From Carcharhinus amblyrhynchos (lineage: Eukaryota), in NCBI GenBank assembly GCA_965287045.1, contig OZ336878.1, positions 104,656,001 through 104,720,000 of the forward strand: a stretch of DNA of 64,000 nucleotides. Reading direction: 5' to 3'. Under the pieces are notes generated by a model. It saw only the letters and a list, made by a program, of their open reading frames with translations. It searched no databases and was not told the origin of the DNA. A program made the translations under genes and the position numbers. Positions 1-64,000 of this stretch are shown here, in pieces. The first letter of the stretch is position 1. Each line of letters begins with the position of its first letter.

Positions 1-1069
1 AAGATATTGTTTATAAAGCTGTTGCTAAACTATGAAATGTATTATACTTGGACGTTTTATATTGTTCATGAAAAATGGTGTATAAAATGATGCAACTCCT
101 CTAAAGCTGTTTGAATTCTGAATCGGCTGTCAAGTTCCATTGATTGTTTGCGCAGTTGAATTGAAAATCTATGATTTACGATTGCGCTCATAATTTGCAT
201 TGATTTAAATATAGTGGTACCAAAGCCATTAGACTTCTCAGTGCACTGAAATGATTTTTCTGACCAATAATTACAAGGACAGTTGACGCAGCCGTTGACA
301 TATTCCAAAGAAGAGAAGGGATTATCAGTGGACAATAGCTCACTGGAAGACGCGGCGAGGGGGGAAGGGTGGGGGGGGGGGGGGGGGGTGGGTGCAATGA
401 GGGATCTGAGTGCGATAAGTGGGGAAGTATAAGCGGGGTGAATAGGGAAAGACAGTTAGTGGCGGGTGAATTTTATTGGTAGGTGTTGGCGGTAAATTAA
501 TTTAAATGATATGGGGGCATTTGCTTCGTGGAAAAATGCAGGTTGGAGCTGTAATTGCGGATAATTGGGGTTAATGTCGGTGTTATTTGTTCAGTGAGTT
601 TACTCTTCAAAGCCCCTGAAGCTTTCCGATGCAATAACCCCTAGTTGCGATTAGTAGCATATGCTCGCTGGAGTTAATCTGTGGGTACATGTTGTTCATT
701 TGGCCCAAGCATTCGCCAGACAACCTATCCGATCCTTCCACCGTGCAACACTATTAAACGTATCCGCTAATCCTGCGGATATCGCCTGAACTTCCCCACT
801 TCTGCAAACCGAATGTAGAGTCAAACCTACAGAGAGAAACGGAAGCATGAAGAAGTGTAAAATGGAAATCAATTTTCTACTTGCTTCTCTACTTTGACAT
901 GAAATGGTGCTCTCGGATCGATGGAGAGTCATGTAACCCCATATTTTTCTTTTCTGTTTGAACAAGATGACTTTTATTACAGGCTGCGGATTCACCGAGC
1001 TGTTAGTTTCATTTCTTTACACGGTGAAATGGAATGAAAATAACTGCTAGCGCTTTGTGGAAATTAGAT

Positions 1070-1720
1070 AGGCAAACATGGTGGCACAATTTTAAAATTG
1101 CTGCCGTACAGCGCCAAGGATGCGAGATCGATTCCCAGCTGGGGCCATTGTCTATGCACAGTCTGCACGTTCTCCCTGTGTCTGCGTGGATTTTCTTAGG
1201 TGCTGCGATTTCCTCATACAGTCCGAAAGATGAGCTGGTTAGAAGCATTGGTCATTTTGAATGCACCCTCAGTGAACCTAAGCAGGTGCTGGAGTGTGGC
1301 GACTGCGGGAGGCTTCGTTTAATGGCATTAAGGCTAGATTATTACTTGAGAAACTCAACAAATATTCTAGAGACCCTGGTGCGAATCCTGGTGGAATTTG
1401 AATTCAATAAAAGAAAATCTGGAATTAAGGATCTACTGATGGCGACGTAACCATTGTCGATTGTCGAACGAAAAAAAGCATCTGGTTCACTAATGTCTAT
1501 TAGGGAAGGAAATTTTCCGTCCTTATCCCGCTGGCCTATATGTTACTCCAGCAATGTGGTTGTCTCTTAGTTGCCAACCAAAGTCAACTGAGGATGGACA
1601 GCAAATACTGGTCACCAAAGTCGGTTATATCCCATGGATAAATATAAAAAAGGGGATATTTATAATAACTTAATTGCTGTGTCAGTGTAAACCGACTTAT
1701 GATACCAATAAATCAGTTAT
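1070..1720 (+). mobile_element. tRNA-derived V-SINE (HE1-related), split by a second SINE
   Basis: Degenerate tRNA-like head (ggtggcacaa...gatcgattcc) and V-domain gtctgcacgttctccctgtgtctgcgtgg; tail resumes at about 1651 (aggggat...ccaataaa). Confidence 0.75.
1307..1651 (+). mobile_element. tRNA-head SINE sharing head/core and 3' tail with the LINE at 20978-24780
   Basis: Core ctggttcactaatgtctattagggaaggaaatt matches 21160-21195; tail tcccatggataaataaaaa-like matches 24765-24780. Confidence 0.75.
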
Positions 1721-2613
1721 TAAAGTCGATTTTGCATTAATATTGCGGGAGAACTAAAACAACATGTGTTAGTTTTTTTTCTCTAAATGGGGCACTAATT
1801 TGACATTTTGACGTGGTGACTTCATCCGTAGCATTTACGTGTACCCTCATAATAACGATAGTCCTTTGACATACACATATACTTGCGGTAGAACCATTAT
1901 TAGCATCATTTCACCTAGGCTCTGTAGTGTTTCTTGAAATTTAGTCAGTTCTGAAAGGTAAGCAACATTTTTTGAGTGTTGTATTAATTTTATCCTGTCT
2001 TACACGCTGATTTTTTTTCATGTATTGCAGTAAATGAAAGCGAAAAAAACATGTAAATTGCGTGCATCATACTTACATGAATGATGGAATGATCAGCAGC
2101 ATCAGTTTCCCAGAGGGAGGCAGTGTGGGCAATTGACACGACATTACTTTCTGCTTTCCATTGAATTCAAATCATGTGATATCAGATATCTTCTATTTTA
2201 AACTCCCGGTTTGCATCCATTTGACGGGATGAGTCCATCTTCAACAATACTGAACAAATTAATATAATTCAGCCTGCTTGATTGGCAGCTCGCTCTTGCA
2301 AACTCACTTCCTCCAACATTTGTTCTTACAGGAACTTGCACATTGAAAAGATGTATGGCAATAATTTCTATCTGTTCTTTCCAGAGCAATTTGAAAACAA
2401 ATACATTTATCGTAAGTAGTAGAAGGACGACATGCACTTCGGAAATCAACTGCGTGCACGCTCACATGACATCCTGACTTAGAATTATACGCTTGATGTT
2501 TGGAAAAGTATTCCTTCAGCAGGTTCTGAATATTAAATGTGATGGCCAAGAATGATGTGAAATCGAAAGGGAAATTAAATGATTACTGCCACATAAAATA
2601 AATCTCCTCGTAC

Positions 2614-2640
2614 CTACGACGTTTGAGATCACTTCTAGAT
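2614..2640 (-). CDS. Candidate micro-exon (27 nt): DLEVISNVV
   Basis: cagttgttag|ATCTAGAAGTGATCTCAAACGTCGTAG|gtacga; right length and phase, weak polypyrimidine tract. Confidence 0.3.
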
Positions 2641-3084
2641 CTAACAACTGACCAGTCTTACCTCGCTGACCTGTCTGTTATATGCGATGAGGACGACTTA
2701 ATTTTCTCTCTTGGAGGGTAACGAAACTGTGGAATTATTTAAGCGAATGAAATGCTATTGGATGAGGGAGGAAATACATAAATTATTATCTCAGATCAAT
2801 CATGACGGCATGGAATGGTGGAGCTGACTTGATGGATTAGAACGTCTGCTTCTGCTCTTACGTCATTGGGTATTAGCATATGGCCTGCCGCATATTTATT
2901 GCGTGGCTCCTTACCCTAGTTGTGACAGTTGCCTCGCGTCGCAATAAAAAAGGAATATTTCAAGTATCATTCATATTTTTTAAACTCGAAGCCCAGTTTC
3001 TTAGCATCAGCGTGGTTGACTTTAGATGTTTAAACAGAACAGGACAAGGAAAAAAAATCTAACATCTCCTTTAAATGTTTACTC

Positions 3085-4456
3085 AAGTGTAAGAAAATTC
3101 AAGCATTAACAGCCGCACAGAAAAAAAAAACGTCACTGTATATAAGGATCAGGATATAAGAGACCCGGGTTGGTGCGCTTTCAGACGAGAGGGGTCGGGG
3201 TGGGGGGCGGGGTGCAGGTGGGGCAAGGGATGAGATCGGAGTTTTAAATGGTCGGTGTGCTCTTCCTACCTCCCTGTTGGCCCACAAGGTCAGTTTATAT
3301 GTGTCAGGTACCAATCATCCGAATTGGTGGGCCTCCACGCGTACAGAACTGTACCATCTCATAACCTTTGGCGCTGCAGAGACTCATAGAAATTATGTCC
3401 CCTCTCATTGGCTGGAGGCTCTCCAGACCGATTTTGCTTCTATTCTAGTCATGAATTCCGGCGCGCAATTGGTTTTGTGAATTTGAGCATGATATCGCTC
3501 ATTTAAAATTGACTTCCCTTAGGGATGGCTTGGAAAAGGTATTGCTGACCAGAGTTCTACAGGCATCTCTCGTTGCCCCGCATGGTCCAGCCACAGGATG
3601 TTCGAGTGCAGTATTGAACGAATGGCTCAACGCACAGCCTACTCTAGCAATTACGTTGCAAATATTTTCCGTTTTTTTAATGAAAGCTTCTGCAACTAAT
3701 GTGTTTCTTGATACATGTAACCTTGAACACTGGTGAATCCTATCCTTTCCTTTGAACGTAGTAGCTCCCTTGGCAGTGTAAATTGAATAAGAACACTCAA
3801 GCATTAACAACCACACATACACACAAGAAGTCACTGTATATAAGGATCAGAATGTGAGAGGCCCGGGTTAGTTTTACCTCAGTAATCCTACTATTGTAAT
3901 ATTTGAGGAATTAATGAAGTGCTTAATTCACATGAACGAGACATTAAACATTGTAGTTTCAGAGAAACAAATGCATACACATCTGTTGAACCTCTGCCTT
4001 TCCTGCATTACTGCAATGATCATGCCGTAAACACGTGTTGCCGGTTCTGATTCACTTTGGGAGGAATTGTGCAAAGTGAAATATTATTGCAAACGTTATC
4101 ATTTTTCTTTTCTTAGGTCATATTTTGCGATATGTGTCATATTTATAATTATTTTGTATTGTTGACTGAATGTCCAGTTTGCAATTCGACGGATATTGAA
4201 TTGGAACTGATTTGGCCAAAGACCGTGACTACAGGTTATAAGAGAAAATTGTATTGACTTTTATTCGCCTTCCCTTAAGTCCTCACTAAGTTTCGGTATA
4301 ACGACATAATCCCGCTATGATACGAATCGCATCTTGAACGTTGCATCTTTTATGCGCTTGATCACTCATGTGGTAACATGCAAATAACGCACAGCCTATT
4401 CTTACAATTATGTTGCAAATATTTCCCTTTTTTAATGAAAGCTTCTCCAACCAATG
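3085..4456. repeat. Diverged local direct duplication (offset about 0.7-0.76 kb)
   Basis: tcaagcattaaca...gtcactgtatataaggatcag...cccgggtt at about 3098-3170 and 3796-3869; aacgcacagccta...ttgcaaatatt...ttaatgaaagcttct at about 3629-3695 and 4386-4450. Confidence 0.75.
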
Positions 4457-4664
4457 CAGATGTCAAGTCACCGACATATACAACAGCAGTAAAATCAGGT
4501 CAAATATAAATTGCAGCTACGTTTGGTAATATTGGAACTAAAGGCAACAGAATTTAACATTAATTGTACGAATTTAAATGGCACAAATACACACCTGCGT
4601 TTTTGTTCGCTAGTCGGTTTTCTAAAATAATAGGCAGAATAATGTAAACTTAAGTATTATAATA

Positions 4665-5300
4665 TGTTCTGTTCTCAAAGGAGATGTGCGTTACTAGCGA
4701 GAACAGCATTGAATGAAAGTCTCCTGTTGCCCTGCGGAAGATGTCTCACGCGGTCTTCTTGAACGGTTGCAGTTTAAATATCACAAGAAGGCTCACTTTT
4801 CCTTTAGGGGGGTGCTGAGTGGTTATAGCTCAGTGATATTGAATGCCCGTTGATAAGTTTCTACGTTATTATTGTGTGTGACTTGGTGGACACCTTGATA
4901 TACTTCTCTGCCATTTGAGCCATTATTCACTGAGGGGGAGGATGTGGCATGTTGGGAACGGGGAATAGACTACTGCAGGGATTCTGACGATTGATTCACA
5001 ATACAGTCAATTTGCATCTGCAACAGAGCTGTTTAATGAGTAAGGCGGTAGATGCTGAGCCAATGGAATGGTAGCTTTTTTTGACTCGGATTGAGCATCT
5101 CTAGCGCTATTGGAGCTTACCACATTAAATTAAAAAAAAACCTATCCCACCAAACTATTGGTTTCTGTCTTCGAATTGGGGAGGTAGGGAAGACTTGGAT
5201 AACTGGCAGGTAAAGTATTGTTAAAGGATTCCCAAAAGGCGAAGTGCCCTTTTAGTCTCACGAGGTATGTGATTCGTCTGGTGAATCTTCTGAATGATGC
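4665..5300 (-). mobile_element. Old 3' fragment of the tRNA-headed LINE family
   Basis: Degenerate reverse complement of the 23500-23800 and 24550-24780 segments. Confidence 0.5.
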
Positions 5301-6762
5301 TTATCCTCCTGGTATGAAGGGTGGCAACCGAGCAACAAGAAGAAGGGCAAATGGCAGGCTGCATTCTCGTTTCTTGAAATTTTGTTGACGTGTGTTGCAA
5401 AAATGTTATTTGCTAGTTACAAACCCAAGTTAGGATGTTGTCTAAATTTGCTGCATTGGACGGAACGGTTACATTTTCTGAGGAGTCGGACAAAGAACTG
5501 AAAATGGTGCAGTTGCTGGCGTTGTAGCAAATATGAAGTTTCATAAGATATAAGAGATATACAATTTCACTTTCAGGAATTAAAATGGAAGATTCGTTTA
5601 AAGGCACTGGCTTGGCGCATTCATTGACAGCCCTAATTTATTTAACTTTCAATTGACTGGGGGAAGAGGGCAGCACGCTGCGGTGTCCGAATGAAGCAAG
5701 AAAAGTTTGCTCTGGGGATGTGAGTCCAGGTTGCCTGTTGTTGTGTTTTGTTGTCTCTTCCATATTAGGTACACGTAAGGAAGAGGTCAGATTAAGAGCA
5801 AGCAGCTTCGCCGCACGATTTCTGTTTCGTTAAAAACAAGTGCTACGGGGCACGCTGTGTTATCTTTCTTCCAAATTTTTTTACTTTTGGGTCAAATTTC
5901 CAGGATCCATTTCATTTTGCTTCCAATTCATTAGTTCATTGATTTACTTGCAAATTATCAACTTGTTTCTCATGAACTAGATTCATCTGTTTTGATCTGT
6001 GTAATTTAGTACGCTCATTCTGTCAGTAAATAATTGCGTATTCCAGTGCATTTTTCACTATCAACACTTCTGCATGTAAACCACAAAATTCCATGTGCAG
6101 CTTTCTTGCTTTTCTCATGGATAGGGTTTCATTGATGAAGCAACTAAGCGTGGTTTGCTTTTGGACCCTGCTCAACGGAACTTCTAAAGCAGTATACTGG
6201 GGTTGAGATGTGTGGACTTAAAGAACACAATCATGTTTATTGGCAGCTGTCCCCCAGAATTTGACTAAATAACTTGCCAAAATGTATTCCAATTTTCATT
6301 CCAAAGTTGCTACTAATCTTTTTTTTATCCACATAGCATTAGCAAATGCCTCCACATAAGGAATACAACTCACTCATTCATTCTCGAATTAGCCTGTGTT
6401 CGGATCAAGGTTTTTGTGAGATCCACATCCGACCAGTTTACAGTTATCGTCTTTCTTGAATTTTCAAGCCATTACAGTGAATGATTGAATAACGATGCTA
6501 ATTTTAATAACGTTCACAGTTTCATGAAGAAAAGGGGAGAGTAGCATATACCTAATTGGCTGTACGTTTAAAGTTACATGAATCAAACAAAATGCAATAG
6601 GGAAAATCAATGGGAAGTTATTTGTTCCTGATAATTTAATCTAATCAATACACAATAAAATCAAACATTTCTCAATAGTAAATCACACCTTATGGAAAGA
6701 AGTTCAACAAAGGACAATACACTTTCAATGCATTAAAGTTAACTTCCACTGCTTTTGCTTAC

Positions 6763-6798
6763 CTTTATCTTGCTGACTGAGAAGTGCCTTCTTCAATT
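6763..6798 (-). CDS. Micro-exon (36 nt): ELKKALLSQQDK
   Basis: ttctttctcgtgttaacag|AATTGAAGAAGGCACTTCTCAGTCAGCAAGATAAAG|gtaagc. Confidence 0.85.
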
Positions 6799-6853
6799 CT
6801 GTTAACACGAGAAAGAAGAGTTTGAAGATTAATTTGTTTCATGCTTGTCATGT

Positions 6854-8246
6854 TAAGAACATAAGAAATAGTAGCAGGAATAGGCCATTTACCACTTCGA
6901 GCCTGCCCCGCCATTCAATAAGATCATGGCTGATCTGAAGTGGATCAGTTCCACTTTCCCGCTTTCTCCCCATAACCCTTAATTCCCCCGTCTATCAAAA
7001 ACCTACCTACCCGTGATTTAAATATATTTAGCGAGGTAGCCTCCACCACTACAAGGGGCATAGCAATCCAGAGTTTCGCCACCCTTTGAGTGAAGAAGTT
7101 CCTCCTCAACTCCGGTGTAAACTGCCCCCACCCGTTATCTTGAAACTGTGCCCTCTAGCCCTGCTATCCTTTCTAAGCGGGAAGAATCTCTCTAACTATA
7201 CCCTATCCATCCCCTTCATTTTCTTATACGTCGCTATAAGATCCCCCCTCATCCTTCTAAACTGCAACGAGTACAGACCCAGTCTATTTAGTCACCCTTC
7301 ATAGTCCAACCCATTAATCTCCGGTATCAGCCCAGTGAACCTCCTCTGCACTCCCTCCAAGGCCAATATATCCTTCCGCAAGTGCGGCGACCAAAACTGC
7401 ACACAGTACCCCAGCTGCGGCTTCACCAGTACCCTGTACAGTTGCAGCAAGACCTCCCTACTTTTACATTCTATCCCCCTTGCTATAAAGGCCAGCATTC
7501 CATTCGCCTTCTTGATCACCTGCTGCACCAGCAGACCGGGTTTTTGCGACTCGTGCACAAGGACCCCCAGGTCCCTCTGCACCGTAACATGCTGCAGCTT
7601 TTCGCTTTTTAAATAATAATCCCTCGACTATTGTTTCTGCCAAAGTGGATAACGTCACACTTGCTAAAATTACACTCCATCTGCTAGGTCCTCGCCCACC
7701 CTCTCAGCCTATCCAGATCTGTCTGCAGACTTTCCACATCCTCCACGCAATTTGCTTTTCCGCTCACCTTCGTGTCATCAGCAAATCTCGTCACCGTACA
7801 CTCAACCCCCTCCTCCAGATCATCTATATAAGTGGTAAATAGCTGAGGCCCCAGCACCGATCCCTGTGGCACTCCACTAGTCATCAACCGCCAACCAGAA
7901 TAGTACCCATTGATACCAACTCTCTGCTTCTTATTCGACAACCAATCCTACATCCACGCTAACACCTTACCCCCAACTCCATGCACCCTAACCTTCTGTA
8001 GCAACCTTTTATGAGGCGCCTTATTAAACGCCTTTTTGAAATCTAAAAATGCCACTTTCACCGGTTCCCCTCTGTCTACCGCACTAGTCACATCCTCATA
8101 GAAATCCAATATATTCGTCAAACACCACTTCCCCTTAACGAATCCGTGCTGCGTCTGCTCTATCAAACCATTATTTTCAAGGTGCCTCGCTATTCCTTCT
8201 TTGATGATGGGTTCTAGCATTTTTCCAACTACAGGTGTTAAACTAA
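6854..8246 (-). mobile_element. CR1-clade LINE (HER1-like), 5'-truncated, ORF2 disrupted
   Basis: RT fragments FLDFKKAFNKAPH, SGVPQGSVLGPQLF, RFADDTK; (cttatgtt)-type tail; closely matches 62387-63785. Confidence 0.95.
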
Positions 8247-8713
8247 TCTTATTCAGAACTAGTCTTATTCCGAACTGCCAGGAATGTACAAGCAGTTTTA
8301 CAGGTATATGTCGGGACATACATCGGAAAGCAAAACTGTACAATAATAATGTTACTGCAGAAAAATATGTTTACGGATTAATAAAAAAATCTTCAAAAGT
8401 TGAATGGTGTGCTACTGATTCAATTATGCCTACAAAAAACCTCAAAAATGATTGTTAAATGATGAACAATTATATTTTGTTAAAGCATTAATGTGTTAGG
8501 AACGATCATGAAGTCATTTGACGCAGGCTTTTCGAACATGAATGAATCAAAATAAATGTATATGCAGCGGTCTTCATGGACAAAACAAATTTATATGCAG
8601 TCAGTTGCACGAAAAGTCTCCATTTTGCACCAACGAATTCATGAGTGTAGCTAACTAGTAAGATAAATGGTAAATGCATTATAAAAGTCATTAATAAAGA
8701 AATATTGGCTTAC

Positions 8714-8740
8714 CAATGTCTTTGGCAAGCAGTTGCTGTT
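8714..8740 (-). CDS. Micro-exon (27 nt): KQQLLAKDI
   Basis: gatcttgtttttcag|AACAGCAACTGCTTGCCAAAGACATTG|gtaagc. Confidence 0.85.
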
Positions 8741-9736
8741 CTGAAAAACAAGATCCCAAAAATAATTTCAAATGTTGACTGCAATCGGAATGCATTCAGT
8801 GCAATATACAATATGGTACAACGGTTCTCAGGTAAATGAGAATTTGAACTCGATGGTTACCAGCGCAGTGACGATATTGCTTATAAGAACTCGGTGGCTT
8901 CCTCTTCCTCGGACAGCATCACTTTTTTGCTCTTGCAGGCCATAAATGATACTTGAAACTAATTAGACCAAGAATGAACGTAGCCTAAGTGTTTCTGCCT
9001 TCTTCCTTATCTGTGGATTTGGGATTGGCAGTGAAAAACATACTATCATCAATGAACTTCTTACTTTCAAACTGATGTCGAGGGAAATAAATCGTCAAAG
9101 CACGCGAATTGGTGCGCTCAAATAGCAGTGATGCGTGACACCACTGAGGCGACATCCTGTTGCTGAGCGGATTGTTGTCCAAGGCTCATGTTGGGACCGA
9201 TCAAACACATAAAGACATATTATGAAGTTAGCCTCGATCCCAACTCTTTTTGACTGTCTCATGAATGTGAGCATCATTTGTTTCATTCTGAGTGGGATTT
9301 TGGGATTTTTTAAAAAACTAAAACAAACTTTATTTACCAATACAATCTATCTATAATAAAAATAATTAGCGTACATTTTTTCCAATGGTTTTACCGAAAA
9401 TTGACAAGGTATAAGTGTTAACTGTTGACTTATCCCTATTCCTTCCAATTTAATTAATGTTCCTCAGAGATAAACAGCTGTTCAAACTCAGTTATTAAAA
9501 ATGCACTAGCTTACGTGGACTGCTAGTTCTCAACTTCTTAATACCTTCTGAGAGATTCCTATATTTCTAGTAGGTGTATGAGTTCAATTTCCAAACAGAG
9601 AGAGAGAGAGTACTTGCAAAATCCAACCAGAACTGTCTGTATGTCTTCCTCCATAAGTCTAGCTTCTCCAATTAGCACGTGATACGCTCTGGCAATCAAG
9701 GTAATTAAATGCTACTCCGAAACTCCAAATAATATG

Positions 9737-11100
9737 GGGATACCGGCGTTGGACAGGGGTGGGTACATTAAAAAGTCTTACAACACCAGATTAAAGTCCA
9801 ACAGGTTTTTCTGGTATCAGGAGTGCTGCTTGTTCATCAAGTGAATGGACAGTTGGGTTCACAAACACGACATTTATAGACAGAGTCAATTGCAGAATAA
9901 TTGGTTGTCTTCACAGGTACAGACAATACGAGTGGAGTGAGGGATAATCACATGTTAATGAGGTGCGAATTGTCTCAAGGCAGGACAGTTGGTAGGACTT
10001 TCCAAGCCCAGGCCAAATGTTGGAGGTTATACGTATTGCATCATAAACACTAGGCCACCGTTGAGGCCATCCTCATGGAACATGGCTGTCAATTACTGTT
10101 TAGCGACATTGCATTGTGTGTCTTGAAGAACGCCTTGAAGAGCGCTTACCTGAAGATTGGAGGCTGAATGACCTTGACTGCTGAAGCATTCCCCGACAGG
10201 AAGAGAACACTCCTGCCTGTTGATTGTCATAAGGCGTCTGTTCATCTATTGTCACAGCATCTGTATGGTGTCACGTATGTACTCTGTCCCTGAAGACATC
10301 CCTCAGTGTATGAGGTGGACAGTGTTGTCCGAGTTGGATCGATATGTACCGTACCCGTGACAAGAACATAAGAACATAAGAAATAGGAGCAGGAGTCGGC
10401 CATCTAGCCCTTCGAGCCTATCTTGCCATTCAACAAGATCATGGCTGATCTGAAGTGGATCAGTTCCACTTTCCCGCTTTCTCCCCGTAGCCCTTAATTC
10501 CCTTGCCTATCAGAAATCTATTTACCCGTGACTGAAATATATTCAGCGAGGTAGCCTCCACCACTTCAATGGGCAGAGAATTCCAGAGACTCACCACCCT
10601 TTAAGTGAAGAAGTTCTTCCTCAACTCTGATCTTAACAGTTCCCCCCCACACTCTTATTTTGAAGTTGTGCCCTTTAGTTCTGCTATCCTTTCTAAGCGG
10701 GAAGAATCTCTCTACATCTACCCTATCGAGCCCCTTCATTATCTTATAAGATCCGCCCCCAGCCTTCTAAACTCCAACGAGTACAGACCCAGTCTATTCA
10801 ATCTCTCCTCATAGGCTAGCCCCCTCGTCTCCGGTATTAGCCTTGTGAACCTTCTCTGCACTCCATCCAAGGCCAATATATCCTTTCGCAAATGCGGCGA
10901 CCAAAACTGCCCACAGTACTCCAGTTGCGGCCTCACCAGTGCCCTGCACAGTTGCAGCAAGACCTCCTTGCTTTAATATTATATCCCCCTCGCTATGAAG
11001 GCCAACATTCCATTCGCCTTCTTGATCACCTGCTGCACCTGCAGACTGGGTTTTTGCGATGGGTGGCGTTAGCGTGATAGTGTGATGAATCGCCAATGGA
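9737..11100 (-). mobile_element. Penelope-like element, 3' part (degenerate GIY-YIG region plus terminal repeat), interrupted by CR1
   Basis: Minus-strand translation ...RQECSLPVGECFSSQGHSASNLQVSALQG... and ...HEDGLN; terminal motif caacaccagattaaagtccaacagg also at 34925-34950. Confidence 0.75.
10361..11059 (-). mobile_element. CR1-clade LINE 3' fragment inserted in the Penelope-like element
   Basis: ALVRPQLEYCGQFWSPHLRKDILALDGVQRRFTRLIP; same 3' UTR and tail as other copies. Confidence 0.95.
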
Positions 11101-11151
11101 CAGCCCAAGAAACAAACAAAACTATCTTGGTTCTGATTTAAATATACATCC

Positions 11152-11194
11152 CATTATCTAGGATTATTTACGTCATTATCTAGGATTATTTACG
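11152..11194. repeat. Tandem duplication, 22-nt period
   Basis: cattatctaggattatttacg twice, separated by 1 nt. Confidence 0.9.
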
Positions 11195-11849
11195 ATTCTA
11201 CATTCTCAGCAGTTGGGCTGCCTGCAAGAGACAAATTAGCACCAACATTATCAAAGTTTTCGTTTTAAATATTCCCTTCACAAAGATCAAGATGCAAAAT
11301 CCATGTCTTAAAGGGACAGTATCTTCACACTCATAACCAGCTTTATTTCTATTGAATATGAGCTTACGTGATGAACATTTGCCCTATGTTCCCCTCTTAT
11401 TTCCTTATCGTTTCATTTGGTAGAACATTGTTTTGATGCCGATGGATGGAGACATGGCTCCCCACTGGAATTCAGTTATTTGTATGTGTTTGGCAGGAAT
11501 ATGCTCTGAAAACGCATTGCTACCCTTTGCTGTGGGGACTGTGTTCTCGAAAATAATTACTGCTGAGATTGATAGAGTTTTGATTCATCAAGATATCAAT
11601 GTTCACAAGGAAAGTGCAGGAACTTTATACATGAGAAATTTTGAATCGGTCTTGATCCAAAGGTAAGGCAGAGCAGACTCGACGTGTTGAATGGCCGATT
11701 TCTCTTCCCATTTCTTATTATATTCCGGAAATGAAAAGCCGTCACTGATGAGCAGTGGTGAACATCAGTGAGTCTAAACAGAGTGCTTAACGTCTTGACA
11801 CATCGTATGTAAGTCATATTGCACTGTTTCCTCGTTCAAGAGGAGGTAA

Positions 11850-13422
11850 GTTGGACTATAACATTAAATGGCATGCCCTGTGTAAGATTGCATGAAACAT
11901 TTGGAATAAAATTAACCCGTTAACTGCAGACTTTTTGACAAATGAGTATGATTTAGTGGTCGTAATTGAGTCGTGATTCCAGCGAAACCAAGTTTGGAAC
12001 TTGATGTTCTTGTGTACCCTGTGTTTCGCAAGATTCAGTAGGAAGGACACAGGAGATGGTTTAGCTTTCCTTTTTCAGTGAGCGATCAGGGCTCAAGTGA
12101 AAAGCGGTACAGACACAGAAATCAAAGACGTAGAATCAGTCTTGCTTGAAAAAAAAACAGATCAAGGGAAAGGTGTCCTTGGTGACAGTAACCTGCAATT
12201 CCTCAGACAGCTGTCTCGCAGTGGCAAACAATATAACATAATAAATATTTAACATTGTAAAAAACATACTGCGATGTTATTTCCAGAAAACATTTGATAG
12301 GACACTATACAATAGTTTAACACACACCATTAGTTGACATGGGATTACGGGTAATCCATTAATTTGGGTAGAGGATTGGCTAACCAGTCATCTATCAAGC
12401 GGAGTTAGCATAAGATTTTTTCAGCATAGGAAGGAGTAACTAGAGGGATGAAAGTAGCTTCGTCCCTTCGGCTCCAATTAGTTACAATCTATTTTAACGA
12501 TTTAGACACATAAACAATATTTACTATTAACACAATACTCAGATGACAATAAAGTAACTGGAATAATGATTTGCGAAAATAACAGAAGACATTTGAAGAT
12601 TTGATATTAGCTTAAATGAATACGGCAGAATTTGCCAGTTGGGATCTAATTTTGAAGTTATCAACGTTGGTAGTAAAAATGTAAAAGTTAGTTATGTAAA
12701 TGGAGAAAATCATTGCAGTGTCCTTTAAAGAACAGTTTGCATCTTCCAGGGCAGCCATCGCAGAATCCAGTATGCAGGTGCAGCAGGAAATTGGGAAAGC
12801 AATTCGAATATTGACATTTACTCTGAAGGGATAGAGTATGGAAGTTGTGAATTGTTGCTGGTATTGTACAAAGCATTAGATAGACTTGATTACGATACTG
12901 TGTATAATTTTCGTCCCCTTACTTGAAGAGATATCAATTGCATCGGAGGCGGTACACAGAAGTTCCACAGGTGAACAGAGTGATTCCAAACATGAGGGGT
13001 TCTAATTGTGAAGCTAGAATGGACAATGTACTCGGTAGCGCTTATTAGAATAAAAAAAATCAATTTAAGACTAACAGAATGATGGGAAGGATTGATAAAT
13101 TCGACAGGGCGACACTTCCCCTTTGGGGCAACCTGGAAAAAGAGGTCATAGTTTTACTGCAAGGGTAGCAGACTTAAATAGAGATAAGCAGAAAATACGT
13201 CTGGTACAGCTTGCCAGTGTGTGGAATTCACCTACTCGAAGTGTGGTGGATGTCAGTACTTTAAGGAAGGGATGGACATATTTTCAATTCGCAGTGTTTG
13301 AAAGAGCTTTACAGGTAAGTGAAGCTGAGGCCGAGATGAGCTCAATCATGTGAGTATTAAATGGTGGAACAACCTGAGAGGTTGAGTGGCCTACTCCGGC
13401 TCTTTGTTCTTCGAATGCTTAT
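11850..13422 (+). mobile_element. Old CR1 LINE, internally deleted (endonuclease remnant, RT remnant, tail)
   Basis: Degenerate EN-like start, then RT-like gatgacaataaag and ggtacacagaagttccac segments and a cctactccggctc...cttatg tail. Confidence 0.7.
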
Positions 13423-13439
13423 GCATTTATTGTTCAATG

Positions 13440-14880
13440 TGCGGAACAACGCCACATGCACACTTGCATGCCACAGCTTGACGTAGGTTCCATCATTTTA
13501 AAAGGCAAAATATCAGCCATAACTTCTCGATTCATCATCGATCCAAGAGTTCTCGTGAGACTCCAGGATCAGACATGAAAATTTTGAACTAAGTTTGCCA
13601 TTAAAACACGGGACAATGTTTTCGCATACATCATGAAGTCTGACAGCATTTCGGAAATAGCACGGACAATTTTTTTCATATCAAGCCATCAAATAGCAAA
13701 TGTAGCCAGGCCTGCCATGGCACACTAAAAAACAGAAAGTCCAATCCGTCAAATGAATGCCCCATCGGTACTCTTCATGATCATCAAAATGTTGAAATTT
13801 TCTGTCGACAATACTTTGATACGCTGCTTGCTCAGCAGTAACTTGTTTGCTTATGCTCTGTTTGCCTTCCGCCAGCATTCCTCAGCTCCTAACTTCAGCA
13901 CACCCCTGCCAAATATGCACTCAATAGATGAGGTGGGGCGACCTCACAGCAACACTTGGCCGATTCTACGGTGAAGGTCTCCTAACAGTATTGCAGTCAC
14001 TTGGAACCAAAGGGAAATTTATCCACTATTTTGAATCACACATAGTACAGCAGAGCATGGTTGTGATTGACGAAGTTCATCGTCTCATTTCCACGGCAGC
14101 AATTTCTGAGATTAACAGAACCATTTTGTAGCTCCAACTATCCTTAACAGCTACATCGATGATTTTTCCTCCATCATGAGATCATTGCCTGAGCGATATT
14201 CAGCACTATCCCCGTCTCCATGTATACTAAATTAATCATGCCCAAATGCAGCCAAACCTGGAAAACACTCAAGAATTGGCCTGCCAAGTGACTGGCAATA
14301 ATCTCGCAGCTCAACCTTCAGGCCATGACCATCACCAAGCATAGATCATGCAAGCATCCCCTATTGGCGAAATTCATAGTAACTTCATTGCAGTATTAAT
14401 GCAATGTGACTAATAAGTCAACTTTTTTTACATATCCGATCGCGTGACAATCATTTGCTTGGCTGCCACCAAATTTGCCAACACCAATTTTCAATCACTC
14501 CGTTGTATGCACAATGATACCAGTGTGTACAAATTATACCATGCACTGCAGCAATTTACCAAACCTTATTCCCAGCATCTTTCAACGCACGAAATCGACC
14601 ATGTAGAAGCAAGGCACAGAAAATATTTAGGACACGCCCACCTGACAGGCCCCTTCAATGACATATAACAATCTAAATTTGAAGTATATTGCTGCCCCAT
14701 TACTATCGCTGGCTATTATTCCATAACTTTGCTCCTAACGGCAGTGAATGCACCGAAAGTACACGGACAGACTTACGTCAAGAAATTGGCTCCTCACCAC
14801 CACATTACCTGTCATCATAGATGAATAATAAATACTGGGCACTGCATTGACACTTCTCCAACACTTCCACATCCGATGAA
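13440..14880 (+). mobile_element. Old RT/3' fragment of the tRNA-headed LINE family
   Basis: Collinear degenerate match to about 22500-24780 (e.g. catcgatgatttttcctccatcat; cacatccgatgaa tail). Confidence 0.65.
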
Positions 14881-16694
14881 AACATTCTGTGACTAATATT
14901 AACAAGCAATTTTCATTTGATATCTTTGTGGTTGCGTACATTTTTCATAGCATTGCATATTTTGAGATCGTACGCAAGGGGGGAGTCTGAAAATTCGCTT
15001 GAAGCAAAATTTACGTCCTCTCTTTACAATTGCCTATCACTATTCCCAGTCGGATGTTACATCTATGCCATGTGTTGACGTGATCAGCTGTGTGGAATTC
15101 CTTAACTACATCCGAGAATGTTGCTTCTGCTTTTAAGCATATTTGCAATGATTAGTTTTTGCTTCAAGAAAATTGGTGCTGCATTTTCAGCAGATTGCTC
15201 CCAGAGCCCAAAGATTTTCTAATTGGATGGATTGGCCATTGTTTTGTGAAGTTGCAGGGTTAGAATGCAGGAGAGGATCTGGGTAAGATACTCTGTCAAA
15301 TACTCCACCCAGACACTTCAGCACTTTTGATATTCCATGATTGTCTTGGCACAATAATAGTTAGAAGCATCTGTGACAAATAGATAGCTGATCGTGAAGT
15401 AGGAGGAATTAACAATGGCGTCCACTGTCATCTGTTGTAGCTTTTAGCTGCATGCTATTGTAATAAACACATATTCGGCACAACAAGTGTTAATGTGAGG
15501 CTGGAGATTGTCACCATCACAGTATGAGATAGATAGTCATTTGAGAGTAGTCCTTGACATAATATTCTCCAGAAAATCGTCACGAAGACGTCACACATAA
15601 ATGGCCATACACGTGATATGCATATACCTATGAGTTTGAATGTTGAATAATTGAATGTTTAAGTAGATAATTCTCAAGAATTATCAGGTGGCGTTCAAAT
15701 AAACCTTTACAATATCATTACTTTCCCTTTCAGATTCCTTTCTAGCTTGACCAGTATTGAAGTCAGCGTACATCTCGCAATGCCATTTTCAAAGTGTGAT
15801 GGATTTTTGGACGGCAGGCGTACGAGCTACTGTCTAGTATCATCAAAATAGCGTGGAACGAATTTTGCGTGACAGTTAGCAGCGCTAGCTTCATCTAATC
15901 TAGCAACATCAACATGGCGCAGAGCAAATGCTCGAGAGATTCTCGTGACTGATTGCCTAAAAATATTTGCTACTTCCCAACGCATAAGTAAAAAGTGCAA
16001 TGAATATTTTCTTGGGTAGATCGGCGCAGCTACACAATGAGACAGAGAAACTTTAACATCAGCCAGAGCGAAATAAAGCGTTATTTGCAATTTATGCTCC
16101 CAACCTTCACATCACACTGGATACCTTCGAGCAGCGCCATAACCATTCTCTCCTCCATATTAAGTACATCGTGATTGTGAAATACATCTTTTTTAAAATG
16201 GTCTCCGGCAATTACCAATTTGTCTTTGAGGGCATCCATGAAAGACATTACTTTGATTATTAAGGATAAACATTGCCGGCCCATAGGAACATTGCCATCT
16301 CCAATCTCCCTTGCAAGACATTGACCTGGCTTGACAATATATCACATTCCCTTATTCTCGCTGAGTCACTCTTCTTAACAGATAATTGAGTGCTGACAGA
16401 GCATGGGCTACAGCGTTTCAAGGTGGATGCTCAGCATCAGTGTTTCAACGATAATGTTTCAACAACAAAGGGAATAAATGCTGAGCTTCCATGTGCTGCT
16501 CAAAGCCACGTATGGCTGAACCCCTTGTTAGCAGCCTTACCTCTTCACCTTCCCATGCACTCAATGATACAGATGAGTTCTATACGTCTGACTGCACCTG
16601 CACATCACCACACGTATTCAGCTAATGCATGCTTTCAAGTGAAACATCAGTCACCTAATCTAACATTTGACTTGGATTTAATTGGGATACTCAC

Positions 16695-16721
16695 TTGTGG
16701 TTTCGTGAAGTTTTTGCAGTT
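16695..16721 (-). CDS. Micro-exon (27 nt): ELQKLHETT
   Basis: ttttaattttaaatcag|AACTGCAAAAACTTCACGAAACCACAA|gtgagt. Confidence 0.8.
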
Positions 16722-16865
16722 CTGATTTAAAATTAAAACAGAGTTTAATTAGATTTGATGATCTATACTCTGAAAATCGAGATAAATAACAAAGTTCTGC
16801 ACAACATATATTTAAAACAATGTCATGAACAACATTTTCATAAATTGGAAAAAGCATAAACTTAC

Positions 16866-16892
16866 CTGCTTTGAGATGGATCAACCGTTCGT
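16866..16892 (-). CDS. Micro-exon (27 nt): DERLIHLKA
   Basis: gttaacttttgcag|ACGAACGGTTGATCCATCTCAAAGCAG|gtaagt. Confidence 0.85.
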
Positions 16893-16999
16893 CTGCAAAA
16901 GTTAACGTTTTATTGGAATGCAACTGTATAATTTAGAAAACTGTGCAGAACGACAGAAAACAATCACTCCACTTGGCTATCTATTTCAGCCAGCCATTA

Positions 17000-18800
17000 C
17001 AAATTGCATTTCGTAGCTCTGCACGATATGAAAGCCAAAAAGAACATGTATGATTTAAATACTTTGAATCTTCCAGTCTCCATTACTCCTTCACGGAATA
17101 AGTTCCTGAGCTCAAACAATTTTGGGGTAAAAGGGAATTGTCTGCCCGCCGAACAAGCTTACGTCTCTGATGATAAATCAATTCAGCTCATTGTGCACCC
17201 CACAACATACGAATGCATGAAAGTTCTTATGCTTCGTATCCGCATAAGTCACACCTCTGCGACTTTAATTAGGTCTCCCCTCAGTTTCTGTTGTCGCAAA
17301 ACATATAATCTGAGTTCATCGCATGTTGCTTCAGAATTATAATTTTTCCGCCAAGCTAAAAACATCGCAATACCAGTTGTACTCCAATCATTGCAATTAA
17401 ACATTTATGATTGCAATTCTCCAGATTTGCATTTAGCTGTTCAACTATCGCCAAATCAATGTTTTATAGAGTTTCAACATTAGTTACTAGCTCTGATATT
17501 GAATCTAAAGCTCCTATGGTGAAGGCAGTTTGCCAACATATGTCCTGCTTTTTTTTGTGGCCATCAAGGATATTCATCCATGCGCCACTCTACCTTTGTT
17601 CATTTAACCATCTCGATACCCTATCACTTATTGTGCATAACTTCCCCCTGTTAACTTTTTCTTCAACTGCATTGGCTCACATTTCTGTAGTATGAAGTGA
17701 TTTACAATCGCTCCTCTCACTTGTCTCCCCAGTGATTTCATCCCTCTGTCTACCGTGATACTGCCTCAAATCCAACCATATCCTCGACTTGCGTAGCATT
17801 TGGACACGTCTTGATCATACGCTATCAGTTTATGCCCAGACTGTTGATACATATACAGAAATTAAGCAGCATATTACAACACTTTGAGGAAACCCATTGG
17901 AAACAAACTCCAAAGAAGAAACACCTATATAAAGTTGGAGTTTTGGCTCTGTTCGAATTTTGCAGCCGAGTTTGGATACTCTCTTAGATCCCAAATCCTC
18001 ATTTTTCTGGTTTCCATCAATTCCACAGAAACCACTTTAATCTATATCATAACATGATAGGACCTAGGAGTCTTTGGGCGCATCTTTGAAAGCGTCTAGG
18101 TGCATTTGGGAGCGCCTACTAGTTGTCTTCGGAAATTAAAACTGTCAATATGTCACAGCTCATTTGTAGTCCGGGTTGCCTGTTCTTTATAACTGCACAT
18201 TCAATTTCCTTTAGAAACCAATGCATTTTAAACCATATTAGTGGACAGAGTGTTCCTTCGCTTGTTGCTTACTGTGTGAAGAGGTTCCTCGCCATACTCT
18301 GTTTACATCACTTGCTGAATTCTGAACGCCTGTATGTCGCTGTCCTTGTACAATCAGCTAATTGGAACAGATTTTTTTCATGCACCTTTTCGGAACATGC
18401 CGCAAAGGTACATACTTCTGCCAAATGTGATGTTAATATTTTAATTCCCACAGGGAAAGCAACCTATATTTTCAATCCAATGTTGCAGCCAATCTTCCGG
18501 AAATATTCTGCAAGATTCTTCCAGCTAGGGCTTTCCCATCTAAAGTATAGTGAAGGAAACTATCGTACAGGGGCTTTACCAGAGGTTTTTACTAGAGGCT
18601 TTTAGTTATGCACCATAAGTTCTTTGCTTCTGCTTTGAGGAAATTCACGATGCTTTGCTAAACATTGTCTAAGTGATTCTTGCCAAATTTAAAAAAAAAG
18701 GTTGCACCCGACGCGCCTCTGCTCCTTCACAGTCTTTGGAACTGTGCCATTAACGATTAGTTGCCTCTCCGATCCCTTCTTCCACAATGTAACAGCACAT
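17000..18800 (-). mobile_element. Highly decayed CR1 fragments
   Basis: Patchy reverse-complement similarity to the CR1 3' UTR and RT in two blocks (about 17000-17640 and 18150-18800). Confidence 0.45.
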
Positions 18801-19941
18801 AGGCACATATTAAACTCTCTCTTTCTCCTATTTCTCGAATTTCTCTCAAATCAATGCCATCTCGGCATACAGGTTGCCTGACTGTTTTTCGAGCACGTGC
18901 GTGCATAAATACATTCATCTCGGGCTAATTTTTAACGGTTAACATCCGGACAATGCCAACATTTTTACAAATTACCAGCTGAGTGCTGTTGTAGAGAAAA
19001 CCGGTAGCTGAAAAACAGAACCGTCTATTTGCACGCTGAATGCTACTTACACTGGATTACAAATCGAGAGATGCAGGCTCATGGCCATCAAATCCTACCG
19101 TGGCAACTTTTTTACAAGTAATTTTGGAACCTGCTTGCTAATCCGAGCAATGGTGGCGATTGAACTGTCACCGATTGCCATAAGCAACTCTAAGAGTGCG
19201 CTTCAGGAAAGGAAACCTGACTTCTCAATAGAATATGTAAACAAAGTAAGATTATCCAAGAGAAGTTGGTTTATCAAGTCAACAACTAAGAATCTGAATA
19301 TGTGAGCTGCTTAATGTGATACTACAAGTGCCAAAGGCAGAAACAATCTCCTATCCAACTGATGTATCAGATTTATTCGTTTATTGTGTGAAAAAACGAT
19401 TGGTTGCATGAGCCTTATACCGCTGTGGTGATCAATAAATGTTCACTCTATTTTATTGACAAAAGGAGAACGACAAAGCGCTGAACCAGCAAAAAAGAAC
19501 TGACACACAAAACACGGGTGTGTAATTGCGAATGGCTCCCAGGATAAAAATAAAGAATCACAGAAGTTCAACAGCGCTGAGCAATGTTGGGAGTCTAAAC
19601 GCCTTGTTTAAGCAAAGTGCATTGTCGGTGGACATTCTGAAACATGAAGCAAGTTGTTAATGTGGAAGATTTAGATTGAATGAAACAATGGGTCTGGTTT
19701 GTTGCTAAGAAAGATAAATGAAAAAAAATCACAAAACATGGATAGGCTTTCTTTCAGATTATATATTGAAAGAAAAGAGAAGGCTTGACAATTAACGATG
19801 GATTTCTATGTAGTGGAGGTTTTCAAATATAGTTAAGATAGCGCCCATAACCAGACCAATGCACTTCTTTGCAAAGGATAATTGTTGGCTCTTTAACTTT
19901 GGACTGACTTGCACAACATTACCTTGTTCTGCAGGACTCAC

Positions 19942-19968
19942 CATCAGTTTTGTATTTCATGTCTTGGA
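19942..19968 (-). CDS. Micro-exon (27 nt): VQDMKYKTD
   Basis: ttttgttttcatttag|TCCAAGACATGAAATACAAAACTGATG|gtgagt. Confidence 0.85.
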
Positions 19969-20123
19969 CTAAATGAAAACAAAAATGAAGAAGACCATGG
20001 TGAAAAAAAGACCCATGGCGTTATTATGGTCCCTATCATGTAATTCAAGAAATAGAAAAAAGACAAGTAATGATTTTTTACGTTGTTTCTGGAAAAATGT
20101 CAATGTCGCTATTCTTATTTAAC

Positions 20124-20150
20124 CTTTATTAGCGTCGATGAGCTTCTTTT
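20124..20150 (-). CDS. Micro-exon (27 nt): EKKLIDANK
   Basis: catgtttctccgcag|AAAAGAAGCTCATCGACGCTAATAAAG|gttaaa. Confidence 0.75.
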
Positions 20151-20264
20151 CTGCGGAGAAACATGAACAATTATGCTGATGGAATACAATAAATTGTCTA
20201 TGGTATATTTTCATTGTCATCATATTGTCATGTTTTCAATTGCATATATAAGACGATGAAAGCA

Positions 20265-20480
20265 AACTAACAGCGAAGTACTGCCGCAGCTGTAGTTCAG
20301 AACTTAAAACAAAACTAACACACGTCGCATGTTCAGCATCATTAAAGAGAGGAACGACGTGAACGTTTTGAATCCAACATCACTTTCTTCGCTGCAAATT
20401 CATACTGGACCCAACATTTTAACACTTTTCCTCTCTCCACTGATGCGGTCAAACCTGCTGACATCTTTCCAGCGCTCTCT
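20265..20480. mobile_element. Degenerate inverted-repeat element of Penelope terminal-repeat type
   Basis: Left arm cagcatc..agagaggaa..gtgaacgttttgaatcca pairs with right arm tggacccaacattttaacac..ttcctctct..gatgcgg. Confidence 0.5.
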
Positions 20481-20529
20481 TACCTTACTACAAACATGAG
20501 CGCCTGTAATACTCTAAGAAACTCATGAC

Positions 20530-20930
20530 CTTAGAAACACAGCATCAAGAGCAGGCCATTGGGCGCTTCGTGTCCACAACATCATTCAATAAGATCATGC
20601 TGATCTGATTGTAATTTTAAATGCACTTCCCCTTCCGTTCGTATACTACTTGTCTCTGTATCAGACATCTGTCAACCATAGCTCGAATTAAACAGAATGA
20701 CCGCGACCATATTGCGAGGAATAGAGTTCCACAGGTTGACACCCTCGGCGTGAGAACAATATCTCAAAATCGGGATTTTGGATTCTTGTTTTAAACAATG
20801 TACCCGTGGTCTTTCCACGTTAGCAAATCGTAACTGTTTCCCTCTATGCGCCCTATGAATTCTCTTAACCGTTTTTTTTCCCGGTAAAATTATCAGTCAT
20901 TTTTCTGATTTTCAATGCGTAAAATGTCAT
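20530..20930 (-). mobile_element. Old CR1 3' UTR fragment
   Basis: agcaggccatt...cattcaataagatcatgctgatctg matches the CR1 tail of the young copies. Confidence 0.6.
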
Positions 20931-20986
20931 CATAATGCACAAAATGTCAGAATTGCAGTTCTCTACCCACCTTGGATGGGAGATAA

Positions 20987-21059
20987 TGGCCTAGTGGTAT
21001 TATCGGTCGACAATTAATCCAGAAGCCAGATAAAGGTCTGATGCCTGGGTTCGAATTCC
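20987..21059 (+). promoter_or_regulatory. Internal Pol III type-2 promoter (A and B boxes)
   Basis: TGGCCTAGTGG fits TRGCNNARYGG; GGTTCGAATTCC fits GTTCRANNC. Confidence 0.7.
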
Positions 21060-23812
21060 TCCAGGGCAGATGGTGGATATGAAGTCAATTAAACAAAAAT
21101 CTGAAATTAAGATCTATTGATGACCACGAAACCATTGTCGATTTTCGGGAAAACCTAGCCGGTTCACTAATGTCATTTTGTGAAGGAAATTTGCCTTCCT
21201 TACCGGGCCTGGACCACATGGGATCCCAGAACCATAACAAAATGGTTGACTCTCAGTTGTCCTCTGAAATGGCTTAGCAACCACTCAGACGTATCCATCG
21301 CTGCAAAGTCTCAAGAAAGATATGAAACTAGACGGACCAGCTGGCTTTGACCTCGGCACCGGGAAAGACAACAGCAAAAGAAGGAGCCCTGTCAACTCTG
21401 CAACATCCTCCTTACCAACATCTGGTGGTTAATGGATGGCTAAGACTGGGAGAGCTGTCGCATAGATTCATCAAACAACAGCCTGACATACTGATTCTTA
21501 CGGAGCCGTACATCCAAAACCCTAAATATCACCATTACCATCCTTGGATATGTCCTGTCTCAGCGGCAGGACAAGACCCGCTGGAAGTGGTGGCACAATG
21601 GTATACAGTCAGGAGGGAGTTTCCGTGGGAGGCCTTAACATCGACTCCGGACTCCATGAAGTTTCATGGCTTCAGGTTAATTATGGAAACCTCTTCCTGG
21701 TTACCACGTATCCTCTTCTTTCGGCTGATGTATCGGTAATACTCCATGTTGAACAAAACTTGGAGGAAACACTGAGAGTGACAATGGCGCAAAATCTACT
21801 GTGGGTGGGGGATTTCTATTTCCATCACCAAGCCTGGCTCGGCCTGAACTGGTCTGGTCCTGATTGACTGGGTCTGCAGTAGGTGGTGAGGGAACCAACA
21901 AGAGGAAAAACATACTTGACGTCATTCTTACAAATCTGCTTTTGCAGATCCATCTGTCCATGTCATTAGCGGTACGAGTGAAAAAAAAACAGACTTTTTG
22001 GAGATGAAGTCCCGCCTTGATATTGAGAAGAACCATCCTCGTGGCAGTATCACCGTGCCAAATGGGGCAGAGTTCGAACTGTTCTTGGAAGTCAAGACTG
22101 TGCATCCATGGGGCTTTGCGGGTCATCAAAATAATCAGGAATGTACTGCCACAATCCAAAACCTCATGGCACTTCAAATTTCCCACTCAACAATTACCAT
22201 CAAGCCAGTGGATCAAACCTAGTTCAATGGAAACTGCAGGAGGGCATGCCAGGAGCAGCACTGGGGTATACCTAAAACTGAGATATCTCTCTGATGAAGC
22301 TACTGAACAGAGCTGCTTGCGTGCCAAAAGCAAAAAAAAGTGACTCAAAATCAGCTGATCAGACCAAAGCTATGCCGTTGTAGCACATCAATCGTGACTG
22401 TTGATGGAGAACTAATCATCTGAGTGGAGGAGGAATACTCCAGAAATATCCCTATCCTCGGTGATGGAGGATTCCAGTGCAAAAGATAAGACTAAGGTAT
22501 TTGTATTCATCTTCACCCAGAAGCGCCGATCCATTTCAGCTTCCACTAGTGGGCCCCCGCTTTCCAGTCTCCAGCAAATTAGATTCATTCCACGCAACAT
22601 CTAAAACGGTTGGAGGCACTGGATACTGCAAAGGCAATAGGCCCTGATGACATTCCGTCAATAGTACTGTCATTGCTCCAGAATTTGCCGTTCCCCTACC
22701 TAAGCTTTTGTAGTACATTTAGAACGTTGGCATCTACCCAACAATGTGGAACGTCGCCCCGATATGTCCTTTACACAAACAAGCAGGGCAAATCCAACCA
22801 GTAAACGTCCAAACAGTCTACGCCGGATCATCAGTAAAATGGTAGAAAGGGAATCAACAGCCCTGTTCAGCTGTAAGCTGCTCGCTGACGCCCGATTTGG
22901 TTTTCGTCAGGATCTCTTAGCTGCTGGTCTCTATACAACCTTGGTTCAATTACGGACAAAGAACTGAACCCAGTCATTAGGTGAGAGTGATAGCCCTCAA
23001 TATCAAGGTCACATTCGACCGAGTGCGTTATCATGGAGCACTAGCAAAACTATAGTCAATGAATATCAGGGGACAAGAACTCGGACGCTTCTAGGGCACT
23101 TTGGGCACTTCTAGGCCCAAAGACCTTCAGCTGCTTCATCAATGACGTCCCCTCCGTCACACGGTGAGAATTGGGGATTTTCCCCGATGATTGCACAATG
23201 TTCAGCACTGTTCAGAACTCCTCAGATAAAGAAGCAGGGAACGTTGAAATGCAACACGATGTGGACAATGTCTAGGCTTGGGCTGACAACTGGCAAATAA
23301 CATTTGGGCCGCACAAATGCCATGCAATGACCATCACCAGTAAGTGACATTCAACAACCCCCCACCCCTCCTTGGCATTTGATGATATTGCCATCACTGA
23401 GTGCCACACAGTGCCAACATCGTTGGGTTTACCATTAACCGGAAACTCAATTGGGCTCACCACATAAACACAATGGCTATAAAAGCAAGTCAGAGGTTAG
23501 GAATACTGCGACGACTAATCAGTTCCTGACTCCACAAAGCCTATCCGCCATCTTCAGTGCACAAGCCAGGAGCGCGATGGAATTCTCTCCACTTTCTTGG
23601 ATGGGTCCAGCTCCAAAAATACTTAGGAAGCTTGACACCATCCAGGAAAAAGCAACTCCCTTGATAGGCACCATATCAACGAACATCCTCTCCCATCCCC
23701 TACTGACGCTCTGTAGCATCAGTGTGTACTATCAACAAGATCAGCAATTCACCAAAGATCCTTAGCTCCTTCCAAACCAGAAAACTTCCGTCTCGAACGA
23801 CGAAGACAACAA

Positions 23813-24548
23813 ATAAGAACATAAGAAATAGGAGCAGGAGTAGGCCATCTAGCCCTTCGAGCCTGCCCCGCCATTCAATAAGATCATGGCTGATCTGTCA
23901 TGGCTCAGTTCCACATTCCCGCCCTCTCCCCATAACCCTTAATCCCCTCTCTTATCAAAAACCCATCAACCCGCGTCTTAAAAATATTTAGCGAGGCAGC
24001 CTCCCCCACTTCAACGGGCAGAGAATTCCAGAGATTCACCACCCTTTGAGTGAAGAAGATCTTCCTCAACTCCGTTCTAAACCGCACCCCCCCCCACTTT
24101 ATCTTGAGGCTGTGCCCCCTAGTCCTATTATCCTTTCTGAGCGGGAAGAGTCTCTCCACCTCTATCCTATCCATCCCGTTCATCATCTTATACGTCTCAA
24201 TGAGATCTCCCCTCATTCTTCTAAGCTCTAACGAGTACAAGCCTAGTTTATTCAGCCTCTCCTCATAGCTCAATCCCCTCAACTCCGGTATCAGCCTAGT
24301 AAACCTCCTCTGCACTCCCTCCAAGGCCAAAATATCTTTGCGCAGGTGCGGCGCCCAAAACTGCACACAGTACTCCAGCTGCGGCCACACCAATGCCCTA
24401 TACAGCCGCAGTAAGACCTCCCTACTTTTATACTCAATCCCCCTCGCTATGAAGGCCAACATCCCATTCGCCTTCCTGACCACCTGCTGCACCTGCAAGC
24501 TGGGTTTTTGCGACTCATGCACAAGGACCCCAAGGTCCCTCTGCACCA
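23813..24548 (-). mobile_element. Young CR1 3' fragment inserted in the tRNA-headed LINE; open ORF2 C-terminus (23905-24548)
   Basis: VQRDLGVLVHESQKPS...FFTQRVVNLWNSLP...GYGERAGMWN*; host LINE resumes after 24548. Confidence 0.95.
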
Positions 24549-24789
24549 CCTCCAATTGTAAGCTACTCTCGAATCCACTCACAATGCGGATTTGGAAATA
24601 TATCACTGTTCCTTTGCAGTCGCTCCGTCAAAATCCTGGAATTCCCTCCCGAACGGCATCGTGGGTCAAACATAGGCTGCAGCAATGCAAGAAAACAGCT
24701 TATCACCACCTTTTCAAGGGAAACTAGGGTGAGCAATAAAAGCTTGTCACCCAGCAGCGCCCGTGTCCCATGAATGAATAGCAGTAGTA

Positions 24790-27250
24790 AATGAGTTGAT
24801 TCTTTACGGTATTCCTGCTGACAGCAAATCGTTGGTATGCTTGCGTGGTGGCATGGAACATGACATAGCGATTCTCTTCTGTAATGGCGAATAGCATCCG
24901 CTTTTCTTGGATGTCAAATGGTTGCGGTTGAAGAGTTTTTTTGGTCCATCTCACAGAGAATGTCCCCTTCACTGGGAGGTTTGAACTGAAAAACTGCAGG
25001 ATAGGGGTGATGAAGATAGACAAAACAAGTCACGGCCATAACACATCACTCCTTAACCCAAGTCTTGGCCTGGAATGTTTGTGTCTTATTTATGTCGGTG
25101 AAGTTTGTCAGCATCGTCTTTTCATAGAGATTTCACAGGATATTGATGCATATCTTTGTTCAATCTGCATTTGTCAGTGCCTTCCATAATCCTTTCAAAT
25201 GAACTGAATCTAAAGCTTGGTCAGATAGTTGGAGGAGGCCATATAAGGTGTTTGATGTCTATCCTGACATTTCTCTTGATGTTGTCAAGCAGTGAAAATC
25301 ATATTTGTTGTTCATTGTTTACTAGGAAGCTTTCTGGAATGCTTTCAGAGAATTGATAAAAAAAAAGTGGCAAAAGCATGGACAATAATCTGCCTAATGA
25401 TAGAGAAGAGAGAAGTTCCATGGTAGAACCTACAGTTCAATTAAACTTATTTAATGTCATACAGTTATCGATATCAACGACATGGTAAAGGACATTCGAT
25501 CCACCACAACTAGGCATGACAAACACAAAGTGCCCAACAATTCTGATCTACTCTTACAGCAGTTGGTGGACAGCACAGTATTCGTTGGTAGAACAAGTGC
25601 AGATTAAAATAGCTTGTAAATGTAACGACGTCCCTACCGCAGCCATCCTTCCAGAAAGTGAGTTCCGAATTCTCATTACGGTCCCTGTGAAAAATGCTTC
25701 ATCTCTCATCCCTTCTAAACCTCCTACGCCTTGCGTTAAATCCATGGCCCTTTATCATTGATGCCTCCATTCTTGTCTATTCTATGTATGCCCATCATGT
25801 TTTTATACATTTCTTTCATGTTCTTTCACTTCTCCGCTGTTCCATGAAAATAATAACAGTTTATATATATTTTTTTCACAGCTAAATCTCCCTAGATCTG
25901 GCAATGTCTGGGTAAATCTCCTCTGCACCCTTTCCAGTGCAATTTCGAACCTCTTACAATGTGTATTCCAGAACTGCAAACCTGTGTACATGCGTGCCAC
26001 TTCAGGTTTTAGAACCTTTAAAGGATACAGGGATTTTTTTTTGCTCTATCCCCGATTTTCAGGAGCACGTGATGGAGATGACTGGTAATCTCTTGCATTC
26101 CAATTTTCGAAATAGCCGCCAGAATCCGCTCCATTCCTACGTACCCAATGGTGGTTTCTACTTCACCAACTCTTGGTGGGATTGCAATTTCATAATTGAT
26201 GGGGTGTTGGAGGAGTCCTGTGAACACAATGACATTTGTGATTGTGTCAGAGTATAGCAGCTCTCTTCAAATGTTCTTCCCATCGAAGGCTAATGTTTTC
26301 AATGTTTTTCAAATCATATCCGTCCTTACTTCACATTACTCAGAAATCTGAACTGTACTTGGCATTTTGGAGAATACAATGTACAATGTGGAGTAGAAGT
26401 CTTCTTTAGATGCATCATTGCCATTCAAAATTAAGTCTCAGCCAGTCACAAAACTGTTTTCGTTTGGTTCTGCAAAATTAAAAGCAGAATCATAAGGCGC
26501 TCTTTGATGCCGAATAGGAGATCTGAGCTTCGGTGGGTGTGCTGGTTACTGATGGTGAATCCAATTCCTTGCATCATAAGTTCAATCTTGCATTTTGCTT
26601 TCTAGGCAAAGATATAACCGCCACTTTCTACCCTGTGCTGCCGTTCACCAGCTCCCGGGGTTTCTTGTAGGGTAGCGAGAATAACGTTGAGGTGTTTGAG
26701 TTCAAGTGAGTCACGTTCCCTGTTCCCATCGATTATTTTGTTCGTTACATTGAGCGTTTTTAGATTCCAGTCTCCAGGATTGACTTTATCTTTCATAAAT
26801 GGACCAACTGGAGGCGATTTTACGTGCAGGTTGCCGATAGAGCATACTATTTTTATGGCACGTTTGCTAGCTTTTTGCGCGGAGAACAGCATGGATCTTG
26901 AAACATGCTGCTCAACAACGAAGGAAGCTACAAATAAGCTCTCGTTTTCCTATTCCAAGAGTGAACGACTGAATTAAGCTCCACTGCTTACTTGCCAGCA
27001 CAACGCTAATGACTTTAAGATCTCATGATCCTGTCCCATTCTCCTCTTTCTGGTTGCGGTTGGGCTGGATTATGCCGTGGGCGTGCGTTAGTTTCTTCTA
27101 GGTAGATATTTTCTGTAGGGCATTTTTTAAAGTGGGAACACCGTTGCACATTGCCCGCCTTTGTCAAAAGTAAATGCAGTTTCATTGGCAAAGGAACCTT
27201 GATTGTGGACCTCGCGTAGTCTGACAGAGTTCATCTGCCATTACAACCAG
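24790..27250 (-). mobile_element. RTE-clade LINE 5' part, decayed
   Basis: ORF 26602-26892 WNLKTL...ELKHLNVILATLQET..AGE.Q..ESGGYIF resembles an RTE endonuclease N-terminus; extent left of 26260 is less certain. Confidence 0.7.
25460..26010 (-). mobile_element. Old CR1 3' fragment inside the RTE region
   Basis: ALERVQRRFTQTLPDL and FFTGTVMRIRNSL motifs. Confidence 0.7.
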
Positions 27251-27719
27251 TGATATCGTAAGGGCATCTGCCGCCTGATACAATGTTTAACAGTTGTTTC
27301 GAAATGCGATTTTCTAGTTCCTCCCGTCCAACCTGATCGTCGTGGGAGACCAATCAGCAATTAATGTAGCCAAACAATGTCAATGTCTGGTTCAACGTGG
27401 TCATCTATCACAATAATAGATATTGTAATCAAGCCATATAGATTTTAGTACAAACTACAGAAAACACAACCAGATATCATGAACACATTTACTTGTAAAG
27501 GTTACACCGCCCCCAATTATGTCTAACATAAAGAGTTTGAACGTTCGTTGGCACTGAAGTGCCGACGCCTGTGAGAATGATAAATAGTTTTGGGATTAGT
27601 TTTCTTATATTGGGTTTGTGGACTTTTTCCACCATTCTTATACTCTGCCAGCCCCACCCATACCCATTATCTATCGCTCGATCTCTGGTAGCTCCATTGA
27701 GAACCCATCGTAAGTCTAT

Positions 27720-28180
27720 GAGAACGTAAGACATATGAGCAGAATTGGCCACTCAGCCTATCGTCTGCTCCGACATTCAATCATGGCTTTTTTTTTCTCA
27801 TCACCATTCTTCTGCCTTTTCCCCATTACCCCGATCCCCTTATTAATCAAGAATCAATCTATCTTTTTTTTTCTTAAAGGCAAGTAATGACCTGGCCTCC
27901 ACAGCCTCCTGCGGCGAAAAAAAAATCCACAGATTCACTACACTGTGGCTGAAGCACTTCCTCCTCATCTCTGTTTTAAATAATCGTCTCTTTACCCTGA
28001 ATTTGTGCGCTCTGGTCCTAATTTGTCCTACTAGTGGAAAAATCAACTCCACGTCCATTCTATCCAGGCCCCGCTATAGCGTTTGTGCTTCAATAAGATC
28101 CTCCACCCCCCCAAGACCACCCCCCGTTCCTCTAATCTCCAACGTGTACAGACTCAGAGTCCTCAACCGTTCCTCATACC
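27720..28180 (-). mobile_element. CR1 3' fragment (another subfamily)
   Basis: TRAHKFRVKRRLFKTEMRRKCFSHSVVNLW. Confidence 0.85.
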
Positions 28181-28709
28181 ACAAAATGACGTATCTCTCC
28201 GAATATTAATAAAGCCATGCATTTTACATGCATTCCGAACGCCCAATGATCCCATTGACATGCATATTATATGCGAAGACCATCAAAAGACCTTTATTTT
28301 ACTTAACAGTCTTTGAGGCAGACAGTGCAACAGACTCTTTGCCCTCGTAAGGTGGTATATTTGCAAGTATTTAACTGTCGTGACAGCTGAATTTGTAGTC
28401 ATGAACAAATACAATCATGTTTTCTGTTCCAATTGGCCCCTTTCAGCATTGCACCCTGGAGAGTATTTTGGCATTCCTTTTCAAAATACATTCCTGTCTA
28501 AAGTTCCCCGTAAGGATATTAGCCTGGTAGGCAATCCGTCCTTTTGAAAATGACCATACAGTGAAATTCTGTACTTCCCATCACAATTCAGTTCAATTGA
28601 AGCTAATAATACACAATATCAGGCAGAACTCAAAACCTGTGGCATATGTGCTGACATCATTCTTGTTCCACAGGGCAAGGTGACGTTTTATATTTTTGAG
28701 TAAATTTAC

Positions 28710-28745
28710 CTGCAACTTCAAGTAGTTTAGTCAATTCCATTTGCT
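28710..28745 (-). CDS. Micro-exon (36 nt): EQMELTKLLEVA
   Basis: tttactcttttttag|AGCAAATGGAATTGACTAAACTACTTGAAGTTGCAG|gtaaat. Confidence 0.85.
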
Positions 28746-29867
28746 CTAAAAAAGAGTAAACTGTCATTGTGAATTAAATAGACTTTTGATGGGTAGGTTT
28801 AGGCTGATCAATAGATGCTGAAACCTTAAACCCTTTTGGGTCAACACGAAGTCTGGTGACGTAGTAGATGAAACACCAATGATGGAGAAGAATTTATCCT
28901 CTGAATCTTTGTCAGAAAGCTGTGGGAACAGAGTTCATTTGCATTTTTGAGCCCGAGATTGATTTTTTTTCTTTAGGAAGGGGATCAAGATTTATGGGAA
29001 AAGGACAGAAAAACTGGTCTAACATTGTCGGATCTGACGTGATCTGATGGAAGGCGGAGGATCAGTGAGAAGTACAACAGCTGACTCCTGTCCTTATCTT
29101 CGATGGTCTTATGGACTTAGATCGGCAAAGCAATGTTTAAGCTTATTCAGGGATTCTTTTGACTAAGAAAATTCTTCGTGCCAGTCAGTGACAGTATTGA
29201 CATCCTAATTATAATCAACTTAAAGATACAAAAAAGAGAATAATGGCGGGATATTTAAAATGTACTATTTCACCAACTTTCATTGAAGAACAATTGCATT
29301 GTTCCATTGGTTGTATGATTAGGTCACAACATTCATTCCACCAATACTGCCTGCATTATTGATTGAATGCAGGAAACACTCGACGCACAAATCTCTCTGT
29401 TTTGTTTGAATAAACAATGCATGTACTCTGTCGTGATTGCGGTTACCACTGGAAGAAACAGATCAATGCCCTCCAAGCTGTGAAATCCACCTTTAATGCC
29501 ATGTCTTTTTTTTCCTCTCTCTCTTTCTGATAGCCGATCAGTTGAAGGTCCGTATGCAAATTAGCAGAAAACATCACATTGTTGTGTTCAAACAAAGATT
29601 AAATGCAACTAAAGAAGCTGCTATTGCCAGGTCTGGCAATATATTCTCTTCCCACATAGAATTAGTTTTGACAAGAGCATCAAACATCATGAAAACTGAT
29701 CGATTCAATCCTCGTTTAGGTGCCGTTACCTGCTTCAATATTGAGTGTATTCACGCTGAACTATCAGTAACTCAATGTTACCTACATTCCCCAAATTTAC
29801 TTAATAATTTTTGGCTAACTACAATGTTATCAAACTCATTTTAGTAACATTGAAAACGGGTCATTAC

Positions 29868-29894
29868 CTTTGTCTTTTATTTCCATTTGCTTGT
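29868..29894 (-). CDS. Micro-exon (27 nt): DKQMEIKDK
   Basis: gtcgttattttgcag|ACAAGCAAATGGAAATAAAAGACAAAG|gtaatg. Confidence 0.85.
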
Positions 29895-31572
29895 CTGCAA
29901 AATAACGACATGTAATGTTAATCTAAAATGTAAGGATCATATAGCAATGTATTATTTTACAAAAAATGAGACGTTGAATACACATTTTGACTCATGACCT
30001 TCACGCAACATACAGTACGACATTGTTCGATTTTCTTTCTATATATAGCTGTGTGCATGAATAATACTGTTTCAATTTGATTTAAAATGATTCTATGAAT
30101 ATTTTTCGCGTCAAATAACTGTAGCGCATGAAAAGACCACATCAATCGCCGAATTCCCTGATACTCCCTAACTTGCGATGAACACAGGCATGTCTAATTT
30201 TATTGACTTACTGAGAAATCTTGTTTGTGCTGTTGGGAATTTCGTCCTTGGAAAGCAGCAGCACGCTCATAAGAGACAGGTAGTAGTTTACATCGAAAAT
30301 GCTAAAAGCAGAAGCAGTCGACGATTTTCGTGACTAAGTATCATTCAGAGAGCTTGCATACCAAATTAGTGTTAATCCTGGAAGTTGGGAAGCTGACGCA
30401 AACACAAAAACTGTTGAAAATACAAAGCGGCTCAAGCAGCACCTTGAGAAATAATGATTAATGTTGCCGCCACCCCTGCCCTTTACAGTCAGAAGATCCA
30501 CATAATTACTATTTATGTTAAATGATTGCTCGTTAGAATCAACATCGTTCAAGCCATTAAAAGGATATCAACTACTCGGTCTAAGTTTATATTCCACTGA
30601 ACTGGATCTATCGGATTATTATCCATTCACCGACCCGAGTTTACATGTGTTCATTATACTCATTCCTTTGTACATTCCACAGCTGCATTCGACACTGAAA
30701 TTAACACATTTCTGATTTGATGATGAAACTTTGGGGTTGCATTTTCACCAGAAAGCTGCGCAGGATGTACGGAAAATGACATTAACATGCCATCGGACTT
30801 ATGTAGAAGCAGCACAATTCTCTGCGAAGCCTCCAAATGTGCAATTTTCGATTAAGCCTGTTGATACTAATTTCACACGTCCTCTCAGTTCTTCAGAGCC
30901 ACCTGTCCAGGTCCTTCAGTCTTCCGAATACTCAACCCCACGTAGACATTCCCCTCAGGCTCTTTACCCTGTTCTCCTCCCCCCAGTTACTTCTGGACTT
31001 GCAACACTATCACCTTCCTGCCTGACCTATTGCATTACCGGTAATGGTCGCGCTATCAGTGGCACCAAGAGACTGGAGAGCGGCTGACCGCTGATTTGTA
31101 GGCGGCCCGCTTGAAGCAGTATTTCATTGTTGTGACCGGCGTAAGAAAAAGCTCTGACAAGTTTCAGCCATTTATTTCCGCGTAGTTATTTTAATAGCTG
31201 TAGTGACGCAGGGGTTGGGATGGGGGGAGCGATGTAACTTCTCGAGACTGGCGAAGATACCTGCACATTTTTCGTTGATTTGCTGAGGACCGTGGTCAAT
31301 TCAAAAGAGGTTTTACGACAGCAATCTACAAAATCGGTAGAAACAGCTGTCGTTCTTGGCGTAGCAACACACAGAATGTGGAGTAGAGATCATTTTAAGC
31401 CAAAGGGAAACTGTGAAAAAGGATCCATTTCAATCAAACATTCCCTATTGTCTAATATTGCCCGAGAAACTTCGTTTTGTTTTTATGTGAAAAGCAAAAC
31501 ATTTAGCAATCAAATAACTGTGCCAGTTTCCCAACGCATTCCTGCTGTATGTATAAGGGTGATAATACAAAC

Positions 31573-31599
31573 CTGACATTTTTATGCGGTTCTCTAATT
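31573..31599 (-). CDS. Micro-exon (27 nt): ELENRIKMS
   Basis: ttgttcgtttctaccacag|AATTAGAGAACCGCATAAAAATGTCAG|gtttgt. Confidence 0.8.
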
Positions 31600-31743
31600 C
31601 TGTGGTAGAAACGAACAAAAAATCAATATTTAACATATTCCCTCGTTTTTATCAGTAGGATATGTTGATGTCGAAGATCTTACCGTATGCTTCTCCGCAT
31701 CATTGCAGGATTATACCTTGTATTATCACCTGAATATTAAAAG

Positions 31744-32068
31744 TGGGGCTGCACGTGGTACCGTGGCTAGCATTGCTATCTCACAGCGCCAAGGTCCAGG
31801 CTTCAATTCTGGCCTCGGGTCACTGTCTGTTGGAGTTTGCACTTTCTCCCCGTGTCTGCATGGATTTGCTCCTGGTGCTCCCGTGTCCGCATATTCCAAA
31901 AACGTGCGGATTAGGTTGATTGGCTATGCTAAATTGACCCCAGTGTAACGGGGATTAGCACGGTAAATGCGTGGGGTTACAGGAGTGAGGTCTAGGTGGA
32001 ATTGTGGTCGGTACAGGCTTGATGGGTCCAATGGCTTCCTTCTGTATTGTACGGGTTCTATGGTTCTG
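31744..32068 (+). mobile_element. HE1-like V-SINE, full length
   Basis: tRNA-like head, V-domain gagtttgcactttctccccgtgtctgc, CR1-like tail gatgggtccaatggcttccttctg...ttctatggttct. Confidence 0.85.
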
Positions 32069-33093
32069 TGAAAGCAGAAATTGTAAAGCAGAGGTTCTGC
32101 CAGATGTTTATTTGTTTGATTTACTAGAAGAGAAATCGTATCAAGTTGTTTAACCACCTTTAGGTTGCATGGATTGACCTCTCTCCTCTTCACTTCTCTG
32201 ATGTATAAGACTTTTTGCCATAGCCTGAAGTTCACCCGTAATTTGAAAAAAAACATTCACAGAAAAATCTGGCGCGAATTTCTTCATGACAACATTACGG
32301 CAATCTTGGAATGCATCGATTCCATACGCCGATATTAGGTGTCGTCGCTTCGGTTTCTGATGTGTTCGAATTAGTTACTTTCCCCGTAGTCATCTTATAT
32401 TCGTGCTTGTTCATTTACCAAAGTCAAGTTTGTACACTTGGTTATGCGTAAATTCTCCATTGCCAAAGATCTTGTCGAAAAATACATGGTCTCAGCCTTC
32501 AAGCTCTGAAGCCTACCAAAAACTCAAATACACCATTTAAAGCCTCAGATTCACTTCTTCTATTACAAAGGTCTTAGTAATACGGAAGAGTGATCAAGTT
32601 TACAGTTATCAAAGTTTGATAACTGCATCACGCCAAATGCGTGGCAGCACTGTACTGCCCAGCTTGGCATACCTGCTGAACGTTCGAGTAACATTGCACC
32701 CTGTAACATTCAATTAATTAGTAAGTCAGCACAACGTAAAACGAATGGCTTCTGTTTCCCTTTTGGTAGCAAAAGCCCTGGGGCATTATGAATGGTTTCG
32801 TTTAACTTAGCAATAAGTGGCAATGTCAGATCAAATAATTACACACAAAAACATCGTGAGTTGCAATGACAAAAATACAAACAATGGCATGAAATAAATG
32901 CAACGAGAATGACAACGTACTGGATTACATCCAGTTGCCATATCCGTTCAAACAATTGGTGAGGTAAAACGTGTAGACATCGACAGTGCTTTTCAGAATT
33001 TGTGTGTTTTTATTTTTGAGTAGGTCCTTTAATAAATCGTGCATTTTATTGAGACGACTGCCATCTTTGTTAAAAACACGTTTTGTGTCTCAC

Positions 33094-33120
33094 CTGTCTG
33101 TTTATCAAGCATATGATTTT
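33094..33120 (-). CDS. Micro-exon (27 nt): ENHMLDKQT
   Basis: tttttctttcttatag|AAAATCATATGCTTGATAAACAGACAG|gtgaga. Confidence 0.85.
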
Positions 33121-34904
33121 CTATAAGAAAGAAAAATTGTGTTTTGATATAAAACCAGGTGAAAGTAAAAACTATTTTTTAGCTCAACCTAGGAGAGAAA
33201 TTTTTTGTTTAACATTTCCCATTCAGCCAGATGTCAAGACATGACCTTGTTTCGATTTTTTAAAAAATATTAACTTTGGCTACCTTCTCACTAAAAACTG
33301 AATCACGGTTTTGTACTTTTAATGGTTGCAACCAGTTCATGTTCTAAGTACATGGTCATTTTGCTTCAAGTAACAATATTTTCACATGCAATTAAAGACG
33401 ATCCCACCTATGCCATGCTAGGAAATTTCGTACAGCGTGTATGATTGCAAGGCTGAAGCCGCCTGCAGCAGTCAAATACTCAAAATGGTTCAGACACAAA
33501 GCAGGAGGTATTTTTATTTAGCAGACAGATGTGTTTACCTTCTCCATCTCCAGAATCATTGGCAAACGTTTCATTAACTTTAGACAATCATTGCCCTTGA
33601 AAGTTGTATTTTTCATCATGAGTATATCATGTGTATCAAACTAAAATAAAATTGTGTCTAATAGCTGGACATGAATATAGAATAGACGTGTTCTGTGTAT
33701 AATTTCAGTACAAATTGATAAAATCGACACTGTATATGTTGTGCGCCCAAAAACCCCATGTGATCGTTCTCAGTCAACATATAACCGCACGGTAGAAAAA
33801 TGATTATCGTGGGTTTCAGGACAGCCAGGTGTTTCTTCTTTCGGAAAAGGCTGTCGTGGCTGTGGTATTGCAAAATGCAGTTGCAGAGGATACCTGAAGC
33901 AAAGCAAATAGTGCCTGTGGCAGCTGTGGAAAGATGCATTAGCAATACTGATCGCGAGAAGCTATGTGACAAAGAAATTACCTAAAGTTGTGAATAGAAT
34001 AACAAGCAGGACAATCGAATACTGAAGCCCGTCCCGCTGTTCGAATTGGCGTTGTTTAACCTCCTGCTACAAGTCCGTTTATCCTCACAATCCACAAAAA
34101 ACATAATTGGTTGAACTTCCGAAAATGCCCCCATATCAGTCTTTAAGTTACTCACTGACGGATTACCTGCAAGTCTCTGGGGTACAGGACTTTAAAGCTC
34201 AACATCTTTCTGACAAAATGAATTTCGTGTTATGCCACTTTGTAAATATTGACTCCTTAGCCGCAGACTGTCCCCGGAAATATATACTTCGGCCAGAGGG
34301 TTCTTCATTCTTCAACATTCACTTGAACAATATGTCAATACTGAAAATTTCAGTCAGTCAACTCTCATTCTTTTAAGCTGTATAATTTTTTCTTATAGTC
34401 TATTCAATTTCTGCACCTGCAACCATCCGAGGCATCGATTGGATGATCCTTTTGTTTCATTCGCTGTAAATGAGTGATCCGAGCCGTTGCCAGCGGGATG
34501 TATCACCCAGTCAGCAGCAGTAGCCATGCAAGATTGAGAGAGGGCAATTTTCTACGCCTCGGGAGACCTGTTTACTTCTCCACCCCACCTCCACGCCCCC
34601 GCTCCCCATCCCGCGCAGGAAGCAGCGAAGAACGGAAGAACGGTTGACGTTGACAGATCACGCAAAATGTCGTTATCTCCAAGTCCAAAACATAAAGTCC
34701 ACCTCCGAGCTCACCACGTTAACTGGTTAAATTAAATTTACATGCCTGGTGACATTTAACTGAGATACGTACAAATCCAAAAAAAAACTGTGGTCTTAAG
34801 TACGAAGAGAGACGTCTTCTAATGTCATAGCACAATGTAACAGATAAATGATTGGCCTGATCTCTATTTTGAAGCTGACGACCAGTATGCAGTAGCTGTT
34901 TGGG

Positions 34905-35008
34905 AAAAGTGAGTAAGAAGTCTCACAACACCACGTTAAAGTCCAACAGCTTTATTTAACAGTAAACGCCACAAGCTTTCGAAACACTGTTCCTTCATCG
35001 GGTGAGTA
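34905..35008 (-). mobile_element. Solo Penelope-like terminal repeat
   Basis: gtaagaagtctcacaacaccacgttaaagtccaacag matches 9770-9805. Confidence 0.7.
34969..35004 (-). ncRNA. Minimal type I hammerhead ribozyme motif with a U4C core change
   Basis: Minus strand CAC-CCGATGA-A-GGAAC agt GTTTC-GAAA-GC-TT-GTG. Confidence 0.55.
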
Positions 35009-35009
35009 A

Positions 35010-35430
35010 AAAGTGAAACAGAGCTGCAGTTTCATCAGTAGAAGAATAGTGCATCGAAATCAGAAAGCTGACATAAAACTTTACAAAACACTTCGGGCTC
35101 AGCTGGAATATGACGATCAGTCTCCTACCCAGCAAGGAAATGTAGTCATTATAGAGGGGACAGTTGCATTTCAACATAAGGTAAAAACAGTTGGTCCAGT
35201 TCACTTGTCTGTACCGAAAGTAGAAGCTGTTTTTTTCTGCAGAGCAAGTGCTGAGAGGCTTTCAGAGAGCTGTTCAAGATCATGAACGAGTTAGATCGAT
35301 TAAATGAGACTGAAATATCTTCGGCACACTTACACGTCGTGGAAACCAGATCCATTAAATTCAGCGAATAGGCAACGTGAAGGGAAATCGTGAAAACTGT
35401 GGGTCAACATTATGCGTTGTGTTGATCTGC
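35010..35430 (+). mobile_element. Old CR1 fragment
   Basis: KLYKTLRAQLEY motif. Confidence 0.6.
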
Positions 35431-35589
35431 ATTCGGAAAGCAGTGGTTTATTGTTGCTGGTGTAGTCACCCGGAGACTTTGACGAATATTCTGCATGCGA
35501 GCCACCACTCTAGTATTAACATTCAATACCGACACAAGAATCTTAGGATCGCTCCAGCGCATTGTTTCTGCATTGCCTGTCAGAGATCA

Positions 35590-36657
35590 TCCTACCCTGG
35601 CCCAGCCCTGCCCTGTTCCAGTAAGCTCATATATTAATTCAGCTAATCTTCCTAATGTACATGTCATGGGACATGAAGTGACAACTTATCATTGCAAATC
35701 CCCAACAGCCTACATATATTTGAGCTGCAGAAGAAAATTGGAAGAAATTCAAGAAGACATGGAGAGAACATGCAAAGTCCGAGACAGAGTACAGGAATGA
35801 GACAGGGAATCTGGTGAGCTCGTGCGGCAACGATGATCTCTCCCTCAATGTCAAGAAAACGAAGAAGATTGTCATCGACTTCAGGAAGCGTAAATGAGAA
35901 CATGCTACTGTCTACATCGACGGGGCCGAAGTGAAAAGTATCGTGTGCTTCACTGTCCAGATCAACAACAACCAATCCTGGTCCCCCATGCCGATACTAT
36001 ATTTATGAAAGCCGACCAACGCCTGTACTTTCTCAGAATACTAAGGAAACTCGGCACGTTAGCTACGACTGTCACCAGTTTTTACACTTGCACCAGAGGA
36101 AGCTCTCTTTCTGGTTGTATCACAACTTGGTATGGCTCCTGGTCTGCTCAGGAAACTAGAAAAGATCGTGAACGTAGCCCAATCCATCACGCAAACCAGC
36201 CTCCCATCCATAAACTCTGTCTACACCTCCCGATGCCTTGGCAAATCAGCCAGTATAATTAAAGACTCCACGCACCCCGGACATTCTCTCTTTCAAAAGT
36301 TCCTTCGGGAAATAGATACAGAAGTCTGAGGTCACCTACCAGCCGACTCAAGAACAGCTTCCCTGCTGCTGTCAGACTTTTGAATGGACTTACCTTGCAT
36401 TAAGTTGATCTTTCTCTACACTCTAGCTATGACTGTAATACTACATTCTGGACTCTCTCGTTTCATTCTCTATGAACGGTATGTACTGTCTGTATTGCGC
36501 ACAAGAAACAATACTTTTCACAGTATGTTAATACATATTACAATAAACCAAATCAAATCAAATCAAAAGATCCACATAGACGTGCAAGGCCGGAATGGAA
36601 CCCAGCTGCCTGATCCTGTGGGGCAGTAGTGCCGGCACTGTGCCAACGTGTCACCAA
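35590..36657 (-). mobile_element. V-SINE split by a Rex1 insertion
   Basis: Head reverse complement at 36570-36657; V-domain gacatggagagaacatgcaaa at 35757-35777. Confidence 0.6.
35780..36568 (+). mobile_element. Rex1/Babar-type LINE 3' fragment
   Basis: LSLNVKKTKKIVIDFRK; KADQRLYFLRILRK...LSGCITTWYG; (aaatc)n tail. Confidence 0.85.
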
Positions 36658-37484
36658 ATGTTCACGATGGCATCATTACCGATTGTCATGAAATCACACC
36701 TGGTTTGCTAATTTCCTTTGGGAAAGTAAATCTATCTACTTGTCAGACATGTGGCTCCTGACACACAGCAATACATTTGAACCTTAATTGTCCTGTGAAA
36801 TGGCATAGCAAAACACTAAGCTATATACAAAAGCTACAAAGAAAGCAAAAATAAACAACCAGAATTGTTCTGACAACTCAGAATGGACCTTGGCAGCAGG
36901 AGTAACAATGACAAACTCAGCCGTATCGATCTGGAAATGTCCTCATAACTAACCTCTGGATAGTTGCACCAAAATCAAAAGAACAGGCTCGCGGACCAGT
37001 CAAGCAACAGGATGACATATTTTTATGATCAGAATTAGCGTTAGAGCTATTGTCCAAAACATCAGCGTCACTATTCCTTGGTTTGCCTCCTCCCACCAGA
37101 TGGCAGGCCCATCAGTTGTGGCGCACAGTTGTTTACAGTCTGCCTTGGAGATTCACTGCGTTGATTGCGTACTGGTGAATTATAATGGCATCAACTGAAT
37201 GTTGGCTTTATGCTGATTACTGCATATCGTCTCGGTCCCCCTCCGCCCTCAGCTGCCGAATCAGTGCTGTTCAATGGGGAACACCACTTGATGGGAATAT
37301 TGAAGGTGATAAGGGCACACAAAATACTCTGTGTGACGAACTTAATCTAGAATAGCTCAGCTCCAGTACGTCAATGCAGCATTCATTCAAACATATACAA
37401 AAGACATCTCGATTGATAAAGTGAGAGCGATTGTCCTTGTCATCAAGGCATCATTTTCCGGAGCGCAGCATCAGTTTGCGCTAG

Positions 37485-37632
37485 NNNNNNNNNNNNNNNN
37501 NNNNNNNNNNNNNNNNNNNNNNNNNNNNNNNNNNNNNNNNNNNNNNNNNNNNNNNNNNNNNNNNNNNNNNNNNNNNNNNNNNNNNNNNNNNNNNNNNNNN
37601 NNNNNNNNNNNNNNNNNNNNNNNNNNNNNNNN
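37485..37632. other. Assembly gap (148 N)
   Basis: Run of n. Confidence 1.
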
Positions 37633-39495
37633 GCGTGTTGGGGGGAGGGGCGTCTTTCCATTAAATGGAGTACTCACTGTTGAAAAGAAAGATACCTGAA
37701 TCATTTCATCACTATGCCATCGCTTCAAAAGTTCTGAATGAACTTCTTCAGGCTCAACCACATTCAAATGTTTATTCAGGGACGTTATCTCCATGATCAC
37801 GTCAGAAGTAGAGATTTTGCTGCAAACTGAATAATGTTCAGCCCTTTTCAGGACTAAGGAGATACTCAAATATTCCAATTCCAAGTGCAGCAACAATATC
37901 CAAGCTTGGGCTGGGAAGTGCTAACAACGCATGTGCCACACAGGCGCTATCAGCGAATATCTCCAATAAGAAATGATAATGCCACCCACCTCATTCCCAT
38001 GCACATGCACTGTCCTTGTCGTCGTTCACTCTTACACTACCAACACCCCGCTGGGTAACCATTTAAAATAAACAGATTTGAAATTCTAACTTCAATACTA
38101 CCGATGCAAAATCAGCTCAAAGGATAATAATCTGACCTCAAGGAACTGGTCTCCTAATTCGTCACCTCACGTCCACCTTCGACAACACGCAACTCTCTGG
38201 TGTGCTGGAATATTCTCCAGTTTTCTCCAGAATTTACAGATAGCAACAAAGTTTGTCACCATCCAGTATAAAACAGCAGAAGTTATTGCTGCTGCTTCGA
38301 GAAACATTCAATCTTTCTGTTGACGGGGATCCTGGGTCAGCTAACAGAACCATAGTCCGAATCTTAGTTTTTGTATTACATGGGGAAGAAGGAGTTGAAG
38401 GGACTGTGAACCGACGATATTATGTTAGCAGTTTGCTCATATGTGAATAGTAGACTATTTCCAAAGGGAAAAAAGATGATTTCCATGTTAAGTGAAAACA
38501 GTTATGTTTAATGATAGTAACGTATCCATATTAGAGATTTGAAAAAAAAATCAGTGTAGTAATTATACGAGTGTTGTGATGAAAATAGACGTGCAAGAGT
38601 TCAGAAGTGGCAGTCATTTGGTCAGCAGAAAACATAGTACAGCTCCGTATTCAGAGAGGATGTTGAAGCATTTAATGAAACATTTAATATTAAAAACGTA
38701 AAGTCTCATCGTCAACTGATGGGAAGCTTCAGCTCTTTAGGCCCAAGAGATGGTGCTATCTATTATTTTGGAAGAATGCTGTTGCGAAAAGTATCTGAGT
38801 ACAAGATTCCTAAGCAACAATGTTTACCAGCAAGCTGGTCATGCGGGGGGTGGGGAGGGGGTGGTGGTGGGGACGCTCCGTCAGAGGAATGAGCAAATGA
38901 TGAATCAACATAGTAAGATCACCAAGGAGCCACTGAATGTCAATTAATCCAGACTCCAGGGCTTCGCGTGGCAGCTGAAAAATTATTCTAACTTGGAAAG
39001 TTCCCCCTGCTTCCGGGAGATGGCCCTCAACGATGAGTTTTTGTGGTGCCCTTGTCGGGGAATGTGTCTCATTTCCCAACATCAGGAAAGGTCTACAGAA
39101 TATGCCTGTTGTTTCCAAATATGTAAATTGAAAAAGGTGTTATTGTTAATGGATAGAAGAAAGAGGTTTCAAATACACGCCTTTTATCTTACCTGCAATC
39201 AGTAGAGTTGAACTCAATGTTGCATATATAACAGTTATTAGAAAGATCGCATCCATATTTCACAGGTTCCCAAATTCTGAATTATGATAGTTTCGTGAAT
39301 GAGTCCGTGATGATAACTTTGCATTCCAAACCGCAAAATAGCTTTGCTTGCCACAGAGCAAGTCTTACAATAAACGGAAGTCTTCAAAATTACGAAAATT
39401 ACGAAATCTTGATGAGCATTTTTTTTAGCATTTTGATTGTTGTATAGAACACAATGGATACTTCGGAATAATCCTGATATAGATTATTTCTTCAC

Positions 39496-39519
39496 CTGCT
39501 TCTTGACATTTGTTCAATT
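39496..39519 (-). CDS. Micro-exon (24 nt): ELNKCQEA
   Basis: cttgttatttccag|AATTGAACAAATGTCAAGAAGCAG|gtgaag. Confidence 0.75.
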
Positions 39520-40169
39520 CTGGAAATAACAAGTGTTTCAATCTTTTAATGCCGAGATCATAATTGCTTTCAGCGTACATTCTATGCGTGGTCACTGCAA
39601 AGGTATGAAACATTCTTTTGCCCAATTTGCGTTATGAGGACCTCAACTTAGTGCCAGCCCTAATCAGGACGACCATGTAATTTAGACTGAAATCGAATCT
39701 TCTTTGGCAAATAGTTAGACACGCAACAGTGTTTAAAAACTATGTTTTGAAAAAAAAAGTCAGAACTGTTATTTCTGTTACCATAATGCTTGAGCCAATA
39801 TTAAAATGGACTATTAATACAGTTATTCAGCACGTGAAATACAACAATTCACGTGAAAATTAAAATCGGTTTGTAAATCACAATCGGTATTGGAAATGAA
39901 TTAATTCACTTAATTAATAATAACTGATATATTTTAGCTTGGAGACCAAGTATCGCCAGGAACCTCAGCGAACACAAAGATTCACGAAAGTCAGCGTCAC
40001 AGTTAATAGACAGATCGTTGATCTGACCAACGATTGAATGGAAAAAAAATACTGGACAGTGTCATACTTCTCTAGAAGAGGAACACCTTGATGTCTCCAA
40101 TAACTTTGAGTTACAATGCTTCGGATAGCTGCTTTTCACTCGTCAAATTCTCTCAACTTTCACTGTCGA

Positions 40170-41330
40170 TTCATAGAGTCATAGAGGTTTAAATATGGAA
40201 ACAGACACTTCGCCCCAATTCGTCCATGCCGCCTCTTAAAAAGAACTCTTCAGCAAGTCCTAATTTCCCGCATTTGGCTCATATCCCTCCATACCAATCT
40301 TACCCATCAAACTGTCTAAACGCGTTTTAAACGACAGAATTGTACCCGCCTCTGCTACAACCTCTGGCAGCTTGTTCCAGGCACTCACCATCCTCTGCGT
40401 GAAAAATTACCCCTCTGGACCCTTTTGTATCTCTGCCCTCTCGCCTTAAACCTACGCCCTACATTTGAGAAAATGTATTAACTATTTAACTGGTCTATGC
40501 CCCTCATTATTTTATAGACCTATTTATGATCACCCCTCAGCCTCCTATGCTCCAGAGAGAAAGAAAACAGCTTACCTAGCCTCTTCTTATAACTCAAAAC
40601 ATTGAGTACCGGTAGCATCCTAGCAAATATCCTCTGCACTTTTTCTACTCTAATAAAGCCTTTCTATAGTAGGGTGATCAGAATTGTACATAATATTTCA
40701 AGTTTGGCCTTGCCAACGTCTGGTAAAATTTCAACAAGACGTCCCTATTCCAGTATTCAATGTTCTGGCCAATGAAACCAAGCGTACTGACTGCCTTCTT
40801 CACCACTCTGGGTACCTGTAACTCCATTTTCAAGGAGCTATGAACCTGTACCCCCTAGATCTTTTTGTTCTGTAAGACTCCCGAACCCTCTAACATTAAC
40901 TGGGTTCGTCCTGTCCTGGTTTAATCCAGCAAATTGTATCGCCTCGTGTTTATCACTCCATCTTCCATTCGTCAGCCACTGGCCGAATTGACCAAGATCC
41001 CGCTGCAACCCGAGATAACCTTCTTCACTATCCAGTATGCCACCAATCTTGATGTCATTTGCAAACTTACTAACCATGTCTCCTTTATTCTCATCCAAAT
41101 CATTAATCTAAATGACAAATAACAATGGACCTGCAAAAATTCATGAAGCACACTACTGGTCACAGGAATCCAGTTTGAAAAATAACCCTCTGACTTCTGT
41201 CATCAAGACAATTTTGAATCCATTTAGCTCCCTCAATCTGTATCCCGTCAGATTTAACCTGATGCAGCAACCGACCGTGTGCTACCTCGTCAAAGGCCTT
41301 GCTGAAGTTCATGTGGACAAGCTCGATCAA
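40170..41330 (-). mobile_element. CR1 LINE fragment (catagagt-tailed subfamily)
   Basis: MVSKFANDIKIGGILDSEEGYLGLQRDL; tail catagagtcatagag on the plus strand. Confidence 0.85.
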
Positions 41331-42654
41331 CTACACTTTTCACTCTTCAAATTCTCTCAACATTCATTAGTTGTGAACCAATCATCTTCAATACAAATAA
41401 ATCATCAATGCCACTTGTCATATACTTTAACCAATTGCATTTTGCCCTCCACCATAATGGGATTTCAGTTGTCCATAGAACCCACACACTTACTCCTTCT
41501 ACTGCTGACTCAATTTCCCCTATTGTTTAGCAACCCCAAATGCTGAGCTACGAAAGTCACAGTTAATATTTCTAACAGCTCTTACCAAGTCATTGGTCAA
41601 TATTGACAAATAAACTTTTTCACGGCTGAGAAAGCACTATCTTCTCTGGATGGTATGACATAATCCTATCTGTGAAATTGCCTCAAGAACCTTTCTCTTA
41701 GAAGCTCTGCCGATAAAAATTGGCACATTCTGTATCTTCATTGTTCCAAAGAATATAACTGCCTCCATAGGTCCCCCTACCATCTGCATTGCAGCAGGTT
41801 GCCTTTGTCTAAAGTTTACAATCACTTTTAAAAATATCACCGATATGTATTTTAAAATCAGAAAGCACATTTTTTAAACATAATCACTTGTTCAAATCCG
41901 TTACTGCGTTCTCATGGGTGGAACCTGTGGCCTTGTTTGCTTATACGCCTGGTTCAGAGTAATTTAACTCAATGCTAATAGTTCTGTTATTGAAATAAAT
42001 GAAATGAATGTCAAGTAGTTTTAAATTTCTCCACTCTGCTAGCAATTGCCTGCATCAGCATACTGACGAAAACCAATAAAAGGAAATGTTGTTTATAATA
42101 CACGAGGTCACTCAGCAATGATTGCAACAGTCATATATTTGTAATTAGCACTCTCATGCTGCCCAGTGGTCGGCTAGTTTATTTATTCTCAATCCTCCGT
42201 TTATGTTTTACTATTGCATTGCAATGACAGGTTTTCCCGTTGTCCGCTTTTACTTCTTCATTGCTTGTTGGTATTGATGCTTTCATTGATGCACTGTGTT
42301 CACAGTTTCCATATAAGTTCGAACGAATTTGTAGAATCATTCTATTGCGATTACACTTACAACTTCCATTCCTTGGTAAATTAGTACTGAGATTATAATA
42401 TCCCCGTTGGTATTGATGAAGCCCGAAGACAACTGATTTCCAGATATGCACACAGAAGGTGTATGAAGACATCAGAGACATAGACGTATTTCTTCCTGTT
42501 CAATTGCATGATAGCATCCACTTGTAATTGAAACAGTGTTGATGATGTGTTTTTTTTATATGACCTAAAATCCGACTTAAATATGCACTTAAAAAATTCT
42601 TCGTGTATGTAAGTAGCAAAATTCCTTAAATTCTATTAACTTATATTGGACTCT

Positions 42655-43650
42655 AATACACAGAAACATAAATCGGCCAGTCAGCTCATATAGTCTGCTC
42701 TGCAGTGCAATGAGAGAATCTGGTGCACATTCGCACCTAATACACATAACCTTTGCTTTCTTCATTGATTAAATATCCGCCTAATTCAAGCTTGAATATG
42801 CTTAACTACCCAGCATGTGCAGAGACCTGGGATGAAGAATTAGTAAAACTGAGTACATATGAGGGAAATAATTCTTCCTCATCTCAGTTTTAATTGGATA
42901 ATCTGTAGTTTGAAATTACATCATCTATTTATATACTGTGTACAAGATGAAACAATCCCTTAGCGCTTCCACTTTAAAACACACTTAGAATTCTGTATCA
43001 TTCAATATAAATTTATCTGAATTCCAGTGAGTGCAGGGCCATCCTACATCACGTCTCCATATAAGAATACACCCAAACACGGGATCAATATAGTGAACAG
43101 TTTCTGGATTGCTGAAAGTTACAGTATATTTTTCCTCAGGTAAGTGAACCCAAATAATTCTCAACATTCCAGATGCAGTCTGATTAGCAGTGTGCATTCT
43201 TCTCGTCGGACTTCCTTACTATGTGCTCAATTCCCTTTGAATAAAGTTCTACATTTCATTTGCTATCCGTATGACATGCTAAACCTTCAAGTTAGCTTTT
43301 TTATGAACATATGTTGAAAACACTGTTGCAGAGTTGGTAGCAGACTGAATATGTACTGTTGTGGGATAGAGCATCTGTGTAATTGTTGTTCGTGGAAGTT
43401 CAAGGGACTGAATATCCTGTTGCTTCACCGCAAAGACTCTATGATTCTCTGACTTATGCACTATGGCACACAAATCTACAGCTATCAGTCTTTCTCCATC
43501 TCAAAAAAGATCACGTCGTCTATTCTTCACACTAATTCGCATTGTTTCTCATTTTCCACTCGCATCTTCCACTTACGATGTTTTTGCTGAGTCACTTTCC
43601 TTCTGTATACGCTTCACTATTTGCCCGTTAAACAATTTTGGTCCCATTAG
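42655..43650 (-). mobile_element. Old CR1 fragment
   Basis: Degenerate reverse complement of the CR1 3' UTR and RT C-terminus. Confidence 0.55.
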
Positions 43651-44169
43651 CAACCGTTGCTAGTGCACATTGTCTTCCCAGCACTGATCTATGTGACAGT
43701 CCAGTGGTTGTAAGTTCCCATCATGTAAAAAAGAAACATGCTTTTAGTATCTCCGGACGAATTTTCTGCCCAAAATGAATATGCTGTTAGGGTCCAATGC
43801 GTTTCCTCCAAATGTATTTTCTCCATCTTAAAATTTTTAGCTCCATCCAGATGCATTCTCCGTCTTCCAATCCAGGCACATTGTCTTTTCTACAGTACTT
43901 GTTCCATTTTATGCCAACAATCATGCCAGCATCAATCCAGTTCCCTCCTGCATTCGAGTATTTAGAATACACCTCTTGTAAATTCTTCAAGGAAAATGGA
44001 ACAACGTTCTCCGATCTATCTAATTGTCAACGTTAAACATCAATTGGAGTATCCTCATACATTTTTCTGCACGATGTCTAATTCATTTTTATTCGTAGAA
44101 AGTAGAATTAGAATGGATCAAGTGCTTCAAGCTTTTAGTTATCCAGATCACCAGAAACCTGTCTTCATC

Positions 44170-44460
44170 CCCCATGTCGACTCTAACGTTAGGAAACCCA
44201 CCAATGCCTCTAAATTCTGAGAAGACTGAGGGAATTCAGCATGACAGCTACGGCTCTCACCAACTTTTACAGACACACCATAGAAAGCATTCTGTCTGGT
44301 TGTATCACAACTTGGTATGGCTTCTTATTTGGCCAAGATGGCAAGGAACTACAGAACGTCATGATTGTAGCCCTACCCATCACGAAATCCATCCTCCCAT
44401 CCATTGACTCTCTGTAGACTTCTCGTTGCCTCGGCAAAACAGCCAGCATAATTACGAACC
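44170..44460 (+). mobile_element. Rex1/Babar-type fragment
   Basis: caccaacttttacagacacaccatagaaagcattctgtctggttgtatcacaacttggtatgg matches 36070-36135. Confidence 0.8.
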
Positions 44461-44799
44461 ACGAAACGGAAGACACGGTCGGCGAATTGATGACATCGAT
44501 GCGATATTGAACAGGGGAAAGGCTGCAGTAACTTAAGTGCCATATACGAGTAGCAGTAAAGAGAGGAGTATAAGTGCTAGAAAAACAAATTTTTCATAAA
44601 TACGCCCGGTATATACTGTTGTTAATATGTATGCTATATGCCGTTCAGTAGGTTGGATCATGTCTGAGCCTTGTGCCTACAAAGGTTTTCACCCAAAACC
44701 CAATCATTCATATTTCCTTTATTCCGTGTTTTTAGGATGGTACACCTTCAATTTGATTGCACGTGTTCCGAGATAATAGGCGTGATTTTATGGCCTTGT

Positions 44800-45720
44800 T
44801 CACTCAGCACACGGACAATCCCGCAGGAAGTCAACAGACTTTCCCATTGTCTGCCTGTCACCTGCTCCAATTCCCGTGGACGGTTTTCGTTGGTCAGCTG
44901 CTTTTATCTTTCCATGCTTCCTCCGTTTTTCTTTGACTAGTTGCTCTTTCACGTTTGCTTTGGTCTTCTATGTTCAGCCTCATTCTCCAAGCTATTCTCC
45001 AGGCGACGGCTGCCATTCGCACATTTCTTTACTGTCACCTTCACTTCTTTATCTCGTGTTATTCAGGATGGTGTAGATGCATTTTCCTACCTCTACCTCT
45101 CAAATGAATATACATTGGTAACGCGCACAGCACCATCCCCTTGAATAGCCCTCATCTTTCAGCCACACACACAAAAAACATCATTCCGAGGACTTCGGCT
45201 CAGATGCATGCTTATTCCATGATAGCTTGCCTCCCCCAATTAACAATACTTGCTCTGGTTTCTGCTTTGCGTTTTTTCCCTAAACAAGTTAAACGTCAAG
45301 AGACATGCCATTGTCCCCAACAATGTTTCGTTTATTAGTTCGCCCCCTTGGGCCAACTGCCCAGAACGACACAAAACATGTTCGGCTCTCTCCTTGGACT
45401 TGTAAAAATCCGGCTGATAAGGATGATATCAGCAAGCTCCAGAAATGTTTAACTTTTGCTCCTTCTCTGCACCCCTTTTGCAATCTACATTTGATACTTG
45501 AAAGTTCCGTTAAAACAAATGTTGCGGTTCCCGATGTTTTATCTGCAAATGACCTTCCGTACATCCGGTCAACTTTTAGTGCTCGATATACTACATCGAT
45601 GAATCAATTTACAACTTTTTGTTCCTTCCCCTAAACTGGAGAATTTCCGTTCTTGACCCCTCTGGGAAGTCCATGTTTCCTATTCACTGATGTCATTTTT
45701 GATCACTATTGCCACTCTAG
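44800..45720 (+). mobile_element. Possible decayed Penelope-like element
   Basis: Pyrimidine-rich segment with only faint resemblance to a GIY-YIG region. Confidence 0.3.
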
Positions 45721-47279
45721 TCACACTTATACTTCTGTTTCTGTCGTTCCTGCATCTAGTGCAGCCAAGGATATTTAAAGCTCAGTTTTCAGTTCCCTAC
45801 TTATCACTGCGTTTTATCACCTCTCTTGTCCGAATCCCCCCTGCTTGCTCCGATCCACTGCAGTGTATTTAAATCCTCTCTAAAGGTAGCAACCGTCATT
45901 GCCATCGACAATTCTGCCAGGTACTGTTACTCACAGCATCGTTTGCTGTTAGAGAGTTATAGCTCCTAATTAGCAGTAGGCATTTATGCCCCTATTCGAT
46001 ATGATTCCATCATCTGCTACGGGATACATAAGGGTTCTCAGGTGCACATTGCCTTGACGGCATTACATTGTGCCATTTCTCCTGGTGATACGTCCTTCCA
46101 GTAGGATAGGACCTACTTATGAAGAGTGATGCAGCTGAATGAAACGAATGAAAAGTACAATTCGGTGAGTAGTTTTATACGATGCCGTTGCCATTCTAAT
46201 CTGTTGAAGGGGTCTCACTGTTTGTGCACTAGTTATAGTGTCTTGAAGGTTGACAGAATGCCAACGGGCCCATCGACCCAACTTGCCCATACCGCCCAGT
46301 TTTTAATTCAATTTTCAGCCTTTATATTATCCTTACTCAAAGCCTTGTTAAAATACAAACTTGTACCCACCGCCACATTACTGTCCAGTTGTACATCACG
46401 CTGAGTATATAATGGCGATAAGAGCACATGGCATGGGACGCTGCTTGAATGCTGTCCGTTATGCACTCACAGTTAACATGAATTTCAGCAACAAACGCAA
46501 AGAAGGAAATATTGGAGCCACCAAAATAAAATACATTTATGGGCTGACAAATTAATCAATCGTTTTCATATTTTCAGTAAGCCATTATAGATTAGAGATT
46601 TTTTATATACTCAACGGAGAACAGCATGGTTGGAACAGCTAGAAAAACAAACGTTTGTTCAACAAATTTTTACCGTCCGTTTTCAATTTTATTTGGTCTT
46701 CTGCAAGAAGTGATTCCAATATTAACACAATTAATATGAAAACGTGAAAATTCAGCACGTATAGTAAAGGTCTAGTGTTCATTTATGAAGCGGTCAACGT
46801 GAACAATTACCCCTTGAACACCCCTCCAGAAACTTATTTGTATTCTTGTTCCTTACGTTGGCGGAACATTTCATTTCCCTAATTCCTGGCGTTTGAAACT
46901 TGGCTCTCCTACCACCGATTTATCACTTGCCGTTTTAACAACACAGATAAAGGAAAGCAACTCGCGCTAATGCTGAACTGAGCTTAGCGAATTCCAGTTA
47001 CCATACAAAGCAATAATATTTACTTGATCCTTTTCTTGTTCTCTGAATTGTCAATATTATTTCGTTCTGCAATATATCAGTTATTTTCAGCTGCGTCATA
47101 TGTTCATTACGATTATGAACTGTAAAATGCAAGAAATCTGAACCCTCTGATGGTTTTATTCGGTAGATTGGGAGATTTTTCGAGACTTTGCAGGATTGCT
47201 ATTACAGTTTTCATGGTTGTCAAAAGCTATTTAAAGAAGGAAAACGAAGCTGTTTGAGTGAAGCTTTTCCTCTGTGGCA

Positions 47280-49150
47280 GGACGCAGAATACAGATTTTG
47301 CAGACTGGAGGAAGCTAAACATTGGGATTTCCCATCGTCTTAGTCCAACTCTACTGTATTTTTCTTATTATTTATTAGTACCATGAAATGAGCTTAAAAA
47401 ATGTAATTTTAAAATATCGTGATGACTGAAAACCTGGAAGCATCGTGAACTTTGAAGAGAGTGACGGCCTTCCAAATATTTAAGAGACTTTGGTGTATGG
47501 ATATGAACGTGACAGATCACGGTAAATGCAAAGAAGTGAGGATTTGGACATTCTGGACGCCAGAAGGGGAAACATTATAAAAATAATTATATCATAGAAA
47601 CATAGAAAGGACGGATGTCAGAAGTTGCAGCAATACATTGATAGGATGCAGGACTGGGCGGAGAAGTGGCAGATGGAGTTTAACCCAGATAAGTGTGAAA
47701 TTGTTCATTTTGGCAGGTCAAATGGGATGGCAGAGTGTAATATTAATGGTAGGACGCTTGGCAGTGTGGAAGATCCGAAGGATCTTTGGGCCCGAGTTCA
47801 CAGGACGCTCAAAGCAGCTGCACAGGTTGAAGCTGCGGTTAAAAAAAACATATGATATACTGACCTTCATCAATCGAGGAATTGAGTTTAGGAGTCGAGA
47901 GGTAATGTTGCAGCTGTATAGGACCCTGGTGAGACCCCAGTTGGAGTACTGTGCTCAGGTCGCGTCGCCTCGTTACGGAAAACATGTGGGAGCCGTAGAA
48001 AAGGTGCAGAGGAGATTTACAAGGATGTTGCCGGGATTGGGGAGCATGCCTTATGAGGATAGGTTGAGGGAGCTCAGCCTTTTCTCCTTGGAGAGACGAA
48101 GGATGAGGGGTGACCTGACAGAGGTTATAAAATGTTGAGAGGTATTAATCGAGTGGATAGTCAGAGGCTTTTTCACAGGGCTGAAATGGTTGTCACAAGA
48201 GGACACCGGTTTAAGGTGCTGGGGAGTAGGTACAGAGGAGATGTCAGGGGTAAATTTTTCACTCAGAGAGTGGTGGGTGCATGGAATGGGCTGCTGGCAT
48301 GGTGGTAGAGGCGGATTCGATAGGGTCTTTTAAGATACTTTTAGATAAGTACATGGAATTTAGTAAGATAGATGGTTATAGGTAAGCCTAGTAATCTCTA
48401 AGGTAGGGATATGTTCGGCACAACTTTGTGGGCCGAAGGACCTGAATTATGCAGTAGTTTTTCTTTGTTTCTCTGTTTCTATCTTCCAAAGTCAATGCAG
48501 GCACGTTGAAAAAAAGCACACAACAAAATGTGGACTCACAAAGCTTTGACTAGACTAGACATCAAAGTGCAGTGTTAGACGAATATCAAGTCTTCCTGAA
48601 TTGTCAGTACGACCTTCTTCTCAGTTCCTGTGTCTCAGTTTAAATGATTTTGAAGTGCTAACGTTTTAGAAAAGTTAAGGGGTATTTCACGGCAATGTTT
48701 GGAAAGAGGGGTTTTAGCTGTTATGAACATATTTAGATGGATTGGAGAAGCGTTAGACTTAAATTTGATCGAAATGTTTGTGTCACACAACGTTCTGTGC
48801 GTTAAGACAGAGAGGGATTGTTCGCAGAGACTGAAAGCGTGGAACTAAAGGACAATGAATGAAAGCGAATAGCATAAAATAATTGTGGATGTTAAGAAAA
48901 CACCTCAACTGTTTTGTTCAAACATTGTTTATGGTAGGGAAGGCAGTGCTTGACATTATAGTGAAATGATATTTCAGCCTAGATTTATTCGGAAATTGGA
49001 TAAGCAACTGAGGAAAATAACGTTTTAGAATTATTGTAAAGTTTTGTGAGACTGTGATTCGCCCTGGTGCTCTTTCAGAGTGTGGGCGCCAACAACTGGA
49101 AGAATCGGCCCCTTTCCTTCTGTGGCCATTCAATGGCCCGATACATTTCC
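47280..49150 (+). mobile_element. Old CR1 fragment hosting a younger CR1
   Basis: Degenerate RT at 47280-47590 continues at 48480-49150. Confidence 0.55.
47608..48480 (+). mobile_element. CR1 3' fragment, moderately young
   Basis: WAEKWQMEFNPDKCE; LYRTLVRPQLEYC; VEKVQRRFTRMLPGL; degenerate (tttctatg)n tail. Confidence 0.92.
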
Positions 49151-49739
49151 AATATTTGACTGTTTAATGTTATCTTTAATTTTTCAGGAGACTGTGCAAA
49201 ATGGTTTAAATGTAAAGTTAAAGTAACTAAGACACATAAGCGCTATCACTGAAATAAACCATGCCTCAAATGTTGCCTCAAATATGTCAATTCCCTTATA
49301 AGTGCTGAGCACACCGGAAGAAGTTGATATTTATATTGGTAACATAATGCAAATAATGACTGCGGCAGAAATCACATTTTCTTTCCTCAAAGAAGTCGAT
49401 CGTTGTTAACATATAAAAAAAAGAAAAGTGAACATTACATCTGACCTCTGCGGTTCATGCTCCATCCAATTTTTTTTTCTATGGACTGAATAATTAAGTT
49501 CAACCAACTGCCATGAATGTGACGTAATGAATCGTATCGCATTTCCGAGTTGTGTTCTTTTTAATTAAATTTTGAAGCAAGGGAATTTAATCAGTTTCAT
49601 GTGTGAAGTTTAATCCTCACCGATGATTTATCTCGTCTTATTCAGCCAGTTGCCGACGACTAAATACCAAAATGATAACCTACTGTAATATGTGCGTAGT
49701 CCTTCACAGTATTTGTCGTGGAGTGCAATTTTAGCTTAC

Positions 49740-49766
49740 CTAATTTTGCGCGCACGCTCTCTAACT
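49740..49766 (-). CDS. Micro-exon (27 nt): ELESVRAKL
   Basis: gtctttgtttccag|AGTTAGAGAGCGTGCGCGCAAAATTAG|gtaagc. Confidence 0.85.
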
Positions 49767-50412
49767 CTGGAAACAAAGACACAAAGTTATGTTCGTCCAT
49801 GTATTAATTATAGTTTGATTCGTGATCAAGTTAAATTTGTAGTGCCAAGAATATCACAATCATCGTCATTAATACCGACCATCAAACGTATTAGGGTTCT
49901 GTAGTGGGTGTAAATTTCCTGTTGGAAATTGTTGGTGGATTAATATGCTTGCGAGAATTTTGTTAATTTGAATGTAAAACGAGATGATTTAATCAAAACA
50001 TGTCAGAGATTTCAAATTACATGGAATTTCTTCTAAAGTAGATCCAGGAAATAACATAAAACGACATCACTCACACACGGTAACTGTGGCGAGAAAACAT
50101 ATTCTTCAACGCTAATGAACAACGTGTGGTGGCCGGCAATTCTCCTATTCTATACCGCTAACGTGACAGAACAATGCGATCATTAATTGTTGACGTATCA
50201 AATAAATGCTCGAAAGCATTTAGCAAAATTCAATTACATTTTGAATTATATCCTGTGTACAGACACACAAATACTGACCTACTCATTTTATTTAAGCCCT
50301 TTTCGCTGCCTGCAGTGCCCTTCCAACATATTTCCCGAAGAGTCGCTCCTTGATTTCATTTTGTTTTGTATACATTCAATGGTAAATAACGTCAGCAGAA
50401 TATCTGTATTAC

Positions 50413-50436
50413 CTTTTACTTGTGCAATCTTGTTAA
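50413..50436 (-). CDS. Micro-exon (24 nt): VNKIAQVK
   Basis: tttacttcatttatag|TTAACAAGATTGCACAAGTAAAAG|gtaata. Confidence 0.7.
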
Positions 50437-53400
50437 CTATAAATGAAGTAAATACAGTTATCATGTGTGCTGACTAATTTGTGTTTGTGTTTTTAATTAT
50501 AGTCAAATAAACTGCTCAAATCGCACTACAGTTGAAATACGAATTCAACTAATAGACTGGAATTGAAAAGTTAGCTTTTGTAAAAGGTTACTATGGAACC
50601 AGCATTGATTATTTTAAAATTGCATCTGCATCATATTGTCTTTAAAGAAGGAAACGCACAACTGGTGATTGTGTTGGCTTATATGTGACTCCAGACCAAA
50701 AAGAACCTGTTTTTTCAACTGCTCTCTCAAATGGTTTGCAAAACTTTTCACCTCAAGAGCAATTAGGAATTGATAATGAATATTAGTACTACCTCACGAA
50801 AAATGTTTTTTTTTAACCAATAACGGTTAATGACGTGTTCAGAATAATGGAGGTAAGAGGAGGCGGTGTTAAACGATTGGGAGCTGACTGACACCCATTC
50901 ATTAGCCTTCATTTTACTAAAATCTACCCTAATATCAGACCTGGATGTCAAATCGCTGTCTGGTCCATTAATGTAAATTTATCGTTTTTTTTCATGTGGG
51001 ATTTTACCATTGATCAACGCACGCCAAAATGCAAAAAGAAAAGAACGAAAAACAGTCAGAAAACCTCCCGTTCAACACTTAACTTGACATGTTCTTCATG
51101 GAAAAAGATGAAGAGAAGCAAACAATAATCTACAACTCCCGATGTTCCCACACAATTTTCCTCGTCATGGGCAATTCACCTGACGTGTTCTGATCAGAAA
51201 CATCATTTATTTAAAACAATTGATTCAATTTAAGTGGGAAAAGTGAACAGGAAAACAAACAAAAGAAAATCGTTGAACACAGTGGTGTTATTCAGGAAGT
51301 CAGTTCTGAGCTTTTGCCGATTACTAGAGGGACAGATGTATGCTAAATATTGTTAGCCTACTATCCATGCCTAAACTGAAGTATAGTGCTCAATAATTAC
51401 GTCATGAAGATTGTCATTATACTTCAGAGGGCACTTTTAGTAATTTGTCAAATGATATGAAGGTGCTCAACATAAATACTTAGTTTCATAAGGTAAATTT
51501 GATTCAACTGGTTCTAACGATAAATGTATGGATCGCCAGAAAACAACAATTTAGGTTCATTGATAAAGACACGGGAAAGAAAACGAATAAATAATTATTT
51601 GGAAAGCGAGTTGCAGGGTTGTAAGTAGCACGGATGAAGGGGTCGTAACTTCCATTGCGTGGGTGGCTTAATTCCGAAATTTTTTCACATTTCAACATTT
51701 GACAAGTATAGTTGAAGCTCAGACGTCTTGGTATCAAGTATTTCTAGCTGAACAGATATTAGAAAAATGATTTGATACGTTACTGAATTGGATTCGGAGC
51801 ACATCGCTTGCTGCAATTAAAGATAGATAGTAAAAATGTCATCGGAACAACGTACAATATAGTCATGGCTTTTATTTTCAGTTGGTAAATGTTATTTCGG
51901 TCCGAATACGCAAATGACTCATTAGCCACATGTTGCCTTTTATCCACCGCTTCAAAAATTAGTCACATATTGACATAAACACAGCCTATCCTTGCTGAAA
52001 TTGATTTCCACATCAGAATTTCTTCTCATGTGGAGGCGTAGATTGCAGATCTAGATGGTGAAGAGTAACAGGGATATCGGAACATCACCACGTGAAAGTT
52101 TCCCTGTCAGGCACTCACAGTTGTGGCTTGAAAATGTTTCAGTGTTGCTTCGCAGTCACTGCGTCAAAATCCTGGAATTTCCTCCCGAAACGGAGTGCAG
52201 CAGTTCAAGAAGACAGCTTCCTGCCACCTTTCAAAGACAACTAGTGATGGACAATAAATGGGCAGTCAGTGACTCTCATGACCCAAGATGAACAAAAACA
52301 AATGGAGACCAGACTTCAATGTTATATTTCCCCTTCCAGCAAAGGAATGATCCGGCGATTTCTGGCCATAACATTAGCCCAATATTTACTCTAACAAGTT
52401 ATTACACTCCAAATGTACTTGATGAATTACTCAAAATGCATTTTCTGTTATTGTTTCTCCTTATGTCATCATAGAATTATGTACCTTATTACTCTATATA
52501 GTACCCATCTTGAATCATATTTCTGCACATTTTAGTCAAATTCTGCTTTAGGTAAGTATTTACGTCCATTAGTGCAATGATTTTGTTTGCCATTTCCTCA
52601 GAAACGTTTTGGCCAAGCGTTGCAAGTTCCACGCTTCGACAAGAACTTAATTTTTTCCAACCTGTTATAATGCTGATATAACTGAATGGTCTTATGCCTG
52701 TCCAGAAATGGAAGTCGTCAGTGCTAGTTGTACGCACTTTTTGAAGCCATTACTCAGTTGTTTTCTCATACCATTCGTTATGTCAGGCTCTGTGTTCATG
52801 GGTCATCCCAGCTTGCCCATCGGGTGTAACTCATCTCGTGTCTCCCCAAAGCCAGTTCCAATCTATAATGTAGAAGTCAAGGATATGATGGAAACATGTT
52901 CTGTTTCCCTCTCCCATCATTTAGGAAGGTCGACAACGCCGAAGAAGCAATATTTATGAACATACGTTACAGAAGCGTTCACTACCTCCAACGGCGATGT
53001 AGTTTAGCAGTGTTTAGCATCTCTAAGTAATGCTGCAGGCACTCACCGAGACACTTTTGCCACCACATTCTAAACCCGCAATAGTGCAATCTAGAGGGAC
53101 ACCGCGGCAGACACATGAGAACATCCTCTCCTGGATCTTCCCCGTCAAGACACTCGCCACCCTAAGTTGGAGATATATCAGCCCTCCTTCAGGGTAGCCA
53201 TGTTGAACACCTGGAATCACCAATTAGGAACGGGCAAACATTATTGGCCCAACGAGCGATTCTCCAGTCTGTTGAATTGTTACAAAACAGGCTATCTGGT
53301 GGCGAAATAATGCTTTGTGCACGTTTTGTTTGCCTTTATGGTGAGACATCATTACGAATTTACAAGGAACGCCTTTCCTTGCAGAACTGCCAGTTTTAGC

Positions 53401-53739
53401 ATGTTTGGCATGTCTGTAGATACCTCAGTGACATAGTGCTGGCCACTCTTGCGGTTACAAGCATTGTACAGTGCTGAGAAATGCTGGAATTGGAAATTAG
53501 TGTCTCGGTGAAAGATCGTAACCTTGAACACCATGATATCAGTTTGCAGGTACGGTCTTGGGCACCTGATGGCGTGAGCTTTTTCCCTCCACACACACAC
53601 ACAAAAACAGGACGTTAGAATGGGGCTATTAAACACTACTTAAAACATCCCATTGTCCTCAGTACTAGTGGCAAGTGATAACGTCCTCATCCTCTTGCCC
53701 CATGCACTTATGCCTCCGTGGCCAAATTCCGCTTCAAAA

Positions 53740-54545
53740 CCATCTAAAATATCACTGATGACCTCACAGTGGTCAGTCTGATGTCAACAAGTATCGGGAC
53801 GAAGTACAGGAAAGAGATAGGGATCTTGTGATATGGTGCAACAACAAGATTGTCTACCTTGAAGTCTGTAAAACGAAGAAGACAGTCCTCGACTTGAAGA
53901 AGCGTAGCAGAAGAAATGCCCATGCGTAGATTATAGGCGACGAAGTGGAAGTATTCGAGAATCTCATATTTTCTAGATGACCAGATCGCTAATAACATTT
54001 CCTGGACTTTCCCCACTGATGCTATAATTAGGAAAGTCTACCAACGCCTGTACCGTCTCAGGAGACGAAGGGAATTCCGCATGTCCGTTCCAACTCTCAC
54101 CATGTTTTACAGACCGTACACAGACAGTATCCATTCCGAAGTATCAACGCTTGGTATGGCGCCTACGCTGCCCAAAACCGCAAGAAACTACGAATACTTG
54201 TGAACGTAGCCCACGCCACAGCATCGATCAGACTCCTATCCTTTGACGCTGTCTGAACTTCCCACTGCATCGGCAAAACAGCCTGCAAAATCACAGACCC
54301 CACACAACGCCGAAAATAATATTTTCCACCGTCCTCTCTCGGCAAAAAAAACAGAACGCAAGAAAAGTTTCTTCCCTGCTGCTATCAGACTTTTAAACGG
54401 ACATTCCATATACTATGTCGATCTTTCTCTACAACCTTACGATGATTGCAATGAACACTATAATTTGCCCGAATAGCCTACAAAATCCAATATTTTTCAC
54501 CCTAACCCATATAAGTTACAATAATAAATGAAATCAAATCAAATA
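53740..54545 (+). mobile_element. Rex1/Babar-type LINE fragment
   Basis: Collinear with 35780-36568; KSFFPAAIRLLN; aaatcaaatcaaat tail. Confidence 0.8.
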
Positions 54546-55479
54546 GACAAAGTACATCGTGCGTCTCAATGTGTCACTCTTATTCAAGTTATATTGAGTT
54601 TTGGTGTCTATCCAGCTGGAGTAGCAAAAAATGGGACATTACCAGATCTTCCTTCCTTCAGTCAAGCTGATGTATGAGCATAAAGCCTATCTCAAAGACT
54701 CTACATTTATTTTGATTTCACTGATGATTCCGACTGAAGTTCAATTCATAATAAGCACTAGCATGTTGTAGTGTTAAAATCATTTCTAAAAATAATGATT
54801 GCAACAAAACGAAATTACGTTCCGATGCACAAGTCCATAGATGAATATAACAAGACATTGCTATGAGAAACATACGGCGGTTAAAGCCCTATGCCCATCC
54901 TTCTTCATTGTCATGACAAGAGTGGTTCAAGTGAAATTCCCATTAACTTATGAGAAGCTGTTCCTTTTATTTTAAGTTCTACCTTTTCTGAAGTGATGTG
55001 AGCCCAACTCCTCTGCAGCTCTCTTTGGGTCTCATGAGGCGGCATGACAAAATTTAGGAACATGTCCTGATTCCTTATTTAATGTCTCTATGTCTCATTT
55101 GATCGAACGGCTAGTGATGCCATATTTAAGAGCCCTTGGCATGTTATTCGTAACCCACTTTATTGCCTGCTGTAGGCAACATATGTTCCATGCAATCACT
55201 GATGGGAAGGGCTTTTGGAATGCTGGAGGATTATGATCCCACATTGGTGAATGGGCGACTTTATAATTACAAATGACAATGCGTTGTGCCTCAGAGAAAA
55301 AGAAAGGTAGGAGATGAGGTGCTTTCCTGTGTCTGCATTTAGCGGACAGAGTTCGCATAGTTCGAAGATGCAGTGGAAGTGAGATGCTGCATTGCACCCT
55401 TTTTGTGCCACAGGCTGCTTGCGCTGTGTGTCTTTGATAGAGTAAGCACATGCTGAAGTTGGCTTACGGAATGCAACTG

Positions 55480-56175
55480 AAGAGTTGGTGTCCTATATCG
55501 CTTCTTGAGTGACTTTGGTGTCACGGTGACAAAACACATTGTTTTTGCCTCTTTGGCTCCATTACAATTCTGCAAGGCATTGGTCAGGCCACACTTGGAG
55601 TACTGTGTTCAGTATTGATCACCTCTTTTGAGGAAAGATGAGGCGGAACTGGAGACAATATAGAAGAGGTTTACTAGATTAAGTCCAGGTTTGAAAGGGC
55701 TTGAAGAGTGGCGGTTGTGTAGCGAGGGCTTGTACATGATGAAGTACAGAAGAATGATGGGGGGTTTGATTGAGATGCATAAAATACTCAACTGAATTAT
55801 GAAAAAGTAAATGTTAACCACAAGTTCCCACTTCTAGAACAGTCTCGGACATGAGGTCATAGTTGTAGAGTAAGACGGTGAAGGTTGCGGTAAGTGAGAA
55901 AATAGTTTGACGCGTCTCACATAGTGTTGTGAATCTTTGGAAGTTATTGCCCCAGAATGCCGTAGATGCAGAAACAAACAATGGATTCAAGAAAGGCATA
56001 GTAAAATATTCGATCAAAAGCGGAATAAAAGGCCATGGGCTAAAGGAAGGCAAGTGGAGTTAGGATGAGATGGAGATCAGCCATGATCATATATGATAGG
56101 ATCATATATGATAGGATCATGGGCTCTAAGGGCTGAGTTGTCATCTCTCGCTCCAAATTCCTACCTTCATAAGTT
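55480..56175 (+). mobile_element. Old CR1 3' fragment
   Basis: caaggcattggtcaggccacacttggagtactgtgttcag; CR1-type 3' UTR. Confidence 0.75.
56085..56120. repeat. Tandem duplication, 15-nt period
   Basis: gatcatatatgatag x2 plus gatcat. Confidence 0.9.
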
Positions 56176-57379
56176 CCAATATTATGTTTGTCTGTTATGG
56201 GATGGAAGGAAGTCGACTGGTGTTGGATACTTTATTTGATAGTTGGAGTATACGATTGCTGGTAGATGTTGTAATAGAGTCTCTGGGCCTCCAGTTTAGT
56301 TGGAATTTGCTCTACTGTACACGGACATAATTCTACAAATTCACTAATTTCTTCAGTGTGGACATTCAGGTTCTTGAGTCCACTCTTCTTATTTAGGGGT
56401 TCTGCAGTTGGTACCTGCTTCTGAGATGATATAGTCGTTTGAGGATATTTCCTGGCACAGAAATTGAAGATGGTCACCTCATGCCTAACATGCTATTGTG
56501 TGTTGTGGACGCAGAAATTTCAAGGGCACCTTATCAATCAAACGGGCTGCTTGGCCCAATACAAATATAAGATGTTTAAGCGTTGTTGCAGCTTTAAGCA
56601 TTTACACATGTATTGCAAAACTTAACTTGTACACATCGTGGGAAGTAGCTGTGGGGTTAGGTGATTAATTCTTTGCTGCAGAAGTCAATATCACTGGTGT
56701 ACTTATACTTCCATTGATTTTGTTGTTCCTAATGAGACACTGATAATTTTTTAGCTAAACGCATTTCATATCGCTGGACAAGGTCGTTCAAGAACGAAGT
56801 ATGGATATGTAGAAATTTAAAAATCTTACCGGATGATAGTGATGTAAGACTTCTACGAGGCTTCGATTTGTCTGTGAATGGCGTTTTCTTGTTATTCTTT
56901 GCATAGATAGAGTATAATTGAATTTGTTTCGAGAGCTGCTAAAATGTTCCTTTCCATTTTGTGAATAATTTCCGATGGTTAACTTATTAGGCAATACGAA
57001 TTAGTCAACATAACTCCATGCTGCAATATGTTCTGTTCTTCCTTTCAGAAAATAGAGATCTATAGTGGTACTCGTGTGTGGCTACACAGGATTTGGCTTT
57101 CAATTGCTTCAATCCTCAGTCAGAAAAAAAAGGATAAACGCAATATTGTTCGTGTTTTGACGCATAGAGCAAATATGTTCTTTCATTAATGCATTATATA
57201 AACAATTATCACACGCGGTCAACAGTTCACATGAACATTTTTTGCATTATAAATGGATGATTTGTGTATGCCGTCAATATGTTGCAGATATATTACTCAA
57301 TAATATCAGAATCACCAAACAAATCACAGTATTCCATTCGGGATCTTAGAGCGAGGGTTCTGTACAACAGCATGAAACC

Positions 57380-57610
57380 ATATTGCGGAAAGGAAGTGGT
57401 ATTATTGTTGTTGACCGGAGAAATAAAATTTGCTCAGTGGTCAAAACGAACAAACGATAAAAAAAGAAGTCTCGCGAGATTTTGGCTTATCTGGCAACTT
57501 GCATTGAGAAAATTGACTGCTTAAATACTGCAATGCAAAACATTCAATGGCTGCAAAGTGCTTTCGAATGTTTGGCACTCATGAACCATTCCACATACAG
57601 ATAAATATAT
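57380..57610 (+). mobile_element. Possible ancient Deu-domain SINE 3' part
   Basis: cattcaatggctgcaaagtgctttcgaatg resembles the AmnSINE1/SacSINE1-type tail as recalled; weaker similar patches near 39930-40150, 51300-51480 and 53450-53580. Confidence 0.35.
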
Positions 57611-57739
57611 TCTGGCAATGTAAGGCAATGGTTATAACAGTTGCATCAGTTATGTTCTTGCACTGACGTATATTTCTATCACTTGTTTAGTTCATTAGAT
57701 ACATAATCCTGATTGGTCATACTAATTCGAAGGAAATGG

Positions 57740-58335
57740 ACACTTTTGTGCAAAGAACGCGTAGGGAGCACTGTTAACATCACTGCAAAATAGTGCAAAA
57801 CAGCTATGAAAGAAGCTAAGGAAATTTTGCATGTCAGCAATCACTCTCATCAACTCCAACAGATGCAGGATCGAAAATATTTTTTTTCTGCTTCTATCAA
57901 AGCTTGGTATAACTCCTGCTCTTACCAAAATAGCAAAGAGAACGAGGTCCAGTCCATCACGCAAACCAATTTCCCATCCGTTGATACTGTCTACATTTCC
58001 TGCTGCCTCGGAAAAACAGCAGCGTAATCAAGGACAACGTGAACCTCGGATATACATTCTTCCACTTTCATCCTCGGGAAAAGGATGCAAAATTTTGAGG
58101 ACACGTACCAACCGATTCAAGGACAACTCCTTCCCTGCCGCCATAAGACTTTTGAATCGACTTACCTCAGATTAATTTGATTTTTTTTAAACATACCATA
58201 TCTATGAGTGTAACACTAAAATCTGCACATCCCCCCTCCCTTCTCTATGTACGGCGTGCTCTATCTGCATAGCCTACAAGCAACAATAATACTAATGCAT
58301 GTAACGATATTAAATCAATACAAATAAAATCGATC
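57740..58335 (+). mobile_element. Rex1/Babar-type fragment
   Basis: RTRTNRFKDNSFPAAIRLLN. Confidence 0.8.
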
Positions 58336-58820
58336 AAATTTTTCTGAAACGCGCATTTTGTTTTACATAAAGAAAAGATTGCCTTCTTAGCACAAATGCA
58401 TTTCTGGACGTTATTTTCGCAAATGAGAGTGCTGCATAAAAGAAGAGAAAATGGTCCCAGATCATATTTTCTTGCATGCCTCAACTAATCTTCAGCGCGA
58501 TGGGTACACATATTGTCAGCAATACTGATGTACATGTTGTGCACCAGTTTCTAGTGGTCTTTTAAAAGAAATTATTTGCAGCCTGATTCTGAAATGGCAT
58601 CGAAAAAAAAACACGGAAACAACTTAATTGCATTGACATCAACAAGCAATGGCAAAACATTCGTCCGCTTGAGCAGCAAACATATACAATTTGTCAGCGG
58701 CAAAAAAAAACACCTTATTGCCTTCAATACTTGTTATGCTTTAGCTGCACATGAGATCTGCATCGTTTTAGGAAAACATGTATAAGTAGCAGAAAATTAT
58801 CTTCGACTTTAAAACATTAC

Positions 58821-58847
58821 CTTTCTCTCTTTGTTTCAGGTTGTCTT
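58821..58847 (-). CDS. Micro-exon (27 nt): EDNLKQREK
   Basis: tttgccttattag|AAGACAACCTGAAACAAAGAGAGAAAG|gtaatg. Confidence 0.8.
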
Positions 58848-59177
58848 CTAATAAGGCAAACGAGTAAGGCAAGAATGTGAAAACATATTGACTGTGAAGG
58901 CCTTGTATTTCTATATAATGATACACACATCGTTGTGCCCTGAAGAATGTGGATAAAGTGCACAAATGCCCTGACCCTTCCAGATCTTTTTGGCATGGTA
59001 AAGTATGCCTCATTATTGCTCTATCAATTGAGATTTTACTTAACAATATTTAGATTTTAAAACTCTGTTATCAGTACAATTTATTACGTGGAAATATGTT
59101 GCATAACAAGTGTGTCGAAATCGAGTGATATTTTAATCCTGAAACTGATTTCTTCTAATATATGAGGTTTTAATCAC

Positions 59178-59213
59178 CTGTCCTTTGCAGAGCTTGTTTC
59201 ATATTGTTTAGCT
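59178..59213 (-). CDS. Micro-exon (36 nt, phase 1-1) of coiled-coil gene: xLNNMKQALQRT
   Basis: Minus strand gttttgttttcttag|AGCTAAACAATATGAAACAAGCTCTGCAAAGGACAG|gtgatt; polypyrimidine acceptor, open frame. Confidence 0.8.
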
Positions 59214-60528
59214 CTAAGAAAACAAAACAACACAATGCGAGTCCTTTAATGACTGTTTTGTGTTCGCTTCCTGAGAATAGCAGATGAAAATAATATCGTC
59301 ACTGTCACTCGTATTTCTAATTATGAAGGGTATATTTACTTTGTACACTACCAACTGATGATGCGAGAGCAAGCCAAACTACATGTATGAAAAATTCCAT
59401 ATCTGACTCCAAGCACTGATTGCCTTGTTTAAGATTTGCCCTGCGTTAGGCCAATGAAAATGCAAGTTTAGATGTCTTACGTTATATTACAAAATGTTTA
59501 AGAAACGTCTTAGCGTATATGAAAAATCGTCTTGCAAGCATGTGAAACGGCGTATTGAATAATATTTCTGGTCAGATAAATTGTTTTATGGAATTAAAAA
59601 AAAACAACACCGTATTGTTGAGGTATGTTCTCTTTGGCTTATCATTCGCCATTGAAGTCTTCATCATGTAATGCATTGCCAATTGGCTTAAATATTAATG
59701 CGAAAGGGCACATAGAATAAGAGAGTTTCTGAGATGTGAAAAATAAATACTCAACTTGAATACAGCATGATTTTAGATGCCAGAGAATCATTTATCAATC
59801 ATGTCTTTTTCACAGGACGCTTTAATTTTACCACACGCACATAGGCAACTGACTATGGACTCAGCTGTAATTAATTTTATTTGTACGATTTTTCTTTCCT
59901 AATTGAAATTAATTTTGGTATAGAGTGGCATGATCACATCGATTCAACTTGGAATTGCTGCACGTGCGACGTATATTGTTTAATTGAATTCAGCCTCTAC
60001 ATAAGGAACATTACTCGAAAGATGCAAATTTCTTCCGAGCATTCACGAATTGGAGAAAGTAAGAACCTGTTTCGATAAATGAGTAACCTATTCATTACTC
60101 ATAGAATAATGTGCTCATATCGATAAGCCAACAAAGCGAGAAAAAAAGGTAGAAAACTGAAATACCAAGTCAGAAAGAAAAGGACATCAAAAGAAAGAAA
60201 AAAAAACATAAAAAGCATTTGCTCAGTAGCAGATAATTTGAATATTGCTGAAAAAAAATCTGCTGCTGCAGTAGAATTGTTTTTCTGCCACATTTAAGGA
60301 AAAACCGCAGAATGTCAAATATCAAACGTTCAGAGTAAACTGTACGGCAGCAGAGGTTGGCGTTGATTTTTTTTTGTACATCAGCTTTGATATGTTACTT
60401 TTAGCAAGAAAATAAAACGCTGTTTAAGAGTTCCATTGATCATGTTAAATAGATTGGTAACGTATTTATTAGTGGACTGAAAATTGTTCAGACTTTTTGG
60501 CCATATATGGAATTATCTCCAGCAATAC

Positions 60529-60555
60529 TTGTTTTCTGCCGTGTATTTGCAAAGG
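60529..60555 (-). CDS. Candidate micro-exon (27 nt): xFANTRQKT
   Basis: ctaacttcatcatccag|CCTTTGCAAATACACGGCAGAAAACAA|gtattg; right length and phase, weaker donor. Confidence 0.4.
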
Positions 60556-61059
60556 CTGGATGATGAAGTTAGATATTGTACTCTATGTATTATGAACAGC
60601 CGAAAAGACACAACAATTGATTCATTCAACCCTTCACTGGGAGGTACTAAACACTAGCATGACGCCGGCAGATTGGGTGTGCGTGTTTCAAGAGCAATGT
60701 TTTTCTGGTTGATGGCAACGTGAAAAGCATCACTCACGTAGCCAATATGCAATAGCAGAGTTAGAAACCTTTTTTTAAAATCGTGTTGTACACATTTTCG
60801 AGATACTTTACTTTTCAGAAGTCAGTTTCAGCTAGATCGGGCAATTTATAAGCCAGAATATTGCTGCCTTTGGCACATTTACGATGTTCCCAAATGTATA
60901 CTGAAAAATTCGTGTCAAAAAAAATAATTGACCAGCAAGACAATTTTCGTGCATTGCATTTATGAATAGAGGCTCAAGGTGAGAAAATAGCTAATTATAA
61001 GATTAGGGGACAGGCCAGTCTTAGGGAACATGGGATTATAGATACGTTAACGTAAATCG

Positions 61060-62090
61060 GGGAAAGGGAGCAGAAAACACTGAATAGGTGTAAGCCATTA
61101 TGTCGCATGCGTCTCTCCGTCATTAATAAGATCATGGTTGGTCTGATCGGAACGTAAAATTTCCTACTCTGATATCTGTCCATACCCTTCTCAACAGGAA
61201 TCAGTTCGAATTTGCGTTTTGTATAATCAAAACCTCTGTTCAAATCGCCTGTTTCATGAAGAGCATTCGGAGGACTTGTGGCCCTGTCGGAGATAAAAAG
61301 ACAAACAGTTGCCTCTGCTCCATTTCAGATGGGTGTCTCCTCACCTTTAAGCAAGTAGAACTAATTGTACATTCCGCCACCAGATAAGACATCGTTGCCG
61401 CATCCACAATATCTACTCAGCATCGTATATGCTGCAAGCAAGCCATCTCTTCCTCAACTGATTTCCAGTGGTCATAAGCGTAGCATCTCCAAGTTTTCTT
61501 CATACGTCAATCTGCCAATTTCATTAACATCCTTGTTAAAAAAAACTATGAATTGCCTTCAAAGTATTTGCACCCAACCTTAAATAAAATTATCACAATT
61601 CCCCAGATTGTATTCTATGAGAAAAGTTGTTGCCGCAAACTTAACCTTCTTATAATCCGCTGTAGCCTTTTGTGTTGACTTCACATCTTCCTTTCCAATC
61701 CATATTTGTACCATCTGAAAAATGGCAGCCATCGCCTGAAGCCCTTTAACAAGTTACTTGATATAAATTTTGAAGGACTTGAGGTTTCAGCTCACTGTTT
61801 TTGTGGTACAACATTTTTACTTCTTGGTAATCTGATAAAGACATGTTTATGCCTAATTCCTTTTCCAGTTTAGCCACATAACCTTCGATCCATGCCAACA
61901 TGTTAATTGACTTGCCAGGAGTGTTTGTTTTTTCGACATTGAACTTTGATATGGCGCATTACCAAATGTCATTCTTGTAAATCTAAGTAAGACATATCCA
62001 TCGGTTCCCCTTAATTTATAACACATGCTACCGATTGAAGTAGCTCCTATAAACTGGTTAAGCATATCTTTCCTCGCACAAAACCATGCT
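61060..62090 (-). mobile_element. Old CR1 fragments
   Basis: cattaataagatcatggttggtctg tail; degenerate RT (TFGNAPYQ, cf. AFDKVPHK). Confidence 0.55.
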
Positions 62091-62386
62091 AAGTTTGCGT
62101 GTATTGTGTGGACTGTGTATAAGCGTATGAATGTTGGAACTGAAAACTAAACATTCAACTTCAAATCACAGTGGGAAGGGAAATTGTTAAAAAAATTCGA
62201 ATATCTGTGCATAGGAGCTGGTTGTTGATAAATCATGGTACCTTCCACAAATTGAATGCTGTTTTTATACAAAAAATGCAATTTTCTCTTGAAACAATTG
62301 CGCAATGTTGCACTTAACTTACATTTTTGGTGCAACGTGTGACGCACAGACTGTACGCCCCAACGATTGGATACTCCATTCACGTA

Positions 62387-64000
62387 AATAAGAACATAAG
62401 AAATAGGAGCAGGAGTAGGCCATCTGGCCCTTCGAGCCTGCCCCGCCATTCAATAAGATCATGGCTGATCTGTCGTGGCTCAGTTCCACATTCCAGCCCT
62501 CTCCCCATAAGCCTTAATCCCCTCTCTTATCAAAAACCCATCAACCCGCGTCTTAAAAATATTTAGCGAGGTAGCCTCCACCACTTCAACGGGCAGAGAA
62601 TTCCAGAGATTCACCACCCTTTGAGTGAAGAAGTTCTTCCTCAACTCCGTTCTAAACCGCCCCCCCCCTTTATCTTGAGGCTGTGCCCCCTAGTCCTACT
62701 GTCCTTTCTGAGCGGGAAGAGTCTCTCCACCTCTATCCTATCCATCCCATTCATCATCTTATACGTCTCAATGAGATCTCCCCTCATTCTTCTAAATTCT
62801 AACGAGTACAAGCCTAGTTTATTCAGCCTCTCCTCATAGCTCAACCCCCTCAACTCCGGCATCAGCCTAGTAAACCTCCTCTGCCCTCCCTCCAAGGCCA
62901 AAATATCCTTGCGTAAGTACGGCGCCCAAAACTGCACACAGTACTCCAGCTGCGGCCTCGCCAATGCCCTATATAGCAGCAGCAAGACCTCCCTACTTTT
63001 ATATTCAATCCCTCTCGCTATGAAGGCCAGCATCCCATTCGCCTTCCTGACCACCTGCTGCACCTGCAAGCTGGGTTTTTGCGACTCACGCACAAGGACC
63101 CCGAGGTCCCTCTGCACCGTCGCCTGCTGCAGTTTTTCTCCACGTAAGTAATAATCCTTCCTACCATTATTCCTACCAAAGTGGACCACCTCGCACTTGC
63201 CAACATTAAATTCCATTTGACATTTCCTGGCCCATTCGCCCAGCCTATCTAGATCCTTCTGCAGACTCTCCACACCCTCCGCGCAATTTGCCTTTCCACC
63301 AATCTTGGTGTCATCAGCAAATTTCGACACCATACACTCGGTTCTCTCCTCCAGATCATCTATATAAATGGTAAATAGCTGAGGCCCCAGCACCGACCCC
63401 TGAGGCACCCCACTAGTCACCAACCGCCAATCCGAATAGCACCCATTGACCCCCACTCTCTGCCTCCTATTTGACAACCAGTCCTCTATCCACGCTAACA
63501 CCCTACCCCCAACTCCATGTCCCCTGACCTTCTGCAATAACCTCTTGTGAGGTACCTTGTCAAACGCCTTCTGAAAATCAAGAAAGACCACATCCACCGG
63601 CTCTCCTCTATCTACCGCCCTAGACACATCCTCATAGAACTCCAGTAAATTTGTCAGACACGACTTCCCCTTAACGAAACCGTGCTGCGTCTGCTCTATG
63701 AAGCAATTCCCCTGAAGATGCCTCGCTATTTCCTCCTTGATGACGGATTCTAACATTTTACCTACAACAGACGTTAAACTAACCGGCCTATAATTCCCCG
63801 ACTGTTGCCTGGCACCCTTCTTAAACAACGGCGTAACAGTAGCCGCTTTCCAATCTTCCGGCACTTCCCCGGAATCCAGCGACGTCTGGAAAATAACCAC
63901 CAAGGCATCCACTATCACCTCCGCCATTTCTTTCAGGACCCTCGGATGCATTCCATCCGGTCCTGGGGACTTGTCCACAATCAGCCCCTCCAGTCTGTCG
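62387..64000 (-). mobile_element. Young CR1-clade LINE (HER1-like), continues beyond the window
   Basis: Intact RT domain, 3' UTR and tail; near-identical to 23813-24548. Confidence 0.97.
62641..63978 (-). CDS. CR1 ORF2 reverse transcriptase (partial; frameshift near C-terminus)
   Basis: KSPGPDG, NYRPVSLTS, FLDFQKAFDKVPH, SGVPQGSVLGP, KFADDTK; frame open to the window edge. Confidence 0.95.
   Translation of the reverse strand: MDKSPGPDGMHPRVLKEMAEVIVDALVVIFQTSLDSGEVPEDWKAATVTPLFKKGARQQSGNYRPVSLTSVVGKMLESVIKEEIARHLQGNCFIEQTQHGFVKGKSCLTNLLEFYEDVSRAVDRGEPVDVVFLDFQKAFDKVPHKRLLQKVRGHGVGGRVLAWIEDWLSNRRQRVGVNGCYSDWRLVTSGVPQGSVLGPQLFTIYIDDLEERTECMVSKFADDTKIGGKANCAEGVESLQKDLDRLGEWARKCQMEFNVGKCEVVHFGRNNGRKDYYLRGEKLQQATVQRDLGVLVRESQKPSLQVQQVVRKANGMLAFIARGIEYKSREVLLLLYRALARPQLEYCVQFWAPYLRKDILALEGGQRRFTRLMPELRGLSYEERLNKLGLYSLEFRRMRGDLIETYKMMNGMDRIEVERLFPLRKDSRTRGHSLKIKGGGGLERS

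Follow-up and report, generated by a model that had tools for sequence, protein, structure and literature searches.

In butyrophilin tails and in TRIM proteins the coiled coil serves as a spacer that presents the B30.2 domain, and the TRIM coiled coil is not known to be encoded by micro-exons. Triadin has a single membrane span near the N-terminus. The tails of chicken BG proteins vary in length through splicing, according to the cited parts of two reports (PMC4046983, PMC5938342). No paper on a shark family combining a micro-exon-encoded coiled coil with B30.2 was found in the open-access literature, and TRIM, B30.2 and BTN are absent from the main text of PMC10751288. The start exon, the tandem-copy structure, the direct catshark orthologues of the window exons and the dead-head copy reported here are new.

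The window, a 64-kb stretch of Carcharhinus amblyrhynchos DNA, had been proposed from its letters alone to contain 15 minus-strand micro-exons of a coiled-coil gene. As this sequence-only reading stated, all 15 segments are bounded by AG and GT, are 24, 27 or 36 nt long and phase 1-1, and lie outside repeats (self-alignment repeat coverage 0-1). Fourteen were recovered by a blind splice-motif scan of the window, and the fifteenth (20124-20150, weak donor) surfaced only once the scan threshold was relaxed. The joined segments comprise 426 nt with no stops in the proposed frame; the two alternative frames contain 14 and 11. The encoded peptide is free of Pro, Gly and Trp as described. The frame of this 142-residue peptide is open as claimed; the peptide is nevertheless incomplete, lacking three exons, since three of the five exons missed by the sequence-only reading fall within its range. 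In total the window holds 20 micro-exons (585 nt) in a single open frame with one Pro, all 20 retaining AG/GT and frame, listed in order of transcription:

59178-59213, minus, 36-nt phase 1-1 exon (first of the original 15)
58821-58847, minus, 27-nt phase 1-1 exon
56830-56871, minus, 42-nt phase 1-1 linker exon with Pro, weak acceptor (missed originally)
51784-51810, minus, 27-nt phase 1-1 exon, weak donor (missed originally)
50413-50436, minus, 24-nt phase 1-1 exon
49740-49766, minus, 27-nt phase 1-1 exon
46674-46700, minus, 27-nt phase 1-1 exon (missed originally)
39496-39519, minus, 24-nt phase 1-1 exon
33094-33120, minus, 27-nt phase 1-1 exon
31573-31599, minus, 27-nt phase 1-1 exon, internal peptide identical across the two copies and the two catshark models
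29868-29894, minus, 27-nt phase 1-1 exon
28710-28745, minus, 36-nt phase 1-1 exon
20124-20150, minus, 27-nt phase 1-1 exon, weak donor
19942-19968, minus, 27-nt phase 1-1 exon
16866-16892, minus, 27-nt phase 1-1 exon
16695-16721, minus, 27-nt phase 1-1 exon
8714-8740, minus, 27-nt phase 1-1 exon
6763-6798, minus, 36-nt phase 1-1 exon (last of the original 15)
4595-4621, minus, 27-nt phase 1-1 exon (missed originally)
1915-1950, minus, 36-nt phase 1-1 exon (missed originally)

The exon at 56830-56871 has low protein similarity and was placed by position and by flanks resembling those of its partner in a second gene copy. Using splice and composition scores that are our own approximations, the scan found 17 minus-strand phase-1 exons in the window compared to a mean of 0.15 and a maximum of 1 in 40 block-wise dinucleotide shuffles, and none on the plus strand; the other phases gave counts of 3 and 2. 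With the composition filter off, 24 splice-flanked segments were found versus a shuffle mean of 5.1 (maximum 12) and 7 on the plus strand. Over 1.66 Mb, 279 exons were called on the minus strand versus 21 on the plus strand. The individual segments are short and the scores our own, as would suit chance splice-like motifs in intronic DNA, but this reading is contradicted by the shuffle and strand controls and by the exon pairs of two gene copies, and was refuted by colinear catshark models, leaving it a negligible probability. That the window exons are real is close to certain.

The colinear catshark models are RefSeq predictions. One of them, XP_038671248.1, contains 18 window exons in the same order with 72% identity, 16 of them joined with zero-residue gaps, and the sole gap in the alignment (23 residues) corresponds exactly to two exons found later, 56830-56871 and 51784-51810. 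A run of N at 37485-37632 falls between two exons whose peptides are contiguous in the catshark model. The RefSeq name of this model is 'centromere-associated protein E-like', but the kinesin motor domain characteristic of CENP-E was not found in it (no Pfam families). A second model, XP_038671249.1 ('zinc-binding protein A33-like'), joins the coiled coil to a SPRY domain 63% identical to that found here, and 565 of its 658 residues are covered by 61 exons of copy 2; further catshark models are XP_072329363.1 and XP_072329362.1. The catshark ATG-exon peptide and exon chain are the same as here, and overlap of the fragments indicates one gene of approximately 1,490 residues, represented in RefSeq as separate, misnamed fragments that match one copy where C. 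amblyrhynchos has copies 1 and 2. RefSeq relatives under misleading names also occur in Narcine, Chiloscyllium, Hemiscyllium, Rhincodon and Cetorhinus, and isoforms of a related Narcine gene show length differences of exactly 6 and 9 residues, which gives indirect support to the proposed tuning of rod length by exon skipping, a process that may operate in the present gene. With orthologous fragments in two catsharks and relatives in other sharks and a ray, the description of the gene as unannotated and lineage-specific is unsupported in that form. A search for full-length relatives (longer than 1,655 residues) with the coiled coil of the catshark C-terminal model as query, a weak test, gave none at E 1e-10. 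The segments are assigned with high confidence to a tandem coiled-coil/B30.2 gene of cartilaginous fish.

The cluster extends over at least 2.5 Mb of an MHC-bearing contig and is built of tandem copies, each 350-400 kb, that share one plan: they start with a 132-nt ATG exon, continue with approximately 80-120 phase-1 exons mostly of 27 or 36 nt and end with a B30.2/SPRY exon. The 279 called exons include 148 of 27 nt, 79 of 36 nt and 26 of 24 nt; a 27-nt and a 36-nt exon together encode 9 + 12 residues, equal to three heptads. All exons are open and phase 1-1, and the 132-nt ATG exon is no exception. Outside the window the following were located:

+101,560-101,691, upstream of the window, copy-1 ATG exon (132 nt)
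+70,693-70,728 and +66,536-66,561, upstream of the window, decayed copy-1 exons
downstream of the window, approximately 50 more copy-1 exons, the last intact one near -233k
-267k, broken copy-1 SPRY exon
from -296k, start of copy 2 (ATG exon)
-700k, intact copy-2 SPRY exon

Low-scoring matches to the copy-1 chain beyond -233k were left out of the exon counts. An interpretation of the locus as one megabase gene was dropped because three ATG exons and a broken SPRY exon were found, though transcripts may read through from copy to copy; the sequence-only reading was correct as to a micro-exon coiled-coil gene and missed both the presence of several tandem genes and the broken SPRY exon. All 82 matches to MHC class I share the contig, where they occupy 89.6-101.1 Mb and are separated from the 3' end of the cluster by 2.9 Mb. 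A search for MHC class II returned nothing and is uninformative on the presence of class II. TRIM genes flank the locus in a TRIM-rich neighbourhood. Two candidate features were rejected: a frame of hydrophobic residues at +421k, interpreted as an acceptor tract and not an exon, and an apparent lost donor at +96,067, where the actual 36-nt exon carries GT.

The terminal SPRY exon of copy 2 has a phase-1 acceptor and matches PF00622 (E 1.9e-9); its B30.2 domain has BTN3A1 as best PDB match (E 3.9e-14), and BTN3A1 and TRIM21 are the most alike among solved structures. The proposed coiled-coil product is upheld by a hydrophobic period of 3.5 in the catshark models and by a helical AlphaFold model, in which the catshark C-terminal model shows long helices followed by a beta-strand domain (mean pLDDT 66). 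Inspection of the flanking regions, advised in the sequence-only reading, revealed the B30.2 exon and, among the matches listed, no Ig, membrane-span or lectin exon. Such exons are relevant to the view that the micro-exons encode the cytoplasmic tail of a butyrophilin- or BG-type receptor, or a TRIM coiled coil, with Ig/membrane or RING/B-box exons farther upstream, a view consistent with the resemblance of the B30.2 domain to BTN3A1 and TRIM21, the TRIM-rich, MHC-bearing neighbourhood, the absence of an in-frame stop from the 14 nt preceding the ATG in each of the three copies, and an S. torazame model with 22 additional residues. Against it, the S. canicula model begins at this same ATG, and the frame of the non-coding upstream donor present in copies 1 and 2 is closed in both. 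Searches with two BTN proteins (tblastn, -800k to +864k) and with a TRIM query over 1.66 Mb matched SPRY exons only, apart from one 28-residue noise match to BTN (E 0.63), and copies 1 and 2 contain no hydrophobic phase-1 exon of 45-150 nt. The catshark models contain no Pfam Ig domain and no RING; no V-set lay near the locus among the 150 of 1794 candidates scored genome-wide, nor was there a RING match at 103.7-107.0 Mb among the 150 of 491 scored. When regular expressions for Ig, RING, B-box, lectin and membrane motifs were run, every listed match other than the SPRY exon was noise. The receptor or TRIM view is considered very improbable. In three catshark models, 19-residue hydropathy along the rod reaches at most 0.2-0.5, and with no membrane span found there a likeness to triadin is not supported. 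The ATG exon is polar and encodes no signal peptide. The family product is predicted to be soluble, a coiled-coil rod of great length with a terminal B30.2 (SPRY) domain, and would be cytosolic because neither signal peptide nor membrane span was found; the heptads would form a dimer or oligomer presenting B30.2 at the end of the spacer.

Comparison of copies 1 and 2 yielded 57 colinear exon pairs with 57 AG, 53 GT and no stops, by a pairing score that took in the splice flanks and left 18 of 75 copy-2 candidates without a colinear partner. Identity is 76% in exons and 66.5% in alignable introns, the introns aligning at about 60-66%. The copy-1 SPRY exon carries eight indels (six frame-shifting) and a stop, and the exons directly before it are decayed or deleted. 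Nonetheless, dN/dS between the copies is 0.38 (bootstrap 0.28-0.50), and that of the window exons versus intact copy 2 is 0.22 (0.12-0.37). In a simulation with assumed rates and 77 exons chosen as intact, approximately 54 of the 77 micro-exons were expected to be lesioned had they decayed as long as SPRY, compared to two clear lesions seen. It is possible, if rather unlikely, that copy 1 is a recent pseudogene, functional through most of its past, whose window exons are yet to decay. Its tail is dead, its protein branch in the window region is the longer (0.22 vs 0.14), and two to five lesions fit death within the last 5% of the branch (4.5 expected for the last twentieth). The exon at +70,693-70,728 has lost its donor and that at +66,536-66,561 is 26 nt, 1 nt short, with AG/GT still present. 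Both lesions also occur in run X1, whose contigs (approximately 98% alike) show no exon-exon join among the matches listed and are silent on expression; the 26-nt exon is not an assembly error since it is common to that run. However, the two lesioned exons are adjacent, their intact partners sum to 63 nt and their splice sites are weakened (2.3/2.0 vs 5.5/5.6), as expected for a skipped module, and the splice sites and frames of all 20 window exons are intact. Copy 1 is probably still functional.

The best explanation, offered tentatively, is that the window exons form the mid-part of tandem copy 1, the dead tail of which would be skipped as the transcript splices into copy 2. Such read-through is possible because phase 1-1 and an open frame are common to all exons, even the ATG exon of copy 2. 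The micro-exon chain would be spliced as in the RefSeq models, themselves predictions, and the last intact exon of copy 1 (near -233k) would join the copy-2 ATG exon (-296k), giving a fused product of approximately 870 + 1,490 = 2,350 residues (catshark coordinates) with a longer rod and one B30.2 head. Towards the N-terminus conservation is higher in copy 1 (branch 0.16 vs 0.45 for copy 2 over 79 residues) and the C-terminus is kept by copy 2 only, a complementary drift that suggests read-through, as does the dead SPRY exon's acceptor, an AG that is kept but weaker (3.2 vs 7.9). On the other side, copy 2 may be transcribed alone, as it retains the ATG, a good non-coding upstream donor and, at the N-terminus, a peptide that shares 64% identity with that of copy 1. 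The 26-nt exon, if included, creates a stop within the first exon of the window, which also counts against this explanation.

Expressed alone, copy 1 would yield a headless rod of approximately 870-920 residues that serves as a scaffold or acts on the intact copy as a dominant-negative partner. The rod would end either in a new last exon or in the broken SPRY exon, which offers 52 open codons. The copy's own ATG exon and upstream donor, the AG acceptor retained by the broken SPRY exon and the low dN/dS persisting after SPRY death accord with this, as do chicken BG tails, which function without B30.2, and the soluble BG 'zipper protein' as an analogue (both in the cited part of PMC4046983). It leaves the quicker N-terminal drift of copy 2 unexplained, the SPRY acceptor is weakened, and a non-exhaustive search found no new terminal exon. 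Expression alone is judged somewhat improbable, and if copy 1 is functional, read-through is modestly favoured over it. On the broadest, unlikely reading, copies 0, 1 and 2, perhaps with the array to +1.45 Mb, are a single 1-2 Mb transcription unit of at least 260 micro-exons with one B30.2 head. Tandem copies would fuse by serial decapitation, losing internal B30.2 exons, all exons being phase 1-1. The product would be a soluble rod of several thousand residues, an MHC-linked sensor or scaffold whose length could be set by internal promoters and exon skipping.

Both ends are now given for an MHC-linked cartilaginous-fish family held in databases as misnamed fragments, and primers, antibodies and knock-downs can therefore be designed. 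The family bears on the origin of butyrophilins and TRIMs within the ancestral MHC, and the dead-head copy is a testable case of tandem genes fusing via symmetric micro-exons. Like the locus described here, chicken BG genes are tandem and MHC-linked with a coiled coil from many small exons; the cited parts of the reports give them exons for a signal peptide, an Ig-V domain and a membrane span, together with 13-36 exons measuring 21/24 nt, and B30.2 is absent (PMC4046983, PMC5938342), whereas a shark copy has no Ig or membrane span, approximately 80-120 exons mostly of 27/36 nt and a B30.2 end. Class IV TRIM and RING-less TRIM-like proteins share a soluble coiled coil with B30.2 near the MHC, as far as the cited part of PMC3137616 describes them, but the shark copy has no RING or B-box and its coiled coil is approximately ten times longer and micro-exon-encoded. 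Butyrophilins share a heptad region followed by a B30.2 exon and MHC linkage; they differ in having Ig domains, a membrane span and few heptads, compared to over 100 rod exons here. The suggested kinship in design with butyrophilin and BG tails is supported, as is a B30.2 end for the family. The family represents a third use of the coiled coil and B30.2 module beside butyrophilins and TRIMs.

The micro-exons of the window, minus-strand phase 1-1 segments of 24-42 nt predicted to code for a coiled-coil rod, are real. A scan of AG..GT segments, ranked by approximate splice and composition scores of our own devising, recovered 14 of the 15 segments claimed by the sequence-only reading and the remaining one when the threshold was relaxed. 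Joined, the 15 gave the claimed 426 nt, open in a single frame only. In support of that reading, the phase-1 count was 17 on the minus strand, whereas 40 shuffled sequences averaged 0.15 (maximum 1) and the plus strand had none. Five further micro-exons were found inside the window; all 20 keep AG/GT and join to 585 nt with no stop. High-copy repeats within the introns (depth peaks at 20978-24780, 63529-63570 and 7007-7048) cause false exon calls; they include reverse-transcriptase-like fragments that we take to be of the LINE/SINE type.

The array is several tandem genes. Position x corresponds to 104,656,000 + x of contig OZ336878.1 (C9), and signed coordinates extend this numbering past both ends of the window, the + side being upstream. 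Three places carry a 132-nt start exon, which consists of an acceptor, 14 nt, ATG, 39 codons and a phase-1 donor; the genome-wide search gave 3 matches among 4 candidates.

ATG exons of the three copies
+101,560-101,691, minus strand, copy 1 (the window's own copy)
-296.3k, minus strand, copy 2 (next copy downstream)
+716.3k, minus strand, copy 0 (upstream copy)

A donor upstream of the ATG exon is conserved in copies 1 and 2 and likely terminates a non-coding exon, since its frame is closed. Exons called numbered 78, 106 and 74 for copies 1, 2 and 0, counts that are lower bounds and contain some false calls. A phase-1 terminal exon with SPRY (PF00622, E 1.9e-9) lies 7 kb beyond the last copy-2 micro-exon. 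Within the 1.66 Mb surrounding the window there are only two SPRY-like stretches: an intact one at -700k and, at -267k, the dead head of copy 1, which is broken by 8 indels (6 frame-shifting) and one stop. The flanks of the copy 0 end are alignable (+153k to +159k), with SPRY not found there.

Like micro-exons span -693k to at least +861k, and a single calling rule returned 279 exons on the minus strand versus 21 on the plus strand of the 1.66 Mb. Twenty more 10-kb samples of the 2.92-Gb genome were covered: five of nine between +0.90 and +1.45 Mb carry like micro-exons (3-4 per 10 kb), and none were found in four from +1.50 to +1.69 Mb. A second family gene at C9:106.38-106.45 Mb has an intact SPRY exon at 106.38 Mb, with 47% identity to a Narcine protein, and micro-exons upstream; it is probably orthologous to Narcine 'zinc-binding protein A33-like' (XP_069775384-90). 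Since this gene ends at C9:106.38 Mb, the cluster is 2.5 Mb long or more. The 82 MHC class I matches of the genome all lie on the same contig, the closest 2.9 Mb off, and RING matches occur on both sides of the cluster (among 150 of 491 candidates scored). An Ig V-set exon cluster was observed at C9 83.9-85.6 Mb, on the contig shared with MHC class I (among 150 of 1794 candidates scored).

The ATG exon matched S. canicula XP_038671248.1 and S. torazame XP_072329363.1. The former carries 18 window exons in the same order, 16 consecutive with 0-residue gaps; the lone gap, of 23 residues, corresponds to the 42-nt exon 56830-56871 and the 27-nt exon 51784-51810, both among the five further ones. 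The next accession, XP_038671249.1, holds the remaining rod and SPRY (63% identity). Since the S. torazame model overlaps both S. canicula fragments, they add up to a single gene for some 1,490 residues. Catshark and other database proteins are predicted models, and the exact joining of 24-36-nt exons suggests that the catshark models have read support. Family relatives were found in Narcine, Chiloscyllium, Hemiscyllium, Rhincodon and Cetorhinus; Narcine related-gene isoforms differing by 6 and 9 residues are the sole evidence for in-frame skipping. By eye, the copy 0 ATG exon (+716.2k) is closer than that of copy 1 to S. torazame GCB74337.1, and the copy-0 exons around +511k to +545k have their match in S. 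canicula XP_038671246.1; because of these resemblances copy 0 likely diverged prior to the catshark lineage.

Other elements were observed within the copies. Inside copy 0, +347k to +444k holds 42 tandem units, mostly at 1.3-2 kb spacing. Every unit contains an exon-like segment, 27 nt long and in phase 1, that differs from rod exons; AG, GT and open frame are retained in 33 of the 42. The units may be a recently amplified exon. The copy 1 linker region (-117k to -138k) has paired 21-nt exon-like segments in three to four repeats at about 6.7-kb spacing. A copy 1 intron contains, at about -140k to -149k on the gene's minus strand, an endogenous-retrovirus-like element whose gag-, pol- and env-like frames are long (env-like frame versus Pfam TLV_coat, E 1.3e-10). 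Broken-up frames at about +370k to +376k and +593k resemble retroviruses or retrotransposons in motif alone.

Copy 2 has 75 candidate exons upstream of -570k, and for 57 of these a colinear copy-1 partner was found, with 57 AG, 53 GT and 0 stops; the copy 1 tail past -233k is decayed or deleted. The dN/dS between copies 1 and 2 was 0.38 over the 57 pairs and 0.22 over 16 window pairs. Decay was simulated with rates from the dead SPRY and introns at an assumed d of 0.20; neutrality as long as that of the dead SPRY predicted about 54 of 77 exons lesioned. A search guided by the catshark protein, in which a few other catshark exons were unplaced in one or other copy, revealed two clear copy-1 lesions, in neighbouring exons a short way upstream of the window. 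Both exons show weakened splice scores, and both lesions are also present in a separate sequencing run, X1, about 98% alike to the assembly.

Copy-1 lesions
+70,693, minus strand, lost donor
+66,536-66,561, minus strand, exon 1 nt short

If the short exon is included, translation would stop in exon 59178-59213. Since dN/dS is below 1 and two lesions were found versus about 54 expected, the rod was under selection for most of the period since the head died. The lesions also bear on a less likely but live explanation, that copy 1 is a recent pseudogene: one tenth of the neutral time gave 8.6 simulated lesions and one twentieth 4.5.

In the catshark comparison the N-terminus is conserved in copy 1 and not in copy 2 (branch 0.16 versus 0.45), the C-terminus is kept by copy 2 alone, and every exon, the ATG exon of copy 2 included, is phase 1-1 and open. 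Taken together, these features are most simply read as a copy-1 transcript that would run on into copy 2, a tentative reading with somewhat below an even chance. A copy 1 producing a headless rod, without B30.2, would fit the dead head beside a selected rod; this is a less likely alternative, on a par with the pseudogene.

The coiled coil claimed earlier was borne out by a hydrophobic period of 3.5 in the catshark models. Hydrophobic residues fall at positions 1, 4 and 8 of 36-nt exons and mainly at 3 of 27-nt exons, so that 36+27 nt make three heptads. Hydropathy gave no membrane span in the rod product, and BTN and TRIM queries over 1.66 Mb matched only the SPRY exons, for which the closest solved structures are BTN3A1 and TRIM21. 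For the C-terminal catshark model, AlphaFold (10-row alignment) predicted long helices that short linkers interrupt, and at the C-terminus a domain of strands (mean pLDDT 66, pTM 0.28). An invariant Tyr-x-Asn in the N-terminal peptide may be an SH2-binding site. The product would be a soluble rod keeping a B30.2 head at a distance.

No paper on the shark rod family was found in the open-access literature, and the terms TRIM, B30.2 and BTN are absent from the main text of PMC10751288. In excerpts of PMC4046983 and PMC5938342, chicken BG tails have 13-36 exons of 21/24 nt after Ig and membrane exons, and butyrophilins a few heptads followed by B30.2; RING loss is known in fish TRIM-like genes (excerpt of PMC3137616). 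The shark gene may be likened, by analogy, to BG and butyrophilin tails; by membership tests it is outside BG, butyrophilin and TRIM alike. The overall design is itself known, and the additions here are the start exon, the tandem-copy structure and the dead head.

What the first reader, a model, noticed from the sequence alone, without database searches (positions are those of the whole stretch)
20978..24780. LINE with a tRNA-type Pol III head and SINE core in place of ORF1
Seen: A and B boxes and a SINE-like core lead within about 420 nt into APE endonuclease motifs, then RT and a 3' tail, about 3.1 kb after removing the CR1 insert. An older copy at 35440-38310 has the same core-to-endonuclease junction, so this is a family structure rather than a chance adjacency. 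Known: LINEs normally use Pol II promoters, CR1/L2 elements normally have ORF1, and SINEs usually borrow only the LINE 3' tail. Inference: a SINE-LINE chimera that may have been autonomous and Pol III-initiated. From memory the core resembles Meta-domain SINEs such as salmonid SlmI, and the family may already be catalogued.
Basis: partly seen in the sequence, partly recalled or inferred. Interest (0 to 1): 0.7.

Follow-up and report, generated by a model that had tools for sequence, protein, structure and literature searches.

The report
Shark Zenon LINE with tRNA head
This is a dead copy of a very common shark and ray jumping gene (a Zenon LINE) whose full-length form starts with a tRNA-derived promoter, normally seen only in short non-coding SINEs, so its protein-coding RNA may be made by RNA polymerase III; that last step is untested.

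Summary
Window 20978-24780 reads: tRNA-like head (A and B boxes), ~220-nt core, APE endonuclease from ~21410, RT, then tail. It is 3.07 kb once a young CR1 insert is removed.

It belongs to the elasmobranch Zenon-1 family catalogued by Stuart et al. 2026 (PMC13343379). All 7 shark and ray consensuses begin with this head and core. Six B-box 10-mers occur 6 times in the first 400 nt of 1,004 table rows, all in these Zenons. The paper never mentions tRNA.

Corrections: Zenons lack ORF1 everywhere, so nothing replaced it. The core does not resemble the Meta-domain.

The window also holds short SINE-like forms with the same head, core and tail, in old and young versions that parallel the LINE copies.

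Consensus 5' ends sit 5-10 nt before the A box, the Pol III start position, and both boxes are kept. I put Pol III-type initiation of the LINE RNA at about 0.5. The TTTT test is uninformative on this decayed copy (8 observed, 6.9 expected), and only 400 nt of each consensus was visible. No RNA data.

The parts
20978..21075 (+). tRNA-derived head: A box 20987-20997, B box 21048-21058 (one mismatch), with an extra hairpin between the boxes
   Evidence: same head opens 7 of 7 elasmobranch Zenon consensuses
21076..21295 (+). Core of the 5' UTR, shared with the short SINE-like forms; not a Meta-domain
   Evidence: 75% to 1320-1609, 62% to 50514-50741, about 65% to copy 2; compared by eye
21296..21432 (+). 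Linker: short upstream ORF (ATG 21322, 36 codons) overlapping the endonuclease start in another frame; the endonuclease frame here is Arg/Lys-rich and has no nearby in-frame ATG
   Evidence: whale-shark gene model P0014 carries the core, this linker and the EN N-terminus
21408..22100 (+). APE endonuclease, broken by frameshifts and stops (3' limit approximate)
22600..23450 (+). Reverse transcriptase, broken (limits approximate)
23811..24547 (-). Young, 5'-truncated canonical CR1 inserted into the Zenon copy
   Evidence: 95.4% to 62386-63118; RT C-terminal reading; loose ends pile at 23813
24548..24780 (+). End of the ORF and 3' tail with AATAAA; the A-rich tail is decayed
   Evidence: 73% to 52084-52294; tail alignment
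1305..1650 (+). Short SINE-like form, young type: same head and core joined directly to the Zenon tail
50514..50800 (+). Short SINE-like form, older type with the longer core, joined to the tail
   Evidence: nhmmer E 2.7e-10
36656..38313 (+). Older Zenon copy: core, linker, EN, internal deletion, N gap, RT
35750..36655 (.). Elements nested in the older copy: a V-SINE-like piece on the minus strand, itself split by an L2-like 3' fragment (~35797-36567)
   Evidence: the names are recalled, not from a call

Best explanation
This is a dead, fixed copy of the elasmobranch Zenon LINE: a single-ORF (APE + RT), ORF1-less member of the CR1 group, about 3.3 kb. Family identity is shown, about 0.97. Before sharks and rays split, the family gained a tRNA-derived head at its 5' end, probably by template switching or recombination with a SINE RNA. 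Shown: the head is family-wide. Inferred: how it was gained. The A/B boxes most likely act as the internal promoter, so each full-length copy starts its RNA at the tRNA +1 and passes the promoter on, as SINEs do. Inferred: TFIIIC and Pol III. The RNA would then run through the core into EN-RT. It would be translated without its own nearby AUG (non-AUG start, re-initiation or frameshift from the overlapping uORF; inferred) and copied by target-primed reverse transcription through the 3' tail (established for the CR1 group). The short forms are head + 5' UTR + tail, that is, internal-deletion siblings mobilised by the same RT.
For: 7 of 7 elasmobranch Zenon consensuses (5 species, sharks and a stingray) begin with this head and core; the hagfish (2) and coelacanth (1) Zenons do not, in their first 400 nt. 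Real genomic copies reach consensus length (top insertions 3,299 nt in white and whale shark), and the table's denominators are 2,313 and 1,419, which I read as near-full-length copies. Six B-box 10-mers occur 6 times in the first 400 nt of 1,004 rows, all in these Zenons. By eye: the A box fits TRGCNNAGTGG in 7 of 7 and the B box fits GTTCRAATC in 6 of 7, varying mainly at the degenerate positions. The A box starts at consensus position 6-11 (10 in the window), where tRNA genes have it. A retroelement's 5' end is its RNA start, so a start further upstream or downstream would add or lose sequence in each cycle (inference). None of the 7 has TTTT in its first 400 nt, against 2,750 occurrences in the supplement, about 2.7 per row. 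A second window copy has the same junction. Read depth never falls to flank level across the element in four runs. Of the 8 TTTT runs in this copy, 4 (21142, 21176, 22901, 24711) are absent from most or all other significantly aligned window copies.
Against: No direct transcription data. This copy has 8 T4+ runs, against 6.9 expected from dinucleotide shuffles. Simulation shows 8 fits both a TTTT-free ancestor and an unconstrained one, slightly favouring the latter in most settings. One run (23178) is shared with 1 of the 2 other copies that keep the site, and two runs could not be checked. The TTTT-free stretch I could see is almost wholly the part shared with the SINE, so it says little about the LINE body. 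A 3.3-kb uncapped Pol III RNA would have to be exported and translated (own knowledge: possible but inefficient). The consensus 5' ends may have been sharpened by the more abundant SINE copies during automated extension (method). Almost no intact ORFs survive (0/2313, 1/1419, 3/612).
Confidence: 0.5

Rival explanations
1. The head is family-wide, but Pol II makes the LINE mRNA from a start at or near +1. The A/B boxes bind TFIIIC to open or insulate the site, and Pol III makes only the short SINE RNA.
For: LINEs are generally held to be Pol II transcripts (Kojima 2018). A capped RNA solves translation. AATAAA lies near the 3' end in 3 of 6 aligned tails. TTTT runs are not depleted in this copy.
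Against: It needs a Pol II start fixed at the tRNA +1 for the whole shark-ray history. A YY1-like motif at the head is visible in only 2 of 5 species' consensuses (by eye). AATAAA does not discriminate, since Pol III SINE RNAs can also be polyadenylated (PMC8466645).
Confidence: 0.3
2. The head is a passenger for the LINE. It is kept only because the abundant SINE needs it, and is repeatedly copied onto LINEs by recombination or conversion through the shared core, or is partly a consensus-building artefact.
For: Head and core bins are far deeper than linker and early-EN bins (X4: 80,207 and 103,667 vs 4,843 and 1,590; not copy numbers). The head of window copy 2 is only weakly detectable. LINE and SINE share subfamily marks, which exchange would also give.
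Against: Window copy 1 is one uninterrupted head-to-tail copy. Top genomic insertions match full consensus length. All 7 consensuses, from 5 genomes, end at the same place.
Confidence: 0.13
3. The head works at the RNA level, as a tRNA mimic cut at +1 by RNase P, releasing unit-length RNA from host read-through transcripts, as 5' ribozymes do for R2, RTE and Ingi.
For: It would also give a 5' end at +1. The extra hairpin shows two both-sided pair changes between the Squalus and the white-shark/catshark consensuses (by eye). 5' self-cleavage is known in other LINE clades.
Against: By eye, the T-stem keeps only 3 of 5 pairs in the galeomorph consensuses while the B-box sequence is kept, which fits DNA recognition better than a tRNA fold. 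This copy's head folds no better than shuffles (z -0.26).
Confidence: 0.07

Closest known systems
Elasmobranch Zenon-1 (CarCar, RhiTyp, ScyCan, HypSab Zenon-1; SquAca Zenon-1/2/3), Stuart et al. 2026, PMC13343379; CR1-Zenon-like in the whale-shark preprint 10.1101/443036
   Same: Same head, core, linker and EN start (roughly 80% to the whale-shark consensus by eye, sharing its diagnostic head variant), no ORF1, ~3.1 vs 3.24-3.31 kb.
   Different: Nothing at family level: this is a decayed member with a CR1 insert. The papers do not mention the tRNA head (tRNA 0 times) or, in the passages seen, the short SINE form.
Lepidopteran Zenon and its internally deleted partner Persaeus (Wang et al. 2019, PMC6740152)
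   Same: Single-ORF Zenon plus a short element made of its 5' UTR and 3' tail.
   Different: Persaeus has no tRNA, 5S or 7S homology and no Pol III promoter; here both the long and the short form carry one.
RTE-1_DAn and relatives (Kojima 2018, PMC5786205)
   Same: LINEs noted to contain a tRNA-like sequence.
   Different: RTE clade. The paper gives one passing sentence with no position or promoter role, so I cannot say whether it is a 5' head.
Bipartite SINEs: tRNA head + LINE 5' UTR + LINE tail (Bov-tA, SINE2_Gav, CoeSINE4; Kojima 2018)
   Same: The short form has exactly this layout.
   Different: There only RTE and Vingi donated middle parts, and the head is on the SINE alone. Here the donor is CR1-group and the coding LINE also bears the head.
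MetaSINEs (Nishihara et al. 2016, PMC4824008)
   Same: tRNA head reported closest to tRNA-Thr; the shark consensus head also shows a Thr(AGT)-like anticodon arm (by eye).
   Different: The sequence after the head does not resemble the bivalve Meta-domain SINEs seen.

Membership tests
Zenon (CR1 group), elasmobranch Zenon-1 | Single ORF with APE and RT, no ORF1 | tested here: met
   EN and RT remnants in order, and no room or ORF for ORF1 in the 430 nt before EN; longest ATG-started ORF 36 codons
Zenon (CR1 group), elasmobranch Zenon-1 | Sequence similarity to the family consensus | tested here: met
   First 400 nt colinear by eye, about 80%; a 14-nt window motif occurs in 6 supplement rows, all elasmobranch Zenons; homologous protein pieces come from whale shark and horn shark
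Zenon (CR1 group), elasmobranch Zenon-1 | RT domain groups with Zenon in a phylogeny | not testable with these tools
   No labelled Zenon RT was retrievable (supplement cells cut at 400 characters; one search found nothing). Only weak tblastx similarity to the window's canonical CR1 (32% over 31 aa).
Zenon (CR1 group), elasmobranch Zenon-1 | Poly-A tail | tested here: inconclusive
   Decayed in this copy; short A-rich ends in the copies at 1305 and 52084
Pol III type-2 (tRNA-type) promoter | A box near +8 and B box downstream | tested here: met
   Window 20987 and 21048 (one B-box mismatch); 7 of 7 and 6 of 7 consensuses by eye; box spacing ~50 nt, longer than a plain tRNA because of an extra hairpin
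Pol III type-2 (tRNA-type) promoter | No T4+ terminator within the transcribed unit | tested here: inconclusive
   0 in the first 400 nt of 7 consensuses; 8 in this decayed copy, compatible with both models; full consensus not visible
Pol III type-2 (tRNA-type) promoter | Pol III/TFIIIC occupancy and Pol III-dependent transcript | not testable with these tools
   No RNA holder listed
MetaSINE | 66-bp Meta-domain right after the tRNA head | tested here: not met
   By-eye comparison with BivaMeta-SINE1 and BivaMD-SINE1; the Meta consensus figure itself was not visible
SlmI SINE | tRNA-Leu head, SlmI central domain, RSg-1 tail | tested here: inconclusive
   Head type and tail differ from the listing; central domain sequence not available
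SINE (short forms at 1305 and 50514) | Small-RNA head, non-coding body, tail shared with a partner LINE | tested here: met
   the head of the 50514 copy is badly decayed

The most novel reading that the evidence does not exclude
For some 270-300 million years (date recalled), one of the most abundant shark and ray retrotransposons (up to 6.8% of the genome) was an autonomous, protein-coding LINE transcribed end to end by RNA polymerase III from a captured tRNA promoter. It kept its 3.3-kb sense strand nearly free of T-run terminators and translated EN-RT from an uncapped RNA through a structured leader without its own AUG. It would also have spawned ready-made SINEs by a single internal deletion.
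Probability: 0.35. Interest if true: 0.85.

Novelty: new variant of a known kind. Interest (0 to 1): 0.58.

Why it matters
The split 'LINE = Pol II and coding, SINE = Pol III and non-coding' is a basic rule of retrotransposon biology. Here a successful coding LINE family carries an intact tRNA-type promoter exactly at its 5' end in five shark and ray genomes. Among about 1,000 vertebrate CR1-group consensuses it was the only family with the B-box words I searched. If Pol III makes the RNA, this is a natural Pol III-transcribed mRNA and a direct route from LINE to SINE by one deletion. If Pol II makes it, it still shows a LINE adopting a SINE head and extends Kojima's model of SINE bodies from LINE 5' UTRs to the CR1 group. 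The first decisive test, counting T-runs in the deposited full consensuses, takes minutes.

Tried and rejected
No whole genome was held, so no genome-wide census was possible.

Searches that found nothing: core-motif scans of viral, metagenome and prokaryote collections, 0 matches each; protein-profile locus scans, no confirmed relative (not run); word-index searches for long EN or RT relatives (one search gave 1 exonised fragment in a catshark-genus transporter model); PDB search, nothing under E 0.3.

No RNA holder listed; this is not evidence on expression.

One search was swamped by the CR1 insert, so the core-to-tail joint of the short form and contigs from other loci spanning the junction were not shown. 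The close matches in the three other organisms are the orthologous insertion, not independent copies.

TTTT depletion in this copy: uninformative. RNAalifold on four decayed cores: 4 pairs, no covariation. Single-copy folds: all z above -1.2.

A hammerhead-like word order at ~21118-21140 was considered and dropped; its invariant positions vary among the consensuses (by eye).

A locus at 46029-46222 looked like an EN fragment, but no head or core was seen upstream (score 99.5 vs shuffle maximum 88.5). The 19037 fragment is weak (E 0.023; below shuffles).

Chance insertion of a SINE beside a truncated LINE is rejected by the 7 consensuses. ORF1 replacement is rejected.

Literature searches for a prior description of the tRNA head; none found. 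Repbase, Dfam, Zenodo, bioRxiv supplements, the SINEBase supplement and the Vingi paper were not readable, so a database note may exist.
Full report
1. What is in the sequence. The window is repeat-rich animal DNA; no genome was held. At 20978 a head begins, with an A box at 20987 and a B box at 21048 carrying one mismatch. ARAGORN and Rfam see no tRNA in this decayed copy. A ~220-nt core follows, then a linker, and endonuclease motif I at ~21410. EN and RT are broken by frameshifts and stops but recognisable: PF03372 at E 0.0014 for the closest homologue, PF00078 at E 0.002 for the RT piece, both below Pfam's cut-offs; ESM Atlas endonuclease clusters at 0.94-0.95. A young CR1 sits on the minus strand at ~23811-24547 (95.4% to 62386-63118). 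Without it the element is 3,065 nt. No target-site duplication was found.

2. Other copies in the window. An older copy is colinear from core through linker into EN (471/737 identical, score 339 vs shuffle maximum 97). Its stated start at 35440 is shaky: ~35750-36655 is nested elements, and the head is reached by 3 of 300 shuffles against one query and 211 of 300 against another. Further fragments lie at 13680-14894, 5513-4667, 9099-8918, 52084-52294 and 53146-53296. Two short elements, 1305-1650 and 50514-50800, join head and core directly to the same 3' tail. The copy at 20978 and the short form at 1305 share the short core. The short form at 50514 has a ~10-nt longer core like the Squalus consensus, and copy 2 shares a neighbouring diagnostic base with it (by eye). 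That is two pairs only, but it suggests LINE and SINE 5' parts evolve together.

3. Public runs. I laid 4 of 18 listed runs at 80% likeness. Summed depth in the first flank bin is 0-20 and rises to 23,000-104,000 over head and core, 1,250-4,840 over the linker, and 370-11,300 over early EN. It never returns to flank level inside the element (lowest bins 33-243). The tool warns that these are not copy numbers. Contigs with few differences in three other organism labels cover the same locus; in two of them they run from the 5' flank into the head. So the insertion is old and shared.

4. Identity. A phmmer search gave 14 hits. Of those 14 looked up, 7 carry names, all shark: six whale-shark gene models and one horn-shark model. 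One hit, P0012, is an unrelated repeat protein. Whale-shark model P0014 begins in the core and continues through linker into EN. Stuart et al. 2026 (PMC13343379; I read passages, sections 15, 31 and 43, and supplement rows) report Zenon elements in elasmobranchs, coelacanth and hagfish, all lacking ORF1 and poly-A tailed, with five elasmobranch species over 84% alike. In their Supplementary Table 2, all 7 elasmobranch Zenon consensuses begin with this head, core and linker; the 3 hagfish and coelacanth ones do not. Only the first 400 characters of each cell were visible. By eye the window copy is closest to the whale-shark type, about 80%. Top genomic insertions are 3,299 nt in white and whale shark, with denominators of 2,313 and 1,419 and almost no intact ORF2. 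Zenon covers 6.8% of both genomes, 3.0-4.4% in catshark, dogfish and sawfish, and 0.7% in skate and stingray.

5. The junction is the family structure, and the family is catalogued. ORF1 was not replaced, because Zenons have none. The core does not resemble the Meta-domain SINEs in the Nishihara supplement (part 1 of 4 read; main-text parts 2-3). The core is best read as the LINE 5' UTR shared with a SINE-like deletion form, as in the lepidopteran Zenon/Persaeus pair, which lacks any tRNA head (PMC6740152, passages).

6. Is the head special? Six B-box 10-mers occur 6 times in the first 400 nt of 1,004 rows, all in elasmobranch Zenons. By eye (not computed): the A box fits in 7 of 7 and the B box in 6 of 7, the stingray consensus lacking one base. 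The A box starts at position 6-11. The anticodon arm is Thr(AGT)-like in white shark, catshark and dogfish and altered in the whale-shark type. An extra hairpin between the boxes has two both-sided pair changes between dogfish and white shark/catshark. The T-stem is partly broken in galeomorphs while the B box is kept. None of the 7 has TTTT in 400 nt, against about 2.7 per row overall. The seven are one lineage, and this stretch is mostly the SINE-shared part.

7. Mechanism. A retrotransposon's 5' end records where its RNA starts. Keeping the head from the tRNA +1 in sharks and rays means the RNA starts there in every cycle, which is what an A/B-box promoter does with Pol III (inference). The cost is a 3.3-kb transcript free of terminators and translation without a cap. 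In mouse B2 constructs TTTT stops about 65% of transcripts and T5 nearly all (PMC8466645, passages). This copy has 8 T4+ runs (1 T5) on the sense strand and 26 on the antisense; shuffles expect 6.9. Simulated decay gives 3.7-7.7 runs from a TTTT-free ancestor and 6.2-10.4 from an unconstrained one, so 8 cannot decide. Four of the 8 are absent from most or all other significantly aligned window copies, one is shared with 1 of 2, one is probably derived judging from protein P0007, and two are unchecked. The EN frame has no nearby ATG. A 36-codon uORF from 21322 overlaps it in another frame, and the EN frame itself is Arg/Lys-rich there, so initiation is unconventional whichever polymerase is used. 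I put Pol III-type initiation at 0.5, Pol II at the same start at 0.3, passenger or artefact at 0.13, and RNase P-type processing at 0.07.

8. Novelty. The word tRNA does not occur in the main text or supplement of the family paper, its preprint, or the whale-shark preprint. Ten library searches found no description of the head. [quoted passage not shown] Other papers seen: Luchetti 2017 (part 2 of 6); Kojima 2015, Martelossi 2024, SINEBase and Ohshima 2013 (passages). Repbase, Dfam and Zenodo could not be read. An earlier AI note from another genome reached the same family call; I saw it, and it is not independent support.

9. Verdict. A known family and an ordinary dead copy, but with a real, family-wide and apparently unremarked tRNA-type promoter head on a coding LINE. 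New variant of a known kind; interest 0.58.

Noticed in passing
window 1305-1650 and 50514-50800: A tRNA-headed SINE-like family made of the Zenon head, core and tail, in young and old versions; I found no name for it in the library.
   Followed up: partly
window 21269-21432: A start-stop ATG (21269) and a 36-codon uORF (21322) precede an EN frame with no nearby AUG. By eye the start-stop ATG is in frame with EN in 3 of the 5 species' Zenon-1 consensuses, which raises read-through or re-initiation.
   Followed up: partly
window 35750-36655: Three-level nesting: an L2-like 3' fragment ending in (AAATC)n inside a minus-strand V-SINE-like element inside the older Zenon copy.
   Followed up: partly
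window 6854-8246, 10359-11059, 23811-24547, 62386-64000: Several canonical CR1 3' fragments of different ages (82-95% alike), all on the minus strand like the insert.
   Followed up: no
window, summed intervals: Zenon-related pieces make up about 8.2 kb (13%) of the window, counting two weak hits.
   Followed up: no
P0005, P0013, P0019: Zenon EN fragments are spliced into shark gene models (CWC25 homologue in horn shark, a kinase-like whale-shark model, an amino-acid transporter); either exonisation or annotation error.
   Followed up: no
window 37485-37632: 148-base N gap inside the older Zenon copy.
   Followed up: no
PMC13343379 Supplementary Table 3: The intact-ORF2 cell for SquAca_Zenon-1 reads 675852, apparently a spreadsheet date-conversion error, so that count is unusable.
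   Followed up: no
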